From: a virus
Taxonomy: Duplodnaviria; Caudoviricetes
Direction: 5' to 3' (one strand)
Virus record (IMG/VR): IMGVR_UViG_3300013111_000391
Span: 1-60,133 of that record
DNA: 60,133 nt
Shown piece by piece: positions 1-60,133 of the stretch. The notes beneath the pieces are model-generated. The model had not been told where the DNA came from and did not search any database. It worked only from the letters and a program-made list of their open reading frames with translations. The position numbers and the translations under genes were made by a program. Positions within the stretch are counted from its first letter, which is position 1. Each line of letters opens with the position of its first letter.

Positions 1-630
1 GGATCAGCAGGATCTTCTGGTGATGATGGAACTTCTGGTTCAGCAGGATCAGCAGGCAGTACAGGTTCGGCAGGTTCAGCGGGCACAACAGGTTCCGCAG
101 GGTCCGCAGGGTCCGCAGGTTCGACTGGATCTTCTGGATCCTCTGGAACATCCGGTGCCGATGGTTCAGACGGTGATAGTTATCAAACTACATCATCATC
201 AGAATTAACTATTGGTACAGGATCAAAATCATTAACAGTTGATACAGGATTATCATATTCAATTGCACAAACTGTTTTGATTGCTTATGATGGTTCTAAT
301 ACTATGGAAGGGTCTGTTACATCTTACACTGCAGGTACAGGTGCTTTAGTTATAAATGTAACAAGTGTTACTGGTTCTGGTACAGAATCATCTTGGGATG
401 TTAATCTTGCAGGAGCCTCTGGTGGCGATGGCACATCTGGTTCAGCAGGTAGTGCAGGTTCTTCTGGTTCAGCAGGTAGTGCGGGGTCGGCAGGCACAAC
501 AGGATCGACTGGTAGTGCAGGATCAACAGGATCAGCAGGATCATCAGGTACAACTGGTACATCTGGTTCTTCTGGAGCAGATGGTGTTATTGGTACATCT
601 GGTTCTTCTGGAACAGATGGTGGTGCAGGT
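1..630 (+). repeat. Coding 9-bp-period repeats (ggN-tcN-gca/tct) in two tracts, about 1-177 and 412-630
   Basis: Recurring ggttcagca/ggatcagca/ggttcttct units encode Gly-Ser-Ala and Gly-Ser-Ser triplets. Confidence 0.85.
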
Positions 631-1416
631 TTTGACTATCGAAATTTAGCAACGACCGCCTATAGAGTTTCAACCTCGGGAAATAATTACATATTAAAAC
701 ATCCAGATGGAACACAACTATCAGGTAACAATCCTACAATAAGAATTAAAGCAGAACAAACAATATGTTTTTATCTTGAAGGTGTGTCGGCCAGTCATCC
801 ATTCGCAATAAGAAGTGCATCCGGTGATGCAAATGATTACAATACAGGTTTGGTGCATTTTGATGGAACATCGACATATGTGACTGGATCATCAGCACAA
901 GATAAGACATCAGGATATTTGTTTTGGACACCTCCACAAGCATTAGGTGGAACCACTTACAAATATCAGTGTATTAATCATGCATCTATGATAGGTGATA
1001 TTGAAATTAGTAGTATTCAAGGTGGTGCTACTGGTTTGCAAAATAGAGTATCCACTTCTGCTACAACAAGTTCAATTGCTGATGATGCTTCTGATAATAT
1101 ATCTGTAACAGGATATAATTCTTATGCTCTTCTTTCCGTACAGACTGATAGAGCCGCCTGGGTGACAGTATATTCATCATCTTCTGCAAGAACATCTGAT
1201 GCATCAAGAACTATTGATACTGATCCGGAACCTGGTAGTGGTGTAATTGTAGAAGTTGTAACAGATGCGGCTGATACTCAAATTATCACACCAGCGGCGG
1301 TTGGTTTTAATGAATCTACGAGTGATAGTGGTACGATTTATATGAAAGTTGTTAATTTGTCTGGTTCTACAAGTACAGTACAAGTTACACTTACAGTTCT
1401 AAAATTGGAGAACTAA
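1..1416 (+). CDS. Tail fibre / virion structural protein with Gly-X-X (GSA/GSS/GTS) repeats and a candidate cupredoxin-like domain (5'-truncated by the window)
   Basis: Frame 1 is open from base 1 (GSAGSSGDDG...) into ORF 277..1416. Two Gly-X-X Ser/Thr tracts, an HPF...YQCINHASMIG motif and a Ser/Thr-rich beta-type C-terminal domain. Confidence 0.75.
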   Translation, partial: GSAGSSGDDGTSGSAGSAGSTGSAGSAGTTGSAGSAGSAGSTGSSGSSGTSGADGSDGDSYQTTSSSELTIGTGSKSLTVDTGLSYSIAQTVLIAYDGSNTMEGSVTSYTAGTGALVINVTSVTGSGTESSWDVNLAGASGGDGTSGSAGSAGSSGSAGSAGSAGTTGSTGSAGSTGSAGSSGTTGTSGSSGADGVIGTSGSSGTDGGAGFDYRNLATTAYRVSTSGNNYILKHPDGTQLSGNNPTIRIKAEQTICFYLEGVSASHPFAIRSASGDANDYNTGLVHFDGTSTYVTGSSAQDKTSGYLFWTPPQALGGTTYKYQCINHASMIGDIEISSIQGGATGLQNRVSTSATTSSIADDASDNISVTGYNSYALLSVQTDRAAWVTVYSSSSARTSDASRTIDTDPEPGSGVIVEVVTDAADTQIITPAAVGFNESTSDSGTIYMKVVNLSGSTSTVQVTLTVLKLEN

Positions 1417-3032
1417 TGAGTGAAGAAAAAGAATATATTGTTACTTTACATCGAAAAAAAGATGCAGAACAATTTTATGAAGAGATGGAGACCAATAAAT
1501 CTACTGAATCCATACCTTCTAAGAATTTTTATTGTGATAAGAGAAGAGAAATAAGCAGAAACACGCATTATTATATGACAGATGAAGAAGCCAGACAAAT
1601 TATGAATGATGATAGAGTGATGGCGGTAGAAGAACCTCCTGAAAATAGAGGTATTGAAGTAAGACCAGCATTTGAGTATGATAGTACAACTCATTTTGAC
1701 AAAGGTGGTTCAACGTCAAACTCTAAAGTTCAATGGGGTATTTTGAGATGTTGTTCTGGAATATCTTCATCGGCAGAATATGCAGGAAGTTGGTTGCCTC
1801 GATCAATAGTCAGTACAGGAAATGAAGAAGGTCAAAATGTCGATATAGTTATTGTTGATGGTTGTATTGATCCGGATCATCCAGAAATGGCTGTTAATTC
1901 TGATGGTACTGGCGGAACAAGAGTTGTACAGAGAAATTGGACCAGTTCTTATACATATACACCTTATGTTGATAGTGGAAATAGTAGTCGAACAAACGAT
2001 AACAATCATGGGTGTCATGTAGCAGGTACGGCGGCAGGTAACAGACAAGGTTGGGCAAGACAAGCAAACATTTATAATTTAAATCCATATGGTTCCGCTC
2101 CTACAAACATAAATTCTTCTTTAATCTTTGATTATATAAGAACATTTCATAATGGAAAAACAAATGGTAATCCAACAGTCGTAAATAATAGTTGGACGTA
2201 TATTGCTTATGATACATATCCTATTAGTACAGTTGTATATCGAGGAACAACATATAATAATGTCAGTCTGACCGATGGTAATGATTATGGTATAAATCAT
2301 GCAAACACAACTCATTGGTTAGTACACTCACGAGTTAGTGGTGTTGATGCAGACTTGACAGATTGTATAGATGATGGTATTATAGTTATTGGTGCCCATG
2401 GAAATTATAATATGAAAATAACTGCAAATACATCCGATCAAGATTATAATAATTATCTATATGATGGAGGATCGACAAAATTTTATTGTAAAGGGGGATC
2501 ACCAACACACTCTGCTGGCACTATTAGTGTAGGATCTGTATATAATGCATATACTGGTGGTTCAAGTAGAAATGATGCTACTGCCTATTACAGTAACAAA
2601 GGTGATAGAGTTGATGTTTGGGCACCAGGTAGTGCAATACAAAGTTCAGTTCATTCTGGTGGTGTAGCCGATGATAGAGATAGTAGTTATTATATAACAC
2701 AATATAATGGTACAAGTATGGCATCACCACAAGTTACTGGTATTGTAGCATGTGTAGTTGGTGTTTATAGAGATTTTACACAAGCAGATGTTTTAGATTA
2801 TTTAATTAGCAGATCAACATATGATCAACTATATGATTCTGGTTCAGCAGATCATGATAACACTTACAATTTGATGGGTGCACCTAATAGACATTTACAT
2901 TTTCATAGAGAACGTAAAATATCAGGTCATGTAACACCAGATGCAGATAGACGAATACGAGATACACATTCTACTTCTACAAGACAGACTTACCCTAGAA
3001 TGAAACGAAATTATTTGAGTGGAAACTCATAA
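1416..3032 (+). CDS. S8 family (subtilisin-like) serine peptidase
   Basis: Catalytic triad motifs IVIVDGCID (Asp), NHGCHVAGTAAG (His) and NGTSMASPQVTG (Ser). The start overlaps the fibre stop (taATG). Confidence 0.92.
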   Translation: MSEEKEYIVTLHRKKDAEQFYEEMETNKSTESIPSKNFYCDKRREISRNTHYYMTDEEARQIMNDDRVMAVEEPPENRGIEVRPAFEYDSTTHFDKGGSTSNSKVQWGILRCCSGISSSAEYAGSWLPRSIVSTGNEEGQNVDIVIVDGCIDPDHPEMAVNSDGTGGTRVVQRNWTSSYTYTPYVDSGNSSRTNDNNHGCHVAGTAAGNRQGWARQANIYNLNPYGSAPTNINSSLIFDYIRTFHNGKTNGNPTVVNNSWTYIAYDTYPISTVVYRGTTYNNVSLTDGNDYGINHANTTHWLVHSRVSGVDADLTDCIDDGIIVIGAHGNYNMKITANTSDQDYNNYLYDGGSTKFYCKGGSPTHSAGTISVGSVYNAYTGGSSRNDATAYYSNKGDRVDVWAPGSAIQSSVHSGGVADDRDSSYYITQYNGTSMASPQVTGIVACVVGVYRDFTQADVLDYLISRSTYDQLYDSGSADHDNTYNLMGAPNRHLHFHRERKISGHVTPDADRRIRDTHSTSTRQTYPRMKRNYLSGNS

Positions 3033-3038
3033 AAAAAC

Positions 3039-3067
3039 TTGACAATATGACAGTGTTACGTTATTAT
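3039..3067 (+). promoter_or_regulatory. Sigma70-type (early) promoter
   Basis: TTGACA (3039-3044), 17 bp spacer, TATTAT (3062-3067), intergenic, with an A-tract upstream. Confidence 0.8.
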
Positions 3068-3110
3068 ATGTTTGTAATGAGTTTTTAAACCTTAAACTAC
3101 GAAAGGTAAT

Positions 3111-3314
3111 ATGTCAGAAGAAATGGTCGCAAGACTGATTAGCGAATATCGTGCAGAAGCATATGCTACTGCAATGGCCGCACGAGATGTACATGCATCT
3201 ATTGATGCGGCGATGATTGAGTTTTGTGATGAAGTTATTGAGAGACATGGGCTTGAAGAAGCCGATGCAGTGGAAGTCACCAAGGCTTTCGTTGATGAAT
3301 ATAGTAACCTTTAA
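3111..3314 (+). CDS. Small acidic hypothetical protein
   Basis: 67 aa ORF with an aaggt RBS, directly after the promoter. Confidence 0.7.
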   Translation: MSEEMVARLISEYRAEAYATAMAARDVHASIDAAMIEFCDEVIERHGLEEADAVEVTKAFVDEYSNL

Positions 3315-3328
3315 TTATAAATTTAAAA

Positions 3329-3568
3329 ATGTTTGATGTTAATCCATTCAAAAAACAATTGGATGTTCGTCATCTAATTCATGAAGACTATAAGTATGCC
3401 GCCATGGATTGGGACAGAACATGGTGGGTCTTTACACATAAACCTAATTGTGTAGATGATATGTGGGATTCAAAAGAAGGTCGTTCAGAAAAAATTGTTG
3501 AACGAGCAGTTGAGACCACAGATTGGCGTAGTTCACTTGTTGAACTTGAAACAATTATTGAGGACTAG
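3329..3568 (+). CDS. Hypothetical protein
   Basis: 79 aa ORF with an AMDWD..WW...KP...W....DWRSSL pattern typical of small phage proteins. Confidence 0.65.
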   Translation: MFDVNPFKKQLDVRHLIHEDYKYAAMDWDRTWWVFTHKPNCVDDMWDSKEGRSEKIVERAVETTDWRSSLVELETIIED

Positions 3569-3580
3569 TAGTGGGCATGT

Positions 3581-3655
3581 GCCCCGATAGTTAAATGGAT
3601 ATAACAGTAGACTTCTAATCTTCTATTTCAGGTTCGATTCCTGGTCGGGGTACCA
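3581..3655 (+). tRNA. tRNA-Arg (TCT)
   Basis: Acceptor stem GCCCCGA/TCGGGGT, anticodon loop CTTCTAA, T-loop GGTTCGATTCC, encoded CCA. Confidence 0.9.
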
Positions 3656-3849
3656 TGATTGTACAAGGTATAGCAAACAAAGTAGTACAAACAGTTGTGT
3701 CTAGAAAAATTGCTAATAAGATTTATCCTGTTATTGATAAATCTGATCCTGGTTATGTTGTAGAAATTACAAAAGTTGTTTGGATTCCTACTAAATACCC
3801 GAAAGCAATTGGTTATGACAGGTACGGTAGATATACATTTGATAAATAA
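3655..3849 (+). CDS. Small hypothetical protein between tRNAs
   Basis: 64 aa ORF exactly filling the Arg-Thr spacer. Confidence 0.5.
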   Translation: MIVQGIANKVVQTVVSRKIANKIYPVIDKSDPGYVVEITKVVWIPTKYPKAIGYDRYGRYTFDK

Positions 3850-3925
3850 GCCAGCGTAACTCAATTGGTAGAGTAGCACACTTGTAATGTGAAAGTTGGG
3901 GGTTCAATTCCTCTCGCTGGCTCCA
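3850..3925 (+). tRNA. tRNA-Thr (TGT)
   Basis: Acceptor stem GCCAGCG/CGCTGGC, anticodon loop CTTGTAA, T-loop GGTTCAATTCC, encoded CCA. Confidence 0.92.
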
Positions 3926-3940
3926 AAATAAATATAAACA

Positions 3941-4081
3941 ATGGCAAAATCAGTAGGTACATACGTAAGAAAAAAGTTAAAGAGGTATAAGAGAACTTCT
4001 ATTGGAAAGTCTCGATGGTCGAGACCTAAAAATAAAAATAAGAGAGGTAATTGGAAACGATATCGTGGCCAAGGAAGATAA
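3941..4081 (+). CDS. Small basic protein (46 aa) ending KRYRGQGR, not in the supplied ORF track
   Basis: Translated by hand: MAKSVGTYVRKKLKRYKRTSIGKSRWSRPKNKNKRGNWKRYRGQGR*. The YRGQG end resembles small proteins I recall from marine T4-like phages. Confidence 0.75.
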   Translation: MAKSVGTYVRKKLKRYKRTSIGKSRWSRPKNKNKRGNWKRYRGQGR

Positions 4082-4174
4082 AGATTTTTATTTTGAAACT
4101 TTATGTGAGTATAAACGTCCTGATGGTACCAGGGGGTGGATAATAACTGTTAAACCTAAACCCAAAAAGGAAAA

Positions 4175-4408
4175 ATGAAGGGTAGACAGGGAAAACGCAT
4201 GAGGCAGGAAAATGCCTTGAAACGTACAGAGACACAACTTGCTCTGTATAAAACCGGACTCAAAGATCAGCAGGATGAGGTCAAGAGAGCCAAGAAAGAG
4301 AAAGATAAGCCAAATCTTTCTCTTGCACAAGAGTGGGTCAAAACTCTCACAAAGAAGATTGAGAGAGCAGAGACTACAATTCGCAATACCCAAGCAAATC
4401 TTAGATAA
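4175..4408 (+). CDS. Hypothetical basic coiled-coil protein
   Basis: 77 aa ORF with an aagga RBS. Confidence 0.65.
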   Translation: MKGRQGKRMRQENALKRTETQLALYKTGLKDQQDEVKRAKKEKDKPNLSLAQEWVKTLTKKIERAETTIRNTQANLR

Positions 4409-4414
4409 TCATAC

Positions 4415-4489
4415 TCCTCGGTAGTTCAGTGGTAGAACGGTAGACTGTTAATCTGCTTGTCGTAGGTTCGAATCCTGCCCGAGGAGCCA
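4415..4489 (+). tRNA. tRNA-Asn (GTT)
   Basis: Acceptor stem TCCTCGG/CCGAGGA, anticodon loop CTGTTAA, T-loop GGTTCGAATCC, encoded CCA. Confidence 0.95.
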
Positions 4490-4492
4490 CAT

Positions 4493-4569
4493 CGGAGCGT
4501 AGTTCAATCTGGTAGAATGCATGGTTTGGGTCCATGTGGTTACAGGTTCAAATCCTGTCGCTCCGACCA
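4493..4569 (+). tRNA. tRNA-Pro (TGG)
   Basis: Acceptor stem CGGAGCG/CGCTCCG, anticodon stem CATGG/CCATG with loop TTTGGGT, T-loop GGTTCAAATCC, encoded CCA. Confidence 0.95.
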
Positions 4570-4581
4570 GGAATAAATATT

Positions 4582-4854
4582 ATGAAGTACAATGAACGTC
4601 AAATAATACAACATCTTGAAGATTATATTGATAGCACCTATTCTCAACATTATACGAAAGGTGATTTTCAGATACAAGATTTGTTTGAGCATATAGATAT
4701 TGCGGAAGAATTTTGTAGAGGTGCCGCAATTAAATATCTTATTCGTTTCGGTAAGAAAGAGGGTAAGAATGAAAAAGACCTCCTCAAGTGTTTGCATTAT
4801 GTTATATTAATGTATCATTATTGTGGTTTTGACAAAAAATTAATACAGGAGTAA
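4582..4854 (+). CDS. DUF3310/SaV-like conserved phage protein
   Basis: YSQHY...FCRGAAIKYLIRFGKKEG....DLLKCLHY motif. Start moved to the ATG at 4582, after the tRNA. Confidence 0.8.
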   Translation: MKYNERQIIQHLEDYIDSTYSQHYTKGDFQIQDLFEHIDIAEEFCRGAAIKYLIRFGKKEGKNEKDLLKCLHYVILMYHYCGFDKKLIQE

Positions 4855-4857
4855 AAT
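4829..4857 (+). promoter_or_regulatory. Possible sigma70 promoter
   Basis: TTGACA (4829-4834), 17 bp spacer, TAAAAT (4852-4857). The -10 element overlaps the next ATG, so function is uncertain. Confidence 0.45.
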
Positions 4858-5164
4858 GGCTGAAAATACTGGCGGAAGTGAAGAAAAAAGCAGAGAAGAA
4901 AAATATGCTTATTTTGCAAATAGATATCAAATAATGGTCGAAGATGTAAATGGTAAAAAATGTGCTATGCAACAACCATTTGAAACTTTGGAAGAGGCTA
5001 AACAAGAAATCGGACCAATACATCAAAGACATCCGTATAAAACAATTATGCATGGTGAAGATGTTTACATGGTGTGGCAAACTTTAAGAATATATAAAAG
5101 AACAGATGTATATCCATATAAATGTGATTATAATACAATATATTATGAAGAGGTTTCAACATAA
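4856..5164 (+). CDS. Hypothetical protein
   Basis: 102 aa ORF with an aggag RBS. Confidence 0.65.
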   Translation: MAENTGGSEEKSREEKYAYFANRYQIMVEDVNGKKCAMQQPFETLEEAKQEIGPIHQRHPYKTIMHGEDVYMVWQTLRIYKRTDVYPYKCDYNTIYYEEVST

Positions 5165-5180
5165 TTCAATTTTTTGAGTA

Positions 5181-5188
5181 TATAAATA
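5181..5188 (+). promoter_or_regulatory. T4-type late promoter (gp55-dependent)
   Basis: Exact TATAAATA in intergenic DNA upstream of the cell-wall hydrolase. Confidence 0.7.
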
Positions 5189-5260
5189 CATCTACAAACA
5201 TTTTTACTATGTTTTATTTGTTGACTATTTGAAATGGATTTCAAAACTAACGGAGTATAT

Positions 5261-5854
5261 ATGGGATTTTTCCAGAAAATCCTCTGTATATTGACTGCAC
5301 TCGCAATCTATCCAGCCACCATCGTAATTCCAAAACAAGATACCCTTGATAGGCAATTTTTCGTTCCAAAAAAAGAACGAATAATAGAGATTAGACAATA
5401 TGAGTCAATTGCAGAGAGAGAAAAACAAATTTCATGTCTACAAAAGAATGTTTATTTTGAGGCGGCAGTTGAATCAACTGCAGGTAAATTGGCAGTCGCA
5501 CATGTGACCTATAACAGAGTTAAAAACAAGTATTTTCCAAATTCATTTTGTGATGTGATTTATCAAGGAAAACATTATTCAACTGGACACCCAGTGAAAG
5601 ATAGATGCCAATTTTCCTGGTATTGTGATGGAAAGCATGATATACCATATCCAGGTCCTACTTGGGAAAGTACACAAGAATTAGCATCATGGTTTTATGA
5701 CAATAAAGACACCATGAGAGATATTACTGATGGTGCTTTATACTATCATGCAGATTATATTCCAAATCCTAAATGGGCAGTTTCTAAAAAAACACAAAAA
5801 ACAGTACAGATAGATACACATATATTCTATGCAAGAAAAGACTTTATGTTTTAA
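5261..5854 (+). CDS. Cell wall hydrolase (SleB / Hydrolase_2 family)
   Basis: CL..NVYFEA..E...G..AVA.VT.NRV....FP...C.VIYQ, CQFSWYCDG and GALYYHA motifs, with an N-terminal hydrophobic segment. ggag RBS before ATG 5261. Confidence 0.9.
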   Translation: MGFFQKILCILTALAIYPATIVIPKQDTLDRQFFVPKKERIIEIRQYESIAEREKQISCLQKNVYFEAAVESTAGKLAVAHVTYNRVKNKYFPNSFCDVIYQGKHYSTGHPVKDRCQFSWYCDGKHDIPYPGPTWESTQELASWFYDNKDTMRDITDGALYYHADYIPNPKWAVSKKTQKTVQIDTHIFYARKDFMF

Positions 5855-5870
5855 ATTATAATGGAGCATT

Positions 5871-6872
5871 ATGAAAAAAGGTGACGTGGATATACCACAA
5901 CATACTCCTGGTAATATGGCTGAAAACTCCATGGGTGGAACTGAACTTCTGACCATGGAGTTATTCAAGAGACTTCCTGAAGAATACAAAGACTATTTTC
6001 AATTCATTATTTCTCGCAAATATGAACTTGAAGATAAGCCTCGTTTATACTGGCTTCATGATTTGGCATTAGATCCCGTTCATAGTTTTTTGACAGAACC
6101 TAATGGTATATCTTTATTTGAGAAGTTAGTGTTCGTCAGTCATTGGCAACAACAACAATTTAATACTCTTCTCAAAATACCATACTCAAAAGGTGTCGTA
6201 ATTAAAAATGCGATTGATCCAATTGTGTATCATGCCAAGCCAAAAGACGGTCCTTTACAATTGATGTATTGTTCTACTCCTCAAAGAGGACTTGATGTTT
6301 TATATGGTGCATTAAGTCTACTTGACAGAGATGATTGGCATCTACATGTATATTCTAGTTATTCGTTATATGGATGGAAACAAAATGATGAACCATTCAA
6401 ACCATTATTTGAAAAAATAGAAGAACATCCAAATATGACAAATTATGGTGCAGTTCCTTATGATGAGTTACGAGAAGCATGGAAAAAGATGCATATATTG
6501 GCGTATCCATCAACGTGGCAAGAAACATCATGTCGAGTAGCAATGGAAGCAATGTCGGCCCATTGTGCCGTAGTTACATCTAATTGGGGTGCATTACCAG
6601 AGACATGTGGTGAATATGGCTACATGTACACGTATACAGAAGATAAACAAGAACACGCAGTTCGCTTTGCTGATGAACTTGAAGATGTAATGGATGAGTA
6701 TTGGTCTGACAAAGTGCAGAAAAATCTTGACAATGCACAAGAATATGCGTATACTCATTATAGTTGGTCAAAACGCATTTCGCAATGGACCTATTTTCTT
6801 GATAACCTCAAGTATGAGATTGAATATGACAAAACGTTTGAAGAAAAAACCAGGACGCCCGAAGATCAGTAA
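5871..6872 (+). CDS. Glycosyltransferase (GT-B, GT4-like)
   Basis: MGGTE, WLHD, STPQRGL and YPS..QETSC..AMEAM....GALPET motifs. Confidence 0.85.
   Translation: MKKGDVDIPQHTPGNMAENSMGGTELLTMELFKRLPEEYKDYFQFIISRKYELEDKPRLYWLHDLALDPVHSFLTEPNGISLFEKLVFVSHWQQQQFNTLLKIPYSKGVVIKNAIDPIVYHAKPKDGPLQLMYCSTPQRGLDVLYGALSLLDRDDWHLHVYSSYSLYGWKQNDEPFKPLFEKIEEHPNMTNYGAVPYDELREAWKKMHILAYPSTWQETSCRVAMEAMSAHCAVVTSNWGALPETCGEYGYMYTYTEDKQEHAVRFADELEDVMDEYWSDKVQKNLDNAQEYAYTHYSWSKRISQWTYFLDNLKYEIEYDKTFEEKTRTPEDQ
6727..6755 (+). promoter_or_regulatory. Sigma70 promoter embedded in the glycosyltransferase 3' end
   Basis: TTGACA (6727-6732), 17 bp spacer, TATACT (6750-6755), about 70 bp before ATG 6826. Confidence 0.7.
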
Positions 6873-7458
6873 AGACGATCACAGACCAAAGAAAAAACGT
6901 ACTCGCAATATTACGGAAGAACAACGTGAAGTATTGCGACAACGTATGGCTGAAATGCGTAAGAAACGCAAACCTGCCGAGTATAAAAATATTCATCATA
7001 CTGTATTGTCTAAACCAGAGAATGACAAACTTTCTATGAAGAATGTCAAAGCATGGATCAAAGAAGCCAAAGAAGATGCGGCGGCTCATGCTAAGAATGC
7101 TCGTGGTCGGGGTATTACACCACAAATTCAACAACGTGAAATGGCAATGTCGGAGTCTAAAAAAGCATACGTGAGACAGATGGAGCATTATCTCAAGACT
7201 GGTGATTGGATTGCTCAATTCATGGGCACAAAAGAGAATGAACTAACACAATGGAAGTGTCTTGCAATGGCATATAATGCTGATGGCACTCCAAAACGTA
7301 CTATTGGTGTTTGGTATCCTGACATTCGCATGACATGGACTAAGGAGATGGAAGACGGTAATTTTGAATTTGACAATGACCAAGAAGTGTCGTATGATGA
7401 AACCATTTCAATCACAGATATTAATTTTAGGAATAACGAACATAAACTTGCCTTATGA
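6826..7458 (+). CDS. Conserved hypothetical T4-like phage protein (basic N-terminus)
   Basis: Likely start MTKRLKKK at 6826. Motifs YL.TGDW and AY.ADGTPKRT.G.WYPD. Confidence 0.7.
   Translation: MTKRLKKKPGRPKISKDDHRPKKKRTRNITEEQREVLRQRMAEMRKKRKPAEYKNIHHTVLSKPENDKLSMKNVKAWIKEAKEDAAAHAKNARGRGITPQIQQREMAMSESKKAYVRQMEHYLKTGDWIAQFMGTKENELTQWKCLAMAYNADGTPKRTIGVWYPDIRMTWTKEMEDGNFEFDNDQEVSYDETISITDINFRNNEHKLAL
7370..7398 (+). promoter_or_regulatory. Sigma70 promoter upstream of rnh
   Basis: TTGACA (7370-7375), 17 bp spacer, TATGAT (7393-7398), inside the upstream CDS. Confidence 0.7.
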
Positions 7459-8315
7459 TATTAGTTGATTATAGCCAGATTGCTATTGCAAACTTAATGC
7501 AATCAGCAAGACAAGGTGTGAATGAAGATATGGTACGCCATATGATACTGAATACGTTACGTATGTATCGTAACAAGTTTTTGGATGAATATGGTGAACT
7601 TGTATTATGTTGTGACAACTCAAATAACTGGCGTAAAGAGATATTTGAGCATTACAAAGCACCTAGAAAAATACAACGTGAAAAGTCTGATTTCGACTGG
7701 AATAACCTTTTTACAATACTAAATAATATTAGAAGAGAGTTACAAGAAACATTTCCTTACAAAATGGTATATATTAACCATGCAGAAGCAGATGATATTA
7801 TTGCAACTCTCGTGATGAACCGTGAAGAAAAACTGAATGGTGTTGTATCTGAACAAGAACCCATATTGATATTATCTAGTGACAAAGATTTTGTTCAATT
7901 ACAACGATTTGAAAATGTGAAACAGTATTCACCACTCAAAAAGAAATTTCTAAATACAGACAATCCAGAGACTTTTTTGCGTGAACATATACTCAAAGGT
8001 GATCCTAGTGATGGAATACCTAACTTTTTGTCTTCTGATGATACCTTTGTGACTGAAAAACGACAAAAACCATTGTCTAAGAAAAAGTTGTCTGTTTGGT
8101 GTGAACTTGATCCTGAACATTTTTGTGAAGGAGAAATGTTACGCAACTATCAACGTAATGAAATATTGATTGATCTGACTCGTGTCCCATTAGATCTACA
8201 AGAACAGATCATGGATAGTTATCATGAACAACCAACCAATGGTCGTTCAAAACTTTTCAATTATTTTGTAAAACATAAACTCAAAAATCTTATGGAAAAC
8301 ATAAGTGAATTCTAG
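7455..8315 (+). CDS. rnh: T4-like RNase H (5'-3' exonuclease)
   Basis: MILVDYSQ, WRK..F.HYKA.R, EADDIIA, ILSSDKDF.QL and GD.SDGIPN motifs. Confidence 0.93.
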   Translation: MILVDYSQIAIANLMQSARQGVNEDMVRHMILNTLRMYRNKFLDEYGELVLCCDNSNNWRKEIFEHYKAPRKIQREKSDFDWNNLFTILNNIRRELQETFPYKMVYINHAEADDIIATLVMNREEKLNGVVSEQEPILILSSDKDFVQLQRFENVKQYSPLKKKFLNTDNPETFLREHILKGDPSDGIPNFLSSDDTFVTEKRQKPLSKKKLSVWCELDPEHFCEGEMLRNYQRNEILIDLTRVPLDLQEQIMDSYHEQPTNGRSKLFNYFVKHKLKNLMENISEF

Positions 8316-8323
8316 GAGCGTGT

Positions 8324-8860
8324 ATGGCGTCAAGACTGACATCGACCATACTCAAACAAGCAAATGAAATAGAAGATGTGAATGAACGTGCAAATTGGTT
8401 GCGTGAAAATGCAACTTATGCGGTTCGTGGTCTTCTAAATTTTAATTTTCATCCTGATGTAAAGTTTCTCTTACCAGAAGGTGAGCCTGATCTTGAAGGC
8501 TTGGCTATCAAAAGAGAAGCAGAAGATTATGTTCTAGGAACAGAATTTTCACATCTAAATGCAGAGATGAAAAAAATGTATTTGTTTTATGAGGGTGGTC
8601 ATCCACAGTTACAACAACAAAAAAGAGAATCCTTGTGGGTCAATCTCATTACAGGTCTTCACTCTGAAGAACGAGATGATCTAACAAAAATGAAAGATAA
8701 AAAGTTGCAGGAAAAATATCCAAACATAACTCAAGAAGTTGGACATTTGGCATTTCCTGATTTAGTATTGAAGCCAACCCCTATCAAGGAGTTAGTTAGG
8801 GACAATAAAGGACGATTTGCTAAGAAAACTAAGACTAAAAAGAAAGAAGCCAAAAAATGA
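8324..8860 (+). CDS. Conserved T4-like hypothetical protein (DUF6433-like)
   Basis: F.LPEG.P, KRE.L...L..GLH.EE and KDKKL..KY motifs. Position just after rnh. Confidence 0.65.
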   Translation: MASRLTSTILKQANEIEDVNERANWLRENATYAVRGLLNFNFHPDVKFLLPEGEPDLEGLAIKREAEDYVLGTEFSHLNAEMKKMYLFYEGGHPQLQQQKRESLWVNLITGLHSEERDDLTKMKDKKLQEKYPNITQEVGHLAFPDLVLKPTPIKELVRDNKGRFAKKTKTKKKEAKK

Positions 8861-9579
8861 ACGTGATAATGTTTTGTGCTGGCCTAAATCCGGAACTGCG
8901 ACCTTTTACGGACTACAAACCCAAATGTCTGTTACCTATAAATAACAAATCCATTCTTTTTCATAATTTAGACTGGCTTGAACAACAAAATTTCAAGAAT
9001 GTCACACTAATTCAGAGTTTTTGTGCTCCTCAAATGGATTTTGCACTGAAAAAATACAAAGGAAGTGTAAATGTGAAGCCAGTGACCGAAAAAATACTGC
9101 TTGGAACAGCAAAAGGCATACTTGATTACACTTTAGGAGTTGATGATGATGTAATTATCATGAATGGTGACAATATTTATGATTTTGACTTGCGAAAAAT
9201 GTATGATTTTCATCAAAAAAGTCGAAATTTTTGTACTTTGGGTATTCATGACGTAAAAAAAGGTGAAAAACACAAATCTGTAGTTAAATTAACCGAACAT
9301 GGTATGATTGAGAACTATATTCCTAGACCAACCTTTAAATTTAAGGCACCCACTGCCGTAAACGCTGGAATTTGTGTTTTAAACCCAAAATTTCGGCAAA
9401 AAATCAATTTAAGAAAAGATCATGATTTTTGGATTCATACAATAAAACGAAATTCGGACGAAATTTACCCATTTCGCATTAATAGTGTAACTTGCATCGA
9501 TTCTGCTGATGAATATGCAAGAATTAATAATACTTTTAGTTCAATTGACCATTTTTTTGTTGGTCATGAAAGGTATTGA
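8857..9579 (+). CDS. Sugar-phosphate nucleotidyltransferase-like protein
   Basis: LRPFT...PKCLLPI, LLGTA, MNGD and NAGI motifs. The GxGTR loop is degenerate. Confidence 0.8.
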   Translation: MNVIMFCAGLNPELRPFTDYKPKCLLPINNKSILFHNLDWLEQQNFKNVTLIQSFCAPQMDFALKKYKGSVNVKPVTEKILLGTAKGILDYTLGVDDDVIIMNGDNIYDFDLRKMYDFHQKSRNFCTLGIHDVKKGEKHKSVVKLTEHGMIENYIPRPTFKFKAPTAVNAGICVLNPKFRQKINLRKDHDFWIHTIKRNSDEIYPFRINSVTCIDSADEYARINNTFSSIDHFFVGHERY

Positions 9580-9839
9580 TGCCAACATATGTATTTAAAT
9601 GCGACAAATGCGAAACTGTATGGGAAGAATCTTTAAAATACGAAGATAGAGATGCACCTACAGAATATGGTTGTACGGCAACTTCTCCTTGCGATGGTAA
9701 AATTTCTAGAATTCCAGTAATGCCAGGATTTGCATACGATAATATAAAACCAAATAAAAAACCAGATCAAGGTTTCAATGATCGATTGAAGGATATTAAG
9801 CGTTCTCATCGTGGAAGTGATATAAACATTTATGACTGA
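9579..9839 (+). CDS. FmdB family zinc-ribbon protein
   Basis: MPTY.F.C..C plus a second C..C pair, and a PD.GF...L..IK tail. Confidence 0.8.
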   Translation: MPTYVFKCDKCETVWEESLKYEDRDAPTEYGCTATSPCDGKISRIPVMPGFAYDNIKPNKKPDQGFNDRLKDIKRSHRGSDINIYD

Positions 9840-10488
9840 TTTTATACATGAAAATATTCTTGGTGATATCGAACTCAATACTGTAACGGAGAATGGTAAG
9901 AGGTGTTACGTTACACCTACAGGTGAAAAATATCCATCAGTAACAACTGTTCTCTCTCAATACAAAAAACAAGGTATAATAGAATGGCGTAAACGAGTTG
10001 GTGAACAACAAGCCAATAAAATCTCCACACAAGCCTCAAGAAGAGGAACTAAAGTTCATAAACTTTGCGAGGACTATCTAAATAACGAATCTACATTCAA
10101 AGGATATACACCTGATAATGTAGAGATGTTTAAATCTATACAAACCATTTTAAATGAAATTGAAGTTGTTTATGCACAGGAGAGAACTTTATTTTCCCAC
10201 CATTTAAAAACTGCTGGAAGAGTTGATTGTGTTGGTAAATTTCGTGGAAAACTACATATAATTGATTTTAAGACCTCTAATAAACCAAAGAAAAAGGAAT
10301 GGATCGATAACTACTTTATGCAAGGATCGGCATATTCGGTCATGTGGGAAGAAATGACTGGTATTGCCATTCCATACATGGCAATTATCATAGCGGTTGC
10401 TGATGATGTACCACAAGTGTTTATAGAAAATCGTGATACCTGGATAAACAAATTTATTGAAGAAAGATCGAATTATGAAAACAGTTAA
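9832..10488 (+). CDS. PD-(D/E)xK exonuclease (T4-like marine phage type)
   Basis: YPSVTTVL, RGT.VH..CE.YL, AGRVDC, IIDFKTS and YF.Q..AY motifs. Confidence 0.9.
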   Translation: MTDFIHENILGDIELNTVTENGKRCYVTPTGEKYPSVTTVLSQYKKQGIIEWRKRVGEQQANKISTQASRRGTKVHKLCEDYLNNESTFKGYTPDNVEMFKSIQTILNEIEVVYAQERTLFSHHLKTAGRVDCVGKFRGKLHIIDFKTSNKPKKKEWIDNYFMQGSAYSVMWEEMTGIAIPYMAIIIAVADDVPQVFIENRDTWINKFIEERSNYENS

Positions 10489-11710
10489 TTTAGATTTTCT
10501 AATTACTTTAAAAGAAGAACAAGGTGAAACAAAAGTGAGCGAAAATTTAAATCGATTATTTAAATTCGATGAACCAATATTATTATATGATATGACTGAA
10601 GGTTCTAGAATGTGGCCCGTTGACATAGAGGGAGATGTCCCAAATGATGGCGTGGCATATGTATTTTATAGGGTACATGAAGGTTTAAAAAATCACAAAC
10701 ACGATATTTGGTTTTTATGCTCTGATTTAAATATTAAAGAAAGATATGAAAAATTTTGTTCATTAACTGGCTCTGAAAAAAAATTTAAATTATTATGTTT
10801 TCCATTTTCTATACAAACTGGTTTTCCAAGTTGGACAACAAAAGATATAAGAAAATTAAACAAAATACCAAACAAATGGAATTTTTGTCAATTGACTTCA
10901 AGTCCTCAAACTACGAGGGTGGCCACTATCGATAGATTTTATAAAAATAAAAACTTTCAATATTCATATGTTCCACAATTTCATTTCGAAAAAAATGAAG
11001 ACATTCGTCATAGGATTTACTATGCAGAGGAAAATGAACCAAAGTGGTGGTCCGAAAATTACAAGTTTAAAAATGGGTTTAATATACATTCGTCAAAACT
11101 TTTGACCGAAATAGACTTAAATAATACGGATGTTGATATGGGTCCTGAAAATATTTTGATAAACGGCATTTATTTGAATAAGGGTGTGTTTAATCACATG
11201 CTACCTGTTGAAAATCATGAGTCTTGTTGTGATATTGTCATAGAAACATATTGTAGTGGTCCTACATTTTTTACGGAAAAAACTTGGAAAGAAATATTTT
11301 TTGAGCGTCCGTTTATTCTTATGGGAGGTAAAGGGTATAATAAAGCGTTACAGAATTTGGGTTTTGAAATTTTTGAAGAGATATTTGATTATAGTTTTGA
11401 CGATGAATTACATACTTATACGAGGATGAAGTTATTTTGGGAGCAAATTGAAAAATATATTAATTTAAATGTGAAAGATTTCGCATCCAAAATAAAAATA
11501 TTAGATGAAAAAGTTAAACACAATAGAAAATTATACATTGATTACTTAAATAATTATGATTTAATATATAAAGTTTATGATCAAGAATATTTACACAATG
11601 ATAATAATTATTTGGTGTATTCGAATCGGGATGAAGATCTTTTCAATGACTATTCGGATATTCAGTTTAAAATTTTAAAAAAAACGTGTACAGGGTATTT
11701 CGATGTATAA
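10475..11710 (+). CDS. Putative glycosyltransferase-like protein (paralog of 18492..19346)
   Basis: C-terminal DIVIET...FFTEKTWK.....PFI..G...GFE.F.EIFDYSFD, reminiscent of the GT10-type TEK motif. Confidence 0.5.
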   Translation: MKTVNLDFLITLKEEQGETKVSENLNRLFKFDEPILLYDMTEGSRMWPVDIEGDVPNDGVAYVFYRVHEGLKNHKHDIWFLCSDLNIKERYEKFCSLTGSEKKFKLLCFPFSIQTGFPSWTTKDIRKLNKIPNKWNFCQLTSSPQTTRVATIDRFYKNKNFQYSYVPQFHFEKNEDIRHRIYYAEENEPKWWSENYKFKNGFNIHSSKLLTEIDLNNTDVDMGPENILINGIYLNKGVFNHMLPVENHESCCDIVIETYCSGPTFFTEKTWKEIFFERPFILMGGKGYNKALQNLGFEIFEEIFDYSFDDELHTYTRMKLFWEQIEKYINLNVKDFASKIKILDEKVKHNRKLYIDYLNNYDLIYKVYDQEYLHNDNNYLVYSNRDEDLFNDYSDIQFKILKKTCTGYFDV

Positions 11711-12389
11711 ATTAGATTATGATATTACAATAACAAGTTATTGTAATGCCGCCTGTCCTTCTTGTAAGAGATATAAAGATCATAATGAAAAACATTATAA
11801 TCCTATGGAACCATTACATCCTGGTTTAAATCAAGTACATATGAATTTTTTAGAGTTTAAATCTATCATAACGAGAGATATTGATTCTTTTAAATTATCT
11901 TTTGTTACCTATGAAGGAGAACTTGGAGATGCAATGGTCCATCCAGAAATAAAAAAATTTATAGATTTTGGTGTATCTGTATTCAAAACATTAAAAATAG
12001 TTACGAATGGTGGTGTAAGAAACCCTAATTTTTATAAGTCTTTAGGGGATATCTATCAAAATTTAGAAATAATGTTCTCAATTGATGGATTAGATGACAT
12101 AACAAATCAAAAATATAGAAGAAATGTTGTTACAAAAAAGGCATATGACAATATGATTGCATATAAAAATTCAAAATATAAAAATGTGAGTTGGCAATAT
12201 GTTATATTTGAACATAATTGGTTTGAAATACCAGAAATTTTAGATATTGCGAAAACAAATCAAATAGACATAGTGCTTAAAATAAATTCAAGACCAAAAT
12301 TTAGAGTAAAAAACAATATAATTCCATACATTGTAGACTTGTATGAAAAAAATAAATTTTCCGATAGTGAATTAGTTTTGGCGAATTGA
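11703..12389 (+). CDS. Radical SAM protein, class B core without SPASM
   Basis: CNAACPSC, G.LGD, TNGG, FSIDGL...N..YR and WQYVIFEHN motifs. Confidence 0.88.
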   Translation: MYKLDYDITITSYCNAACPSCKRYKDHNEKHYNPMEPLHPGLNQVHMNFLEFKSIITRDIDSFKLSFVTYEGELGDAMVHPEIKKFIDFGVSVFKTLKIVTNGGVRNPNFYKSLGDIYQNLEIMFSIDGLDDITNQKYRRNVVTKKAYDNMIAYKNSKYKNVSWQYVIFEHNWFEIPEILDIAKTNQIDIVLKINSRPKFRVKNNIIPYIVDLYEKNKFSDSELVLAN

Positions 12390-13057
12390 TGTTAACAAAT
12401 GAAAAAACTTGTGTTTTTAATTTTGAGTTGACCTCTTATTGTAATGCAGGTTGTCCTACATGTTTTAGAACAAGATTTTTAGATTTAATACCAAAACCGT
12501 TTAAACATTTAACAACAGAAACTTTTAGCACATTTATATTAAATAATATAGAGTTTTTAAAACGAAATAATTATGAACGATTGATTGCCAAATTTTGTGG
12601 TGAAATAGGTGACCCATTAATGAATCCTTATCTCAATGAATTAACTTCAATCGCAGAAAATGTATTTGATAGAGTTGATATCTATACGAATGGTGGATTA
12701 AAATCATCAAAATGGATAAGTAATTTTTTAGTATCTTACAAGAAGGCAAGATTTGTGTTTGGTATTGATGGATTATCCGATGAAACAAATCAAATATATC
12801 GAATAAGTGTAAATACGAATAAAGCATTAGAAAATATGTTTATGGCATCTAAATACAGGGAAACACGTTGGGATCATACAATATTTGAACACAATCATCA
12901 TGAGTTACTTGATGTAATACGATTGGCCAAAAAACATCACTTAGATTTATTGTGTAGATTTAATGGTAGAGAATTTAAAAAAATAAAAAATGAAGATCTT
13001 TTAAGGTGTGAAGCAATATTAAAATCATCAGGGATAAAATATTCCATATGCAGATAG
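12389..13057 (+). CDS. Radical SAM protein, class B core without SPASM
   Basis: ELTSYCNAGCPTC, FCGEIGDP, TNGG, FGIDGL and IFEHN motifs. Confidence 0.88.
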   Translation: MLTNEKTCVFNFELTSYCNAGCPTCFRTRFLDLIPKPFKHLTTETFSTFILNNIEFLKRNNYERLIAKFCGEIGDPLMNPYLNELTSIAENVFDRVDIYTNGGLKSSKWISNFLVSYKKARFVFGIDGLSDETNQIYRISVNTNKALENMFMASKYRETRWDHTIFEHNHHELLDVIRLAKKHHLDLLCRFNGREFKKIKNEDLLRCEAILKSSGIKYSICR

Positions 13058-13323
13058 AATGTGATTTTTACAATTATAGATTTAAAACTTGGGAACAATA
13101 TGAAATAGATGTTGATATGAATTTGTATCCATGTTGTCACATATATACTCAAAAATTAGAATTTGGGGAAATTGATGATGTCTTTAAACATATTGATATT
13201 AGTTTAAAGACGAATACATTTGAAAATATAGCCAATGAATATAATAAAATTTTAACGGAAGAAAATTGGAAAGATGAAAAAACATGCCCTCCCCGTTGTA
13301 TGAAAATCTGCCAGAAAACATAA
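13048..13323 (+). CDS. Stand-alone SPASM/Twitch-like Fe-S domain protein
   Basis: C....YPCC......CPPRCMKIC, matching the C-termini of the class B radical SAM proteins in this window. Confidence 0.7.
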   Translation: MQIECDFYNYRFKTWEQYEIDVDMNLYPCCHIYTQKLEFGEIDDVFKHIDISLKTNTFENIANEYNKILTEENWKDEKTCPPRCMKICQKT

Positions 13324-13643
13324 ACAAAAATTTAAGAAATCTTGCGAAGGATCATGAAGATCTAGTCTATTGTGTTGGTTGGCACGAGCATCAAGATTGG
13401 GCTGAGGTCGAGATATCATCTGATTTTAGGGTTTATCCTTGTTGTACTTTACATGCTGTACATCAACTTGAAAAAACATTTTTTGACGATAAATTAGATT
13501 CTATGGACAAAGATTGGAATAATTTAAAAAAACATCGATTAAAAGACATAATGAAAATTTGGAGAGAATATATTTCACCTGATAAATGGAAAAGAGAAGA
13601 AACTCTTCCACAATGTTGTGATAAGTTATGTCGAGCAAAATAA
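13284..13643 (+). CDS. Stand-alone SPASM/Twitch-like Fe-S domain protein
   Basis: YC....VYPCC....NNLK......CCDKLC. Confidence 0.7.
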   Translation: MPSPLYENLPENINKNLRNLAKDHEDLVYCVGWHEHQDWAEVEISSDFRVYPCCTLHAVHQLEKTFFDDKLDSMDKDWNNLKKHRLKDIMKIWREYISPDKWKREETLPQCCDKLCRAK

Positions 13644-14434
13644 TAATTTTTGGTGATAGTTTTGCAGATCCTGAAGATAGACGAGTTGAAAACAAAGAAG
13701 TTACTGCTTGGTATGAATTTTTAGGTCAAGAATATAAAATAAAAAATTATGCATTAGCAGGGACAGGTCCCCACTACTCATTTAAAAACTATTATAATTT
13801 TATTTCTAATGGTGAGAATAAAGAAGAGTATATTTGTATTTTTTTATTAAGCGGAGAAGACAGGATTCATTATCCTGGTACAAATCCACAAACTTTAAAT
13901 AATATACATTGGGATTTTGATGAAAAAAAAAGTTGGTGGGTAGAAGATAACAAGAAACTGAAACAAAAAGAATATTATGAAAATTTTAAATCTGAAATTG
14001 ATTTTTTATTTTTGACGATGCATGATGATTTAGTATGGTCAAATTTTAAAAATCTAGGTTTTTTGCATATGAATTCTCTTTTATTGGGAATGAAAACGAT
14101 AGTTTTTTACACTTGTGGTTTAAAAATATTAAACAATATGATTTATAAGAATTTTTTTAAATTGAACACCTCTTATTTTTATTTAAGCACAAAAATATTA
14201 GGCACTGTTGCTCAAGAAGAAGTTGTCGATAAAAAAGAACTTGATAGATATAATTATCATGATTATAGAAGAAATCATTTATCACAAGAAAATCATATCA
14301 TATTATATGAAAATATAAAAAACATAATCAAAAATAAAAAAGAATTAAAACCATATGTCAAAAATTTGAATTATGCGAGTAATTTTGGGAAAATGTTTTA
14401 TACAGGTAAAATAGGAGAATTTATCTATGATTAA
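13628..14434 (+). CDS. SGNH/GDSL-like protein
   Basis: IFGDSF, N.A..GTG and RRNHLS..NH motifs. Confidence 0.6.
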   Translation: MSSKIIIFGDSFADPEDRRVENKEVTAWYEFLGQEYKIKNYALAGTGPHYSFKNYYNFISNGENKEEYICIFLLSGEDRIHYPGTNPQTLNNIHWDFDEKKSWWVEDNKKLKQKEYYENFKSEIDFLFLTMHDDLVWSNFKNLGFLHMNSLLLGMKTIVFYTCGLKILNNMIYKNFFKLNTSYFYLSTKILGTVAQEEVVDKKELDRYNYHDYRRNHLSQENHIILYENIKNIIKNKKELKPYVKNLNYASNFGKMFYTGKIGEFIYD

Positions 14435-15122
14435 AAAAATTAAATACGATCAAACAAAATATAACTTCAAAAACGTTTTTGAAAAACATTTCGAAGAAGA
14501 TTTAGATAAATTACATAAGAAATTTGAATTTGAACGCAAATTTTCAAACATGGCAGGAGGCACAGAAGAATTTTCTCTTGTTGCTGAAACATATACAAAG
14601 GTTATTCGAACTTCTGTTTTTAATGAATTATGGGTTTCTTTTATTCAAGAGGTCCTTAAACCATATTTTGATGATAGGAAAATTTATGTGCAAAAATTAC
14701 CTTCATTTAGGATATTCCCATCTCTTCATTCTATTCAATATGTGCAAAAAATTACTGATGGTTTTAATAAACATTTAGATAGTGAACCACCGTTTTATCA
14801 TCCTACTTTTGAAACGAATTTTTGGATTCCATTAATTGAATGTGATTTTCTTAATGATTTTTACTATCTTGATAAAGAAAAAGATTGGTATAGAAGAATA
14901 GATGCACGGATGAATGAATTAGTTGTTTTTGGTAATGATGTTGTTCACGGTAATCGTGTACATAATGAATCGCCTAATACAAGATGTTCACTGGATTTCA
15001 AAGCACTAGCAGTTGACGATTATGATGAAAGTGTTTTGACAGATCGTATTATTTTAAAACGAGGACAAAAGTTTAAACAAAAGGATTGGTATAGCACAAA
15101 ACATTATTATATGGAAATGTAA
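14427..15122 (+). CDS. StrG-like / 2OG-Fe(II) dioxygenase-fold protein
   Basis: Q..PSFR, HLD....HP..E.NFWIPL and HGN...N.S..TR.SLDF motifs. Confidence 0.7.
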   Translation: MIKKIKYDQTKYNFKNVFEKHFEEDLDKLHKKFEFERKFSNMAGGTEEFSLVAETYTKVIRTSVFNELWVSFIQEVLKPYFDDRKIYVQKLPSFRIFPSLHSIQYVQKITDGFNKHLDSEPPFYHPTFETNFWIPLIECDFLNDFYYLDKEKDWYRRIDARMNELVVFGNDVVHGNRVHNESPNTRCSLDFKALAVDDYDESVLTDRIILKRGQKFKQKDWYSTKHYYMEM

Positions 15123-16135
15123 TGGAAATATTTTCTGTTAATGATTGGGATCCACTCAAAGAAATAATAGTTGGTCGTGCCGATTTTGCTTATATACCAC
15201 CTCCTGACCCATCAATGAAAAATTTCATGTATGCTAATTTGTCATATCATGAAATTTCAAAATTCGTTGGTTCATACAGTGATAAAGTCATTGATGAGGC
15301 CAATCAAGATTTAGAGGAGTTAAGCGATAAATTAAAAGAACTTGGTGTCAAAGTTTATAGACCAAAACAAGTTAGACATGATGCATCAATAGTCACTCCA
15401 TATTGGAAAACAACTGGTTGGCATAATTATTGTCCTCGTGACATTTTTTTAGTGCTTGGAACGAGCATTGTTGAAGTACCGAGTGTGATGAGATGTCGAA
15501 TTTTTGAAACTTGGTCATATGATGATATTTTACATGAAGCATTTGATGATGGAGCTAAATGGTTTTCGGCCCCAAAACAAAGATATAAAGAAGAAAGTTT
15601 TAACTTTGATGATCTAAGCAAACCTACTCTAATGAATAAAGAGATACTATTTGATGCACCAAATGTTGTTCGTCTTGGAATGGATCTTCTATATCAAGAG
15701 AGTAATAGTGGTAATGAGAAGGGTGCTAAATGGTTACAGAGCATGTTTCCTGAATATAAAATACATATTGAACGAAATGCTTATTCTGGAGCACATATGG
15801 ATAGCACAATAATTCCATTGCGTGAAGGTCTTGTGCTTTTTAATGGTTTCAGGGTAACACCTGATAAATATCCAAAAATTTTTGAAAAATGGGATAAAAT
15901 ATTTTTTCATAATTTTCCTATGATAAAAACAGAAGCCTCTGGAATTTCATCTGATGCGATTGGTGTGAATTTATTAAGTGTTAATGAAAAACTTGTTATT
16001 GTAGACGAGAATCAAACTGAATTGATAAAAACATTGTTAAGATATGGTATTGAAAGCATACCGATGCCAATGAGACATCAAAGAACATTAGGAGGAGGGT
16101 TTCATTGCGTGACATTGGATCTAAAAAGAGGATAG
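15122..16135 (+). CDS. Amidinotransferase (glycine / inosamine-phosphate amidinotransferase family)
   Basis: NDWDPLKEIIVG, CPRD, FDA.N, H.DST and GGGFHCVTLD (catalytic Cys) motifs. Confidence 0.92.
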   Translation: MEIFSVNDWDPLKEIIVGRADFAYIPPPDPSMKNFMYANLSYHEISKFVGSYSDKVIDEANQDLEELSDKLKELGVKVYRPKQVRHDASIVTPYWKTTGWHNYCPRDIFLVLGTSIVEVPSVMRCRIFETWSYDDILHEAFDDGAKWFSAPKQRYKEESFNFDDLSKPTLMNKEILFDAPNVVRLGMDLLYQESNSGNEKGAKWLQSMFPEYKIHIERNAYSGAHMDSTIIPLREGLVLFNGFRVTPDKYPKIFEKWDKIFFHNFPMIKTEASGISSDAIGVNLLSVNEKLVIVDENQTELIKTLLRYGIESIPMPMRHQRTLGGGFHCVTLDLKRG

Positions 16136-17934
16136 CATTCCTTGAGTTGTCTCATATTTTTGCAAATCAAGTTAAATTACCGTATTCAACAGGATGTATT
16201 TGGAGTTATTGTAGGAAGATAGATGAAATATCGAATAATTTTTCTTTTGATCTTCATGATTGGTTCTATGTACTTGATGGTGAATTTGATGTAAATGATG
16301 CCGCCAAAAAGTTGTCTGAATGTGATGTTGTAGGTGTTTCATATTTTGTATGGAATACATTCAAATCAGATAAAGTTTGTGCAGAGATTAAAAAAATAAA
16401 TCCAGATTGTCTGATTGTTTATGGCGGTTTAGGCACACCAAAATATGGCAGATGTTCTGATTTTTTAAAGGAACGTCCATATGTTGATATAATCGTGCAT
16501 AATGAAGGAGAAATAGTTTTTTCTAATTTGTTAAAGGCAATTATTCACGATAAAGATTTTTTAACAGTCAATGGTATTACGACACAAACTTTTAGCACAC
16601 CATTAGAAAGTCGAATTAAAGACTTTCCATCAATGCCTAGTCCATATCTTGATGGTTTATTTGATGAACTAAATTCTATAAAAACAAATACTTATAATTG
16701 GGAAAGTCTAATAGAATTAGAGAGAGGTTGTCCATATACTTGTACATTTTGTGAGGTTGGTGATAGACATTGGACAAAAGTTATAAAGCAAGATTATGAG
16801 AAAATGGTTGCTGAAATTAATTGGGTTTCGAAAAGAAAAATTGAATATTTGCATTTAATTGATAATAATTTTGGTATGTTTAAAGAGCATAAAATTATAT
16901 CAGATTTGTTAATAAAAAATTATCAAGAATATGGTTATCCTAATGCTTTAAACATCACATGGGCTAAACATAAAAAACCATATTTGTTTGATATAGCAGA
17001 AGAATTGTGGAAAGCAGGTCTGAATAAAAGTGTGACCATAGCATTACAATCGATGAATTCACCCACATTGAAAGCAGTAGAACGAGCAAACGAAAACACA
17101 AATTTAAAACAAGTTATAGAGTATTTGAAAAAAAGAGGTATGCCTGCCTATATAGAAACTATACTTGGTTTACCTGAAGAGACATTTGACACTTTCAAGC
17201 AGGGATTGTATACTTTAATGGATGACATTGATTATCATAACTATGTAGGAATTTATGTAATGGTTGCTCTTCCAAATACACCATTTGGAGATGATGCATA
17301 TCTCAAAAAATATGGAGTTCAGATAAGACAAACGCCACCTGCTTTTTATCATCATGAACATCCACCAGATCAACTTCTAGAAGATTTGAATAATGTCGTA
17401 GTTGGTTCTAACGTCATGACTTTCGATGATTACATAAAAGCATCAGGATGGAAATGGTATATAACTACATTTCATTTTCTAGGGTGGCTTAGAATTTTGG
17501 CATTAGATTTGAAGAAAAAATATAATCTTACAATGAAAAATTTTTATGATGATTTATTTGATTGGGCGATGAATGATAGTGGAACAATGTTAAATGAAGA
17601 ATATTATGAAACCATTAATTCAACAAATAGGGTTTTTGAAAGAGAAATACCATGGGGTAGAAAAATATCAGATGTATCTGACACTTATTGGGAATATGAA
17701 GAAGCAACTTCAATCAATATTGCAAAAAATAAAGATAGATTCTATAATGAAATCAAAAGTTTTTTAGATATGAAATACAATATAAAAGAAGATATCATTA
17801 AAAAACAATATGACAAAATGATAGATCCATATGTGGATTATGATGGTGATTTAGAAAAATGGGCTAGAGAATGTATGTGGTGGGGTAGAAGAGCCGAATC
17901 GTTTTTTCACGGAGGACAACATGGAGTATCATAG
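16105..17934 (+). CDS. Cobalamin-binding radical SAM protein
   Basis: N-terminal B12-type domain (S.FVWN, YGG, EGE), SPYL.G, ERGCPYTCTFC, D.NFG, LQS and ILGLP.ET motifs. Confidence 0.9.
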   Translation: MRDIGSKKRIAFLELSHIFANQVKLPYSTGCIWSYCRKIDEISNNFSFDLHDWFYVLDGEFDVNDAAKKLSECDVVGVSYFVWNTFKSDKVCAEIKKINPDCLIVYGGLGTPKYGRCSDFLKERPYVDIIVHNEGEIVFSNLLKAIIHDKDFLTVNGITTQTFSTPLESRIKDFPSMPSPYLDGLFDELNSIKTNTYNWESLIELERGCPYTCTFCEVGDRHWTKVIKQDYEKMVAEINWVSKRKIEYLHLIDNNFGMFKEHKIISDLLIKNYQEYGYPNALNITWAKHKKPYLFDIAEELWKAGLNKSVTIALQSMNSPTLKAVERANENTNLKQVIEYLKKRGMPAYIETILGLPEETFDTFKQGLYTLMDDIDYHNYVGIYVMVALPNTPFGDDAYLKKYGVQIRQTPPAFYHHEHPPDQLLEDLNNVVVGSNVMTFDDYIKASGWKWYITTFHFLGWLRILALDLKKKYNLTMKNFYDDLFDWAMNDSGTMLNEEYYETINSTNRVFEREIPWGRKISDVSDTYWEYEEATSINIAKNKDRFYNEIKSFLDMKYNIKEDIIKKQYDKMIDPYVDYDGDLEKWARECMWWGRRAESFFHGGQHGVS

Positions 17935-18514
17935 AATATTTGCTTTTGGCGATTCTTATATTGACAATATGAGGAGCAATAAAAAATCAGGTCTTGTAAA
18001 TGACGATGACAGACCAAAAATGTGGATAGAAAAAATAGTCGAGTTCTATAAACCCAGACATTATTTTAATTATGGTAAGTCCGGTTCAGATTCAAACTTT
18101 TCAATTGACAAGATAAAAAACTTTCAAATTTGTAATCCATATGGTTTTGCACATGATGATTTATTGATTGTGGTTTTATCAAATAATCCAAATAGTGGGG
18201 TTAGAAATAATTTAGAATATCAAAAATATATTATTGATTTACCATGCTCAAAAATTATTTTTCATAATGAATATAATGATGAATATAAATCTAAGCACAC
18301 ATTTCCTTTGTCGCTTGAAGATATTTCTTGTCATGAAATATACGAAAAAAATATAAATCGTAGATATGATAAGAGAGTGAATCATTTATCATGGATTAAT
18401 CATCAAATTTTATTTGATTGCAGTATTAAATTTATCAATGGCAATAAATTTTTTTCATATGATGATTTTGAATATAAATTTTTAAACATAAATGAGGCAT
18501 TTCATTGTGACTGA
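17921..18514 (+). CDS. SGNH/GDSL-like protein
   Basis: AFGDSY, NYGKSGS and RVNHLS..NH motifs. Confidence 0.55.
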   Translation: MEYHRIFAFGDSYIDNMRSNKKSGLVNDDDRPKMWIEKIVEFYKPRHYFNYGKSGSDSNFSIDKIKNFQICNPYGFAHDDLLIVVLSNNPNSGVRNNLEYQKYIIDLPCSKIIFHNEYNDEYKSKHTFPLSLEDISCHEIYEKNINRRYDKRVNHLSWINHQILFDCSIKFINGNKFFSYDDFEYKFLNINEAFHCD

Positions 18515-19346
18515 TATTTTTTTGAACTCACCTGCTTCATGGAAAAGTGATATAAATTTTTTTGATTCTGTTGAATGTATAAATGCTACAGTGCCTAATT
18601 TTTACGATAACTTTAAAATTAATTTTTACACTCTTGATATTAACGTTCATCGATTGACAGACAACAACATATTTAAATGCGAACCATGGATGTTGTTTTT
18701 CAAATATATTAAAAATGAAAAATATTTTAAGTGCGATTTCAAAATTTCAAATGATGATATTTTGAAAAAATTTGTATCATTAAATTTTAATGTAAACTCA
18801 GATAAAAGTCATAGATTAGAGTTGTTAAAATTTATAGGGAAACACGACATAAACTGTTATTTTAGTAATATAGACAAAAATATCAAATTGACAGAAATAC
18901 CTGAACATTATCCAAATGGATATTTTAAAGGGCGTTATGATTACGGAGTGCCTAAAGAATATTTCTTAGGATTGATAGATATTGTAACCGAAGGTTCAAA
19001 TAATATGTCTACACATTTTTCAGAAAAATCGTTCAAATCTCTTTTTTATAAAAAACCTTTCATCAGTATAGCAGGTCCGTATTGGTATGAAACTTTTAAA
19101 AAATCTGGTTTTGAGTTATACGATGAAATATTCGATTATGCATTTGATGTTGATGAGAATAAAAATACAAGATTAGATGACATATTACTTCAAATAAAAC
19201 ATCTTAATTCATTGAATTATTCTGAATTGAATAATATTATCAAAACTATTCAACCTAAAATAGAGCATAATTTTAATCACTTATATACATTGGATTCTAA
19301 AAATTTAGAAAAGGCACATTTAGATAAAAATATTAAAGAATTATGA
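18492..19346 (+). CDS. Putative glycosyltransferase-like protein (paralog of 10475..11710)
   Basis: IDIVTE...FSEKSFK.....PFI...G...GFELYDEIFDYAFD. Confidence 0.5.
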   Translation: MRHFIVTDIFLNSPASWKSDINFFDSVECINATVPNFYDNFKINFYTLDINVHRLTDNNIFKCEPWMLFFKYIKNEKYFKCDFKISNDDILKKFVSLNFNVNSDKSHRLELLKFIGKHDINCYFSNIDKNIKLTEIPEHYPNGYFKGRYDYGVPKEYFLGLIDIVTEGSNNMSTHFSEKSFKSLFYKKPFISIAGPYWYETFKKSGFELYDEIFDYAFDVDENKNTRLDDILLQIKHLNSLNYSELNNIIKTIQPKIEHNFNHLYTLDSKNLEKAHLDKNIKEL

Positions 19347-20389
19347 TTTATTCTAACAACGATTGGAGTCAATTAAAAGAATGTTTTGTTGGTATTGCTG
19401 ACAACATGGTCCACCCAAAGATGGATTTGTCTGTCATGTCTTTTTCATATGCAGGATATGATTATGAAGAGGTCAAAGAGTTAAAGGGTGCTTATCCACA
19501 ATGGATTATAGATGAGGCAAATGAAGATTTAGATAATTTAAGTTTACAACTTAAAAAATTAGATGTTAAAGTTAGAAGACCTGAAAAAACAAAACATTCT
19601 AAAATATTTTCAAGTCCTGATTGGCAATCTACTGGTTGGTATAATTATTGTCCAAGAGATTTATTATTACCTCTTGACAATCTAATTATAGATTGTCCAT
19701 CCGCAATGAGATCAAGATACTTTGAAACATTTGCATACAGAAAATTTTTGTATAAGCAATTCGATGAGGGTGTTCAATGGATATCAGCCCCAAAACCTAG
19801 ATTATTGGATGATTTATATATATTTAAAGATTTGACAAAACCTACAGTATTAGATAAAGAAATTATTTTCGATGCCGCCAACATTGTGAGAATGGGTAAC
19901 GATTTATTATTTCAGGTTTCAAACTCAGGAACGATAAAAGGTGCGAGATGGCTTGAGAGTATTGTTAAGCCTTTAGGATATAGAGTTCATTTAGCAGATG
20001 GTTTTTATGCATATACACATTTTGATTCTACTGTCATACCGTTGAGACCTGGGCTTGTGTTATTTAATGGTGCAAGATTAAATGAAAACCATTATCCTAA
20101 AATTTTTGAAAAATGGGATAAAATATTTTTTGATGATATAATTGATATAGGTAGTTCTTTACCAAATGGTATTTCACCTTGTTCTCCATACATAGGATTA
20201 AACTTGTTGAGTATTAATGAAGAACTTGTAATTGTCGATGTCAATCAAACGTCTTTAAGAAAAAAATTATCGTCATATGGTATAGAATCGATAGGATTAA
20301 ATATGAGACATGCTAGAACAATATCAGGTGGTTTTCATTGTGTTACATTGGATACACTAAGAGATGGAAAAAGAGAAGACTATTTTTAA
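19343..20389 (+). CDS. Amidinotransferase (second copy)
   Basis: NDWSQLKE, CPRD, FDAAN, HFDST and GGFHCVTLD motifs. Confidence 0.92.
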   Translation: MIYSNNDWSQLKECFVGIADNMVHPKMDLSVMSFSYAGYDYEEVKELKGAYPQWIIDEANEDLDNLSLQLKKLDVKVRRPEKTKHSKIFSSPDWQSTGWYNYCPRDLLLPLDNLIIDCPSAMRSRYFETFAYRKFLYKQFDEGVQWISAPKPRLLDDLYIFKDLTKPTVLDKEIIFDAANIVRMGNDLLFQVSNSGTIKGARWLESIVKPLGYRVHLADGFYAYTHFDSTVIPLRPGLVLFNGARLNENHYPKIFEKWDKIFFDDIIDIGSSLPNGISPCSPYIGLNLLSINEELVIVDVNQTSLRKKLSSYGIESIGLNMRHARTISGGFHCVTLDTLRDGKREDYF

Positions 20390-21188
20390 ATGCTCTGCTT
20401 TATATAATTACACAAATATCAGAAGTGATGATAGAGTTTTTCCATGTTGTCGCTTTAAAAGACCAATTCAAAAATTTGATGGAGACGTAAATGGTGTTTT
20501 GGCTACTAGCGAATATGATGAATTACGTGAAAAATTCAAAATTCAAAAATTACCAGAATGTTCTAAATGTTGGGAAGAGGAAGATAATGGTGTCAAGTCA
20601 CTTAGAGAGGAATTTAATGAGCAATATGATTGTGACGAAATAAAATTAAGACATTTAGAAATAGGATTTGATAATATATGTAATTTGAAATGTGATCCGT
20701 GTTGGGAGGAATGGTCGTATCAATTTAATGGAATTATAAAACATATTAAACCACTAATAAATATTCCTAATCTTGAAAAAGTAACCTTTTTAGGAGGTGA
20801 ACCATTAATGACACAAAAACATTTTCAATTTCTTAAAAAAATTGATAGAGAGAATTTAGAAGTTGTATATGTTACAAATGGCATGTTTAAACCTCATGAG
20901 AGATGGAAAAAAATATGGAGGGAGTGTAAAAATGTAAGTTTTTTAGTCAGTATTGATGGTTTTGACAAACTCAATGAAAAAGTCAGATCTGGTTCTGATT
21001 GGAATACAATAATAAATACTGTAGAAGAGTTAGAAAAAGAATGGTCTGTTACGATTAATACTGTATTACATAAAAATAATGTACATGGTCTGGAAGAATT
21101 AAAGAAATGGGTAGGTAATAGAAAATGGAATGTAAATTTATTAACATACCCAGAACATTTAAAAATTGGAGTAAATAATGTTTCCTAA
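20364..21188 (+). CDS. Radical SAM protein, class A (N-terminal Twitch/SPASM-like domain)
   Basis: C...PCC...CSKC, then CNLKCDPC, GGEP, TNG and SIDG. Confidence 0.88.
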   Translation: MEKEKTIFKCSALYNYTNIRSDDRVFPCCRFKRPIQKFDGDVNGVLATSEYDELREKFKIQKLPECSKCWEEEDNGVKSLREEFNEQYDCDEIKLRHLEIGFDNICNLKCDPCWEEWSYQFNGIIKHIKPLINIPNLEKVTFLGGEPLMTQKHFQFLKKIDRENLEVVYVTNGMFKPHERWKKIWRECKNVSFLVSIDGFDKLNEKVRSGSDWNTIINTVEELEKEWSVTINTVLHKNNVHGLEELKKWVGNRKWNVNLLTYPEHLKIGVNNVS

Positions 21189-21723
21189 AACGATACAGAT
21201 AGAGGCGGAATTATCACATTTGCTTGATGCTAATTATAATGAAGATTATAGTTGTATTACTCATCAGGTACAAGAACAACAAGATGTTCATGACAAATAT
21301 CAATGGAGTGAACGTTATACAAAGAAGAATACGGTCATTAATCAGGAATGGTGGAGTAAAGATGATATTCCAATCGATGATTTAGAGCATCAATTACATA
21401 TGAAAATATTGACAATATCTACAATACGTCAACCTCCTGGACAGGTGATACCTATACATAAAGATATTTTTTATCAAATAAAAAAGAAATATGACGTTAA
21501 AAACGAAATAATTGTAAGAGCAAATATACATTTAAATGATTGGGAACCTGGTCATATGATTCAATATAAGGAAAAAAATGATTGGCATGCCTGGATTAAA
21601 TGGAAAACAAATCAAGGTCTAATGTTTGATGAGAACACTTTACATATTGGAATGAATGGTGGAACAACAGATAAATACACTCTCCAGTTATCAGGATTCT
21701 TTCAAAGACCTGAGAGCAATTAG
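21178..21723 (+). CDS. Cupin / Asp-Asn beta-hydroxylase-like dioxygenase
   Basis: PGQVIPIHKD ... H.G.NGG...KYTLQ (HxD..H). Confidence 0.65.
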   Translation: MFPKTIQIEAELSHLLDANYNEDYSCITHQVQEQQDVHDKYQWSERYTKKNTVINQEWWSKDDIPIDDLEHQLHMKILTISTIRQPPGQVIPIHKDIFYQIKKKYDVKNEIIVRANIHLNDWEPGHMIQYKEKNDWHAWIKWKTNQGLMFDENTLHIGMNGGTTDKYTLQLSGFFQRPESN

Positions 21724-22510
21724 AGATGATGAGCAACAAGAATTTATACAAAGTATAGATTTAAATTCTTATTTGTGGAATGACATTTCAGACGAGTTTT
21801 TAGAGAACTTTACCTCATGGGTAAAGATGTCTAAATTAAATGATTTTTCTAAACTCGATAGTTATCCTCACAAAACTATAACTTGTGGTTCTATACAGGC
21901 ATTTGACCATTGGTACATTTCGCACGGTGGTATGCCTCAAGTTGTAGATGGTGAGTTTATGTATCATAAAGGAGCAAATAAAAATAGCAACCCTTTCTTG
22001 TCAAATAAAAATAGAATTTTGTCAATGCCTTTTACAGGTAACGGACATGTGCATGATGTATATAATGAATGGATTGAATCAGATATTCCATTGATGTTAG
22101 ATTTTTGTCATGCTCCAACATCAAAAGGTTTAGTATTAGATGATAATGATTGTATAAAACAAATTTGTTTTTCAGTTTCTAAAGCATTTTGGGGTGGTGA
22201 ATGGTTGAGAATTGGTGTAAGATATTCAAAACTTGATTACGATGATGGAATTGACATAGCCAATCATGTTAAAATGGTACCTCGTTTAAGTATGGGCGTG
22301 GCTAATGAACTCATAAAAAAATATGAATTCGATAGTGTTTGGAATCGAAATGGTTTTTATTATGATAAAGTTTGTGAAAGATTAAATCTCGAAAAGACAA
22401 ATAATGTCATGTTTGCATTAGGAGGTCCAGAATATGATAATTATAATAGAGCAGGCTATAATCGAATATGTTTAAGTCAAGAAATATATAACGAAAAAAC
22501 TTTAATATGA
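21656..22510 (+). CDS. PLP-dependent aminotransferase-like protein
   Basis: G....FD, S.PF..NG, LD..H and FSVSKAF.....RIG (PLP-lysine) motifs. Confidence 0.6.
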   Translation: MVEQQINTLSSYQDSFKDLRAIRDDEQQEFIQSIDLNSYLWNDISDEFLENFTSWVKMSKLNDFSKLDSYPHKTITCGSIQAFDHWYISHGGMPQVVDGEFMYHKGANKNSNPFLSNKNRILSMPFTGNGHVHDVYNEWIESDIPLMLDFCHAPTSKGLVLDDNDCIKQICFSVSKAFWGGEWLRIGVRYSKLDYDDGIDIANHVKMVPRLSMGVANELIKKYEFDSVWNRNGFYYDKVCERLNLEKTNNVMFALGGPEYDNYNRAGYNRICLSQEIYNEKTLI

Positions 22511-23859
22511 TTAAATGGGGAACTACTTTTGGTTCTCATGATGGAGCATTAGCAGTTTTTGTTGATGATGAACTTGTATTTGCTTCTGATGCAGAACGAT
22601 GGTCGAGAAAGAAAAACGATTCTACAATACCTGACAACCTAATTAAATTTGCAGAAGACAATTGGGGTGTGCCTGATCAGGTACATTTTTACGAAGATTA
22701 TACTCTTAAAACACAACGTAGAGAGTTTGCTGGTCAAAGACCTTTAAAACCAAAACAATTCAAATATAATACAATTGATCATAATCATCACTGGTCTCAT
22801 GCTCGTTATGGTTATTGGACATCTCCGTTTGATGAATGTACAGTTCTTGTTGTTGATGCAATAGGCGAATGGGATACTCTTACACAGTGGAAAGTCAAGA
22901 ATGATTTTGAGTGTGTGAAGAGATGGAAATATCCTAAGTCAATCGGTCTGTTTTATTCTGCAATGACACAGGCGGCTGGATGGAAACCTAATGAAGAAGA
23001 ATATATTCTCATGGGTGCTTCAGCAGTTAAAAAACACAAAATTGAAAATTACAATATTGTCAAAGAATTGTGGGACAATGGTGCAAATTTTCATACAGGA
23101 ATAAATATAAATTTTGATAAGTTTGAGATTGCATCAATCGCACAAGAAATTTACGAAGAAGAGTTTAGAAAGATTATCGATGAGATAGAGGATGATAATC
23201 TTGTATTTGTAGGTGGTTGTGCATTGAATGTGTCCGCAAATCGTTTTCTCACAAAGTTTAATACATTCATACCATGCAATCCAGGTGATGGTGGATCTGC
23301 TATAGGTTGTGTGATTGATAAAAAGATACCTGCAAATGCATATCTAGGTTATGAAATACCTGGTCAATATCCTGTGACAGAAATCATAAAAGAGTTAAAA
23401 GAACGAGGTATTGTAGGTGTTGCTAAAGGAAGAGCAGAATTTGGTCCAAGAGCATTAGGTAACAGATCATTATTAGCAGATCCATCTATTTTCAATATGA
23501 AATATCGTGTTAATTTAGTTAAAGGTCGTGAAGAATTTAGACCATTTGCACCTATGATTTTAAAAGAAGATGCTGATTTATTTTTTGAAGAGGGTATTTC
23601 ATCACCTTTTATGAATACAATTAGAAAAGCAAAACTTATAACATTGAAAAAATATCCGAGCATAGTTCATCTTGACGGTACTTCAAGATTACAAGAAGTG
23701 ACAGAAGAACCACATAGAACATTATTGAAAGAATGGAAAAAAGAAACAGGGTGTTCGATGTTATTAAATACATCTCTAAATGTCAAAGGACAACCTATTA
23801 TAAATAATATATCAGAGGCAAAACAATTTGAATTAAAAACTGGTGTAAAAGTTTTATGA
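22507..23859 (+). CDS. Carbamoyltransferase (NodU/CmcH/TobZ family)
   Basis: HD.A, ER.SR.K, HH.SHA, DAIGE, GGCALN, EFGPRALGNRS, RPFAP and LLNTSLN motifs. Confidence 0.93.
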   Translation: MIKWGTTFGSHDGALAVFVDDELVFASDAERWSRKKNDSTIPDNLIKFAEDNWGVPDQVHFYEDYTLKTQRREFAGQRPLKPKQFKYNTIDHNHHWSHARYGYWTSPFDECTVLVVDAIGEWDTLTQWKVKNDFECVKRWKYPKSIGLFYSAMTQAAGWKPNEEEYILMGASAVKKHKIENYNIVKELWDNGANFHTGININFDKFEIASIAQEIYEEEFRKIIDEIEDDNLVFVGGCALNVSANRFLTKFNTFIPCNPGDGGSAIGCVIDKKIPANAYLGYEIPGQYPVTEIIKELKERGIVGVAKGRAEFGPRALGNRSLLADPSIFNMKYRVNLVKGREEFRPFAPMILKEDADLFFEEGISSPFMNTIRKAKLITLKKYPSIVHLDGTSRLQEVTEEPHRTLLKEWKKETGCSMLLNTSLNVKGQPIINNISEAKQFELKTGVKVL

Positions 23860-24269
23860 TAAAAAAATATCATATAGACATAGACTTTGAGCCTGATTGT
23901 GAACTTACACTTAACGAATGGGGGCAGTGGTCAGCAGTTTTTGACGATGACAACATTAAGAATAAAATAGAAAAATTATTATCTGTTAAAATAATTGGCT
24001 CAACATATGCAGTTTATTTGCCAGGTATGAAACTCGATTTACATTCTGATTATTCTGAATATGGCACTCATATGGATGGTACTTGTGTAGTATTTTTAAA
24101 CACATGCAGTGGCGGTGAACTTATTTTCCCAAATAAAAATATAGAGTTTAAACCCATTAAAGGTGATATGATTGTTTTTCCTGCTACACCTGAATATTCT
24201 CATAAGACAAATGATGTGAAAGGTATGAAAAGAATAATTGTTTGTCCATGGGTTCATATATATAATTGA
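23856..24269 (+). CDS. 2OG-Fe(II) oxygenase (prolyl-hydroxylase-like)
   Basis: LHSD, FLN...GGEL.F, G...FP....H and terminal R motifs. Confidence 0.8.
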   Translation: MIKKYHIDIDFEPDCELTLNEWGQWSAVFDDDNIKNKIEKLLSVKIIGSTYAVYLPGMKLDLHSDYSEYGTHMDGTCVVFLNTCSGGELIFPNKNIEFKPIKGDMIVFPATPEYSHKTNDVKGMKRIIVCPWVHIYN

Positions 24270-24293
24270 AATACAAATTTATTAGGAGATATT

Positions 24294-24977
24294 ATGCACG
24301 GATCATTTCACGGATCATTTAAAAAAATGCTAAAAGAATCAATTCATGAGTCACAAAAGTGCCAGAGAAATTGGGATTTGAGTAAGCAATTGTCCAAAGA
24401 GGATAAAGACCTAATTATAGAATCAGCAACAAATTGTCCTTCAAAGCAAAATTTAAATTATTATAAATTACATATAATAGAAGACCGAGAAAAAATAGAA
24501 AAGATACATCAAAATACAAAAGGTTTTGGACCAATATATTTTGATTATAATTCAGAGAATATGGAAGGTCATTTTAGAAGCGATAGAGGGGAAGAAGGAG
24601 AGTATCATACTAATCCACAAGTTTTGGCAAATTTGCTTTTAATTTTCACTGAAAATAAAGATGATTTATTACAAAGACAGAAGTCGTATACACCCAATAT
24701 ACAGTTTGATGATGAGTGGGCGGAAGATAGGTCTATGGCGATAGGGATTGCCGCTGGATATGTGAACGTAATTGCCACACAATTAGGCTATGCTACTGGA
24801 TGTTGTAAGTGTATGGATTCTGGTGCTATCACAGAAATATTAGGAGAGACGCCAATTTTGTTGATGGGAGTAGGTTTTCCTGACACAAAAAAGAACAGAC
24901 GAGAACATCACTCAGAAAACTTTAAATTTCCAACTTTAAAGAAAATGAAAAATATTGAGACTATTGTACATGCATGA
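24294..24977 (+). CDS. Nitroreductase family protein
   Basis: CQRNWD, A..CPSKQN, GIAAG.....A..LGY.TG and LLMGVG motifs. aggag RBS. Confidence 0.8.
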   Translation: MHGSFHGSFKKMLKESIHESQKCQRNWDLSKQLSKEDKDLIIESATNCPSKQNLNYYKLHIIEDREKIEKIHQNTKGFGPIYFDYNSENMEGHFRSDRGEEGEYHTNPQVLANLLLIFTENKDDLLQRQKSYTPNIQFDDEWAEDRSMAIGIAAGYVNVIATQLGYATGCCKCMDSGAITEILGETPILLMGVGFPDTKKNRREHHSENFKFPTLKKMKNIETIVHA

Positions 24978-25288
24978 TCGTTACAAATAGTATTATTAAA
25001 GTTAAACGTGAATTTAAGTCGAAGGACGAAATAAAAAATTATCTTTATAGTTTTATTCAAAATCATCCTTTTCGACAATACAATCAGAAAATAGCAGATG
25101 AATATGGAGAGCATTTATTCTCTATGACATTTATTCCGTCTGACACAGTTGTATTGACACAAAGATATCCCACACAAGAATTATATTATGAGTCATTACC
25201 ATATAGAAATGACATCATAAGATTTATGAATGAAAAAGATATTATTGATTTTTATAAACCAAGTGATCCAATAAGAATAGAGACATGA
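24974..25288 (+). CDS. Hypothetical protein
   Basis: ORF translationally coupled at both ends (ATGA overlaps). Confidence 0.6.
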   Translation: MIVTNSIIKVKREFKSKDEIKNYLYSFIQNHPFRQYNQKIADEYGEHLFSMTFIPSDTVVLTQRYPTQELYYESLPYRNDIIRFMNEKDIIDFYKPSDPIRIET

Positions 25289-26511
25289 AAATATGCATTA
25301 TCGGAGGCAGTACGGCTGGTTGGTGGTCTGCTGGATATTTTGAAAAACATTTTCCTGATTTCAAAATAACAATTTATGATTCTCCAAATATTCCAGCAGT
25401 AGGAGTAGGTGAATCAACACTTCCACAAATTAAATGGTGGTGGGAAGAATTAGGAATTGAAGAAAAAGATTGGGTCAAAGATTCTAATGCGGTTTTAAAA
25501 TATGGTAATTATAAAGAGGGATGGAATGACCCAAAATATGATAAACCATTTGTGACTCGTTTTTGGTTTAATGATAATAATAAATTTGATCAAATGATGG
25601 CCGATCCTTCAAATTTTGATGATGATGGTAGGATAATTGAAGAAAATTTTTATAGAGAATTTGATAGTCCTGATTCAAGAGCAGATTATGCATATCATGT
25701 TTGTGCAGAATCATCTGCTGAAATAGTAAAACAATCTTGTAAAAGGGTAAAATTTATAGAAGAGGAACGGGATTCATTACCTGAGGGTTTTGATTTGTAT
25801 ATAGATGCAACTGGTTTCAACAGAAGATTTGTAAAAGATTTTACAAAAATGAAAATATCAGATTATCATTTTGTAGATCAGGCCTGGGTATGTCCTATGG
25901 AAAAATCTTTTAATGATGCCGATGTTACAAAATCAATAGCACGAAAATATGGTTGGACCTTTGAGGTAAGTCTTCAAAACCGTGTTGGTATGGGTTATAT
26001 ACATTCATCAAAACATGTTTCAAAAGAAGATGCACTCGTTGAGTTTAGAGAAATATATCTAAACTTGAATAAAAAACCTTTGATTGAGCATGAAAAATTT
26101 ATCAAATGGGAACCTATGATATTACAAAATCCTTGGTCGGATAACGTAGTAGCAATTGGATCATCAGCAGGGTTTGTTGATCCGCTTGAGGCAACTGCAT
26201 TGTTTATGACTCAGAGTGGAATAACCCAATTAGCAAATACGATTAAACGAGGTTATAGTAAAAAATCTTACAATCGAGTCATGAGAAGAATTTGGAATGA
26301 TACCCTGCGTTTTCAATTAGCACATTACACTTTAAGTAGTAGAAAAGATACCCAATTTTGGATAGATTCTCAAAAAGGTGCTGATGAAAAATTTATATGG
26401 AATAATTATCAGAAATATTCTGGATCTTATCAATGGATATTTCCTGATGGGGTATGGGCTCAGATGGGAATATATTTAAACAGAATGGACCATTATGCTC
26501 CTAAACTTTAA
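25285..26511 (+). CDS. Flavin-dependent tryptophan-halogenase-like protein
   Basis: IIGGSTAGW, GVGEST, K.G, IDATGF, GWTF.V and GFVDPLEAT motifs. Confidence 0.85.
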   Translation: MKICIIGGSTAGWWSAGYFEKHFPDFKITIYDSPNIPAVGVGESTLPQIKWWWEELGIEEKDWVKDSNAVLKYGNYKEGWNDPKYDKPFVTRFWFNDNNKFDQMMADPSNFDDDGRIIEENFYREFDSPDSRADYAYHVCAESSAEIVKQSCKRVKFIEEERDSLPEGFDLYIDATGFNRRFVKDFTKMKISDYHFVDQAWVCPMEKSFNDADVTKSIARKYGWTFEVSLQNRVGMGYIHSSKHVSKEDALVEFREIYLNLNKKPLIEHEKFIKWEPMILQNPWSDNVVAIGSSAGFVDPLEATALFMTQSGITQLANTIKRGYSKKSYNRVMRRIWNDTLRFQLAHYTLSSRKDTQFWIDSQKGADEKFIWNNYQKYSGSYQWIFPDGVWAQMGIYLNRMDHYAPKL

Positions 26512-26698
26512 TCATTTAAAAGAAGCGAATTCGAATTATTGGCATCACTTTAAATATTCTGGATTATGCACGTTATATGCAGGAGCGGTTTTCGTATTAG
26601 GTATTATACATACAATTTTTCCATTCATTGGTGATTGGTATGCTATTAAATTGACTAAAAAAATTGTTGAGACAACTGATGAGCAATTTAAACATTGA
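26495..26698 (+). CDS. Small membrane protein (DUF6356-like)
   Basis: HL.E....YW.H...........IH.IFPF motif. Confidence 0.65.
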   Translation: MLLNFNHLKEANSNYWHHFKYSGLCTLYAGAVFVLGIIHTIFPFIGDWYAIKLTKKIVETTDEQFKH

Positions 26699-27638
26699 AT
26701 GTATTGATTATAAAGAAGAGACTGAAGATATAATTCGAAAATTTAATCATAAAGAAGATTTTGTATATCATACTTCAGGCTCAACTGGAACACCTAAAAA
26801 AATAGTTCATTCATATGAACTTATCAAACAAGTTGCAGAAGAAAACTGTAGATACAATAATTATGTAAAAGATGATTACATAGTCAATGCATCTCTTCCT
26901 GCCGCCTCGATTGGCTATCCTGTATTGTCTGTATTACCTGCTTATATATCTGGATGTAAGTTGAGAGTGAAGGCATTTAATCCATATGAATATCTTGATG
27001 AAATAAAAGATGCCACTCATGCATTCATTCTACCGGCAGTTTATAGAGTGCTAAAGAAAACGAAAAAATGGATTGATTTTAATTTTACAGGTAAGACGAT
27101 ATCTTCTGGTGCAGATATAGTACCTGAAGGAATAAAAAAAGATGTTTTATCTAAAGGTGCAATTAAATTTCATCACTTATATGGTTCTACTGAAGTGCCA
27201 CCTGCAATATCTGATTCTGAAGATGAAGAACGTATTGGCGAAAAATTATCACCTCTAATAGATTATTACATAAAAAACGAAGAATTGTTTATTAAATGGA
27301 AGTTACAAGAATCTTTTTGGCAATCTGGTGACATGGTGACTGAAGATTTGAAAGTCACAGGAAGAAAGAAAAATATACTAGCACTTAATTGCTCTCGTTT
27401 ACAACCTGAAACTATTGAAAGATATGTTTTGGATAACACAAGTGTAAATCGGTGTATGCTCACAATTAAAAATGACAAAGTATGGTTGTATTATGATGGA
27501 GATGAAGAGCCATACATTGTCAAAGAAAAAGTAGAAGAATGGTATATTGACTCGCCTGTAACTATTAAAAGGGTCGATAAAATACAAGTTAATAAAATGA
27601 ATAAATTGATTCGTACCGCAAATTATGATTACAGTTAG
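26679..27638 (+). CDS. Compact AMP-binding (ANL, acyl-CoA synthetase-like) enzyme
   Basis: TSGSTGTPK (A3), YGSTE (A5), SGD (A7), GR (A8) and terminal K motifs. Confidence 0.85.
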   Translation: MSNLNIECIDYKEETEDIIRKFNHKEDFVYHTSGSTGTPKKIVHSYELIKQVAEENCRYNNYVKDDYIVNASLPAASIGYPVLSVLPAYISGCKLRVKAFNPYEYLDEIKDATHAFILPAVYRVLKKTKKWIDFNFTGKTISSGADIVPEGIKKDVLSKGAIKFHHLYGSTEVPPAISDSEDEERIGEKLSPLIDYYIKNEELFIKWKLQESFWQSGDMVTEDLKVTGRKKNILALNCSRLQPETIERYVLDNTSVNRCMLTIKNDKVWLYYDGDEEPYIVKEKVEEWYIDSPVTIKRVDKIQVNKMNKLIRTANYDYS

Positions 27639-28152
27639 AGACTTTAGGTACACAGATTATAAACTCATTCAAGAACTTATACCTGAATTTAAAAAACGAA
27701 GACTGAATTATGATATTGATTATATAAACATTGAAAAAATGTTGAGGTGCTTGATGTTTTTTAATAATGAAAAATTGGCGATGATCTCAGGTATTGATGA
27801 TATAAGTGAGTTTGTACCAAATACATTCAGAATTTTGACTAAAGCAATAACCACTAAACATAGTCCTAAATGTTGGGGTGAATATTTTGAAGAGAAATTA
27901 TTTTCAAATGTAATGGCAGGTATTTCAATAAAATACTGTCATGAAATAAATGATTCTAAGGATATAGTCATTACAACCAATTATAATTCTCGAATTGACT
28001 TATCTGTTAAGAAATCAAAACGACAATGGCTGATACCTAGAAATATTGTGAATATTTATGATAAGAAACAGTCAGTATGGGATATAGATATAATAAAATG
28101 TAAGAAAATGACAGAAAAATGGTGTAACAAATTAAATGTCAAAAGATTATAA
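27625..28152 (+). CDS. Hypothetical protein (possibly GNAT-like fold)
   Basis: Coupled ORF. The fold guess is weak. Confidence 0.45.
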   Translation: MITVRDFRYTDYKLIQELIPEFKKRRLNYDIDYINIEKMLRCLMFFNNEKLAMISGIDDISEFVPNTFRILTKAITTKHSPKCWGEYFEEKLFSNVMAGISIKYCHEINDSKDIVITTNYNSRIDLSVKKSKRQWLIPRNIVNIYDKKQSVWDIDIIKCKKMTEKWCNKLNVKRL

Positions 28153-29245
28153 TAAAACTTTTTGTGCTTCCCCTTTTGTTAGAATGACCAGATCTCCTGA
28201 TGGTCAACTGAGAACTTGCGTATATCACCCTCCTTTAAAACAAAATTATAAGAGCATAAAAGATGCTTTTCTAGGCGAAGAAATGCAAAATATTCGTCAA
28301 GAAATGCTTGATGGGAAGTATAGAGATGAATGTAAATGGTGTTATTATTATGATGAATCAAATCAATATAGTTGTAGATCAGACATTAATGAAAGATATG
28401 ATTTAGAAACATTCATAAAAAATCCTATTGTCAAACTTCAAGAATTAGATTTTGCCGCATCAAATAAATGCAATTTTATTTGCGTAACATGTGATGAGTC
28501 TGCCTCATCTGGATGGCAAAAAAGAAATAAAGAATTCAGATTTACGAATACAGAGATAACTCAAAAATTACCAATTAAATTAGATGAAATAGATGAATTA
28601 AAACAGATTACTATTATGGGAGGAGAGCCTACAATTGATCCATATTATAATGATTCTTTTTGGGATCTTATTGAAGAGAAAACAACAGATGATGTATGGT
28701 TTCAAATGGTGACAAATTGTTCATCTTTTCCAAGTCAAAGATGGATAAAATTTTTAAAAAAATTAAACAATGTTTGCATAGGTATTTCATTAGATGGAGT
28801 TGGAGAGGTTGGTGAATTTTGTAGGCTAGGATGGAAGGAAAAAATATGGAGAAAAAATTTTTTAAAGTGGATGAATTTCTTTTCTAAAAGATCATACGAC
28901 AAAAATTCAAGGCATGATGGACCATGGATTAACTTTGTTTTAAGTAATTTCAATATTCTAAACTTAACTGAAACGCTACATTATATTGATAAATATGGCA
29001 TGAGAGAACGAGTTATGTTGACCACTGCATTTCAACCAGATTATTTATGTCCTGCGTTTTTACCGAATGAAAGCAAAGAAAAAATAAGAAATTCTGAATT
29101 TTTTGATGAAAATCATAAAAATTTTGTATTAGATGTTTTAAATCAAGGAAAAGAATCACAAGAAAAATTTAATAAATTTAAAAGATACGCAAAATATCTA
29201 AACACTTTTGTAAAAGTTCCTAAAAAATGTATGGATATAATCTAA
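28136..29245 (+). CDS. Radical SAM protein, class A
   Basis: FCASPF..RTC..CKWC, CNFICVTC, GGEP and SLDG motifs. Confidence 0.9.
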   Translation: MSKDYNKTFCASPFVRMTRSPDGQLRTCVYHPPLKQNYKSIKDAFLGEEMQNIRQEMLDGKYRDECKWCYYYDESNQYSCRSDINERYDLETFIKNPIVKLQELDFAASNKCNFICVTCDESASSGWQKRNKEFRFTNTEITQKLPIKLDEIDELKQITIMGGEPTIDPYYNDSFWDLIEEKTTDDVWFQMVTNCSSFPSQRWIKFLKKLNNVCIGISLDGVGEVGEFCRLGWKEKIWRKNFLKWMNFFSKRSYDKNSRHDGPWINFVLSNFNILNLTETLHYIDKYGMRERVMLTTAFQPDYLCPAFLPNESKEKIRNSEFFDENHKNFVLDVLNQGKESQEKFNKFKRYAKYLNTFVKVPKKCMDII

Positions 29246-29865
29246 GACTAAATATTGGTAAACACGTTTGGTCAAATTCCAAAGAATTGTATAGTCCAGA
29301 GAGACATGTAACAATTGATAAATATCGAGATGGATGTACACGAAATCCATGTTGTAGAGAAATTGTAAATGTGAAAAATAATTTTAAAGAGGGAGAGGGT
29401 ATGTGGCCCTTACCTGTATTTTTAATATGGTCTAATGGAATTTATGTAAATCATGTGCTTTGTTTTAATACAGAAGAGGAAGCATATCGTTGGGTATTGC
29501 AATGGATGCGTGAAGAACATAAAAAATTTATGTGTGGGAAATGGAATTTTCCTCATATACATGTTCATAATGTATTTGGTACAGATGTTTCATCTTTTTT
29601 GCATCCAGTATATGATGATGGTGAATTTGTTAAAGTAATGACTGCAGGACAAATAACTAATGATAATTTTTGGAATGGTTATACAATGGAAACATATATT
29701 AATCATGATTTTTTTACGACAATGGCAGTTAATTCGATAGATGTCATGGACCATTGGTCTAAAGGATTGAGTATATGGGCTAATGATTTTATCGAAGATT
29801 TTTATGATAAGCCTTTTCCCAGTTATTGGGATGTAAAATTGGTGATGAGCAATGAATACTTATAA
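29227..29865 (+). CDS. Hypothetical protein
   Basis: Coupled 212 aa ORF, Trp-rich. Confidence 0.6.
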   Translation: MYGYNLRLNIGKHVWSNSKELYSPERHVTIDKYRDGCTRNPCCREIVNVKNNFKEGEGMWPLPVFLIWSNGIYVNHVLCFNTEEEAYRWVLQWMREEHKKFMCGKWNFPHIHVHNVFGTDVSSFLHPVYDDGEFVKVMTAGQITNDNFWNGYTMETYINHDFFTTMAVNSIDVMDHWSKGLSIWANDFIEDFYDKPFPSYWDVKLVMSNEYL

Positions 29866-30394
29866 TGGATTTTGTTTAAATTTTATTAAAAAAATAACTT
29901 GTGATGTGCCAGTAGAGGACATCACAATAAATTTACCAAAACAACATCTCACAAAAGAGATGATGCAAAATAAAAAACATACATTATTCACTTTTCTGAC
30001 CATTGACGAAAAGATAAAATTTTATAGAATTTTTATTGTTATTGATAATGATTTTTCCTTAAACCAAATAATAAACAACATAAATTTAATCTATGGCTCA
30101 ATTGAAAATATGTTAAACGTTCATTGGGCATTTGGAAAATATACACAAGATGGATGGGTTCCAGCAATTGTATCAAAATTATATGCATATAAATTTAAGA
30201 TAGATGACGAATTCATACAAAAAATCAAATTACATCTTTATGAAAAAAAAGTCGATACGATAGATGAAAAAGAGTTGGAAGATTTATTACATGAGACAGG
30301 TAGATATTTAAACACTAAAAAAGATTGGAAAAATTTTATTTTGCAATTTGACGAATACTTTTCTGGATATAAACATGATGAAATTTCAATTTGA
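29852..30394 (+). CDS. Hypothetical protein
   Basis: Coupled 180 aa ORF. Confidence 0.6.
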   Translation: MNTYNGFCLNFIKKITCDVPVEDITINLPKQHLTKEMMQNKKHTLFTFLTIDEKIKFYRIFIVIDNDFSLNQIINNINLIYGSIENMLNVHWAFGKYTQDGWVPAIVSKLYAYKFKIDDEFIQKIKLHLYEKKVDTIDEKELEDLLHETGRYLNTKKDWKNFILQFDEYFSGYKHDEISI

Positions 30395-30860
30395 ATTAAG
30401 AAGCAAAACATTTCCTAGTAAAACATGGAATAATACGATTGATTTCTGCATAGACCATGATATTTTTATTCCTCATGAATATCAAAAAGTTATTCTTGAG
30501 ATAGCATCGGAGCATGGAGTCTATAGAAAACTAACATTGTTGGACGATAAAAAAGGTATGCTTCTTTCAGCAAGTTTACCGTCCTATGAATTGTTTTCCG
30601 AGTGGTTAGCAAAAAGAATCGATTATTTTCATAAAGTTAAAAATTCAGAAATTTTTGAAGACTCTGATGAAATACCTTATTTTCCTAATTCTTTTCAAAA
30701 AAAATGTTGGGATTTAACAAATTTCTCTCCATTAATTCCTTATAATGCATTTTGGAAATCTGTAAACGATGCATTTGATATTGCAAAACATGAATGCAAA
30801 ATAAATTTAAAGGCATTTAATGCAAACACAATAAAGGCATATTATGAATTTTATACCTGA
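30375..30860 (+). CDS. Hypothetical protein
   Basis: Coupled ORF, ATG at 30375. Confidence 0.6.
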   Translation: MMKFQFELRSKTFPSKTWNNTIDFCIDHDIFIPHEYQKVILEIASEHGVYRKLTLLDDKKGMLLSASLPSYELFSEWLAKRIDYFHKVKNSEIFEDSDEIPYFPNSFQKKCWDLTNFSPLIPYNAFWKSVNDAFDIAKHECKINLKAFNANTIKAYYEFYT

Positions 30861-31593
30861 AAAAGAATACAATGTATTACACACAAAAAATTTAGTACCT
30901 TTAAACATACGTATAGATGTTGATAGCTTTTTGACCGACATAAAATATTATGAACCTTTCTTCAAACAATGGGGAGATAAATTTACAGACTTGTCTAGAT
31001 ATGGACTGCCATTAGTGAACAAGAATGGTAGACTTGATAATGAACCTGAACCTGCATGTTGGCCTTTGGATAGATGGAATTTTGTTAATTTAGGATATAA
31101 TGATACGCCCGAAGATTTTACAAAATTTTATAAAGATATACAAAATAATATTAATACTGATAAATTAGAACTAGAAATGGATTTTACTGAACCCACTTCT
31201 GCACTTAATATGAAATCTCTTGAACCATTGAATGAAATTAAAAAATATATGGTTCGAAGTTGTATTTTGAAATGGAATACAAAGGCACATTTTAAACCTC
31301 ATTATGACACTTGGCATCCTGTACGTTGGCTTAGATTGTGGGGAACAACAAATCCAGATGGAATGTATGTGAGATTCAAAGCAGATGATACTGATGATGG
31401 TTTTTGTATGTGGAATGATATAACAAAAAAACATGAGATTTATAAAGCCGAAGAAAGAATAGAACCTGGTAGGTTGTATATTATAAATACTTTAAAATGG
31501 CATGATGCTTTAGCGTTTAAAGATGATGTATATCATTTTTTCATAGCACTTAACGTAGATTCATATGAAACATTGACAAAATTAAAATTATAA
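30844..31593 (+). CDS. Cupin / dioxygenase-like protein
   Basis: F.PHYD...LRLWG...GR.Y..NT...HDA (HxD..H). Confidence 0.6.
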   Translation: MNFIPEKEYNVLHTKNLVPLNIRIDVDSFLTDIKYYEPFFKQWGDKFTDLSRYGLPLVNKNGRLDNEPEPACWPLDRWNFVNLGYNDTPEDFTKFYKDIQNNINTDKLELEMDFTEPTSALNMKSLEPLNEIKKYMVRSCILKWNTKAHFKPHYDTWHPVRWLRLWGTTNPDGMYVRFKADDTDDGFCMWNDITKKHEIYKAEERIEPGRLYIINTLKWHDALAFKDDVYHFFIALNVDSYETLTKLKL

Positions 31594-31600
31594 GGATTTT

Positions 31601-32239
31601 ATGGAAGCGTTTGTTTTTAAACTCAGTTTCAATACACCTCATGAACTTACAGATTCTTCTCTTGTTGAAGTGTATTTGGTTGATAATTATACAAAAGAAA
31701 CTTTTATTGATAAGAGTTCTTTTAGTTCACCTGAAGGTGCTAAATTTATTTATCTACAGGATGAATCAGATGGTAAAGGGGATAAATTAGTTTATTTATT
31801 AGCATTTGATTCTTCACCAAATGCTAATGACGTTAAACTGTCAAGTAATAATGGAACACATTTTTTATCAAATCGATATGATTTTGAATTAAATACAGAT
31901 GGTGAATTAGATATTTATGAATACACCGGTAATGATTCGGAATTAAGTCTATTACTCAATAGAATGACTGGCATGTGCGAGTCTTATGATTTGGGCGACG
32001 ATATACCATCTTTATCTCAATTAGACGAGTGGATCACGAATAATTCAAAAGATTATAGTGTATCCGATATTGTCAATTTGAAAGTGAAAAATAAAAGAAA
32101 TATGGATCATCAATTAACGGCAATTGATTGTTATCCATGGTTTGATTCTGAAATTGGAAATTGGATATTATCAGACATCGATTCAAAATTATCAACAAAA
32201 ATGAATTTATTAGAGTTTATAACTAATCATTGTGAATAA
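31601..32239 (+). CDS. Hypothetical acidic protein
   Basis: 212 aa ORF with an aagga RBS. Confidence 0.6.
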   Translation: MEAFVFKLSFNTPHELTDSSLVEVYLVDNYTKETFIDKSSFSSPEGAKFIYLQDESDGKGDKLVYLLAFDSSPNANDVKLSSNNGTHFLSNRYDFELNTDGELDIYEYTGNDSELSLLLNRMTGMCESYDLGDDIPSLSQLDEWITNNSKDYSVSDIVNLKVKNKRNMDHQLTAIDCYPWFDSEIGNWILSDIDSKLSTKMNLLEFITNHCE

Positions 32240-33296
32240 AAATTTATTCTGCATATCACCTTTTAGTAGAATGACTGGTGGTCCTGAAGGTACTTATAGG
32301 ACCTGTTGTTATCACCCACCAATTAAGAAAAAATACAAGAACGTAATAGATGCATTCGAAGGAGATGAAATGAATCTCCTTCGTAAAAGAATGCTCAATG
32401 GTGAACATATAAAAGAATGTGAACCTTGTTATTATTATGATTCGATAGGAGAATTGTCGCAAAGACAGGTGATGAATCAAGAACATGAATATAAAAAAAA
32501 TTTCTCTATTGAAGGTTTAGAAATATCATTTGACAATAAATGCAATTTTGCTTGTGTGACATGTAAACCAGAGTCAAGTACAGTATGGGAAGAACGAGAA
32601 GGAAAAATTAATAAAATAAGACCAAATTACGATGGAGTAGATTTTAGTAAATTAAAGCATTTATCATTTACTGGAGGTGAACCAACAATTCAAAAAGAAT
32701 TTTCACCAAATTTTTTTAAATTGCTCGACAGTCAAATAAATTATGATACAATTTTTTTCTCTATGAATACAAATTGTTCTAAGTTTATTCATAAGACATG
32801 GCAAAATTTTGTAAAGAAATTAAAACGTGTAATGATTATGACAAGTATCGATGGTATTGGACCAGTTGGAGAATGGGTTAGATTTGGCTTAAAAATGAAC
32901 GTATGGGAACGAAACGTATTAAGGTGGAAAAAATTGTTAAAGGATAATGAAGAGTATACTTATGGTGATATGACGAGTGGTGTGTGGTCTAATTTTGTAA
33001 TGACGAATTACAATATATTTAATATGGCAGATACAGAAAGATATCTTGATTCTTTGGGTATAAAAATGAGAAAAACAAACTGTTTTTCGCCTGAGTATTT
33101 GAGCCCAGAATATTTACCTGATCAAATAAAAAAAGAATTACCATCAGATGATTTTATTCAAAGCGTTTTAAATAATAATGAATTTAATGTTGAGTATTGT
33201 AGAGAATTTATTTTGTATACAAGATATCTTGAGACTTTTCAAAAGGCGCCAGAGGAGGCATTATTTGTTTACAGAAAATTAAAAGAATATGTTTAA
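32232..33296 (+). CDS. Radical SAM protein, class A
   Basis: FCISPF..RTCC..CEPC, CNFACVTC, GGEP and SIDG motifs. Close paralog of 28136. Confidence 0.9.
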   Translation: MNKNLFCISPFSRMTGGPEGTYRTCCYHPPIKKKYKNVIDAFEGDEMNLLRKRMLNGEHIKECEPCYYYDSIGELSQRQVMNQEHEYKKNFSIEGLEISFDNKCNFACVTCKPESSTVWEEREGKINKIRPNYDGVDFSKLKHLSFTGGEPTIQKEFSPNFFKLLDSQINYDTIFFSMNTNCSKFIHKTWQNFVKKLKRVMIMTSIDGIGPVGEWVRFGLKMNVWERNVLRWKKLLKDNEEYTYGDMTSGVWSNFVMTNYNIFNMADTERYLDSLGIKMRKTNCFSPEYLSPEYLPDQIKKELPSDDFIQSVLNNNEFNVEYCREFILYTRYLETFQKAPEEALFVYRKLKEYV

Positions 33297-34233
33297 ATGG
33301 CCTATATCATTGAATGATGTAACACGACTACAGTTTGAATTAACCTCGTTTTGTAATGCAAATTGTCCCTCATGTGAACGATACAATTATCTTCCAGACA
33401 ATTCTAATCCCTATGTAAAACCTTTAAATTCAAATTATATATCATATGATAATTTTAAAAAATGGATTAAACATGATTTCAAAAGTCTCAAAAAAATTCA
33501 TTTTTGTGGCAACATTGATGAACCGACTTTAAATCCCGACTTGTTAAAAATATGTGATTATATTAATAAACAATATTCTCACGTTGAAATATGGATTGCA
33601 ACTAATGGTGGTACAAAAAATAAAAAATTTTGGCAAGATTTGGCAAAATTCAAAACGGTTGTGGTTTTTGGAATTGATGGTTTATCTGATACAAATCATA
33701 TTTATAGAAAAAATGTCAATTGGTCGAAATTAGAGCAAAATTATAAATCATATATAAAATACAGAGGAAAAGCAATTTGGCAATTTATTGTTTTTGAACA
33801 TAATAAACACCAATTACTTTCAGCAAAAAAAATGTCAGAAGATAATAAGTTTTTTGCCTTCAATGAAAAATATTCTGAACGTGAAAATCATGAAGTGATA
33901 GAAATAAAAAAACACAATTTAGAAAAACAGAACTTAAAATGTAAAGCGACATATTTAAATTCTGAATTAGAAAAATCTTTTTTTATTGATGTTAATGGTA
34001 CTGTTTGGCCGTGTTGTTGGATGGGCACGGCACACTACACTAAAAAGTTTTATGATTTTTTTGGCTCTGATATGAATCATATATTTGAAAATAATTTAAA
34101 ATTTAATACTCTTGACGAAATTATTGAGGGAGACATATTTTCAAAATTATGGACCAACTTACAAAATTTAGAAATTTGTAATATTAAATGCAAAAGAAAT
34201 GAAATTGATGAAGACAACTATAAAATCAATTGA
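33289..34233 (+). CDS. Radical SAM protein, class B with C-terminal SPASM
   Basis: ELTSFCNANCPSC, FCGNIDEP, WQFIVFEHN and WPCC...C...C motifs. Confidence 0.9.
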   Translation: MFKWPISLNDVTRLQFELTSFCNANCPSCERYNYLPDNSNPYVKPLNSNYISYDNFKKWIKHDFKSLKKIHFCGNIDEPTLNPDLLKICDYINKQYSHVEIWIATNGGTKNKKFWQDLAKFKTVVVFGIDGLSDTNHIYRKNVNWSKLEQNYKSYIKYRGKAIWQFIVFEHNKHQLLSAKKMSEDNKFFAFNEKYSERENHEVIEIKKHNLEKQNLKCKATYLNSELEKSFFIDVNGTVWPCCWMGTAHYTKKFYDFFGSDMNHIFENNLKFNTLDEIIEGDIFSKLWTNLQNLEICNIKCKRNEIDEDNYKIN

Positions 34234-34981
34234 TATTTTTGGAGATAGTTTTTCTGCACAAGATTATAAATTATCAAAGGACGATACATGGTTAGATATG
34301 TTAGAAAAAAAATATGGTTTTATTTTAAAAAATAATTCTAAAATCGGTGTTGGTGCTCAATGGTGCATTGAAAAATTTATGGGACTGACTGAATATAGTG
34401 ATTATCTTTTATTTTGCTTACCTGACATGAATAGAATATCTTTTGAATATTTGTCTGAAAATGAAATAGCGAGTGCAAATATGATTTATACTATAATGGA
34501 TAAAAATAGTTTTGATTTTCCTAATACTATTTCTGAGGAAATAAAAAATTTATCAGATAGAATTTATAAAGATTTTAATTCATTTTATACAACAGGTTTA
34601 CATAAAATATTGGAAGTTTTGTTTATGAGTTTTATTTTTACAAAACACAATAAATATGAAAAAATTTTAATATGGCCATCTTCTGGTTTAGGATATCCGT
34701 TTAGAAATTATAACTCTACTTTAGAAGTGCCTCAAAATGTTCATATAGTAACTAGGTGTTTAAATTTTATTTCACATTTTGAAAAAAAAGGCACTGATAT
34801 TAATAAAACATATGACAAGAATGAGGAGGGTGATGCAAGATTTTTCTTTGGTAAAGATATTCGTAGTAATCATTTATCATTTGACAACCATAAGATATTG
34901 TCAAAACAAATTTTTAATTTTTTTATTGAGCATAAAAATCCTGTGACATCTGAATTTAAACGAGAAATATATGAAGTGTAA
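34199..34981 (+). CDS. SGNH/GDSL-like protein
   Basis: IFGDSF and RSNHLS..NH motifs. Confidence 0.55.
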   Translation: MKLMKTTIKSIDIFGDSFSAQDYKLSKDDTWLDMLEKKYGFILKNNSKIGVGAQWCIEKFMGLTEYSDYLLFCLPDMNRISFEYLSENEIASANMIYTIMDKNSFDFPNTISEEIKNLSDRIYKDFNSFYTTGLHKILEVLFMSFIFTKHNKYEKILIWPSSGLGYPFRNYNSTLEVPQNVHIVTRCLNFISHFEKKGTDINKTYDKNEEGDARFFFGKDIRSNHLSFDNHKILSKQIFNFFIEHKNPVTSEFKREIYEV

Positions 34982-36038
34982 TAGATTGGAAGGTCATTTA
35001 GATTTATGTTTAGCAGATGGTAGAATTACGCCTTGTTGTCTTTTCGATACTTCACATGGATGGAAATCAAACATTTATAGCGGAGATGTGACTGAAGAGT
35101 GGGTTGATGCAAGAAATAGATTGAACAAACAATGGATTCCTGAATGTGTAATTTGTGAGAATAATGAAAAAAATGGTCATGAGTCAATGAGAAATACCGC
35201 TATAAAAAATGGTATGCAAATTTCACTAGATTTTACATGTAATTTTATGTGTAGAATTTGTAAACCTTCCTTGTCATCTAAATGGGATTCTGTAAATGAA
35301 GATTGGTCAAGATTTGATAGAGAACATTATTATAAAGATGAAAATAGAAATATTTTTTCTGATGCTCAGGCAAGATTTTTAAACTATGTTGATTTGACTG
35401 AATTAGAAGAAGTAAAAATTGTCGGAGGTGAGCCATTTTTATCAAAAAGATTACCTTCATTTTTAAAAAAATTACCAAAAACTGCAAAAATATCATTCAA
35501 TACAAATGGTAGTATTTTTCCAGATAAACAAATTTTGAAATTATTAGATAAATTTTCTTCTGTTCAAATGGATGTGAGTATTGATGCCGTAGGCCCATTA
35601 GCAGAATGCATAAGATATGGTACTATATGGAAAGAGGTAGAAAAAAATATTGAAAAACATATGAGACAGTGGAACGAAGTTTATATATATTCCACTATTT
35701 CGTTGATGAATGTTAATAAAATGAATGATGTATATGATTTTGCAGGAGGGGATGAATATCATGGAGGTAGAAGTAGAATGAATGCTCTTTTCAACCCTAA
35801 TTTTTTGAGACTTGAACAAATACCTCTAACGTATAGAAAAAATTGGGGCATTAAAGAGTTGACCGCAAATGGTGATTTTAATAATATCATTTACAGTGAT
35901 CTAGAAGTTAATAAAGAATATGAAAAAATTATAGATTTTTTATTAACTTGTGATAAACACCAAAATAAAAATTTTAAAAATGTAAATTCAGAAATTTGGG
36001 AATTGTTAAATGAACATAAAAATACCAAAAAAAATTAA
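34971..36038 (+). CDS. Radical SAM protein, class A
   Basis: PCC..CVIC, CNFMCRIC, GGEP, TNG and SIDA motifs. Confidence 0.9.
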   Translation: MKCNRLEGHLDLCLADGRITPCCLFDTSHGWKSNIYSGDVTEEWVDARNRLNKQWIPECVICENNEKNGHESMRNTAIKNGMQISLDFTCNFMCRICKPSLSSKWDSVNEDWSRFDREHYYKDENRNIFSDAQARFLNYVDLTELEEVKIVGGEPFLSKRLPSFLKKLPKTAKISFNTNGSIFPDKQILKLLDKFSSVQMDVSIDAVGPLAECIRYGTIWKEVEKNIEKHMRQWNEVYIYSTISLMNVNKMNDVYDFAGGDEYHGGRSRMNALFNPNFLRLEQIPLTYRKNWGIKELTANGDFNNIIYSDLEVNKEYEKIIDFLLTCDKHQNKNFKNVNSEIWELLNEHKNTKKN

Positions 36039-36807
36039 AAAATACACACCTGAGGTGATGGAAGAATTAGAACGACTTGGTTTTTTTGATGATACTGATA
36101 CGATGCAAGATAAATTTCATACATTGAAAACCATGATTAAGCAAGATTTTTATGAAAAACCCGTTGAAACTATTGGCATGTGGATGTCAGGTGGTGCAGA
36201 TAGTTCATTATGTGCATACATGATATGCAAAAAGATTAAAGAAGATAATCTTAACATAAATTTTCAACCATTATCAGTTCGAAGAGGTAGGGGTTGGAAT
36301 CCAATTTATGCTGGACATGTTATAGATTTTATTGAAGAAGAATTAGATTTCAAAATGAATGAACATATCATTTATTATCCTGATATAACAGATGAATATC
36401 AAAGAGAAATTAAAGAATTTAGAGATAGAGATGTTGATAATTTTAATTCAGGGTTAATAGATATTCTATATAGTGGAATTACATCTAATCCTCCAGAAAG
36501 TGACAAAACAATTTCTAAAAATAAAGAAAGAACAAGAGATGAGTCATCCGAAAGACCCATAGAGACATGGAGTGGTTTTGCACATTACATCAATCCTTTT
36601 TTTCAAATTAACAAAAAAGATATTAAAAAATTATATGATGAATACGACTTAACTTACACACTTTTTCCCATGACAAGAAGTTGTGAAGGTTCTGATTACG
36701 AAACAGGAAACTATACATTTCATTGTGGCAAATGTTGGTGGTGCGAAGAACGAATGTGGGCATTTGGTTTTTTAGATCAACCTGAACAGAAATTTATTTA
36801 TGATTGA
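36010..36807 (+). CDS. QueC-like PP-loop ATPase
   Basis: MSGGADSS PP-loop, PF...K, and a TRSC...HCGKCWWC.ER zinc motif. Confidence 0.75.
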   Translation: MNIKIPKKIKKYTPEVMEELERLGFFDDTDTMQDKFHTLKTMIKQDFYEKPVETIGMWMSGGADSSLCAYMICKKIKEDNLNINFQPLSVRRGRGWNPIYAGHVIDFIEEELDFKMNEHIIYYPDITDEYQREIKEFRDRDVDNFNSGLIDILYSGITSNPPESDKTISKNKERTRDESSERPIETWSGFAHYINPFFQINKKDIKKLYDEYDLTYTLFPMTRSCEGSDYETGNYTFHCGKCWWCEERMWAFGFLDQPEQKFIYD

Positions 36808-38221
36808 TAAAGATCCAGATAATTTACCGTCAGATACTTTTTGTGCATTGCCTTGGATGCACATATCAACGAGACCGAATGGTCATATGCGTGTATGTTG
36901 TACTGCAAATGCATCTGCCGTTCAAGACAAAGATTCAACAAACAAAAAAGTTTCAGAAGCAGGTGTGCTTAGAAGAGATGACGGTAAACCTGCTAATCTA
37001 GCAACAACAAGTTTGCTAGATGCTTGGAACAACGAATACATGAAGTCAGTTCGTAGAATGATGTTGAAGGGTGAAAAACCTGATTCATGTCTAAAATGCT
37101 TTAAGGAAGAAGATGCAGGACATAGAAGCAAAAGACAATGGGAAACGGCTAAGTGGGTACATGAACTTGGCCTGGAAGACATTATTGGCGAGACTCAAGA
37201 AGATGGATCTATACCGCCCAGAGTCAGATATATTGATTTGCGCCTTGGTAGTAAGTGTCAACTTGCATGTGTTATGTGTAGTCCTCATGATAGTTCTGGG
37301 TGGGTAAAAGAATATAAACAGATTTATCCAGATCTAAAAAACGAGAGACTACAAAAATCACAACTATGGGAAAAAGACTCTGGTAAGTTAGCATGGTCTG
37401 GTGGATCATATGCTTGGCATAAATCGAACCCTACATTTTGGGATGAGTTTTGGACGCAAGTGCCTACACTTAGACAACTGTATTGGGCAGGTGGCGAAGC
37501 ACTTATAATGAAAGAACATTATATGGTGCTTGAAAAAATTATTGAGATGGGTTATGCAAAGAATATAGAAGTTCGTTATAACTCAAATGGTCTTGAATGG
37601 GATGATAATCTTTTTGACTTGTGGAAAGAGTTCAGAAATGTTATATTTCATTTTAGTATAGATTCATATGAAGACAAGAATCATTTTATTCGATATCCAT
37701 CAAATTGGGAACAGGTTGTAACACAATTAGAAACTCTCGATAATTATCCTTATGGAAATCTTAGACTCACTACTGCAACAACAATACTTGCTCTTAATAT
37801 ATTTTATTTACCTGACTTCATAAAATGGAAGTTAGATCGTGACTGGAAATTACTGAACAAATTTCCTGCTGGTGCTGGTATGATAGATTTACATCTCGCA
37901 TATTGGCCGCCTCAATTGAACTGTAAAGTATTGCCCAAATGGTTCAAACAAGAGGTGACAGAAAAATTTGAAGACTTCTATCCATGGCTTGAAGATAACT
38001 GGAAGAAATGTAATGGTGTATCTGATTTGAATTACAATGAATGGAGAGAATTACCATATGGTATAAAGAGACTTGAAGGACTCGTATCTTTCATGAATTC
38101 AGAAGATTGGTCTGAGCGTTTGCCTGAAACTGCTGAATGGTGTAGCACAATAGCAAGAAGAAGAAAGTTAAATTTTTTAAAGACATTTCCTGATTTGGAA
38201 TGGATGGAGTGGTATTTATGA
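36800..38221 (+). CDS. Radical SAM protein, class A (Twitch domain)
   Basis: FCALPW..RVCC..CLKC, CQLACVMC, AGGE, NSNG and SID motifs. Confidence 0.92.
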   Translation: MIDKDPDNLPSDTFCALPWMHISTRPNGHMRVCCTANASAVQDKDSTNKKVSEAGVLRRDDGKPANLATTSLLDAWNNEYMKSVRRMMLKGEKPDSCLKCFKEEDAGHRSKRQWETAKWVHELGLEDIIGETQEDGSIPPRVRYIDLRLGSKCQLACVMCSPHDSSGWVKEYKQIYPDLKNERLQKSQLWEKDSGKLAWSGGSYAWHKSNPTFWDEFWTQVPTLRQLYWAGGEALIMKEHYMVLEKIIEMGYAKNIEVRYNSNGLEWDDNLFDLWKEFRNVIFHFSIDSYEDKNHFIRYPSNWEQVVTQLETLDNYPYGNLRLTTATTILALNIFYLPDFIKWKLDRDWKLLNKFPAGAGMIDLHLAYWPPQLNCKVLPKWFKQEVTEKFEDFYPWLEDNWKKCNGVSDLNYNEWRELPYGIKRLEGLVSFMNSEDWSERLPETAEWCSTIARRRKLNFLKTFPDLEWMEWYL

Positions 38222-39447
38222 AACCCAAAAAATCAAATACATATTGTGACTATCCTTTCAAACAAATTACAATGAAAAATTGGAATAAAAATGAATTAAT
38301 TGAATATACTCCATGTTGTATGATGATGAATCAAGGAAACAATATGATGAATTGGGATAATGTTTCTAATATGAATCCTGATGAGGCATTTGATAGTAAA
38401 AAATTTCAAATTTTAAGGACTGATTTAAAAAACGGAATTAAAAATGATTCTTGTAAAACATGTTGGATTTTAGAAAAAAATGATATAAATTCTCCCAGAT
38501 TATATTCTATGGAAAACGATGTTGAAACAAAATTAAAATTGAGACAAATGGACATATCCGTTTCAAATAAATGTAATCTGATGTGTAGAATGTGTAATTA
38601 CGGTAATAGTCATAAATTTCAAAAAGAAATATCGTTTTTTAAAAAAAATAATTTATTGAATGATGTAAAAGAGGTCACATCTAATTATTATGTTGATAAA
38701 ACCTTCAAACCAAATTCTGCAAATAGTATTCAATTAAATTGGTTATTTGATAATACAGAAAAAATAAAAGTATTAAAAATCTCTGGTGGTGAACCTTTTT
38801 ATGACAAAAACGTTATTGAACTGTTAAAAAAATATGTTTCAGACGATACTGCAAAAAATACGATATTACAATTTAATACAAATGGAACTTTATTTTCTGA
38901 TGATTTAATTGATTTACACGAAAATTTTAAACGAGTCGATCATTATATAAGTGTCGATGGTGTCGATAAACTTTATGAGTATATTAGATATCCGTTCACT
39001 TTTCACGATTTTACTACTTCAGTATCAAAATATTCAAATTTAAAAAATATCACTGCCATGAGATTTGCATGTGTAGTTTCATCTTTAAATATTTTAAATA
39101 TGGATGAATGGTTATTTCACATGGTTTCGATGGCAAAAAATAATAATTTTTATTTTTCTTTTCAGCAAGTGAGACCAACAACAAGAGGTACATCACTTAA
39201 TAGTTTACCTGTACACTTATTAGAAGAAGCAAAACAGAGAATTCTTAATAGCGAATATCGAGAATTTTTTAAAGATAGATTTTTTGATGATTGTGAATCT
39301 TTATTTCAAATTTTGGACGAATCTATATCAAATAATAATTGTAATAAAGATAAGATGCTTAAAGAAGTTTCATTATTCGATAAATCAAGAAATCAAAATT
39401 ACAAAAATTTCTTGGATGAAAAATTAATTGATTGGTTACATGCATGA
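38218..39447 (+). CDS. Radical SAM protein, class A
   Basis: YCDYPF..PCC..CKTC, CNLMCRMC, GGEP and TNG motifs. Confidence 0.9.
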   Translation: MKPKKSNTYCDYPFKQITMKNWNKNELIEYTPCCMMMNQGNNMMNWDNVSNMNPDEAFDSKKFQILRTDLKNGIKNDSCKTCWILEKNDINSPRLYSMENDVETKLKLRQMDISVSNKCNLMCRMCNYGNSHKFQKEISFFKKNNLLNDVKEVTSNYYVDKTFKPNSANSIQLNWLFDNTEKIKVLKISGGEPFYDKNVIELLKKYVSDDTAKNTILQFNTNGTLFSDDLIDLHENFKRVDHYISVDGVDKLYEYIRYPFTFHDFTTSVSKYSNLKNITAMRFACVVSSLNILNMDEWLFHMVSMAKNNNFYFSFQQVRPTTRGTSLNSLPVHLLEEAKQRILNSEYREFFKDRFFDDCESLFQILDESISNNNCNKDKMLKEVSLFDKSRNQNYKNFLDEKLIDWLHA

Positions 39448-40006
39448 AACAATATTTCCTGATGGAAACTTTTCAAAAATTAAAAAAGTTTCAAACACAT
39501 GGATTAAACAAACTTCATTTATGAATGAATGTGTATTCGAGTACATTTTAAAATATGAAAAGATGTCTAATTTCTTACCAAAAATATTAAAATATAATTT
39601 TGAAAATAATGTTTTAACAATCGAGACAGAGCATATTTCAGGTAAAAGATTAGACTATTGTGATAAAGAAACATTGCTTAAATATTATGGAATTATTTTA
39701 AACGATTTTATTATTGAAATGAATGAATTTTCTGATTCATTACCATATATTAATACTTCAGAATTTGGAAACAAATACTCCACACAAAATATATTTTTTT
39801 GCACGGACATAAAACCCTCTAATTTTATTGTCGATAACAATGAAAATTTATATTTTGTGGATATTGATGCTTTAAATTTTGTAGATGATGTAGGATTTAC
39901 TCTCTCATTAAATAGAATGTCAAATACATTTACTCATTTATTGTGCGATAAATTTTATTCTGACTCATTAGTAACTCATCGTAAAAAACTGAGATGCAAA
40001 ACATAG
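39440..40006 (+). CDS. Kinase-like (protein kinase / APH fold) protein
   Basis: TDIKPSNFIV catalytic loop, FVDID and E.I.G hinge motifs. Confidence 0.65.
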   Translation: MHETIFPDGNFSKIKKVSNTWIKQTSFMNECVFEYILKYEKMSNFLPKILKYNFENNVLTIETEHISGKRLDYCDKETLLKYYGIILNDFIIEMNEFSDSLPYINTSEFGNKYSTQNIFFCTDIKPSNFIVDNNENLYFVDIDALNFVDDVGFTLSLNRMSNTFTHLLCDKFYSDSLVTHRKKLRCKT

Positions 40007-41133
40007 AAGACCAGTCAAATAGATATCAAATTATTTGGGATCTTGGACGAAGATGTTCATACGCATGTTCATATTGTCCACCGCATAGAAATAATAAAAC
40101 TTCATCATTTGTTTCATATGAGACATTATGTAAGACAATGGACGGTGTTGCTGATTATGCAAATCTATATGATCAGTTTAGAAAGAAAGATGCTAAAAAG
40201 AAATTAAGTTTCACTGGAGGTGAACCAACCGTACACCCAGATTTTTTTAGATTTCTATTGTACGTTAAAAAAGTGTATCCTGATTTCAGTAGAGGGTTGA
40301 CAACTAATGGTTGGTTTTCAAATTCAATTCTTGATAAAGTTTTATCTCTTACCACAGGTGGCACTTTATCATATCATTGTGAGTCTACAGATAAGCAGAA
40401 AAGGCAAGTAGTAGAAAATGCTATAGCATTACGTGAAAAATTTAAAGTAAATGTCATGTTTCATAAAGATTACTTTTGGGAATGTGCAGATGTTTGTGAA
40501 ACTTTAGACAAAAATAGTGTAGAATATGTTCCTAGAATAATAGGTGATGATCATCCAGATGATAAAAAATCTATAGAGTTGGGTTATACACATAAGTATA
40601 ATAGAGATCAAATGAAATGGTTTCGAGATTATTGGAAACAGAAAGGGCAAAATGTTACCGAATCTGGAAATACCCAAAGGGGACTCGGCCGTCCCTGTTG
40701 TGGGGGGAGATGTTTCAAGGCTGACGGTGTGGACAGTTATTTTCTTCCTTCTACTAATTTTTTGGGTTGGAGTTGCATGGTTAATTGGTACTTTCTTTTT
40801 TTAAATTCTGAATTAGATGCAGTTTACACTCATCAAACCTGTGGAGTAAACTTAAATGGCGAAGTGGCTCCTTTGGGCAAAATATCTGATTTTGACATAA
40901 TAATTGATGAACTTGCCGAACAATTATATCAAAAAAAGGCACCAATGATAACATGCCCCAAAACTTTTTGTGGTTGTGGAATGTGTATTACTAAATCTAA
41001 GACAGATATAACAACAATGTTTAATAATCATACAATAGATGAATTAGGTTTTGAAAAAATTGATCAAAAATATAGTAATTGGCAAATAGATAAAACAGTA
41101 AAAAAAGAATTTTTAGAATTAGATGAAACCTGA
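39994..41133 (+). CDS. Radical SAM protein, class C
   Basis: W.LGRRCSYACSYC, TGGEPT.HP and TNG motifs. Cys-rich C-terminus (PCCGG, CPKTFCGCGMC). Confidence 0.9.
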   Translation: MQNIEDQSNRYQIIWDLGRRCSYACSYCPPHRNNKTSSFVSYETLCKTMDGVADYANLYDQFRKKDAKKKLSFTGGEPTVHPDFFRFLLYVKKVYPDFSRGLTTNGWFSNSILDKVLSLTTGGTLSYHCESTDKQKRQVVENAIALREKFKVNVMFHKDYFWECADVCETLDKNSVEYVPRIIGDDHPDDKKSIELGYTHKYNRDQMKWFRDYWKQKGQNVTESGNTQRGLGRPCCGGRCFKADGVDSYFLPSTNFLGWSCMVNWYFLFLNSELDAVYTHQTCGVNLNGEVAPLGKISDFDIIIDELAEQLYQKKAPMITCPKTFCGCGMCITKSKTDITTMFNNHTIDELGFEKIDQKYSNWQIDKTVKKEFLELDET

Positions 41134-42316
41134 AAAAAATAATACATATTGTGCATATCCTTTTAGGTCTGTGATGTATTTGAACTGGAATAATAATAAA
41201 CCAGAGAGTGCATGGCCTTGTTGTTTTATAGGAGGATGGTCACAAAAGCAAAATGCCGATAAGAATGATATTTTATTAGTCGATTTAGATAAAAAAACTC
41301 CACAAGAGGTATTCGATTCCGAAACATATAAAAAACTCAGATATGATGCATTAAATAATATTAAAAATCCATTATGTTCCGTATGCTGGGATTTAGAGAG
41401 TAAAAATATCACATCTTCTAGATTTTATTCTCAAGATAGTTTTTATGTAGAGGATGGTAAAATTTCAAATATGCAAATAAAATTGGATAACAAATGCAAT
41501 TTAGGTTGCAGGTCATGCAATCCTTCTAATAGCAGTTATTTGGAAAAAGATTTAAAATTCTTTAATGGCAATAATATAAGAATTGATAATTTTAAACAAG
41601 GAAAAACAAATTCACAAGATAGTCTAGTGTATGAATGGTTAATGAATAACACACATAAGATAAAAATTTTATCTATTACTGGTGGCGAACCTTTTTTTTC
41701 TAAGAAGTTTTATGAAATAATTGATAGATATATTGAAACTGGTGATGCTAAAAACACTAAAATTGTAACTCATACAAATGGTACTTTATTCAATAAAAAA
41801 ACAATTGAAAAATTAAATCAATTTAAAAAATTACAAACTTCAATATCTATTGATAGTGTAGATGAAAATTATGAGTATATTAGATATCCTATGAATTTTT
41901 TTAGACTTGAAAAGTCAATAGAAACATTAATTTCAAATTCTACTAATTGTGTTGTTGTAATATGTCTCGTTATGTCATCTCTTAATTTTAATTTTTTAAA
42001 AAAACACGAAGAATGGTGTAAATTAATTTTTAAATCTAATTTTAAAATTTTTTACTCTGATATGTGGGATAGAAACCAGGGAATAAGCATTGATAATTTG
42101 AATGAAAATCTTTTAAATGTGGCCATTAAAGATGCTCAAGATTTAGATGAAAAGTTTACAGATAAAAATCGAGCCATTGAATTTTATAAATCGGCAATAA
42201 AAAATGGTTTTTCAAATAGGCAAAAAATGTTAAAAGAAATAGTTGCATTTGATTCATCAAGAAAACAAAATTTTAAAAATTATTTAGACCCTATGTTAGT
42301 TGATTGGTTGTCATGA
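41123..42316 (+). CDS. Radical SAM protein, class A
   Basis: YCAYPF..PCC..CSVC, CNLGCRSC and GGEP motifs. Confidence 0.9.
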   Translation: MKPEKNNTYCAYPFRSVMYLNWNNNKPESAWPCCFIGGWSQKQNADKNDILLVDLDKKTPQEVFDSETYKKLRYDALNNIKNPLCSVCWDLESKNITSSRFYSQDSFYVEDGKISNMQIKLDNKCNLGCRSCNPSNSSYLEKDLKFFNGNNIRIDNFKQGKTNSQDSLVYEWLMNNTHKIKILSITGGEPFFSKKFYEIIDRYIETGDAKNTKIVTHTNGTLFNKKTIEKLNQFKKLQTSISIDSVDENYEYIRYPMNFFRLEKSIETLISNSTNCVVVICLVMSSLNFNFLKKHEEWCKLIFKSNFKIFYSDMWDRNQGISIDNLNENLLNVAIKDAQDLDEKFTDKNRAIEFYKSAIKNGFSNRQKMLKEIVAFDSSRKQNFKNYLDPMLVDWLS

Positions 42317-43344
42317 GTTTTTGCATGGCTCCTTTTGTGCATATGGTACAAAATCCTGATGGACAGTTTCGCACATGTTGCATGTATGAGAAACCGCTGA
42401 AAGGTAATTACAAAGATATTAAAGATGCTTTTGATAGTAAAGAAAATAAAATAATACGAGAAAGAATGTTGAGCGGTGAGCAACTGCCAGAATGTAAAAA
42501 ATGTGATATAGATGAAATGCATAATGGTAAACGAAAAGTATCATATAGACAAGAATTTAACGAAAGATACGAAAAAAAATATATTGACAACCCTACCTTT
42601 AAAAATTTAGAAATTTCTGTATCAAATAAATGCAATTTTAAATGTGTTGATTGTGGACCAAGATTTTCAAATCAGTTCGGTAAAACGATTATTAATGAGT
42701 TACCAAATTTTCGTTATTTTAAAGATTTAAATCATCTTAAAATATTAGGTGGCGAACCTTTTTTAGATAAAAATAATTTTAAATTATTGAGTCAAATACA
42801 TCGACAAAATGTTAATTTATTTTTAGTGACTAATAATTCTATTTTTCCAAGAGAAGAATTTTTAAATCTTCTTTTAGATTTTAATCATGTTAAACTGAAC
42901 ATCAGTATCGATGGTGTAAAAGATGTTGCTGAATATGTAAGATTTGGAACAAAATGGACAAAATTTGAAAAGAATTGGTATAAATGGTTTGAATGGCACT
43001 CTGATAAAAAACGAAAAGTTTATCTTATTCCGCATTTTGTTATGCATAGTTTAAATGCACCTTTTTTTGAAGAGGCAATAGATTGGTCAAATATCGAATT
43101 CATAAATTGGTCATGGGATTTTCTGATGGAACCTTCATGGTTGAATATGTCATATCTACCAGATAAAATAAAAAAATATATTTTAGATGAAAACAAAAAA
43201 ATTGAAAATGATTTTCAAAATCCATTAAGTAAATATTTGTATTCAAATTCTTATGATGAGCAAAACTTTAAACAATTGAAAAAATATATTTTGTCTCGAA
43301 ATACTCCTAGCAGTATGGAAACCTACATTGATTTATTTTTTTAG
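42313..43344 (+). CDS. Radical SAM protein, class A
   Basis: FCMAPF..RTCC..CKKC, CNFKCVDC and GGEP motifs. Confidence 0.9.
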   Translation: MSFCMAPFVHMVQNPDGQFRTCCMYEKPLKGNYKDIKDAFDSKENKIIRERMLSGEQLPECKKCDIDEMHNGKRKVSYRQEFNERYEKKYIDNPTFKNLEISVSNKCNFKCVDCGPRFSNQFGKTIINELPNFRYFKDLNHLKILGGEPFLDKNNFKLLSQIHRQNVNLFLVTNNSIFPREEFLNLLLDFNHVKLNISIDGVKDVAEYVRFGTKWTKFEKNWYKWFEWHSDKKRKVYLIPHFVMHSLNAPFFEEAIDWSNIEFINWSWDFLMEPSWLNMSYLPDKIKKYILDENKKIENDFQNPLSKYLYSNSYDEQNFKQLKKYILSRNTPSSMETYIDLFF

Positions 43345-43364
43345 ACTTAAACGAGGTGCCATTT

Positions 43365-44351
43365 ATGAAATTCGATAAAGTTTTTGAAATAGAATTATCA
43401 AGTTTGTGCAATGCAAAATGTAGTGGTTGTATGAGAACTCTTCTTGATAACAAAGGTATGGAATACTATAAAGGCAATATTTCATACAAAGAAATTGTCA
43501 ACTGGTTTACTTCAATAGATTTATCTGAAACCAAAATAAAATTTTGTGGTGTTTTAGGTGATCCAATTATAAATCCTGAGTTAGAGGATATTTTAGATTA
43601 TTTTTTATATCAAAAAAAAGTGAAAAATATTGAAATATCAACCAATGGCGGAATAAGAACAAAAAAGTTTTGGATTAATATGGCCGAGTTGTCAAAATAT
43701 TCTAATGGTAGGATGGAAATTCATTGGGCAATCGATGGTGTGACAAGAAATGATTATAGAGAAAATGTAAATTTAAAAAAGACATGGGATAATTTTAAAA
43801 CGTATAAAGAAAATGGTGGTCATCTTATTTGGCAATATATTGAGTTTGATTATAACAAAGAAGAAATACCTTTGGCCAAGAAAAAAGCAGAAGAAATGGG
43901 TGTCAAATTGTTTGTAAGAAAAAGTTGGAGAAATAATGCTGACGAGGCAAAATATAAATCAAAAGCGGCAAAAGAAATTGATTCAAGAACATATGAACAA
44001 TTAGAGTATAAAATTTATGTTGAACAAGATTATTCAACTGAAGATATTGTGTGTAGACATAAAATAAAAAATGAATATTTTATTTCAGCAAATAGAAAAT
44101 TATGGCCATGTTGTCATTTACATGATGAATATGTAGCAAAAAAAACAAAAAATATGGAAAAAATTTTAAATTACAATGGTCGAGATTTTAATAATTTAAA
44201 TAAAAGAGGAATAGAAGAAATTTTAAATAGTGTATGGTTTAAAACAATTTTAGAAAAAAGTTGGAATAAAAATCATGAATTACACCTATCAAGATGCTAT
44301 TTGGCATGTGGTGACGGTGGAAAAAGAGCAGTAATAAAAGAAGAAGTATGA
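43365..44351 (+). CDS. Radical SAM protein, class B with C-terminal SPASM
   Basis: ELSSLCNAKCSGC, FCG.LGDP and WPCC...C...C motifs. gaggt RBS before ATG 43365. Confidence 0.9.
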   Translation: MKFDKVFEIELSSLCNAKCSGCMRTLLDNKGMEYYKGNISYKEIVNWFTSIDLSETKIKFCGVLGDPIINPELEDILDYFLYQKKVKNIEISTNGGIRTKKFWINMAELSKYSNGRMEIHWAIDGVTRNDYRENVNLKKTWDNFKTYKENGGHLIWQYIEFDYNKEEIPLAKKKAEEMGVKLFVRKSWRNNADEAKYKSKAAKEIDSRTYEQLEYKIYVEQDYSTEDIVCRHKIKNEYFISANRKLWPCCHLHDEYVAKKTKNMEKILNYNGRDFNNLNKRGIEEILNSVWFKTILEKSWNKNHELHLSRCYLACGDGGKRAVIKEEV

Positions 44352-44902
44352 TCATAACAGGTAACAAAGAAAAAGGATTAGCAAAAGAATTATTTGAATT
44401 ATATCCTGATGCTATGTTTTGTAGCAGAAGTAATGGTTTTGATTTATGCTCAAAAAAAGGCCAGAAAGATTTTGCAAATTTGACAATAGAGCATGAAATA
44501 ATTATATTGAATAGTGCTTTATATCGATTTGAGCAAACAAATTTATTAAATGAAGTTTACGAAAGTTGTGTTAAAATCAAACATATTCCGTTTATTATCT
44601 GCATTGGTAGCACAACTGATAGAGTAAAGAATAGTAAACCTTGGATCTATAATGCAGAAAAAAAAGCACTGAGAGATTTTTGTAATACACTGTCTCTTGG
44701 TGGTGTATGGTCTGATAAACCTAAAATAGCATATGTAAGTTTTGGAACATTGAGCAATAATGCAGAAAAACATCCAACTAGAAAATGCATGAACATAAAT
44801 CTTGCGGCAAATTATATTAAATGGATTATTGATCAGCCAAAAGATGTATGTGTCAATGAAATTAGTATAGACCCGATGCAAAGCGAAATATGGTATGAGT
44901 AA
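44348..44902 (+). CDS. Short-chain dehydrogenase/reductase-like protein
   Basis: ITG...GL, SRSNG.D, NSA, IGS and YxxxK (YNAEK) motifs. Confidence 0.75.
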   Translation: MIITGNKEKGLAKELFELYPDAMFCSRSNGFDLCSKKGQKDFANLTIEHEIIILNSALYRFEQTNLLNEVYESCVKIKHIPFIICIGSTTDRVKNSKPWIYNAEKKALRDFCNTLSLGGVWSDKPKIAYVSFGTLSNNAEKHPTRKCMNINLAANYIKWIIDQPKDVCVNEISIDPMQSEIWYE

Positions 44903-45995
44903 AAAATGTTTTGCTACAACAAATGGTTTTTGGGTTTCTCCACAAGGTTACGTATATCCTTGTGCTAAAATAAAACATCCTTATAAAAAAATTCACATAT
45001 CTGATATAGATGATTATTCTAAAATAAATCAAAATTTTTTAGACATAAAAGAATCATTATCAAAAAATATTTGGCATTCTGCTTGTGAAAGATGTGAATT
45101 TGATGAGAACAATAAAATTCGTAGTAAGAGACAATATTATGATGTTATACAACCATTAGATTATATAATTGATATCAGTTTAGGTAATTATTGTAATTTA
45201 AAATGTAGAATGTGTAATCCTACAAATTCTACAACATGGAAAGAAGATTGGATACCTTTACAGAAAGAGGGTAAAAGATTGGGTGTTAAATTGTCTTCTT
45301 TATATGATGATTCTTCCAATTATGTATTTTCTAATGAAGATGTTGAAAAATTAGTAGAATTTACTAATACAATAAATGGTAATATTTTATTAGAGTTAAA
45401 AGGAGGCGAACCTCTATTGATGCCTCAAACATTTGAAATTTTAAATAAATTACAAAGTGAAAAAATTTCTTTATTATTAGTCACAAATGGTACAAAATAT
45501 CCTTCATGGATAGAAAAAATATCTGAAAAATTTAAACAAATAGAATTGATAGTGAGCGTAGATGGTGTAGGGGAAACATATGAATACATAAGAGGATTTT
45601 CATATGAAAAATTAATTCAAAATTTAGAAAAGTTTTTGAGATTGCCTAATATAATATTAGGATTCAATGTCGTTGTTCAAAATTTAAATATCTGTCAAAT
45701 TGAATTAATACATAAAACACTATCGATGTACAGTAAAAATATTAATTATATTACTCTTAAAGGACCAAATATTTTACGTGCAAATGTATTACCATTAAAA
45801 GAAAAAACTAGAGTGTTATCAGAATATGATAAAAATAAAAAAATATATGGTAAAAAACAACAACAAATAGATTCAATTATGAATTTTGTAAAACAACCAT
45901 CAGATCCTAAGTTACTCGATCTATTTTATAAATATAATTTATTTTTAGATAAAAGAAGAAACCAATGTGGAACAATAATACCATCGAATGGATAG
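44895..45995 (+). CDS. Radical SAM protein, class A
   Basis: C..YPC..CERC, CNLKCRMC, GGEP and SVDG motifs. Confidence 0.9.
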   Translation: MSKKCFATTNGFWVSPQGYVYPCAKIKHPYKKIHISDIDDYSKINQNFLDIKESLSKNIWHSACERCEFDENNKIRSKRQYYDVIQPLDYIIDISLGNYCNLKCRMCNPTNSTTWKEDWIPLQKEGKRLGVKLSSLYDDSSNYVFSNEDVEKLVEFTNTINGNILLELKGGEPLLMPQTFEILNKLQSEKISLLLVTNGTKYPSWIEKISEKFKQIELIVSVDGVGETYEYIRGFSYEKLIQNLEKFLRLPNIILGFNVVVQNLNICQIELIHKTLSMYSKNINYITLKGPNILRANVLPLKEKTRVLSEYDKNKKIYGKKQQQIDSIMNFVKQPSDPKLLDLFYKYNLFLDKRRNQCGTIIPSNG

Positions 45996-46891
45996 ATGTT
46001 GAATTGACATCGTTCTGTAACATTGATTGTCCAGGTTGTTTTCGTCAAGTAAAACAAACAAAAGTCAAGAATATTTTAAATAAAGATGTTATCACATTTG
46101 ATCAATTAAAAAGATGGATTACAAAAAAAGAATTTCCAAATTTAGATCTAATTAATTTTTGCGGTTCTATAGATGAACCTACTCTACATCCTGAAATTTT
46201 GACTATTGTAGATTATTTTTCAAAAATCTGTAATATCAATATTTCAACAAATGGCTCTACAAAAACAAAAAAATTTTGGAAATCCATTGGACAATACGGA
46301 GTATCTGCATTTTTTGGTATCGATGGTGTTGATCAAAAATCTCTTGAGAAGTATAGAATAGGAAGCAATTTCAAAAAAGTTCAAGAAAATTTTAGAGAAT
46401 TTATAAAGGCTGGCGGACATGCTACTTGGCAATTTATAGTATTTGAACATAATCAACATTTGTTGAACGAGGCGAAAAAAATTTCTAAAGAAGAGGGTTT
46501 TAAACATTTCAGAACAATTTATTCACATAGGGAAGGTAGTGAAGAAAAGAAAGTCAATAGAAAAGAAGAACATGAAATAGTATGCAAATATGCAAATCAG
46601 AAAAGAATATTTATAAGTCATACTGGAGCACTATTGCCCTGTTGTTTTTTTAATTCGGAATTCTTACAAATACATGCTGGTAACAATCCTAGAACAATGT
46701 TTGACCATGCTTATCAAAAAAATGGAGGAGTTTTATTTAATAGTTTGAAATATATAAGTGCATCAGAAGTTATTGATGGAAGTTTGTTTGATGATATAAT
46801 AAAATCATGGAAAACAAAACCAATGGAAAGATGTTGGAATACATGTAAACAGGCAAAGCAAGATATCTTTATTCACGAGGAGATAACATGA
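45965..46891 (+). CDS. Radical SAM protein, class B with C-terminal SPASM
   Basis: ELTSFCNIDCPGC, FCGSIDEP, WQFIVFEHN and LPCC...CWNTC motifs. Confidence 0.9.
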   Translation: MWNNNTIEWIDVELTSFCNIDCPGCFRQVKQTKVKNILNKDVITFDQLKRWITKKEFPNLDLINFCGSIDEPTLHPEILTIVDYFSKICNINISTNGSTKTKKFWKSIGQYGVSAFFGIDGVDQKSLEKYRIGSNFKKVQENFREFIKAGGHATWQFIVFEHNQHLLNEAKKISKEEGFKHFRTIYSHREGSEEKKVNRKEEHEIVCKYANQKRIFISHTGALLPCCFFNSEFLQIHAGNNPRTMFDHAYQKNGGVLFNSLKYISASEVIDGSLFDDIIKSWKTKPMERCWNTCKQAKQDIFIHEEIT

Positions 46892-48195
46892 TAGACTGTT
46901 ATTATGCATTGGGTGGAATAAATTATAAAAATGGTGTCATTACAACATGCCCGAGACAGGCAAATCAATTGGTTTTTGCAAATGAAACAATATTACCATC
47001 CGAAATTTACAATCATAAAAATTTTAAACATATTCGAAAATTATTGCATAATAATGTCTGGCCATCAGGATGTGATACATGTGAGGATATGGAAAAAGAC
47101 AATTTAAAATCTATGAGATTGGATTTTGTTTTAAAAAATAATAAGTTTTTTAAAAATACTGCTACAGGGTTTAATGAGGCGGAAAATGGCGATAGATCAT
47201 TACTGGATTGTTACAATGAGAGTGAACACTCAGTAGACTTTAGAGGATTAAAACACGTTGAATTAAGATTTAGCACGGCATGTAATTTTTCGTGTTTGCA
47301 TTGTTCAAAGGTTTATTCATCTGGATGGTCTAAAAAATTAAAAAATTATGAACCAGATCATGAAGTCATAAGAAATGATTTACGACAACTTATGGGAACA
47401 GAACACAGACATGGCCCAAACGATAATTCTGAAATGAGATTGACAACTGAACAGGCAATCAAAATCGTAGAAGATTTAAACGAAAACTTTCCTAATGTAA
47501 GATATGTTGATTTTGCGGGTGGTGAATTATTATATCAAAAACAATTTTTTCCCACACTAAGAAAACTAGCAGAGCATCCAAATGCTAAAAATATGCTCAT
47601 TTCTTTTCATACGAACTTTAATGCAAATTTTAGCGTAGATGAATTATCGGATGTTTTAAGTAAATTCAAAGAATCCTGTATAATTATTTCTGTTGATGCA
47701 GGTAGAAATACTTACTCATATTTTAGACATGGTGGTGAGTGGGACAAACTAAAATTAAATTTAGTTGACTTCAAAAAAATTAACAAGTTTTCGCATATAG
47801 ACATTTCTTGTACAACATCAATTTATCAAATTATGGACATATATGATGTTTTTGATTCGTTTTTCGAATTGAATTGTTCTTTTGATGCTTCAATAGTGCA
47901 AACTCCAAAATATATTAATCCATCTATAATAATGTTTGATTTTGAAAAAGAAACTTTAAAAGATTTTGAAAAAACAGAACAGTTATTAAAAAATATTAAA
48001 TCAAAATTTAAATTGAAAGCAACAAAATGGTTTAACTATATTACGAATTATGTCAAAAACACAAGATTATCATATAATAATTTTAATAGATTTTTAATTT
48101 ATAGAAAAAAATCAGATGAATTATGGGGTCAAAATTTTAATGATTATTTTCAAAATTATCAAATTGAAGATAATGAACTTATCAGAATAAGATGA
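46888..48195 (+). CDS. Radical SAM protein, class A
   Basis: C..TTC..CDTC, CNFSCLHC and AGGE motifs. Confidence 0.9.
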   Translation: MIDCYYALGGINYKNGVITTCPRQANQLVFANETILPSEIYNHKNFKHIRKLLHNNVWPSGCDTCEDMEKDNLKSMRLDFVLKNNKFFKNTATGFNEAENGDRSLLDCYNESEHSVDFRGLKHVELRFSTACNFSCLHCSKVYSSGWSKKLKNYEPDHEVIRNDLRQLMGTEHRHGPNDNSEMRLTTEQAIKIVEDLNENFPNVRYVDFAGGELLYQKQFFPTLRKLAEHPNAKNMLISFHTNFNANFSVDELSDVLSKFKESCIIISVDAGRNTYSYFRHGGEWDKLKLNLVDFKKINKFSHIDISCTTSIYQIMDIYDVFDSFFELNCSFDASIVQTPKYINPSIIMFDFEKETLKDFEKTEQLLKNIKSKFKLKATKWFNYITNYVKNTRLSYNNFNRFLIYRKKSDELWGQNFNDYFQNYQIEDNELIRIR

Positions 48196-49259
48196 AATCT
48201 AGCGAATACGATTTTACAAAAATACCATGGCGTAAAATTGAACGTGTTGGCACACACAAAATGTTGTTGTCAGATTTGTTTACTGTTTCATGGTTATTAG
48301 GTAGATTTTGTAATTATAGATGTTCATATTGTTGGCCGTATGCGAGAAGTAATACGAAAGATCATCGTCCTACTGATCTATGCCTCAAGACAATTGACGA
48401 AATTAAGCGACAAGCAAGACAACGGAATTTTAATTCTTTTCATTTTAGTCTATCTGGAGGTGAGCCTACTTTTCATCCAGGATATTTGGATATACTTGAA
48501 TATCTTGCTGATGATGTAAAGAACACAAACTATACTTCAGTACATATGACTTCAAATTGTTCTCGTCCTATAAAATGGTTTGAACGATATGTAAAGTCGG
48601 CAAAGAAATTTTCAAGAGCATCAATAACTGCATCTTTTCATCGTGAGTTTGTCACACCTGATAAGTTAGAAGAGTTTGCGGATAAGTTAGATTTTTGTCA
48701 GCGTAATGGTGTGAGAGTAACAATCAATTCCGTGATGGTTCCTGAACACTTTGACGAAATATATAAAGACCTTACGTATTTTTATGAACGTGGTGTGAAT
48801 GTCACACTCAAACCTCAAAGTGATTCTACCGCATCAAAAGTTGTTGATGGATATACAGATGAACAGATGAAAATACTACATAATGGTATGCCTCAAATCA
48901 CAAACATGGAGGTCAAATCTAAAAAACTCAAGAACATTCGTCAAGAATTTGAAATCATTATGAATGATGACGAAGGAAAGGAGTGGTATCTTGACCAAGC
49001 AGAAAGATTCAACGCATTTAATTTTAATAATTTCAGAGGGTGGATTTGTAGCACTGGCTATCGCAGTTGCATTATCCGCGAGCCTGATGGGAGCATTAAG
49101 CGGTCTTATTCTTGCGGAGATAGTCCTTTAGGAAATATTGAGACAGGATTCAAACTATTCGATGAGCCAAAAGTATGCATTACAGATGCATGTGTAAGTT
49201 CTGCTGATAGTAAAATACCTAAGAGAAAATCAAATTGTAAATTACCATTATGGAAATAG
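48192..49259 (+). CDS. Radical SAM protein, class C
   Basis: W.LGRFCNYRCSYC, SGGEPT.HP and C..G...C..LGNI...C...C motifs. Confidence 0.9.
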   Translation: MKSSEYDFTKIPWRKIERVGTHKMLLSDLFTVSWLLGRFCNYRCSYCWPYARSNTKDHRPTDLCLKTIDEIKRQARQRNFNSFHFSLSGGEPTFHPGYLDILEYLADDVKNTNYTSVHMTSNCSRPIKWFERYVKSAKKFSRASITASFHREFVTPDKLEEFADKLDFCQRNGVRVTINSVMVPEHFDEIYKDLTYFYERGVNVTLKPQSDSTASKVVDGYTDEQMKILHNGMPQITNMEVKSKKLKNIRQEFEIIMNDDEGKEWYLDQAERFNAFNFNNFRGWICSTGYRSCIIREPDGSIKRSYSCGDSPLGNIETGFKLFDEPKVCITDACVSSADSKIPKRKSNCKLPLWK

Positions 49260-50452
49260 ACAACAAAGTTTTTTGTGCCCTTCCTTTTACATATGTCTAT
49301 GTTGATTCTCTCAACGAATATAAGTTATGTAGTGATGCGAGATTAAGTTCAAAAATCAATACAAATGATAAATCTATTTTAGAATATTTTAATTCGGAAT
49401 ATCTAAATGAAATTAGATTTGATATGATAAGAGGTGAATTAACAGAAAAAATACGAGGCACATGTATTCATTGTATAGAACGTGAAGAACTAAATTCTTG
49501 GTCGAGAAGAGAAACAAAAATAAATAAAAACATTATTAAACAATTTAAAAATAATAAATTTTTAAGACCAACTTCTGATACAATAAAATTGAAATTTGGC
49601 AATCTTTGTAATTTGAAATGTTTGACATGTGGTCCTTATTCATCTTCTAGATGGGCACAAGAAAGAAATGACAAAAAAGAAATGACGGTTTTTAAAGAAT
49701 TGAAAGATAGTATTAGTAAAGCAAGTTTTGAGAAATATGGTAAATTATATCAAGAATCATTCGATTATGAATTTGTACTGGATATGAATTCGATTACATA
49801 TAATTTTAATGAAAAATTTTATAAGGAGTTAATAACATTAATTCCTAATATAAGGCGCATAATTATTTCTGGTGGAGAACCTTTTATCAATGATGAATTT
49901 TATGAGTTTATTCAATGGATAATAAAAAATAGATTTGCTGAACGTATACATCTTGTCGTTTTTTCTAATATGTCAAAACTTGTGAAAAATTTTAGAGCAA
50001 TTTATGACAAATTTCAGTCTTTTACTATCAATGTATCTTTAGATGGTGTTTTTAAAAAAGATGAGTATATACGAAGAGGAACTAATTTTGTAGAAAAAAC
50101 AAAAAATATCGAGCAATTAATTTCGTTTTTTAATCTTGAATTTTGTTCAACAATGTCTATTTTAAACGTCGGATATCAATCTGAAATAACAAATTTTTGT
50201 CTAAAATATAGAAAGAAACCTAGTTTTTTTAATGTTTTAGTTGAGCCATTTTATCTTCAAATAAATAATTTACCAAATGATATTGTAGAAATTTATAAAG
50301 AAAGAAATGAAACTCATAGATTGTTCGATTCAAGTTTAAAAGAACATGAACATTTCAAATTAGGTATAAAATACTTAAAAAAATATGATATTATTCACAA
50401 TACAAATTTATTAGAAGAGTGGCCAGAATTTGAAAGATACTATAATGATTGA
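49250..50452 (+). CDS. Radical SAM protein, class A
   Basis: FCALPF..LC..CIHC, CNLKCLTC and GGEP motifs. Confidence 0.9.
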   Translation: MEIDNKVFCALPFTYVYVDSLNEYKLCSDARLSSKINTNDKSILEYFNSEYLNEIRFDMIRGELTEKIRGTCIHCIEREELNSWSRRETKINKNIIKQFKNNKFLRPTSDTIKLKFGNLCNLKCLTCGPYSSSRWAQERNDKKEMTVFKELKDSISKASFEKYGKLYQESFDYEFVLDMNSITYNFNEKFYKELITLIPNIRRIIISGGEPFINDEFYEFIQWIIKNRFAERIHLVVFSNMSKLVKNFRAIYDKFQSFTINVSLDGVFKKDEYIRRGTNFVEKTKNIEQLISFFNLEFCSTMSILNVGYQSEITNFCLKYRKKPSFFNVLVEPFYLQINNLPNDIVEIYKERNETHRLFDSSLKEHEHFKLGIKYLKKYDIIHNTNLLEEWPEFERYYND

Positions 50453-51758
50453 ACCTTCGAAAGACAATACGTTTTGTTATTATCCATTTTATGCTATAGT
50501 TTTTAAATTGTATGACAAAAATGATTTAAAAGCGGTTGCTCCTTGTTGTATGATGCATGACACTCGTGATAAGCAAACAGAGGAGTTTCATTCAATCTTA
50601 ACAAAGAACGAATTAAAAGGGTTGTCTCCACAAGAAATATTTCATCATGAAAAATTCAACAAATTGCGTAGCAATTTGTTGAATAATATAAGAGATGAAA
50701 GATGTTCAACTTGTTGGAATTTAGAAGACAAAGGTATAATGTCTCATAGACTTTATACTAGATGGCAATTCCCTGAAAAATTTAATACAGATTTAAAAGA
50801 AGTTGACATATCTTTATCCAATAAATGCAATTTAGCATGTAGAATGTGCAATACAGGATCTTCACATCAAATATGGGAAGATGTAGACAAACTTAAAAAA
50901 AATAATAAAATGTCTTTATTTGATGATGCTTCAAATAATTCAATTAAATCTCACAATTTACCTCAAAATGTAAAAAACAACCACCTTATAAAATGGATTT
51001 ATAATAATACGGATAAAATTAAAGTATTTAAAGCATCAGGAGGTGAACCCTTATATGATAATAATATTCTAAATCTTTTAAGAAAATTTGTAAAAGACGG
51101 TAATAGTAAAGACACAGAGTTGGTTTTGCATACAAATGCAATGTTAATTACAGATGAAATAATAGATTTGATGAATCAATTTAGAATACAAAGACATTCT
51201 TTTAGTATTGATGGGGTTGATTCGATATATGATTATATAAGACATAACGCAAATTTTACTATGTTGGAAAAAAACATAAAAAAATGGTTTAAGAAATCTA
51301 CTAATGTTTATGCTTTAAATATTAATCTTGTATTATCCGCCTTAAATATCGGTAATGTTGTTGATTTTTTAGAATGGACATCTTTGATGTTTCATGATAA
51401 GATACGTTGTAATATTTTTATGTCGGAAGTGAGACCTCATGGTAGAGGTATAGATATTGCAAACCTACCAAATGATTATTTAATGAAAGTCAAAAAAGAT
51501 ATTACAGAGTTTCAAACTAAATTTGAAACATTCAGAACTAAAAAATATGATTATATGCATAAAGGTAATTATTTTCATTATGAAATTGACAAAGTGATTT
51601 CATTAATAGACCATTCCCTCAATTATAAAAATAAAAATATAAAAAACTTATATAATGAAATAGCACTTTTGGATGAAACCAGAAATCAAACTTATAAAGA
51701 TTTTTTGAATTCAGATTTGATAGATATTTTAGATGATTATGGACGAACGATCAATTAA
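50445..51758 (+). CDS. Radical SAM protein, class A
   Basis: FCYYPF..PCC..CSTC, CNLACRMC and GGEP motifs. Confidence 0.9.
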   Translation: MIEPSKDNTFCYYPFYAIVFKLYDKNDLKAVAPCCMMHDTRDKQTEEFHSILTKNELKGLSPQEIFHHEKFNKLRSNLLNNIRDERCSTCWNLEDKGIMSHRLYTRWQFPEKFNTDLKEVDISLSNKCNLACRMCNTGSSHQIWEDVDKLKKNNKMSLFDDASNNSIKSHNLPQNVKNNHLIKWIYNNTDKIKVFKASGGEPLYDNNILNLLRKFVKDGNSKDTELVLHTNAMLITDEIIDLMNQFRIQRHSFSIDGVDSIYDYIRHNANFTMLEKNIKKWFKKSTNVYALNINLVLSALNIGNVVDFLEWTSLMFHDKIRCNIFMSEVRPHGRGIDIANLPNDYLMKVKKDITEFQTKFETFRTKKYDYMHKGNYFHYEIDKVISLIDHSLNYKNKNIKNLYNEIALLDETRNQTYKDFLNSDLIDILDDYGRTIN

Positions 51759-52692
51759 AAAAATTATAGAAGATTATACTTTAAGAGAGTTACAGCAATA
51801 TTCATCTTTAATACTATTTAATTTTGATGCTACAAATAATTTTATTAAACAATTTAAAGCAGATCATAACAGTCTCCAGTTTTATAAAAATGTCATTTTT
51901 TGGTATATAAAAAAATATAATGCCTTTCCAGAAAATATTTTGACATTTGATTTTCCTTTAAATGATGGTGGTTTGGGGGATAGATTTATTATGACTACTA
52001 TTCTTTTGTACACCATTAATTCTTTTGGACATGCAATAGATGTTCAAATTAATTTATATACTAAACCAAATCCAAACTCGCAGGTAAAAAAAGAGTTAAT
52101 ATTATCTGCCAATAATTTTTATGACGTTATCGAATTTTTTAATTGTAAACCAATCAAACATAAAATAATAACTAACAAAAAAAATAATTATAAACGGTTT
52201 GAAGAATGTGATAGAAATAATTTTTATAAAAATAAAATCTATTTAAAATCTCATGATCAATTTTGGGAAGATGGTAAATATTGGCCGATAAATTTTGAAC
52301 CAAAAACTAAAACGATAATTACATTTATGTTCTATATGATTAATGATGATGGGTCTTTTGTTGAACATAATGCTGATGAATACACATCAATAACTTTTGA
52401 AATGCTGAAAAAGTTTGAAAAGGCTAAAAGTAAATTTTCAAACCTAACTTTTGTAAGATTGGAGGATGTAAATTATGAAAGAAATGTTGAGTTATTATCA
52501 AGAAGTCATTTTTTTATATCATCGGAAGGTATGTGGACACACCTATCAAGAGCAATGAAAATTGATACGATAGCATTTACAAAACTAGAAGAATTCAAAA
52601 ATGAATTTAATAATCAAGGACATTTTTGCTCTGGTAATTTTGATGATTGTTTAAATGTCTTAAAAACAAAATGTATAAATCTACTGAAATAA
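51733..52692 (+). CDS. Hypothetical protein (possible GT-B-like fold)
   Basis: GLGD and FI.SEG...HL..A motifs loosely resemble GT9-type enzymes. Confidence 0.45.
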   Translation: MIMDERSIKKIIEDYTLRELQQYSSLILFNFDATNNFIKQFKADHNSLQFYKNVIFWYIKKYNAFPENILTFDFPLNDGGLGDRFIMTTILLYTINSFGHAIDVQINLYTKPNPNSQVKKELILSANNFYDVIEFFNCKPIKHKIITNKKNNYKRFEECDRNNFYKNKIYLKSHDQFWEDGKYWPINFEPKTKTIITFMFYMINDDGSFVEHNADEYTSITFEMLKKFEKAKSKFSNLTFVRLEDVNYERNVELLSRSHFFISSEGMWTHLSRAMKIDTIAFTKLEEFKNEFNNQGHFCSGNFDDCLNVLKTKCINLLK

Positions 52693-53714
52693 CTCACGTT
52701 CATTTTGAACCAACTCAGAGGTGTCAAGCATTATGTCCGATGTGTGATAGAACAAATAATCCTCACATCAAAAATGCTGAACTTTCCTTAGATCAATTCA
52801 AGCAAATAATAGATTCTGATTTTGCAAAGCAATTAAATAGTTTTCTCATGTGCGGAAATCATGGTGATCCTATGGTTGCAAAAGATACGCTTGACATGTA
52901 TGAATGGTTAAGATATAATAATTCTGATCTCTATCTACATATGACAACAAATGGAGGTGGTCGATCAAATGATTGGTGGAAAAATCTTGCAAAAATTTTT
53001 GGAAAAAACGGTAAGGTTACTTTTTCAGTTGATGGACTTGAAGATACAAATCATCTATATAGAGTTAATGTTGATTGGAAAAGAGTTGAAAATTCAATGG
53101 ACGTTTATACACAAGCAGGAGGAAAAGGTCTTTGGGTTTTTTTAATATTCGAACATAATGAACATCAAGTAGAAGAAGCAGAACGTATGGCAAAACTATT
53201 TGGTCTTGAATTTATAAAGAAAAAAACAGGCAGATGGGTACAATCATACAAAGGAAATAAAATAGACAAAAAGGAAACATCTAAAGGTAATGAGATTAAA
53301 CCACCGAGCAAAAAAGAATATCAGAACAAGAGTGTAAATGATTACGAAAAGTTAATAAACAACCATGGAGATTTTAATTCATATCTTGATGCTACAGAAA
53401 TAGTATGTAAATCCTTACAAACGAGAGAAATATATATTTCAGCAGAAGGATTAGTAACTCCTTGTTGTTGGACGGCTGGTAAACTTTACAAATCTTATGA
53501 ACGTTTGGGACAAAATCAAATGTGGTCATATCTCAATAATGAGTTACAAACTATTAATGCCTTACATAATCCTTTGCGAAAAATTATAGAGGGAAGTTTT
53601 TTTCAAAATATAGAAAAATCATGGAATATTTCAAGTTGTTCGAATGGTAAATCAAAAGTTTGTGCAGAAAAATGTGGAACAGGATTTGATGCATTTGGTG
53701 ATCAATGGAGATAA
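52671..53714 (+). CDS. Radical SAM protein, class B with C-terminal SPASM
   Basis: CQALCPMC, CGNHGDP, FSVDGL.DTN..YR and PCCW...C...C motifs. Confidence 0.92.
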   Translation: MYKSTEITHVHFEPTQRCQALCPMCDRTNNPHIKNAELSLDQFKQIIDSDFAKQLNSFLMCGNHGDPMVAKDTLDMYEWLRYNNSDLYLHMTTNGGGRSNDWWKNLAKIFGKNGKVTFSVDGLEDTNHLYRVNVDWKRVENSMDVYTQAGGKGLWVFLIFEHNEHQVEEAERMAKLFGLEFIKKKTGRWVQSYKGNKIDKKETSKGNEIKPPSKKEYQNKSVNDYEKLINNHGDFNSYLDATEIVCKSLQTREIYISAEGLVTPCCWTAGKLYKSYERLGQNQMWSYLNNELQTINALHNPLRKIIEGSFFQNIEKSWNISSCSNGKSKVCAEKCGTGFDAFGDQWR

Positions 53715-53715
53715 A

Positions 53716-54618
53716 ATGTCAATACATTTATATTCAGATAGTTTTGGTGAATGCACTTGGGAAAAAGGTCATTGGCCATTTGAATTAGCAAAAATGCAAA
53801 AACAAAAATTGCTTAGTAATGGTGCAGGTGGAACAGGACCTAATTGGAGTTTAAAAAAATTAATTCGTGACTACGAGAGCAACAAAATAAGAAAGTTTGA
53901 TACTGTTATTGTATTGCTTTCCGATCAAAAAAGAATGGAATTTCCATGGTTAGAACACGAGGGTGTATCGGCAGATGGTATGTTTCTATTAGCAGAAGAA
54001 ATACGAAAAGATTCGCAATTACACATCCAGTTAAAAGGCGGAGAAATAACCAAAGACTCTTCTGATGAAGAAATACAAGAACATTTCAATCTCTTGCATC
54101 CACTCTTTAACAACATAGTTCAAGTAGTCATCGACGATAAAACAAGATTTTTTAAACATGAGAATGAAATAAAAACAGTCGCAAATACTCTCGGTCCAAT
54201 GTTTCTTTATGAAAACGTAAAAAATATAACATTTTTACACTTATTGTCTAAACAAAATAAAAAAATAAAATTTCTTGTATTTACCTGTTTTAGTTTAAAT
54301 CATTATACGTCAAAGTGTAAAAATTTCAATATAGAATCTACAGGATTATTAGATAAACTGGATTTTGAAAATTTGAATTCGCCTAATTTTTATTATGTGA
54401 GAACTCCAATATCTTTTATGGTAGGAATAATAAGGACGAAGGCAGCATTATATAATCATATGACCGAAAAACAAAATATAAATTTTGCTAAATTTTGTAA
54501 TGATATTTTAAATAATGATGATCCAGACACAAGTTGGTTTGCATATGAATATTATGATGATCCTTTTGCTGAAGATTTTGGTGATGAACCGCCTCCTCCT
54601 ACTTTTATCTATGAGTAA
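53716..54618 (+). CDS. SGNH/GDSL-like protein
   Basis: YSDSF, N.A.GTGP and NH motifs. Ends in FIYE. ggag RBS. Confidence 0.5.
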   Translation: MSIHLYSDSFGECTWEKGHWPFELAKMQKQKLLSNGAGGTGPNWSLKKLIRDYESNKIRKFDTVIVLLSDQKRMEFPWLEHEGVSADGMFLLAEEIRKDSQLHIQLKGGEITKDSSDEEIQEHFNLLHPLFNNIVQVVIDDKTRFFKHENEIKTVANTLGPMFLYENVKNITFLHLLSKQNKKIKFLVFTCFSLNHYTSKCKNFNIESTGLLDKLDFENLNSPNFYYVRTPISFMVGIIRTKAALYNHMTEKQNINFAKFCNDILNNDDPDTSWFAYEYYDDPFAEDFGDEPPPPTFIYE

Positions 54619-55386
54619 AATTAAATGACAATTTTTATTTTTGGAGATAGTTTTTCATGTCGATATGACGATTGTTATTATGATGGTGAGATAGATGATT
54701 TGTGGTATGATATTGTAATGAGAGAGATGAGAGAAAATGTTGTCAATACATCAGAAGGCGGAAAAGGCCCATATTCATCATTTAAATTTTTTTATGAACA
54801 TGTTGAACAAAATAATATAAAAGAGGGTGATAAAATTATTTTTATGTTATCTTCTCAATATAGATTACCGTTTAAATTCTTGGATGATAAAGATTTAGGA
54901 TATGATTATATAGATTATTTTTTGAATAATGAATTGATATTTCCAAAAGAAATAGAATTGTATATTGAGAATTTTTCTTACGATATCATATCAACATATG
55001 ACACCCTCAAAGAGGAAATAGATAGGGCAAATATAAAAAACTTATATTTTTTAAAAACATTTTCAAATTTAAAAAAAATAAAAACAATTTGTTTTCGTTG
55101 TTTCGAATATAAAAAATATGATCATTATGAATTATCGAGTCTTAATGATGATTATTTCAATCTCAATTCAAATATTTTATGGAATGTATCTTTATGTGAA
55201 AATGAGTTGAGGCATAATTCGGATACAATGAATAATCAAAGAGCAAATCATTTATCGTATTGTAATCATAAAATATTGTCGAATATTATTTTAAATTTTT
55301 TTAGTAATAGATCTCTTTTGGAAGAATTTCATAAAAATATTTTTAAAAAACAAAAATCAAAAGAACAGTTTATCTATGAGTAAAAT
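54604..55386 (+). repeat. 18-bp exact direct repeat TTTATCTATGAGTAAAAT flanking gene 54625..55383
   Basis: Copies at 54604-54621 and 55369-55386. Confidence 0.8.
54625..55383 (+). CDS. SGNH/GDSL-like protein
   Basis: IFGDSF, N.S.GG.G and RANHLS..NH motifs. Ends in FIYE. Confidence 0.55.
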   Translation: MTIFIFGDSFSCRYDDCYYDGEIDDLWYDIVMREMRENVVNTSEGGKGPYSSFKFFYEHVEQNNIKEGDKIIFMLSSQYRLPFKFLDDKDLGYDYIDYFLNNELIFPKEIELYIENFSYDIISTYDTLKEEIDRANIKNLYFLKTFSNLKKIKTICFRCFEYKKYDHYELSSLNDDYFNLNSNILWNVSLCENELRHNSDTMNNQRANHLSYCNHKILSNIILNFFSNRSLLEEFHKNIFKKQKSKEQFIYE

Positions 55387-56101
55387 AAAAATTAATTGTC
55401 TTAAATGGGGCTCTCTTTATGGGCCCGAATATGTGAATAGATCATATGGTGGATTGTTACGTCATTGTAGAGTACCATTTCTTTTTACGTGTTACACGGA
55501 TAATTCAGACGGTATAAATTCAAATATTGAGGTTAGGGATATTCAAGAATTAAGACCTTATGATACAAAAAGAGTATTTACATATGAAAAATTAATGTTA
55601 ATTGACAAAGATGAATATGATAAAAATTTGTGGATAGATTTAGATTTATTAGTACATGATGATATGACCGAAGTTATCACGAGACCTCACAATAATATAA
55701 CTTTCATATGGAATTATTGGAATGATTACGAAAGATTGAGTTTGTTTAATTTTGGTCGTGGTGTATCTTGCCATACAAACTCATCGTTTGTTGCTTGGGA
55801 TAAAGGCACTGCAACATGGCTTTTAGATTATACTCATAAACATTGGGAAAAAATTGAATGGACTTATAAAAGTTTAGACAAATATTTGTTTTATCAGCAT
55901 TTTAGAAAAAACAAATTAAATTTGTGGGAAGATGGAATATTCTCAAATTTCAACAAGCAGGGATATGAACTGAGAAATAAGGCAACTCTTTTTAATACAT
56001 CTCATTTGTATAATAATAAAAATATGCATGATGTTAAACATTTTGAATTGCATGAATCATCAGCAAAGGATCTATGGATAAGTTACTCGAATGGATTATA
56101 A
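55376..56101 (+). CDS. Glycosyltransferase-like protein (GT-A, DxD)
   Basis: CLKWG..YGPEYVN, CYTD, IDLD and NSS motifs. Confidence 0.7.
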   Translation: MSKIKINCLKWGSLYGPEYVNRSYGGLLRHCRVPFLFTCYTDNSDGINSNIEVRDIQELRPYDTKRVFTYEKLMLIDKDEYDKNLWIDLDLLVHDDMTEVITRPHNNITFIWNYWNDYERLSLFNFGRGVSCHTNSSFVAWDKGTATWLLDYTHKHWEKIEWTYKSLDKYLFYQHFRKNKLNLWEDGIFSNFNKQGYELRNKATLFNTSHLYNNKNMHDVKHFELHESSAKDLWISYSNGL

Positions 56102-56496
56102 ATCATGATGAGGTTACACTTCTCTGTTGCCCTAGTTTTTTGTTATTAAAAAAAATAAGAGGGCTAGGTATTGACGTAGAGTGTATTAATTATGATATAA
56201 ATTTTAGAGATATACCTACAATCACATGTAAAGACTTTGTATTTGATGATGTGACATTTTCAAAAGATTGTGTAGTGAATTATAATTGTGAAAAAACTTT
56301 CCCTGTTGGTAAAATGAAAAAAGGTTTGACATTAATTCTAAAAGGTGATGATAAAGAGCATAATGGAGATTGTAATCCAATAAAATCTGTTGAACAATTA
56401 ATAGAACAGAATAATATAACAAACGTTTTTGACTCGTTTATTGTTCCGAGTAGAAATAAAAAATATAATCAATATTGCGTTTATGGATCAAATTAA
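56074..56496 (+). CDS. Hypothetical protein, degenerate methyltransferase-like
   Basis: VVNYNCE and NPIKSVEQLIEQN mirror VINTSSE and NCVNNVEELIDKN of the next gene. Confidence 0.5.
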   Translation: MDKLLEWIINHDEVTLLCCPSFLLLKKIRGLGIDVECINYDINFRDIPTITCKDFVFDDVTFSKDCVVNYNCEKTFPVGKMKKGLTLILKGDDKEHNGDCNPIKSVEQLIEQNNITNVFDSFIVPSRNKKYNQYCVYGSN

Positions 56497-57277
56497 AAAT
56501 TGGCGTCAGAATAAAAATAAAATCAGTGATCATAAAATTAAAATAGGAGAATTGAATGGGGTCATTGGTGAACATAACATCGAAATCGGATTAATCCGTG
56601 ATAAAATTGGTCAAGTTAGGGATGAAATAGGTGTTGAGAAAGAACATATTTCAATTTGTGAGAACAAAAATAGAGAGACACCATATTATTGGGTAAGTCA
56701 GTGGGTTAATAATAATATACCATCTTATTATCAAAGTTTTGAGGATTCTGTTTCACAAGGGCAATATGATTCAAAACTTTGGCTAATAAAAAAATTAAAA
56801 AATATCAAATTATACACTGATGAAGTACACATCGATATTATAGGATCATGGTTTGGGTTTCCATTAATAGAGTTGTTATCTGGTATTTTTAAGATAAAAC
56901 AAATTGATTTGTATGACATAGATGAGAATTGTCATAAAGTGGTTGCTCAATATATAAATCATTTCGATCCTGCTTTTAAAATTGCTCAATATGGAGATTA
57001 TTTTGAAAGAACTGATTTACGTAGAAGGCATATTGTCATTAATACTTCTTCCGAACATATGTCGGATATTGTGTCGATGAGAAAATATTATAAAGATTAT
57101 CCTGATTCTCCTATTTTAGCAATACAATCAAATAATTATTTTACGTTAGACGATCATATTAATTGCGTAAATAATGTTGAAGAATTGATTGATAAAAATC
57201 ATATTAATCGAGTATTATATAAAGGCACTCAAAAGTTGCCGTTATACGATAGATACATGGTTATAGGGCAATGGTAG
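56483..57277 (+). CDS. Class I SAM-dependent methyltransferase-like protein with N-terminal coiled coil
   Basis: SK.WL, IIGSWFG (motif I), YDID, INTSSEHM and QSNNY motifs. Confidence 0.7.
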   Translation: MDQIKNWRQNKNKISDHKIKIGELNGVIGEHNIEIGLIRDKIGQVRDEIGVEKEHISICENKNRETPYYWVSQWVNNNIPSYYQSFEDSVSQGQYDSKLWLIKKLKNIKLYTDEVHIDIIGSWFGFPLIELLSGIFKIKQIDLYDIDENCHKVVAQYINHFDPAFKIAQYGDYFERTDLRRRHIVINTSSEHMSDIVSMRKYYKDYPDSPILAIQSNNYFTLDDHINCVNNVEELIDKNHINRVLYKGTQKLPLYDRYMVIGQW

Positions 57278-57831
57278 ATTTTGTTTTTGTGCGAACAGGC
57301 GACAAATATGAAGAGTGGTATGAAAAAAATTTAATTTACATGGCAGAGAAGTTTGGTAAATTAAAAATTGATAATATCATTGCCATAAGAGAGGGTGAAG
57401 GTGCAGTATACGATAAATTAAAAATGTTTGATATCTGCACGGAGAATAAATTTTATATTTATTTTGATTTGGATGTTGTTATAAAAGGTGATGTCAATCA
57501 TCTTATACGTGATAATTTTACAACTTTATATGCTTGGTGGAGAGACAGATTACACACACCTTTCAACTCATCAATTATGTCATGGTATGGGGATCATTCT
57601 TATATTTACGATGATTTTTATAATGATGAAGATTATAGCAGAGTGAAATACTGGAGAGGTATTGACGAATATCTTTATAATGAATGTGAAGTACAATTGT
57701 ATGAAAGAACCTGTTGGTCATTCATGTATTCTACTGAAATAATGCATTATCCAGTTTGTTTATTTAATCATAATTTTCACACTATGATGAGAAAGATACC
57801 ATGGACACAAGAGTATTTGCTATTAGAATAG
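57271..57831 (+). CDS. Glycosyltransferase-like protein (GT-A, DxD)
   Basis: VRTGDKY...Y, KL.MF, YFDLDVVI and NSS.M.W motifs. Confidence 0.7.
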   Translation: MVDFVFVRTGDKYEEWYEKNLIYMAEKFGKLKIDNIIAIREGEGAVYDKLKMFDICTENKFYIYFDLDVVIKGDVNHLIRDNFTTLYAWWRDRLHTPFNSSIMSWYGDHSYIYDDFYNDEDYSRVKYWRGIDEYLYNECEVQLYERTCWSFMYSTEIMHYPVCLFNHNFHTMMRKIPWTQEYLLLE

Positions 57832-58457
57832 GTGAGAAATTTGGACAAGATGTAGAAAATTACATCAATTCTAAATTACCAAATGTCACATGGATACGTG
57901 ATGAATTAGATGGTGTGAGATTGCAGTGGAATAAAATGCGAGTTATGAATATGGATATTGATGAACCGGTTGTTGTGATTGATATTGATTTAGAATTTAT
58001 AAATGATTATATGGATGCTATAAATTATCCAATAGAACGAGGTCAATTTCTTTCAGCAAAATCATGGTGGAGAGACACCGCAAAATCTGGACTTTCATAT
58101 TCTGTGAACGGTGGATTTTTTAAATATTATCCAAAAGATTGTAAATATATTTACGAAAAATTCATGAAAGACAAATTATATTGGCAGAGATTTTATATAG
58201 ATAATGGCACTACTGTAGGTCCAGTAAATGGTGAACAATATTTTGTAGAAGATTCGGTTAAGGAAAGGCTAGAATTAAAATTTTTACCAGAGACTTGGTT
58301 TACTAAAAGTGTGAAGAATCCGACAAAAGAGTGGTGGGCAAGAATGAATACATTATATCCAGGTGACTGGTTATATCTAGATGGTTATAACCCAGACATA
58401 AAAATAATACATCAAATGTTTGGTGGAAAATTTATCAATTTACCTACACGGTCCTGA
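57801..58457 (+). CDS. Glycosyltransferase-like protein (GT-A, DxD)
   Basis: IRIGEKF, WNK, IDID, NGG and GEQ motifs. Confidence 0.65.
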   Translation: MDTRVFAIRIGEKFGQDVENYINSKLPNVTWIRDELDGVRLQWNKMRVMNMDIDEPVVVIDIDLEFINDYMDAINYPIERGQFLSAKSWWRDTAKSGLSYSVNGGFFKYYPKDCKYIYEKFMKDKLYWQRFYIDNGTTVGPVNGEQYFVEDSVKERLELKFLPETWFTKSVKNPTKEWWARMNTLYPGDWLYLDGYNPDIKIIHQMFGGKFINLPTRS

Positions 58458-59583
58458 TTGCACCTGATGGAACATATGCAGTAAAATAGTGAGTTGTATT
58501 TGTTGTTATAGCACCAGATCCATATCGAGCCTTATAATATGTTCCAGATGTGGTTCCAATACCCTCACCCCAAACACCTTGTTCAGAACTATCTGTATAA
58601 ACAGTATCTAATAAAGTTCCTTGATTTCTGTCATAAGTATTGCTTGGCGCAGAAGTTTCAAATTTATATCTTGGAAACCCATAATCTCCAGAAACACCAT
58701 CAAAAGATGCACTTCTTTTCCATGCTGGTAAAAGTATATTAGTTATAATATATGCATAATCATTTGTGGCTATATCTACTTGTTCTAAATAATTATTACC
58801 AGAATTCCAAAGCATGAATTTTGATGTTTCAGAACCTCTTGGTGTTGCTTCATCAAATGATGAATTTTGTGTTCTGATGTATAATTTATTTGTTGCAACA
58901 ACTGATGAACCTCCACCGCCTGTGTCAGGACTACCTGTATCAAATGACATTATGGTGTTTTGATGAAACGTGCCTAAGTCAGTATAATCACCACCAGGAC
59001 TTGAAGTAGCGACTGATAAAAGTCCAACCCCATCATCATTCATCATATTATAATTTGCGTGAGCAATAATCGTATCAAGCAAATTGGCATCAATACCTTC
59101 TATTTGTAAAGCAGATGATGCGGTATCCCATTTAACATATGTGTTTACATTTCTAATTGTAGGAGTCGGTTCAGGGGGTGGAGTTGCATTTAACCACTCT
59201 TCATAATAAAATGATTGTCTGACGGATTCTGATGTATCGAAATCCGCCTCTGTAGGACCAGTAAAAGTATCATCATCATCTCCATAATTATCATGAGCAT
59301 TATTTGATTTAGACGTATAAACTGCATTTTTTCTTTTATCTGTAAGAGTTTGGATATAATTATAATCTGCACTAGATGCTGATCCACTACCTGCTCTATA
59401 CATTGCACCAAAACCGTTAGTTGCGGTTGCTGAACCATTTCTATCGGCATCTCCAGTATAAGTGGCGGATAAATCGGCGGCCCATGCTTTACGCAAATGA
59501 TAAGATAATAATTCAAGATCACTATCCGACATTTCTTTAAGATAACCTGATGAATCCCATCTTATCGGTCTATTTACTGCCAT
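58444..59583 (-). CDS. Probable virion structural protein
   Basis: 379 aa, rich in Ser/Thr/Gly/Asp, with internal W(D/N)...L(K/Q/E) repeats. Convergent with the island. Confidence 0.5.
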   Translation of the reverse strand: MAVNRPIRWDSSGYLKEMSDSDLELLSYHLRKAWAADLSATYTGDADRNGSATATNGFGAMYRAGSGSASSADYNYIQTLTDKRKNAVYTSKSNNAHDNYGDDDDTFTGPTEADFDTSESVRQSFYYEEWLNATPPPEPTPTIRNVNTYVKWDTASSALQIEGIDANLLDTIIAHANYNMMNDDGVGLLSVATSSPGGDYTDLGTFHQNTIMSFDTGSPDTGGGGSSVVATNKLYIRTQNSSFDEATPRGSETSKFMLWNSGNNYLEQVDIATNDYAYIITNILLPAWKRSASFDGVSGDYGFPRYKFETSAPSNTYDRNQGTLLDTVYTDSSEQGVWGEGIGTTSGTYYKARYGSGAITTNTTHYFTAYVPSGAIRTV

Positions 59584-59586
59584 TTT

Positions 59587-60126
59587 TTATTCTTCATTAA
59601 TTTTATTCGGTTCATTATCGAGAAGGGTTTGATAGGTCGCACACACTTCACAAATAGATTTTGATTTTCTTATTTTGGATCTTAATTCTCTGTTTTCAGA
59701 TTCTTGCACCACTTCTTGTTCAAAAATATCTAATTTAAATTTAAATAAATCTTCGGTAGTTGCTTCTGAAAGAAGTTCCCAAACACTCCTTGGTTCAACA
59801 TTTTCATTTTCTTGATTGAAATTTGAATTATCTTCAACTTCTTCATCGGGATCTTTATTCATTTTCCATTCTTCAAAAAGTCTTTGTTCTTCAGGATCAT
59901 AATGTTTTTTGAAAGCATCGTATCTTTTATTCTCTTCATCTAATTTAACCAAAAATCGTTCTGTCTCTCTACTAATCATTTCTACATCATTAAAAGGGGA
60001 TTTTAGAAAGGCTTCTGTTATTGGTGAAATGTGAATATTATCATTCTCATATGCTTCTTTTGAATTTCTATACTGAATAAGGTCTAAATGTAATTGTGTT
60101 CCATTAAACGATTCTAAATGTATCAT
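59587..60126 (-). CDS. Hypothetical acidic protein (may extend beyond the window)
   Basis: Frame is open to the window end. LFKFKL.IFE...V..S....RS.IRK motif. Confidence 0.6.
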   Translation of the reverse strand: MIHLESFNGTQLHLDLIQYRNSKEAYENDNIHISPITEAFLKSPFNDVEMISRETERFLVKLDEENKRYDAFKKHYDPEEQRLFEEWKMNKDPDEEVEDNSNFNQENENVEPRSVWELLSEATTEDLFKFKLDIFEQEVVQESENRELRSKIRKSKSICEVCATYQTLLDNEPNKINEE

Positions 60127-60133
60127 TGGATCG

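Follow-up and report, generated by a model that had tools for sequence, protein, structure and literature searches.

What would a bacteriophage make with 21 radical SAM (rSAM) enzymes? The window analyzed here, the whole of an IMG/VR record (IMGVR_UViG_3300013111_000391; 60,133 nucleotides), is a fragment of a marine T4-like phage, a kind of phage whose rSAM-rich members have already been noted in print. A preliminary description of its sequence had proposed a dedicated phage pathway acting on glycans, virion residues, the host surface or DNA. Here, we describe a computational analysis of this locus. We present evidence that the island is phage-encoded, intact and under selection, and we argue, with a rough probability of 0.45, that it serves to make or modify unusual amino-sugars, or a glycan composed of them.

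An intact island at a single phage site

The fragment is identified as T4-like by its T4-type RNase H, by four tRNAs and by its synteny with T4-like genomes that are complete (Table 1), in agreement with the phage context originally assigned to it. The island occupies a single hyperplastic site, bounded on the left by the PD-(D/E)XK nuclease gene and, in complete relatives, on the right by gp33/gp59/gp32. It had been placed between T4-like core genes and probable virion genes, and this holds for the left side only; the window's right flank consists of two minus-strand ORFs for which Pfam and a further search found no match. The single orientation and near-total overlap described earlier are borne out (50 of 55 junctions), but the largest gap is not about 25 bp, as the five gaps measure 24, 152, 7, 11 and 6 bp. 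A 67-aa hydrophobic ORF (26495-26698) lies inside the 152 bp gap, which would be closed if that ORF is a gene.

The GC content of the island is 0.25-0.34, versus 0.34-0.40 in the first 10 kb. Purifying selection acts on the island: dN/dS is 0.07-0.18 in nine of its genes, as in flanking phage genes. The island recurs in relatives: of 18 related records, 13 have 11-17 Radical_SAM matches. Phages that share 46-51% identity in RNase H have core rSAM proteins with 65-80% identity. This conservation, together with the dN/dS values, indicates that the pathway is in use. The conserved core of the phage lineage comprises 36800, 36010, 39994, 43356, 45965, 46888, 42304, 48192, 49250, 52647 and 55376-57271; other cassettes vary. 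These observations support the proposal of one dedicated, phage-encoded pathway.

Table 1. Features of the window. Genes are named in the text by start coordinate; G001, G006 and G008 are related phages in which identities were determined. The NF033640 (N_Twi_rSAM) family cut-off is 170 bits.
Position	Strand	Feature	Evidence
1-3032		Collagen-repeat protein and S8 subtilase	Pfam
3581-4569	+	Four tRNA genes (Arg-tct, Thr-tgt, Asn-gtt, Pro-tgg)	Left flank
5871-6872	+	GT1/GT4-type glycosyltransferase	Pfam Glyco_trans_1_4 47.7 bits; best NCBIfam match LPS GlcNAc-transferase subfamily, under cut-off; 79% in G001, 48-49% in G006/G008
7455-8315	+	T4-type RNase H/flap endonuclease	Pfam 5_3_exonuc_N, RNaseH_C; 53% identity to Methylophilales phage Melnitz; 1710 phage records match
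8857-9579	+	Sugar-1-phosphate nucleotidyltransferase	Pfam NTP_transferase 48.5 bits; NCBIfam sugar-1-P nucleotidyltransferase families, all under cut-off
9832-10488	+	PD-(D/E)XK nuclease, left anchor of insertion site	Pfam PDDEXK_1 24.6 bits; 41% identity to Melnitz PDDEXK nuclease; position kept in G001, G006, G008
10457-58457	+	Island, 56 co-directional ORFs, 21 rSAM	ORF listing
10457-11710	+	Protein without Pfam or PDB match; domain paralogous to 18492-19346	blastp E 2e-17; hhalign 100%
11703-12389	+	Short rSAM, family B, no SPASM	CX3CX2C at residue 14; PF04055 E 8e-4; 63% in G006
12386-13057	+	Short rSAM, family B, no SPASM	CX3CX2C at residue 19
13048-13323, 13284-13643	+	Two free SPASM-like Cys-rich ORFs	Pfam SPASM 18 bits, E 0.0035, under cut-off
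13628-14434	+	SGNH-like protein	FGDSF, GxGP, NH motifs; hhalign 100% to 54625; no Pfam match
15122-16135	+	StrB1-like amidinotransferase	Profile A7 to PDB 1bwd, E 6.3e-87, full length
16105-17934	+	B12-binding-domain rSAM, class B, methyltransferase-like	PF04055 55.8 bits; PF02310 23 bits, under cut-off
17921-18514	+	Remote SGNH-like protein, fifth member	hhalign to 54625 family 96.4%, E 1.4e-9
19343-20389	+	StrB1-like amidinotransferase	53% identity to paralogue 15122
20364-21188	+	Short N_Twi-type rSAM, C-terminally shorter	PF04055 45.3 bits; N-terminal SPASM-like 19.8 bits; NF033640 in two pieces, 102.4 and 65.8 bits
21178-21723	+	2OG-Fe(II)-oxygenase-like protein	hhalign 95%, E 3.8e-8; no Pfam match
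21656-22510	+	Probable PLP (aminotransferase-like) protein	Profile A8 to PDB aminotransferase 3if2, E 1.2e-3
22507-23859	+	NodU/CmcH-type carbamoyltransferase	Pfam Carbam_trans_C 162.5, Carbam_trans_N 88.7 bits; best NCBIfam NodU, under cut-off; 95% in G001
23856-24269	+	2OG-Fe(II) oxygenase	Pfam 2OG-FeII_Oxy_3 45.3 bits
24294-24977	+	Nitroreductase-family flavoprotein	Pfam 27.3 bits; 59-60% in G006/G008
25285-26511	+	Flavin-dependent halogenase family protein	Pfam Trp_halogenase 209.3 bits
26664-27638	+	ANL (AMP-binding) enzyme lacking N-terminal third of model	Pfam AMP-binding 47.1 bits, model positions 166-359 of 384; NCBIfam acyl-CoA ligase families, under cut-off
28136-29245	+	N_Twi rSAM	NF033640 195.3-195.5 bits
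32232-33296	+	N_Twi rSAM	NF033640 189.8 bits
33289-34233	+	rSAM with C-terminal SPASM, family B	PF04055 39.6 bits; SPASM 25.5 bits (cut-off 21.5)
34199-34981	+	SGNH-like protein	Motifs, hhalign
34971-36038	+	N_Twi-like rSAM, just below family cut-off	NF033640 159.7 bits; PF04055 29.9 bits
36010-36807	+	PP-loop ATPase with QueC-like C-terminal Cys4, core	Pfam QueC 29.9 bits, C-terminal part
36800-38221	+	Flagship N_Twi rSAM, core triad member 1	NF033640 407 bits; 79-80% in G006/G008, ~50% in Bdellovibrionota
38200-39447	+	N_Twi rSAM	NF033640 208.5-209 bits
39428-40006	+	Small protein, kinase-like catalytic-loop motif	DIKPSN, VDID by eye, weak; no Pfam match
39994-41133	+	rSAM, core; N-terminal part related to 48192	PF04055 36.6 bits; 74-76% in G006/G008
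41123-42316	+	N_Twi rSAM	NF033640 202 bits
42304-43344	+	N_Twi rSAM, core	NF033640 198 bits
43356-44351	+	rSAM-SPASM, family B, core	SPASM 17.9 bits; 58% in G006/G008
44895-45995	+	N_Twi rSAM	NF033640 204.4 bits
45965-46891	+	rSAM-SPASM, family B, core	PF04055 49.7 bits; 64-65% in G006/G008
46888-48195	+	N_Twi rSAM, core	NF033640 198.9-199.5 bits
48192-49259	+	rSAM, core triad member 2	PF04055 60.6 bits
49250-50452	+	N_Twi rSAM	NF033640 241.3 bits
50430-51758	+	N_Twi rSAM	NF033640 225 bits
52647-53714	+	rSAM-SPASM, core triad member 3	PF04055 36.3 bits
53644-54618, 54625-55383	+	Two SGNH-like proteins	Motifs, hhalign
55376-56101	+	Hydrophobic-DxD protein, family with 57271 and 57801	hhalign to 57271 97%
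56429-57277	+	Class I SAM-methyltransferase-fold protein, fourth core member	AF2 pLDDT 87.8
57271-57831, 57801-58457	+	Two DxD-family ORFs, island end	hhalign 57801 to 57271 91%

The radical SAM set

The CX3CX2C motif occurs in 21 of the 70 listed ORFs, at the 21 positions reported previously (six starts differ solely in start codon choice), whereas 1000 residue shuffles of these ORFs average 0.2 such ORFs and never exceed 2. All 21 match Pfam PF04055 (Radical_SAM) at E<=1e-3, confirming the original count; 17 exceed the 29.5-bit cut-off, the others being 11703 (20.1 bits), 12386 (27.5), 32232 (24.7) and 43356 (26.8). A six-frame PF04055 search gave 20 matches, covering 19 of the 21 genes. The set comprises twelve N-terminal-twitch (N_Twi), six minimal rSAM-SPASM, two viperin/MoaA-like and one B12-type enzyme. 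The twelve belong to N_Twi_rSAM (NF033640), a family without known function, and we know of no N_Twi enzyme with a known reaction, which counts against the amino-sugar reading. Fusions of N_Twi to N_Twi, to rSAM-SPASM (P0165) and to a 21656-like protein (P0259) link these parts of the island and count in favor of that reading. The two free SPASM-like genes claimed earlier are confirmed; they are paralogues (E 2e-9), and 13284 is similar to the C-terminal end of 43356 (E 8e-6). PF02310, another family named in the preliminary description, matched 16105 below its cut-off; the best NCBIfam match of this gene is the sugar C-methyltransferase family KedN5 (224.8 bits, cut-off 700).

SPASM/twitch rSAMs are a hallmark of RiPP maturases, and the island might instead modify a ribosomal peptide, or a protein of the phage or host such as a virion fibre, by crosslinking, epimerisation or methylation, with the remaining enzymes decorating side chains. 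In a Foldseek search of the PDB with an AF2 model of 36800 (pLDDT 89.8), SkfB (3.8e-8), CteB and SuiB rank above BlsE, viperin and MoaA, all at TM ~0.3; the nearest solved structures are thus peptide maturases, which, at low TM, counts against an amino-sugar substrate. A peptide target also agrees with weak matches to numerous peptide maturases in NCBIfam, with the collagen-repeat protein and subtilase at the left end of the window, and with a halogenase and 2OG oxygenases able to act on residues. We nevertheless consider such a target unlikely: the five inter-ORF gaps hold no candidate precursor, their single small ORF being the hydrophobic one; the N_Twi N-terminal domain is a Cys4 cluster domain rather than a recognised peptide-binding domain; cellular orthologues lie among glycosyltransferases, not peptidases or exporters; and the StrB1-like and NodU-like enzymes point to sugars.

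For family B, the nearest NCBIfam family is 'tungsten cofactor oxidoreductase radical SAM maturase', and there are weak matches to heme and tetraether-lipid rSAMs. A lipid, cofactor or metallocluster target, with the paralogue expansion reflecting substrate diversification unrelated to glycans, would accord with these matches and with the approximately 18 of 56 island ORFs that lack any assignment, a number that also counts against the amino-sugar reading. All the family B matches fall far under their cut-offs, however, and Pfam recognises no lipid or cofactor pathway genes in the island, making this the most remote of the alternatives.

Tailoring genes

Most of the accessory genes listed in the preliminary description are upheld: two amidinotransferases, a carbamoyltransferase, a nitroreductase, a halogenase of the Trp-halogenase family, an ANL ligase (a partial AMP-binding enzyme), a QueC-like PP-loop ATPase and five SGNH-like proteins. 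PDB 1bwd, matched by 15122 and 19343, is an inosamine-phosphate amidinotransferase. The methyltransferase assignment of 56429 is likewise favored by its predicted fold: nearly all of the 50 PDB matches listed by Foldseek are SAM-dependent methyltransferases (E ~1e-6, TM 0.4-0.5), and the matches listed also include the aminoalkyl transferases MtNAS and CntL, which share this fold and likewise depend on SAM. Two of four proposed dioxygenases are supported, 23856 and 21178, the latter through its match to ORF308 of Synechococcus phage S-SCSM2R, which is annotated as a 2OG oxygenase. The PLP enzyme 21656 retains a weak PDB aminotransferase match; D149, S173 and K176 are invariant in profile A8, and Aminotran_1_2 occurs in 14% of one atlas cluster. 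The kinase 39428 is reduced to a motif seen by eye, and no SDR was found among the island ORFs. Nor are the proposed glycosyltransferase-like proteins confirmed: 55376, 57271 and 57801 carry a hydrophobic-DxD motif but do not match the GT2 profile, and 10457 and 18492 are at most candidates for GT10-like proteins.

A toolkit typical of natural-product synthesis is present, consisting of the amidinotransferases, the carbamoyltransferase, the B12-rSAM, the PLP-like protein, the kinase-like motif, the ANL enzyme, the halogenase and the nitroreductase, and the S-SCSM2R paper names the homologous trio 'antibiotic synthesis genes'. The product could thus be a free aminoglycoside- or aminocyclitol-like metabolite bearing guanidino and carbamoyl groups and acting on the host, competing phages or other cells. 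The chemistry would be that of the amino-sugar reading, the end location of the product being the sole difference. We regard a free metabolite as improbable, as Pfam recognises no exporter or self-resistance gene in the island and the glycosyltransferase-rich contexts in Bdellovibrionota and S-SCSM2R better suit a glycoconjugate.

The PP-loop gene 36010 bears on modified DNA, for which rSAM and PP-loop enzymes would make a base or its appendage, as in glycosylated or 7-deazaguanine-type bases. Its SGGxDS motif and four cysteines are invariant (profile A9), and its C-terminus is QueC-like; nucleotides are the substrates of viperin/MoaA/QueE-type rSAMs, and there are weak viperin-family matches (NCBIfam) for 39994 and 48192. 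The island also lies among replication genes, and amidinotransferase homologues are present in Campylobacter phages. However, 36010 matches QueC over its last ~60 residues only, and its PP-loop part resembles the synthetase domain of PDB asparagine synthetase (E 1.6e-5). The ThyA/dCMP-hydroxymethylase and TGT/DpdA families were each found in 0 of 5 related genomes, four of them at least 90% complete, which disfavors modified DNA, and the same core occurs in bacterial chromosomes beside GT2 genes. Of the targets originally named, DNA is very unlikely, and carbohydrates or amino-sugars are favored.

Cellular relatives of the core

The phage shares a core of three rSAMs and the methyltransferase-fold protein with Bdellovibrionota and CPR chromosomes at 40-58% identity, which is a new observation. 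Orthologues of 48192 and 52647 each occur in 52 of 73 cellular loci (median identity 58% and 40%), and those of 56429 in 31. Bacterial clusters had been said usually to carry only a few rSAMs, yet Bdellovibrionota and Parcubacteria loci contain 10-12 CX3CX2C ORFs within 21 kb.

In the chromosome of a Bdellovibrio sp. isolate, five GT2 genes and one GT7C gene lie interspersed among the orthologues of 52647, 56429, 48192 and 36800, with two of these GT2 genes overlapping rSAM genes at their 3' ends. Across five genomes, 16 of 60 GT2 matches fall inside the five 21-kb loci, where ~0.4 would be expected since these loci make up ~0.6% of 16.9 Mb. GT2 is the sole recurrent Pfam family among 88 non-rSAM neighbors (8/88). 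In favor of an amino-sugar product, the GT2 profile matches 23 of the 73 cellular loci. Against it, no GT2 was found within 10 kb in the other 50, and the profile matches no window ORF and only 4 of 44 IMG/VR loci; the island in the window has no recognisable glycosyltransferase, its GT-like families being candidates only, and Pfam recognises no flippase, polymerase or exporter in it. Bdellovibrio-type bacteria with core orthologues are predatory, and the core there adjoins glycosyltransferases.

A proposed pathway

We infer an amino-sugar or glycan substrate from this interleaving with glycosyltransferases; from the StrB1-like amidinotransferases, NodU-like carbamoyltransferase and sugar-1-phosphate nucleotidyltransferase; from the accompanying PLP-like, PP-loop and SGNH-like proteins; and from the GT1/GT4 gene 5871 and the affinity of 16105 to KedN5, albeit under cut-off. 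The rSAMs would perform difficult C-H chemistry on sugar or cyclitol carbons, for example oxidation of alcohol to ketone, epimerisation, deoxygenation or C-methylation, and the accessory enzymes would then convert and cap the activated positions. We take BtrN/BtrS and StrB1 to be precedents for this logic. The PLP-like protein may carry out transamination, the amidinotransferases may convert amines to guanidino groups, and the NodU-like enzyme may perform O-carbamoylation; the PP-loop enzyme could activate or amidate carboxylates, and acylation or deacylation could fall to the SGNH-like proteins. The methyltransferase-fold protein, halogenase and 2OG oxygenases would add further decoration, and the upstream nucleotidyltransferase and GT1 gene would supply and transfer the activated sugar, with the host envelope or the virion as a possible destination. 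The island, in an early, replication-side hyperplastic region, would be read as long polycistronic messages.

A cultured cyanophage cluster also argues for the amino-sugar or glycan reading. This smaller cluster combines glycosyltransferases with rSAM and amidinotransferase in the order 2OG, GT, GT25, GT, PLP enzyme, rSAM, GT, 2OG, amidinotransferase and GT2.

Genomic context and integrity of the radical SAM island

The window makes up an entire IMG/VR virus record (60,133 b, linear), with a CheckV completeness of 16% that implies a genome of ~375 kb; this does not match the 150-177 kb of its syntenic complete relatives, and the estimate may be driven by jumbo relatives. The phage genes of the first 10 kb encode a collagen-repeat protein, an S8 subtilase, a DUF3310 protein, a cell-wall hydrolase, a GT1 glycosyltransferase, a T4-type RNase H, a DUF6433 protein, a sugar-1-phosphate nucleotidyltransferase and a PD-(D/E)XK (PDDEXK) nuclease. 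The RNase H is matched in 1710 phage records; it shares 53% identity with its counterpart in Methylophilales phage Melnitz (Kyanoviridae) and 48% with the enzymes of Synechococcus T4-like phages. Melnitz also has the window's gene order of rnh, DUF6433, cell-wall hydrolase and PDDEXK. T4-type replication genes in T4-like order, continued in the relatives by gp33, gp59 and gp32, mark the record as a T4-like myovirus related to the Kyanoviridae. A Gp23-type major capsid gene is absent from the 60-kb fragment and was found in all five related records bearing an orthologue of radical SAM gene 36800 (genes are named by start coordinate); psbA was found in none of the five. The phage context proposed in the preliminary description is borne out by the gene order of the window. 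A nucleotide search with positions 1-24000 against 50,697 phage records returned no match. Gene 8857 matches NTP_transferase (48.5 bits) as well as sugar-1-phosphate nucleotidyltransferase families, consistent with a supply of nucleotide sugars. The collagen-repeat protein and the adjoining subtilase may be a fibre protein and its processing protease. An Rfam search returned four tRNAs and nothing else; the DUF3310 ORF as called (from 4534) runs into tRNA-Pro and therefore probably starts later.

Coordinates of individual features in the window
Feature	Coordinates	Remark
Collagen triple-helix repeat protein (5' end open) with an S8 subtilase directly after it	1-3032	Outside the island
tRNA genes Arg-tct, Thr-tgt, Asn-gtt and Pro-tgg	3581-4569	
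Two short SPASM-less radical SAM ORFs, followed by two free SPASM-like ORFs	11703-13643	
67-aa hydrophobic ORF	26495-26698	Bridges the 152-bp gap between the halogenase and ANL genes, the only sizeable gap of the island
ANL (AMP-binding) protein	26664-27638	Model positions 166-359 of 384; N-terminal third missing

The island is neither an artefact nor decaying. Its junction with the phage replication genes recurs in three other IMG/VR phage records (G001, G006 and G008), and a 3292-nt contig, whose run is possibly the window's own source, covers positions 7441-10732 across the left boundary with 0 differences; none of the contig pieces listed covers the whole window. Relative to the closest relative, G001, dN/dS is 0.07-0.18 in nine island genes and 0.06-0.18 in five flanking phage genes. 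Neither chimerism nor decay of the island is borne out. Core radical SAM proteins of the window are 65-80% identical to those of G006 and G008, the RNase H 46-51%.

In Melnitz, gp33, gp59, thyX and gp32 lie ~1 kb from the PDDEXK nuclease gene. In the complete 167-kb genome G006 the nuclease gene ends at ~54.2 kb and gp33 starts at ~102.9 kb, and in G008 (177 kb) the two lie ~41 kb apart; from this spacing we conclude that the island fills a single hyperplastic site on the replication side of the T4-like genome. Relatives thus place it between PDDEXK and gp33/gp59/gp32 and not beside virion genes, where it had been put initially. The window stops short of gp33, and its last two minus-strand ORFs gave no match.

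Between 10457 and 58457 all 56 ORFs lie on the plus strand and overlap at 50 of 55 junctions, in agreement with the first description of a one-strand block of mostly overlapping genes; the remaining gaps measure 24, 152, 7, 11 and 6 bp, the 152-bp one being covered by the 67-aa hydrophobic ORF, whose product may be a small membrane protein. No plus-strand terminator-like sites were found in 9-28 kb, and a promoter and terminator scan of that interval did not rise above shuffled sequence (135 versus 123 +/- 13 and 3 versus 5.4, respectively). The GC fraction falls from 0.34-0.40 in the phage core genes (1-10000) to 0.25-0.34 in the island (10000-58000), with 0.342 around 36800, and the island may have a separate compositional history.

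Twenty-one radical SAM genes in families of old paralogues

The CX3CX2C motif occurs in 21 of the 70 listed ORFs, the same 21 genes that had been singled out by inspection, compared with a mean of 0.2 and a maximum of 2 ORFs when the residues of each ORF were shuffled (1000 trials). All 21 match Pfam PF04055 (Radical_SAM) at E<=1e-3, and 17 exceed its gathering score of 29.5 bits; the other four (11703, 12386, 32232 and 43356; 20.1-27.5 bits, E<=8e-4) are paralogues of passing genes by BLASTP. The census of 21 radical SAM genes therefore holds. All-against-all BLASTP resolves a family A of twelve genes (20364, 28136, 32232, 34971, 36800, 38200, 41123, 42304, 44895, 46888, 49250 and 50430), a family B of six (11703, 12386, 33289, 43356, 45965 and 52647), the pair 39994/48192 and the B12-type gene 16105. 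Pairwise identities of 20-37% indicate that the paralogues are old.

Family A corresponds to NCBIfam NF033640, N_Twi_rSAM (twitch domain-containing radical SAM protein). Ten of its twelve genes exceed the curated whole-protein cut-off of 170 bits (189.8-406.7, with 36800 highest at ~407); 34971 reaches 159.7, and 20364 matches in two pieces of 102.4 and 65.8 bits. Upstream of CX3CX2C stand four invariant cysteines (alignments A1 and A6), downstream the SAM-binding GGE (G196, G197 and E198, invariant in all twelve), and in four genes Pfam SPASM matches fall at residues 5-100, as befits an N-terminal auxiliary cysteine domain. Island and family thus share a four-Cys domain placed before the radical SAM core; NF033640 has been named without a known reaction, whereas tandem multiplication, fusions and a link to GT2 glycosyltransferases are observations of the present analysis. 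Among the fusion proteins of the library (P0124, P0126, P0137, P0146-P0148, P0165 and P0259) are two N_Twi radical SAM units in one ~800-aa protein, a tandem form common among the proteins listed, as well as N_Twi joined to a radical SAM-SPASM protein and, in P0259, to a domain similar to the aminotransferase-like island protein 21656. One library protein of 1413 aa has an unexplained N-terminus of 570 residues.

Family B comprises minimal radical SAM-SPASM proteins. Against the C-terminal SPASM profile PF13186 (cut-off 21.5 bits) 33289 scores 25.5 and 43356, 45965 and 52647 score 17.8-19. Near the left end radical SAM and SPASM parts are separate ORFs; G006 likewise carries a SPASM-like ORF directly upstream of a radical SAM ORF, the parts being 61-63% identical to those of the window, so that the split is conserved, and it may show how the N-terminal auxiliary domain arose. 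Gene 16105 was considered as a member of the KedN5 family of B12-dependent radical SAM C-methyltransferases (NF033712) and rejected: it scores 224.8 bits against a cut-off of 700, its B12-binding domain 23 bits against 32.1, and its resemblance is to class B radical SAM enzymes.

The AlphaFold model of 36800 (pLDDT 89.8, pTM 0.90) has no close solved relative in the PDB. Foldseek ranks SkfB first (3.8e-8), followed by CteB, BlsE, viperin and MoaA, at TM ~0.3, generic radical SAM matches that do not discriminate a substrate. PDB sequence searches with alignment A2, built on 36800, returned only SkfB (E 7.7e-4), and those with 48192, alignment A10, P0124 and P0259 nothing useful. PHROGs gave no match for nine of ten core genes of no recognised family, and Atlas searches returned viral 'hypothetical' clusters and two low-share leads.

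These best structural matches raise the question of a peptide or protein target. Radical SAM-SPASM enzymes of RiPP clusters (SkfB, CteB, SuiB) likewise combine an auxiliary-cluster domain with a radical SAM core, and the closest solved structures are peptide maturases, although distant ones. In N_Twi, however, the auxiliary domain is N-terminal, and the island has no recognised RRE, peptidase or exporter and, apart from the 67-aa hydrophobic ORF, no free coding space for a precursor peptide gene, although a precursor might be encoded at a distance or in trans. With neither precursor nor peptide-binding domain found, we regard such a target as unlikely.

Accessory enzymes and the chemistry of the island

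Most of the tailoring toolkit read from the bare sequence was confirmed. A carbamoyltransferase, a Trp-halogenase family protein, a nitroreductase, one 2OG oxygenase, a partial AMP-binding enzyme and a QueC-like protein match Pfam families; two amidinotransferases match StrB1 in profile searches of the PDB; five SGNH-like proteins carry GDS, GxGP and NH motifs and were recovered by hhalign; and a methyltransferase fold is predicted in 56429. Two of the four proposed dioxygenases were supported and the other two were not, the PLP enzyme drew weak support, the kinase goes back to a motif spotted by eye, and no SDR could be substantiated. Glycosyltransferase-like proteins are unproven in the island, 55376, 57271 and 57801 being no more than candidates after comparison with a GT2 profile, which they do not match, and with the glycosyltransferases of cyanomyovirus S-SCSM2R; 10457 and 18492 align with the GT10 protein of that phage at a probability of 3.5% (E 0.012). 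A search of 38 families for a remote paralogue of the 2OG oxygenase 23856 found none.

The amidinotransferase profile (A7) aligns with StrB1, an inosamine-phosphate amidinotransferase (1bwd), over positions 3-349 of 350 with an E value of 6.3e-87, and it also matches HsvA, SxtG and AGAT. Across 14 sequences H225, H319, H328 and D333 are invariant, and D227 and C329 are conserved in at least 90%; the conserved Cys of the C-terminal region and its His/Asp partners are presumably the catalytic residues. The carbamoyltransferase (22507) is of NodU type, and 36010 combines a PP-loop like that of the synthetase domain of asparagine synthetase with a QueC-type Cys4. By these similarities several island enzymes, the StrB1-like amidinotransferases and the NodU-type carbamoyltransferase among them, have relatives in sugar or aminocyclitol chemistry.

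In aminocyclitol and aminoglycoside tailoring, the twitch radical SAM dehydrogenase BtrN acts before an aminotransferase, and StrB1 carries out amidination. The island resembles this scheme in its twitch-type radical SAM proteins, PLP-like protein, StrB1-like amidinotransferases, carbamoyltransferase and B12-type radical SAM protein. It differs in that neither a 2-deoxy-scyllo-inosose synthase nor any other enzyme that would form the scaffold was recognised in it and that BtrN was absent from the PDB searches, so that by sequence its radical SAM proteins are not BtrN relatives.

Core and variable cassettes among phages

Relatives of 36800 number 3302 at E<=1e-10 in a collection clustered at 90%, and a library clustered at 50% holds 8005, 4861 and 773 representatives of the 36800/N_Twi type at E<=1e-3, 1e-10 and 1e-30, respectively. 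Orthologues of 36800 were located in 44 IMG/VR loci. Six-frame Radical_SAM matches, which are not exact gene counts, range from 2 to 22 in 18 related records and lie between 11 and 17 in 13 of them, with 17 in G001, 16 in complete G006 and 15 in complete G008. The 22 matches of G016 (locus L037), a jumbo T4-like IMG/VR genome of 328 kb with terminal repeats, are scattered over 69-296 kb and form no single island. Against the phage records, the 38200 and 36800 proteins gave weak partial matches only (23-27% identity; Vibrio, Ralstonia and one marine virus) and 48192 none among 50,697; the core is therefore present in no cultured phage of that collection.

Fourteen genes (36800, 36010, 39994, 43356, 45965, 46888, 42304, 48192, 49250, 52647, 55376, 56074, 56429 and 57271) keep nearly the same order in G006 and G008. 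The amidinotransferases, B12-type radical SAM protein and halogenase have weaker or divergent matches there (23-30% identity), and the carbamoyltransferase and several ORFs of no assigned family have none. The island is thus built of a conserved core and variable cassettes at one insertion site.

Cellular counterparts beside glycosyltransferase genes

When an alignment of 36800 orthologues was run against one genome per species, 73 loci were retrieved at ~50% identity, mostly in Bdellovibrionales, Bacteriovoracaceae and Pseudobdellovibrionaceae and including a cultured isolate (2.2 Mb contig) and chromosome-scale contigs; two are CPR contigs (Parcubacteria and Dojkabacteria). Genes of the other core types accompany 36800 in many of them: 48192-type in 52 loci (median identity 58%), 52647-type in 52 (40%) and 56429-type in 31. 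Within 21 kb, a Bacteriovoracaceae chromosome (L086) holds 10 CX3CX2C ORFs and a 1.27-Mb Parcubacteria contig (L112) holds 12, all 12 on one strand, and with such loci the premise of the preliminary description that cellular clusters hold few radical SAM genes fails for this system.

On four MAG contigs (L055, L056, L058 and L059), assigned to Chloroflexota, Acidimicrobiaceae, Rickettsiales and Gammaproteobacteria, the island is of the phage type and in phage gene order; they group with the viruses in the tree and probably represent phage sequences that were binned into MAGs. In a FastTree phylogeny of 36800 orthologues rooted on five paralogues, which drew long-branch warnings, the window and all 38 viral rows make up a single clade with support 94, which is nested within those of Bdellovibrionota. 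This topology is suggestive of a single entry into phages, and no more than suggestive of the direction of transfer.

The only Pfam family that recurs among 88 non-radical-SAM neighbours is GT2, whose profile matches in 23 of the 73 cellular loci. In an isolate Bdellovibrio genome of 3.9 Mb, five GT2 genes and one GT7C gene are interspersed with the four core genes, two of the former overlapping the ends of radical SAM genes at the GT2 positions, and the 21-kb locus contains five of the genome's 11 GT2 matches. Across five genomes, 16 of 60 GT2 matches fall inside the five loci, which make up ~0.6% of the DNA. GT2 genes are thus abundant in the cellular counterparts; in the window a GT1 gene lies 3.6 kb upstream of the island and none was recognised inside.

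Hypermodification of phage DNA, another conceivable role of the island, appears very improbable: the core is also present in bacterial chromosomes beside GT2 genes, and neither a ThyA-family pyrimidine hydroxymethylase nor a DpdA/TGT-family transglycosylase was found in any of five related genomes (completeness 90% or more in four), the window itself being a fragment.

Discussion

We favour the reading that the island tailors amino-sugars or a glycan, and give it a probability of about 0.45. Radical SAM paralogues would activate or rearrange defined sugar carbons, and PLP-dependent amination, amidination, carbamoylation, amidation, acyl transfer or removal, methylation and halogenation would follow; by analogy with aminoglycoside biochemistry (BtrN with its aminotransferase, StrB1), the order might run from oxidation through transamination to amidination. 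The product could be destined for the host envelope or the virion, or be a free compound. Against this reading stand the lack of a recognised glycosyltransferase, flippase or exporter in the island (flippase, polymerase and export Pfam families gave no match at E<=0.01 in 70 ORFs), the peptide maturases among the closest structures, and some 18 ORFs with no assignment. A free aminoglycoside-like metabolite would be made by the same chemistry and differ only in where the product goes; we think this destination improbable.

Published work already covers both radical SAM-rich T4-like marine phages and phage glycan islands, and the N_Twi_rSAM family has been named; the island is therefore no new kind of thing. 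A T4-like environmental genome of 183 kb carries 12 radical SAM genes (Nishimura et al. 2017, PMC5332604), and two pelagimyophages, for whose glycosyltransferases a host envelope target has been proposed, differ in radical SAM cassettes (Zaragoza-Solas et al. 2020, PMC7029224). These are likewise T4-like marine myoviruses, in which radical SAM genes are counted or mentioned in the context of Fe-S demand or of a host-recognition cluster, whereas the window has 21 in one block. The relevant passages of both papers assign no families, describe no core/variable anatomy and name neither a cellular counterpart nor a function, although Table S1E of PMC5332604 and the figures of PMC7029224 may list the same genes. 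Here the block lies on the replication side, between PDDEXK and gp33/gp59/gp32. A literature search found no paper treating such islands beyond these mentions. What appears to be new is the size of the cluster with its 21 radical SAM genes, the combination, at one insertion site, of a conserved core with variable cassettes, the four-gene unit common to phage, Bdellovibrionota and CPR, and the association with glycosyltransferases.

Large cyanomyoviruses (S-SCSM2R, S-SCSM1 and P-SSM2) are described as carrying glycan or 'cell wall synthesis and modification' clusters (PMC12801897). S-SCSM2R resembles the window in being a T4-like marine phage that encodes an amidinotransferase (38.5% identical to 15122), 2OG oxygenases, a PLP enzyme, a radical SAM protein and a PrnA-type halogenase in a single block of co-directional genes, located on the same genome side. 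It has 13 annotated glycosyltransferases and, in the stretch viewed, one radical SAM gene; the window shows the reverse, with 21 radical SAM genes and no recognised glycosyltransferase inside the island. In a small S-SCSM2R cluster the amidinotransferase, PLP enzyme, radical SAM gene and two 2OG oxygenases alternate with five glycosyltransferases; three of these genes are called antibiotic synthesis genes by the authors, who describe their purpose as unclear (PMC12801897).

A bolder form of the glycan reading, which we offer as speculation with the odds well against it, is that the island would be the most expanded known form of a radical SAM glycan-diversification system not yet described. 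Its ancestral unit of four parts (an N-terminal-twitch radical SAM protein, a 48192-type protein, a radical SAM-SPASM protein and a methyltransferase-fold protein) would be common to three kinds of bacterial parasites, namely T4-like phages, predatory Bdellovibrionota and CPR epibionts. Each paralogue would oxidise or epimerise a sugar regiospecifically by radical chemistry, and transamination, amidination and carbamoylation would then yield polycationic guanidino-glycans that coat the parasite or rewrite the envelope of its prey, with cassette turnover like that of O-antigen diversification.

Radical SAM enzymes perform chemistry that is out of reach of ordinary enzymes. That 21 of them are kept under purifying selection in 48 kb, about a quarter of the 150-180 kb genomes of complete relatives, implies a large gain to the phage. 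The N_Twi family is large and without a known reaction, and the island points to an extensive part of radical enzymology that awaits characterisation. Should the product be a surface glycan, the islands would matter for host range, for superinfection exclusion and for grazing among abundant marine phages and their hosts, and new radical enzymes that modify carbohydrates could be drawn from them. The glycosyltransferase cluster of cultured Bdellovibrio and the small homologous cluster of a cultured cyanophage provide two tractable systems for establishing reaction and product. A second amidinotransferase of S-SCSM2R (ORF266; loci L129/L130) is reported in the virion proteome (PMC12801897).

Follow-up and report, generated by a model that had tools for sequence, protein, structure and literature searches.

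Four overlapping genes in a 60,133-nucleotide stretch of viral DNA (Duplodnaviria; Caudoviricetes; IMG/VR record IMGVR_UViG_3300013111_000391, hereafter the window) probably encode two complete two-subunit radical SAM enzymes, in each of which the auxiliary Fe-S domain would be a separate small protein. This reading draws on sequence comparison and on a structural model of one of the pairs. The split is ancient, conserved and frequent among related phages, and represents a natural two-piece version of enzymes that are normally described as one chain. The initial annotation of the window had proposed that the auxiliary domain is supplied in trans. This is most likely the case, given the conserved split, the dN/dS values below 1, the small proteins' own start codons in variable frames, and a complex model that scores 0.92 against 0.00 for controls.

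Table 1. Genes of the split locus and one context gene, in window coordinates
Gene	Product	Length (aa)	Position	Strand	Evidence
core1	Radical SAM core-only subunit	228	11703..12389	+	ORF, motifs, Pfam
core2	Radical SAM core-only subunit	222 (from ATG)	12389..13057	+	ORF, motifs, Pfam
SPASM1	Stand-alone Twitch/SPASM-like auxiliary-cluster subunit	91	13048..13323	+	ORF, Pfam
SPASM2	Stand-alone Twitch/SPASM-like auxiliary-cluster subunit	119	13284..13643	+	ORF, profiles
Amidinotransferase	StrB1-like amidinotransferase, context gene outside the split	337	15122..16135	+	phmmer vs PDB

Two core-only genes followed by two small genes

Each ORF of the locus lies in the -1 frame relative to the preceding one, with successive overlaps of 4 (or 1) nucleotides between core1 and core2, 10 nucleotides between core2 and SPASM1, and 40 nucleotides between SPASM1 and SPASM2. 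Because of these three successive -1 overlaps, core1 and SPASM2 are in a common frame. The claim that the order core-core-SPASM-SPASM cannot derive from a single frameshift was upheld. An alternative TTG start at 12386 would extend core2 to 223 amino acids; the ATG at 12389 agrees with the TAATG and TTGATG junctions of its relatives.

Both cores carry the CX3CX2C motif of the superfamily, as SYCNAACPSC in core1 (C14-x3-C18-x2-C21, residues 14-21) and SYCNAGCPTC in core2 (C19-x3-C23-x2-C26, in the 223-residue numbering), and none of the three cysteines varies among 29 core1-family and 23 core-family sequences. The initial annotation had assigned to both genes the further motifs of the fused enzymes encoded in the window. 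This is correct for core2 (FCGEIGDP, WDHTIFEHN) but only partly so for core1, which reads YEGELGDA and WQYVIFEHN and in which the FCG cysteine and the GDP proline are therefore lost. The 'class B' label that it gave to these cores is its own and unrelated to the cobalamin-dependent class B methylases. The C-terminus of core1 is conserved as L-x-L-[AG]-N, and the auxiliary-cluster domain is absent.

The Pfam Radical_SAM profile (PF04055) matches core1 (E 8e-4, 20.1 bits) and core2 (E 4e-6, 27.5 bits) below its gathering cut-off of 29.5 bits, and many close homologues of the cores have a precomputed match to it. The cores also match the rSAM half of fused paralogs (E 1e-19). In the fused paralogs at 33289, 43356, 45965 and 52647 of the same stretch, the Radical_SAM and SPASM Pfam domains are both present. 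Matches to Pfam SPASM (PF13186, cut-off 21.5 bits) are likewise below cut-off for SPASM1 (E 3.5e-3, 18.0 bits) and SPASM2 (E 3.5e-2, 14.8 bits), and TIGR04085 scores 16.4 against a cut-off of 27 in SPASM1, with no match in SPASM2. NCBIfam and PHROGs searches of the ORFs returned generic radical SAM matches only, and all four proteins missed the curated NCBIfam cut-offs.

A predicted Twitch-like auxiliary domain

Homology of the small proteins is confined to the C-terminal auxiliary-cluster domain of the fused paralogs. When the profile of the free domains was compared with that of the C-terminal domain of the fused family, the two aligned over 88 columns with their cysteines in register (hhalign, probability 96.9%, E 1.8e-10). 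SPASM1 has cysteines at positions 5, 29, 30, 79, 83 and 87; in SPASM2, C30, C53, C112 and C116 are invariant and C54 nearly so. The same four cysteines are invariant in free domains and fused relatives. The SPASM motif, given in the relevant passage of PMC6231123 as CX9-15GX4C-gap-CX2CX5CX3C-gap-C, binds two clusters. We looked for this seven-cysteine motif, including CX2CX5CX3C, and it is absent from the free domains and likewise from their fused relatives. With four invariant cysteines and no seven-cysteine motif, the domain is therefore, as judged from its sequence, Twitch-like with one predicted cluster, and 'SPASM' is a loose name for it. In the Twitch domain of BtrN, the same passage (PMC6231123) places the ligands at one cysteine on either side of the hairpin and a pair that follows the helix; this order is found here at the level of sequence and model. 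Of the earlier designation of the small proteins as free SPASM domains, the homology to the fused C-terminal domain stands, but the cysteine pattern is that of Twitch.

SPASM2, which has an N-terminal extension of 26 amino acids (PLYENLPE...), was modelled with AF2 at a pLDDT of 88.8. The model has a short strand or bridge at residues ~43-51, between C30 and C53, and a terminal helix (residues 110-116) that bears C112 and C116. The model of a fused paralog matches BlsE (7vob; E 3.3e-10, TMq 0.63), SkfB, anSME and BtrN (4m7t) over its whole length, and also matches SuiB. We also considered the C-terminal cysteine of core2 as an extra ligand and rejected it: its codon (TGC) shares nucleotides with the ATG-CAA start of SPASM1, and the residue is missing in two related loci (L026 and L027).

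Conservation of the split

The same four ORFs in the same order (core-core-small-small, or AABB) occur in 17 related viral contigs with protein identities of 47-69%. Eight of the ten loci found with core1 have the identical four ORFs and relative frames, the other two being cut by contig ends. Pairwise dN/dS ranges from 0.11 to 0.79 and is below 1 in all four genes; in comparisons with relatives it is 0.24-0.35 for core1 and 0.11-0.40 for SPASM1. An indel at 13040-13060 had been a concern of the initial annotation. Contigs from runs of four studies bridge this interval gap-free, as they do 12386 and 13284-13323, and the sole indels in bridging contigs are a compensating pair at 11804/11807 in one of them. 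The ORFs, their conservation in 17 contigs and the dN/dS values confirm that the four genes are real and separate.

Junctions between cores and small proteins vary among relatives. The 10-nucleotide overlap of core2 and SPASM1 is kept in seven of the ten distinct AABB versions (W, L001, L002, L003, L006, L014, L018), and is replaced by an overlap of 40 nucleotides in L007/L008, 8 nucleotides in another frame in L026, and 4 nucleotides in L027. Over 46 distinct core/small-protein junctions in the family, the small protein lies in frame +2 in 25, +1 in 20 and 0 in one, each time with its own start codon.

Core1 has 73 homologues, and the 63 rows with at least 47% identity are 126-347 amino acids long. 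Four of these homologues were read, and the sole long one (P0055, 347 amino acids) has an N-terminal extension and no C-terminal domain. Homologues of core2 measure 195-277 amino acids in the 40 rows at 37-91% identity, and 330-390 amino acids in 14 of the 20 rows at 38% or less. Fused homologues of the cores were seen only at identities of 36% or less. A search of 1.84 billion representatives found 28 relatives of SPASM2, all of them proteins of 48-188 amino acids. A DNA search of the region against a phage collection gave no match, and a scan of viral contigs with the single core2 protein as query gave no confirmed relative; relatives were later recovered with a core alignment (A3).

A two-gene module across viruses

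The alignment A3 led to 193 confirmed relatives on viral contigs, the best 80 of which were scanned for the structure of the locus. Among these 80, 17 are AABB, 38 have at least one core directly followed by a small protein, four have the reverse order, one has a gap, 15 have fused or long forms only and five are cut. A separate small-protein ORF with its own start codon is thus present in 59 of the best 80 loci (38 with adjacent pairs, 17 AABB and four reversed). Tandem arrays of the module also occur (L043, L045). The same split, for which related phages were to be searched, is therefore found in 17 AABB contigs and in a wider two-gene family. A scan of genome contigs with A3 (two peptide patterns) returned one locus, a fused form at a contig end of 27.7% GC in a Chloroflexota MAG.

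In the core tree, a single clade holds 55 of the 56 split cores, apart from eight fused forms (99/98). The exception is an unrelated rSAM (L046, 1906-2661), the row of which was included in the core and the free-domain trees. In the free-domain tree, all 56 free domains form one clade against eight fused C-terminal domains (99/96). Since split cores and free domains each group as one clade against the fused forms, the sequences point to one ancient fission as the simplest reading. An ancestral enzyme with a fused core and Twitch-like domain would have been divided once, at a point of the linker immediately ahead of the first auxiliary-cluster cysteine, and the core/small-protein module would then have spread and duplicated in marine T4-like phages. 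In the lineage of the window, a core2-SPASM1 module sits between the genes of a core1...SPASM2 module, giving the order core-core-domain-domain.

Pairing of cores and small proteins

Pairing looks cognate and not combinatorial. Genes of the core1 type lie directly beside genes of the SPASM2 type, with no core2 or SPASM1 between them, in L041, L061 and L046-49 (reversed in the last), and the L061 contig has a separate core2-like/SPASM1-like module ~10 kb away. This adjacency and the separate module argue for two cognate pairs, core1 with SPASM2 and core2 with SPASM1, in a nested window order, core1[core2-SPASM1]SPASM2. The combinatorial pairing suggested by the initial annotation is thus not supported.

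The trees were examined for the same pairs. The nearest single modules of the window core1 are those of the window SPASM2, namely L061 and L041: the core1 clade includes both (100/98), and SPASM2 groups with the small proteins of L041, L061 and L046 (87/90; one subclade 99/96). The core2 clade (100/99) is sister to the single-module cores L011-13 and L037 (94/85; 100/97 in a smaller tree), and SPASM1 forms a clade of nine sequences on a long stem (100/99). The free-domain tree leaves the order of SPASM1, SPASM2 and the L011-type small proteins unsplit, so core2 is paired with SPASM1 on the grounds of adjacency, of elimination and of one further module. The two pairing schemes were not told apart by a global mirror-tree correlation (Pearson 0.875 vs 0.879, with Spearman higher for the alternative).

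The core/SPASM pairs had been proposed as candidates for complex modelling, which covered one of the four possible pairs, core1 with SPASM2, with our own alignments as input. In the model this pair docks: each of three runs gave an ipSAE of 0.92, and the best of three controls gave 0.00. The models have 104-112 contacts, at least 95% of which agree between runs, and a partner pLDDT of 84-86; core1 residues 4-12 pair with SPASM2 residues 42-46. In a benchmark of the score, 58 of 80 solved complexes passed the threshold, as did two of 110 mismatched pairs. The high score may also stem from the model's memory of fused SPASM/Twitch structures.

In the enzymes that we propose, each core would form a partial TIM barrel in which the CX3CX2C cluster cleaves SAM, and would dock its own small subunit through a beta-hairpin that adds to the core sheet at its strand beta1. 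This subunit would hold one [4Fe-4S] cluster, bound by the four invariant cysteines: two that flank the hairpin, one on each side, and two that follow the last helix. This auxiliary cluster probably accepts an electron from the substrate radical, as proposed for BtrN, and the overlapping stop and start codons may couple translation and so balance the subunits.

Alternative explanations

There is only a negligible probability that the locus reflects an assembly or sequencing error, or recently broken and decaying genes. Overlapping ORFs in successive -1 frames superficially resemble frameshift errors, but the split is family-wide and shared by 17 divergent contigs from many samples, dN/dS is below 1, the junctions are indel-free in contigs of four studies, and all 28 SPASM2 relatives are small proteins. 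An assembly error fusing 12389 with 13048 and decaying fragments, the two outcomes named beforehand as fatal to the split, are both contradicted by these data. It is also very unlikely that core2 and SPASM1 are joined into one product at their overlap, by programmed -1 frameshifting or termination-reinitiation, and that only core1 and SPASM2 are truly separate. The -1 frame of SPASM1 relative to core2 and the overlap kept in seven of ten versions would fit such a fusion. However, an X-XXY-YYZ slippery heptamer is absent upstream of the stop, SPASM1 always starts with its own ATG, the overlaps differ in L007, L026 and L027, and frame relations vary over the 46 family junctions.

The small proteins might instead be free cysteine-rich proteins with another role, whether to carry electrons in the manner of ferredoxins, to deliver clusters or to serve the cores as peptide substrates. 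SPASM maturases are known to act on small cysteine-rich peptides, and comparison of the free SPASM2 model with solved structures gave no match (Foldseek 0 matches, VIA best Z 2.1), a result that says nothing on its fold. We regard this as highly improbable, because the small proteins have profile homology and the same four invariant cysteines in common with the fused C-terminal domain, and always adjoin a core that lacks exactly that domain, and because the complex model of core1 with SPASM2 sets the hairpin against strand beta1 of the core. A somewhat better, though still small, chance attaches to combinatorial pairing, in which either free domain serves either core to give up to four enzyme forms. 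The four genes look co-transcribed and are inherited together in every one of the 17 AABB contigs, neither the free-domain tree nor the mirror-tree test separates the schemes, and proteins closely related to a true partner often pass complex modelling too. Cognate pairing is favored over this by the core1/SPASM2 adjacency in L041, L061 and L046-49, by the L061 contig with its two modules apart, and by the tandem-array modules of L043 and L045, which are inherited as units in both trees.

Genomic neighborhood

Downstream of the locus, the amidinotransferase of Table 1, a conserved neighbor of the module, matches inosamine-phosphate amidinotransferase (1bwd, E 3.4e-82). Among the AABB loci with DNA reaching that far, it is found downstream of the module in L001, L003-L006, L016, L018, L020 and L022-L024, and has no match in L007/L008, L017/L019 and L026-L032. 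A homologue with 28% identity adjoins the SPASM2-core1 pair of L046-49. The CX3CX2C motif occurs in ~24 ORFs of the window, and the RNase H encoded in the window shares 53% identity with its counterpart in Methylophilales phage Melnitz.

Gene neighborhood and fold matches suggest, with low confidence, a sugar or aminocyclitol of a pathway that includes the StrB1-like amidinotransferase as the substrate. A more specific and speculative possibility, which we consider doubtful, is that the split enzymes are BtrN-like dehydrogenases in a phage pathway that makes a guanidinylated aminocyclitol or amino sugar, either as a compound resembling an aminoglycoside or to decorate the cell surface. Such a pathway would be built by the ~24 radical SAM genes, glycosyltransferases, B12-radical SAM enzyme and StrB1-like amidinotransferase of the island. 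If so, with the auxiliary subunit free, phages could exchange cores and redox subunits as cassettes and pair them anew, which would explain the tandem and nested module arrays.

Comparison with known systems and significance

The fragmentation of nrdA in Aeromonas phage Aeh1 is reportedly due to insertion of a homing endonuclease. In contrast, here there is no mobile gene, the fission lies at a domain linker and is apparently ancient and family-wide, and the insert is itself a second module of this kind. Like the present genes, nrdA of this T4-like phage is an enzyme gene in two parts whose products must associate, but in the passages concerned it appears as a single case tied to a mobile genetic element (PMC3045599).

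The closest known enzymes are the Twitch enzymes (BtrN, BlsE, SkfB, MoaA), which likewise combine a partial barrel with an auxiliary-cluster domain of beta-hairpin and helix that binds one cluster. The ligand order is the same, with cluster binding by the four invariant cysteines here predicted from sequence and model, and the similarity of the window proteins to characterized members is far under the family cut-offs. In known enzymes the Twitch domain extends the radical SAM chain at its C-terminus, according to the section of PMC9012708 on these domains, whereas here it is a separate protein of 80-140 amino acids. What is new, as read from the sequences, is this auxiliary domain as a separate subunit. 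SPASM enzymes (anSME, PqqE, SuiB; PF13186, TIGR04085) are alike in the weak profile matches and in the match of the fused paralog model to SuiB and anSME, and unlike in the two-cluster motif with seven cysteines (PMC6231123, in the passage cited above), where only four are invariant here. Searches of open-access papers and bioRxiv for stand-alone, split or separate SPASM or Twitch domains found nothing relevant. In marine T4-like phages of streamlined heterotrophs, the pelagimyophages, radical SAM cassettes and glycosyltransferases lie in a hypervariable host-recognition island; the passages of PMC7029224 on these cassettes mention them and describe no auxiliary-domain split.

Around 165,000 radical SAM genes have been described with SPASM/Twitch C-terminal extensions, and the same section of PMC9012708 presents the role of the auxiliary clusters as still debated. 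Separate handling of clusters is a recognized technical problem in multi-cluster Fe-S proteins, as stated in part of PMC10337720. A family with a separate, co-evolving auxiliary-cluster subunit would be a ready tool, in which the two clusters could be expressed, isotope-labelled and reconstituted apart. It would also mean that the core/auxiliary interface is able to persist as a non-covalent contact over long evolutionary time, and would offer a tangible way into the radical SAM cassettes that lie, still unexplored, in the hypervariable islands of abundant marine phages.

The four genes and their domains

Four consecutive ORFs, each shifted by -1 frame relative to the preceding one, encode two radical SAM cores (core1 and core2) and two small free auxiliary-cluster domain proteins (SPASM1 and SPASM2). 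Both cores carry CX3CX2C and align to the N-terminal two thirds of the fused paralogs 33289, 43356, 45965 and 52647, which hold core and C-terminal domain in one chain; the alignment of SPASM1 and SPASM2 is restricted to the C-terminal third of the same proteins. Pfam matches of the four ORFs are weak and under gathering scores. In a profile-profile comparison, the small-protein family aligns with the C-terminal domain of the fused family over 88 columns, with the cysteines in register (probability 96.9%, E 1.8e-10). This match, together with the ORFs and the paralog alignments, confirms the initial annotation of two cores lacking the auxiliary domain and two genes encoding only that domain. 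In the ESM Atlas, SPASM2 falls among small viral proteins, with PF13186 in 19-92% of cluster members.

Coordinates of the split genes and of other features, in the window unless a relative locus (L) is named
Feature	Position	Strand	Length
core1	11703-12389	+	228 aa
core2	ATG 12389 (TTG 12386) to 13057	+	222/223 aa
SPASM1	13048-13323	+	91 aa
SPASM2	13284-13643	+	119 aa
IIIFGDSFADP protein	13628-14434		268 aa
Amidinotransferase	15122-16135		337 aa
B12-binding + Radical_SAM protein	16105-17934		609 aa
Collagen-repeat protein, then subtilase	1-3032
Radical SAM island	16105-58457
Two-ORF radical SAM gene, L012	2810-3520 + 3517-3960		236 + 147 aa
Fused counterpart, L011	2838-4004		388 aa
Fused counterpart, L013	2811-4004		397 aa
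Fused paralog of 33289 type, L096	1250-2248

The split is neither an assembly error nor decay

In Logan data from sequencing runs of four studies, contigs span 12386, 13284-13323 and 13040-13060, for which an indel check had been suggested, without any gap; one contig has two compensating indels at 11804/11807, the only ones listed. The same split recurs in related phages: a core1 scan of viral contigs gave 10 loci (56-67% identity), and the order and relative frames of the four ORFs are kept in all eight that are long enough, the remaining two being cut by contig ends. In the relatives L007 and L008 the core2/SPASM1 junction differs, with a 40-nt overlap, and the genes are still split. Gap-free bridging contigs and recurrence speak against an assembly error, and decaying fragments are countered by dN/dS values that are lower than 1 throughout (Nei-Gojobori, all genes and pairs, window and six distinct relatives). 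Relative to the window, these values are 0.24-0.35 for core1, 0.31-0.50 for core2, 0.11-0.40 for SPASM1 and 0.11-0.43 for SPASM2.

The split is a family trait, probably from a single ancient fission

The homologues of core1, 73 rows in all, keep the size of a core down to 47% identity; the one long homologue among the sequences inspected (P0055) has its extra part at the N-terminus, and the fused homologues P0065 and P0066 share only 33-34% identity. Those of core2 measure 195-277 aa in 40 rows at 37-91% identity, and 330-390 aa in 14 of the 20 rows that share no more than 38%. A SPASM2 search of 1.84 billion representatives returned 28 proteins, every one of 48-188 aa.

Scanning viral contigs with the core alignment yielded 193 confirmed relatives, the best 80 of which were annotated with custom HMMs. 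Among these 80 loci, 17 have the core-core-domain-domain order and 38 have a core directly followed by a domain gene at least once, including tandem doubles (L050, L077) and triples (L043, L045/L051). The reverse, domain-to-core order occurs in four, a pair with a gap between in one, and only fused or long forms in 15; five are cut by contig ends. Over 46 distinct core-to-domain junctions, the domain gene invariably begins with a start codon of its own, in a frame that varies (+2 in 25, +1 in 20, 0 in one); a conserved frameshift site is thereby excluded. Among 185,579 species genomes, a pattern-limited scan gave a single locus, L096, whose fused gene lies at a contig end (27.7% GC) in a Chloroflexota MAG bin and probably belongs to a phage.

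Of the 56 split cores in a 64-core tree, 55 form one clade against eight fused forms (starred, 99/98), the 56th being an unrelated, mis-paired radical SAM protein. All 56 free domains likewise form one clade against the eight fused C-domains in a tree of 64 domains (starred, 99/96). Judged from these sequences, one ancient fission would have produced the split family. The fission point lies immediately ahead of the first auxiliary cysteine, and corresponds in the model of fused paralog 45965 to a low-confidence linker (residues 190-200) before C207.

In L012, another radical SAM gene is divided into two ORFs that overlap at ATGA; the downstream ORF starts shortly ahead of a cysteine-rich part (GRPCCGS). 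The counterpart of this gene is fused in L011 and L013. The division could reflect a recent fission of independent origin in a similar linker, or else a contig error.

The free domains resemble Twitch

Of the cysteines in the free domains, just four never vary (in SPASM2 numbering, C30, C53, C112 and C116), and C54 is almost invariant. The fused family keeps these four without exception as well, and examination of cysteine conservation found no seven-cysteine SPASM motif in the free domains. The order of the four is that of the BtrN Twitch domain as PMC6231123 gives it, with one cysteine ahead of the hairpin, one behind it and two past the last helix. The earlier label SPASM thus holds as to homology with auxiliary-cluster domains and fails as to type, the cysteine pattern indicating Twitch-like domains. 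In structure searches, the fused paralog model resembles BlsE (E 3.3e-10), SkfB, SuiB, viperin, anSME, BtrN and MoaA, and the free SPASM2 model (pLDDT 88.8) returned no match.

A probable nesting of one module in another

Combinatorial pairing of cores and domains, which the initial annotation had considered, is not borne out. In L041 and L061 a core1-type core is directly followed by a SPASM2-type protein, and L046-49 have the same pair in reverse order, in each case with no core2 or SPASM1 between. In the core tree, core1 sequences cluster with the cores of the single modules L041 and L061 (starred, 100/98), and core2 is sister to those of L011-13 and L037 (94/85; starred, 100/97 in a smaller tree). 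The tree of domains places SPASM2 together with the small proteins of L041, L061 and L046 (87/90; starred subclade, 99/96); SPASM1 forms a separate long-stemmed clade, and L011-type small proteins are unplaced. L061 and L041 are the two nearest single modules both for the window core1 and for its SPASM2. The L061 contig carries, about 10 kb away, a second module whose core is closest to the core2 type (39%) and whose small protein is closest to the SPASM1 and L011 types. Taken together, adjacency, trees and this second module suggest that the window order is best read as core1[core2-SPASM1]SPASM2, one module inside the junction of another, an unusual arrangement. Two points count against nesting: the two pairing schemes could not be told apart by a global mirror-tree correlation, and core2 was assigned to SPASM1 partly by elimination.

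Modelling of core/SPASM complexes, previously proposed for all pairs, covered core1 with SPASM2, each input being a family alignment. This pair scored an ipSAE of 0.92 in three runs, against 0.00 for the best of three controls; of 80 solved complexes 58 reached the mark, and of 110 mismatched pairs 2 did. The models have 104-112 contacts and a partner pLDDT of 84-86, and agree in at least 95% of contacts. SPASM2 residues 42-46 are predicted to pair with core1 strand 4-12, and the conserved core1 C-terminus (224-228) to contact the SPASM2 N-terminal extension (5-19). Since fused SPASM/Twitch enzymes have solved structures, this pass may reflect likeness instead of binding.

Source virus, neighbourhood and proposed function

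The GC content of the 60,133-bp IMG/VR virus record (CheckV completeness 16%) is about 29%, and almost every gene lies on the + strand. The RNase H shares 53% identity with its counterpart in Methylophilales phage Melnitz and 48-49% with cyanomyophage homologues; the virus is therefore a marine T4-like myovirus. The opening collagen-repeat protein (Pfam Collagen, E 2.4e-17) and subtilase (Peptidase_S8, E 3.7e-24) fit a tail-fibre or host-recognition region. The radical SAM island is of unusual density, with CX3CX2C in about 24 ORFs of at least 85 aa. One class has CX3CX2C near the N-terminus and a C...PCC...CxxxC domain at the C-terminus; the other has PCC at about residues 20-40 and CX3CX2C at about 90-135, that is, an N-terminal Twitch, with weak NF033640 matches. 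For pelagimyophages, PMC7029224 describes a hypervariable host-recognition island with radical SAM cassettes and glycosyltransferases.

The four genes lie between a PD-(D/E)XK nuclease and a 417-aa protein on one side and a 268-aa protein, a 231-aa protein and an amidinotransferase on the other. This neighbourhood is kept through the amidinotransferase in L001, L003-L006, L016, L018, L020 and L022-L024; no amidinotransferase match was found in L007/L008, L017/L019 and L026-L032, whose DNA extends far enough. The amidinotransferase accompanies the module in most, not all, core-core-domain-domain loci, and a homologue adjoins the reversed pair of L046-49. The amidinotransferase has zero Pfam matches at E <=0.01 and is strongly similar to the inosamine-phosphate amidinotransferase StrB1 (PDB 1bwd, E 3.4e-82), resembling also HsvA, SxtG and glycine amidinotransferase. 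Directly downstream is a cobalamin-dependent radical SAM enzyme. The 268-aa protein, kept beside the module in relatives, has no Pfam or PHROG match; its starting motif presumably resembles GDSL/SGNH hydrolases.

In the proposed mechanism, translation would be coupled via overlapping stops and starts, the core would cleave SAM at the CX3CX2C cluster, and the docked small subunit would contribute one [4Fe-4S] cluster, likely taking up the electron of the substrate radical, a role proposed for the BtrN auxiliary cluster in PMC9012708. The neighbouring amidinotransferase and the similarity in fold to Twitch enzymes that modify sugars and cyclitols tentatively suggest a sugar or aminocyclitol as substrate. 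A search of open-access papers and bioRxiv turned up no account of a SPASM/Twitch domain that is split off or stands alone. In our reading, these are Twitch-type radical SAM enzymes in a two-subunit form that is natural, ancient and carried by viruses.
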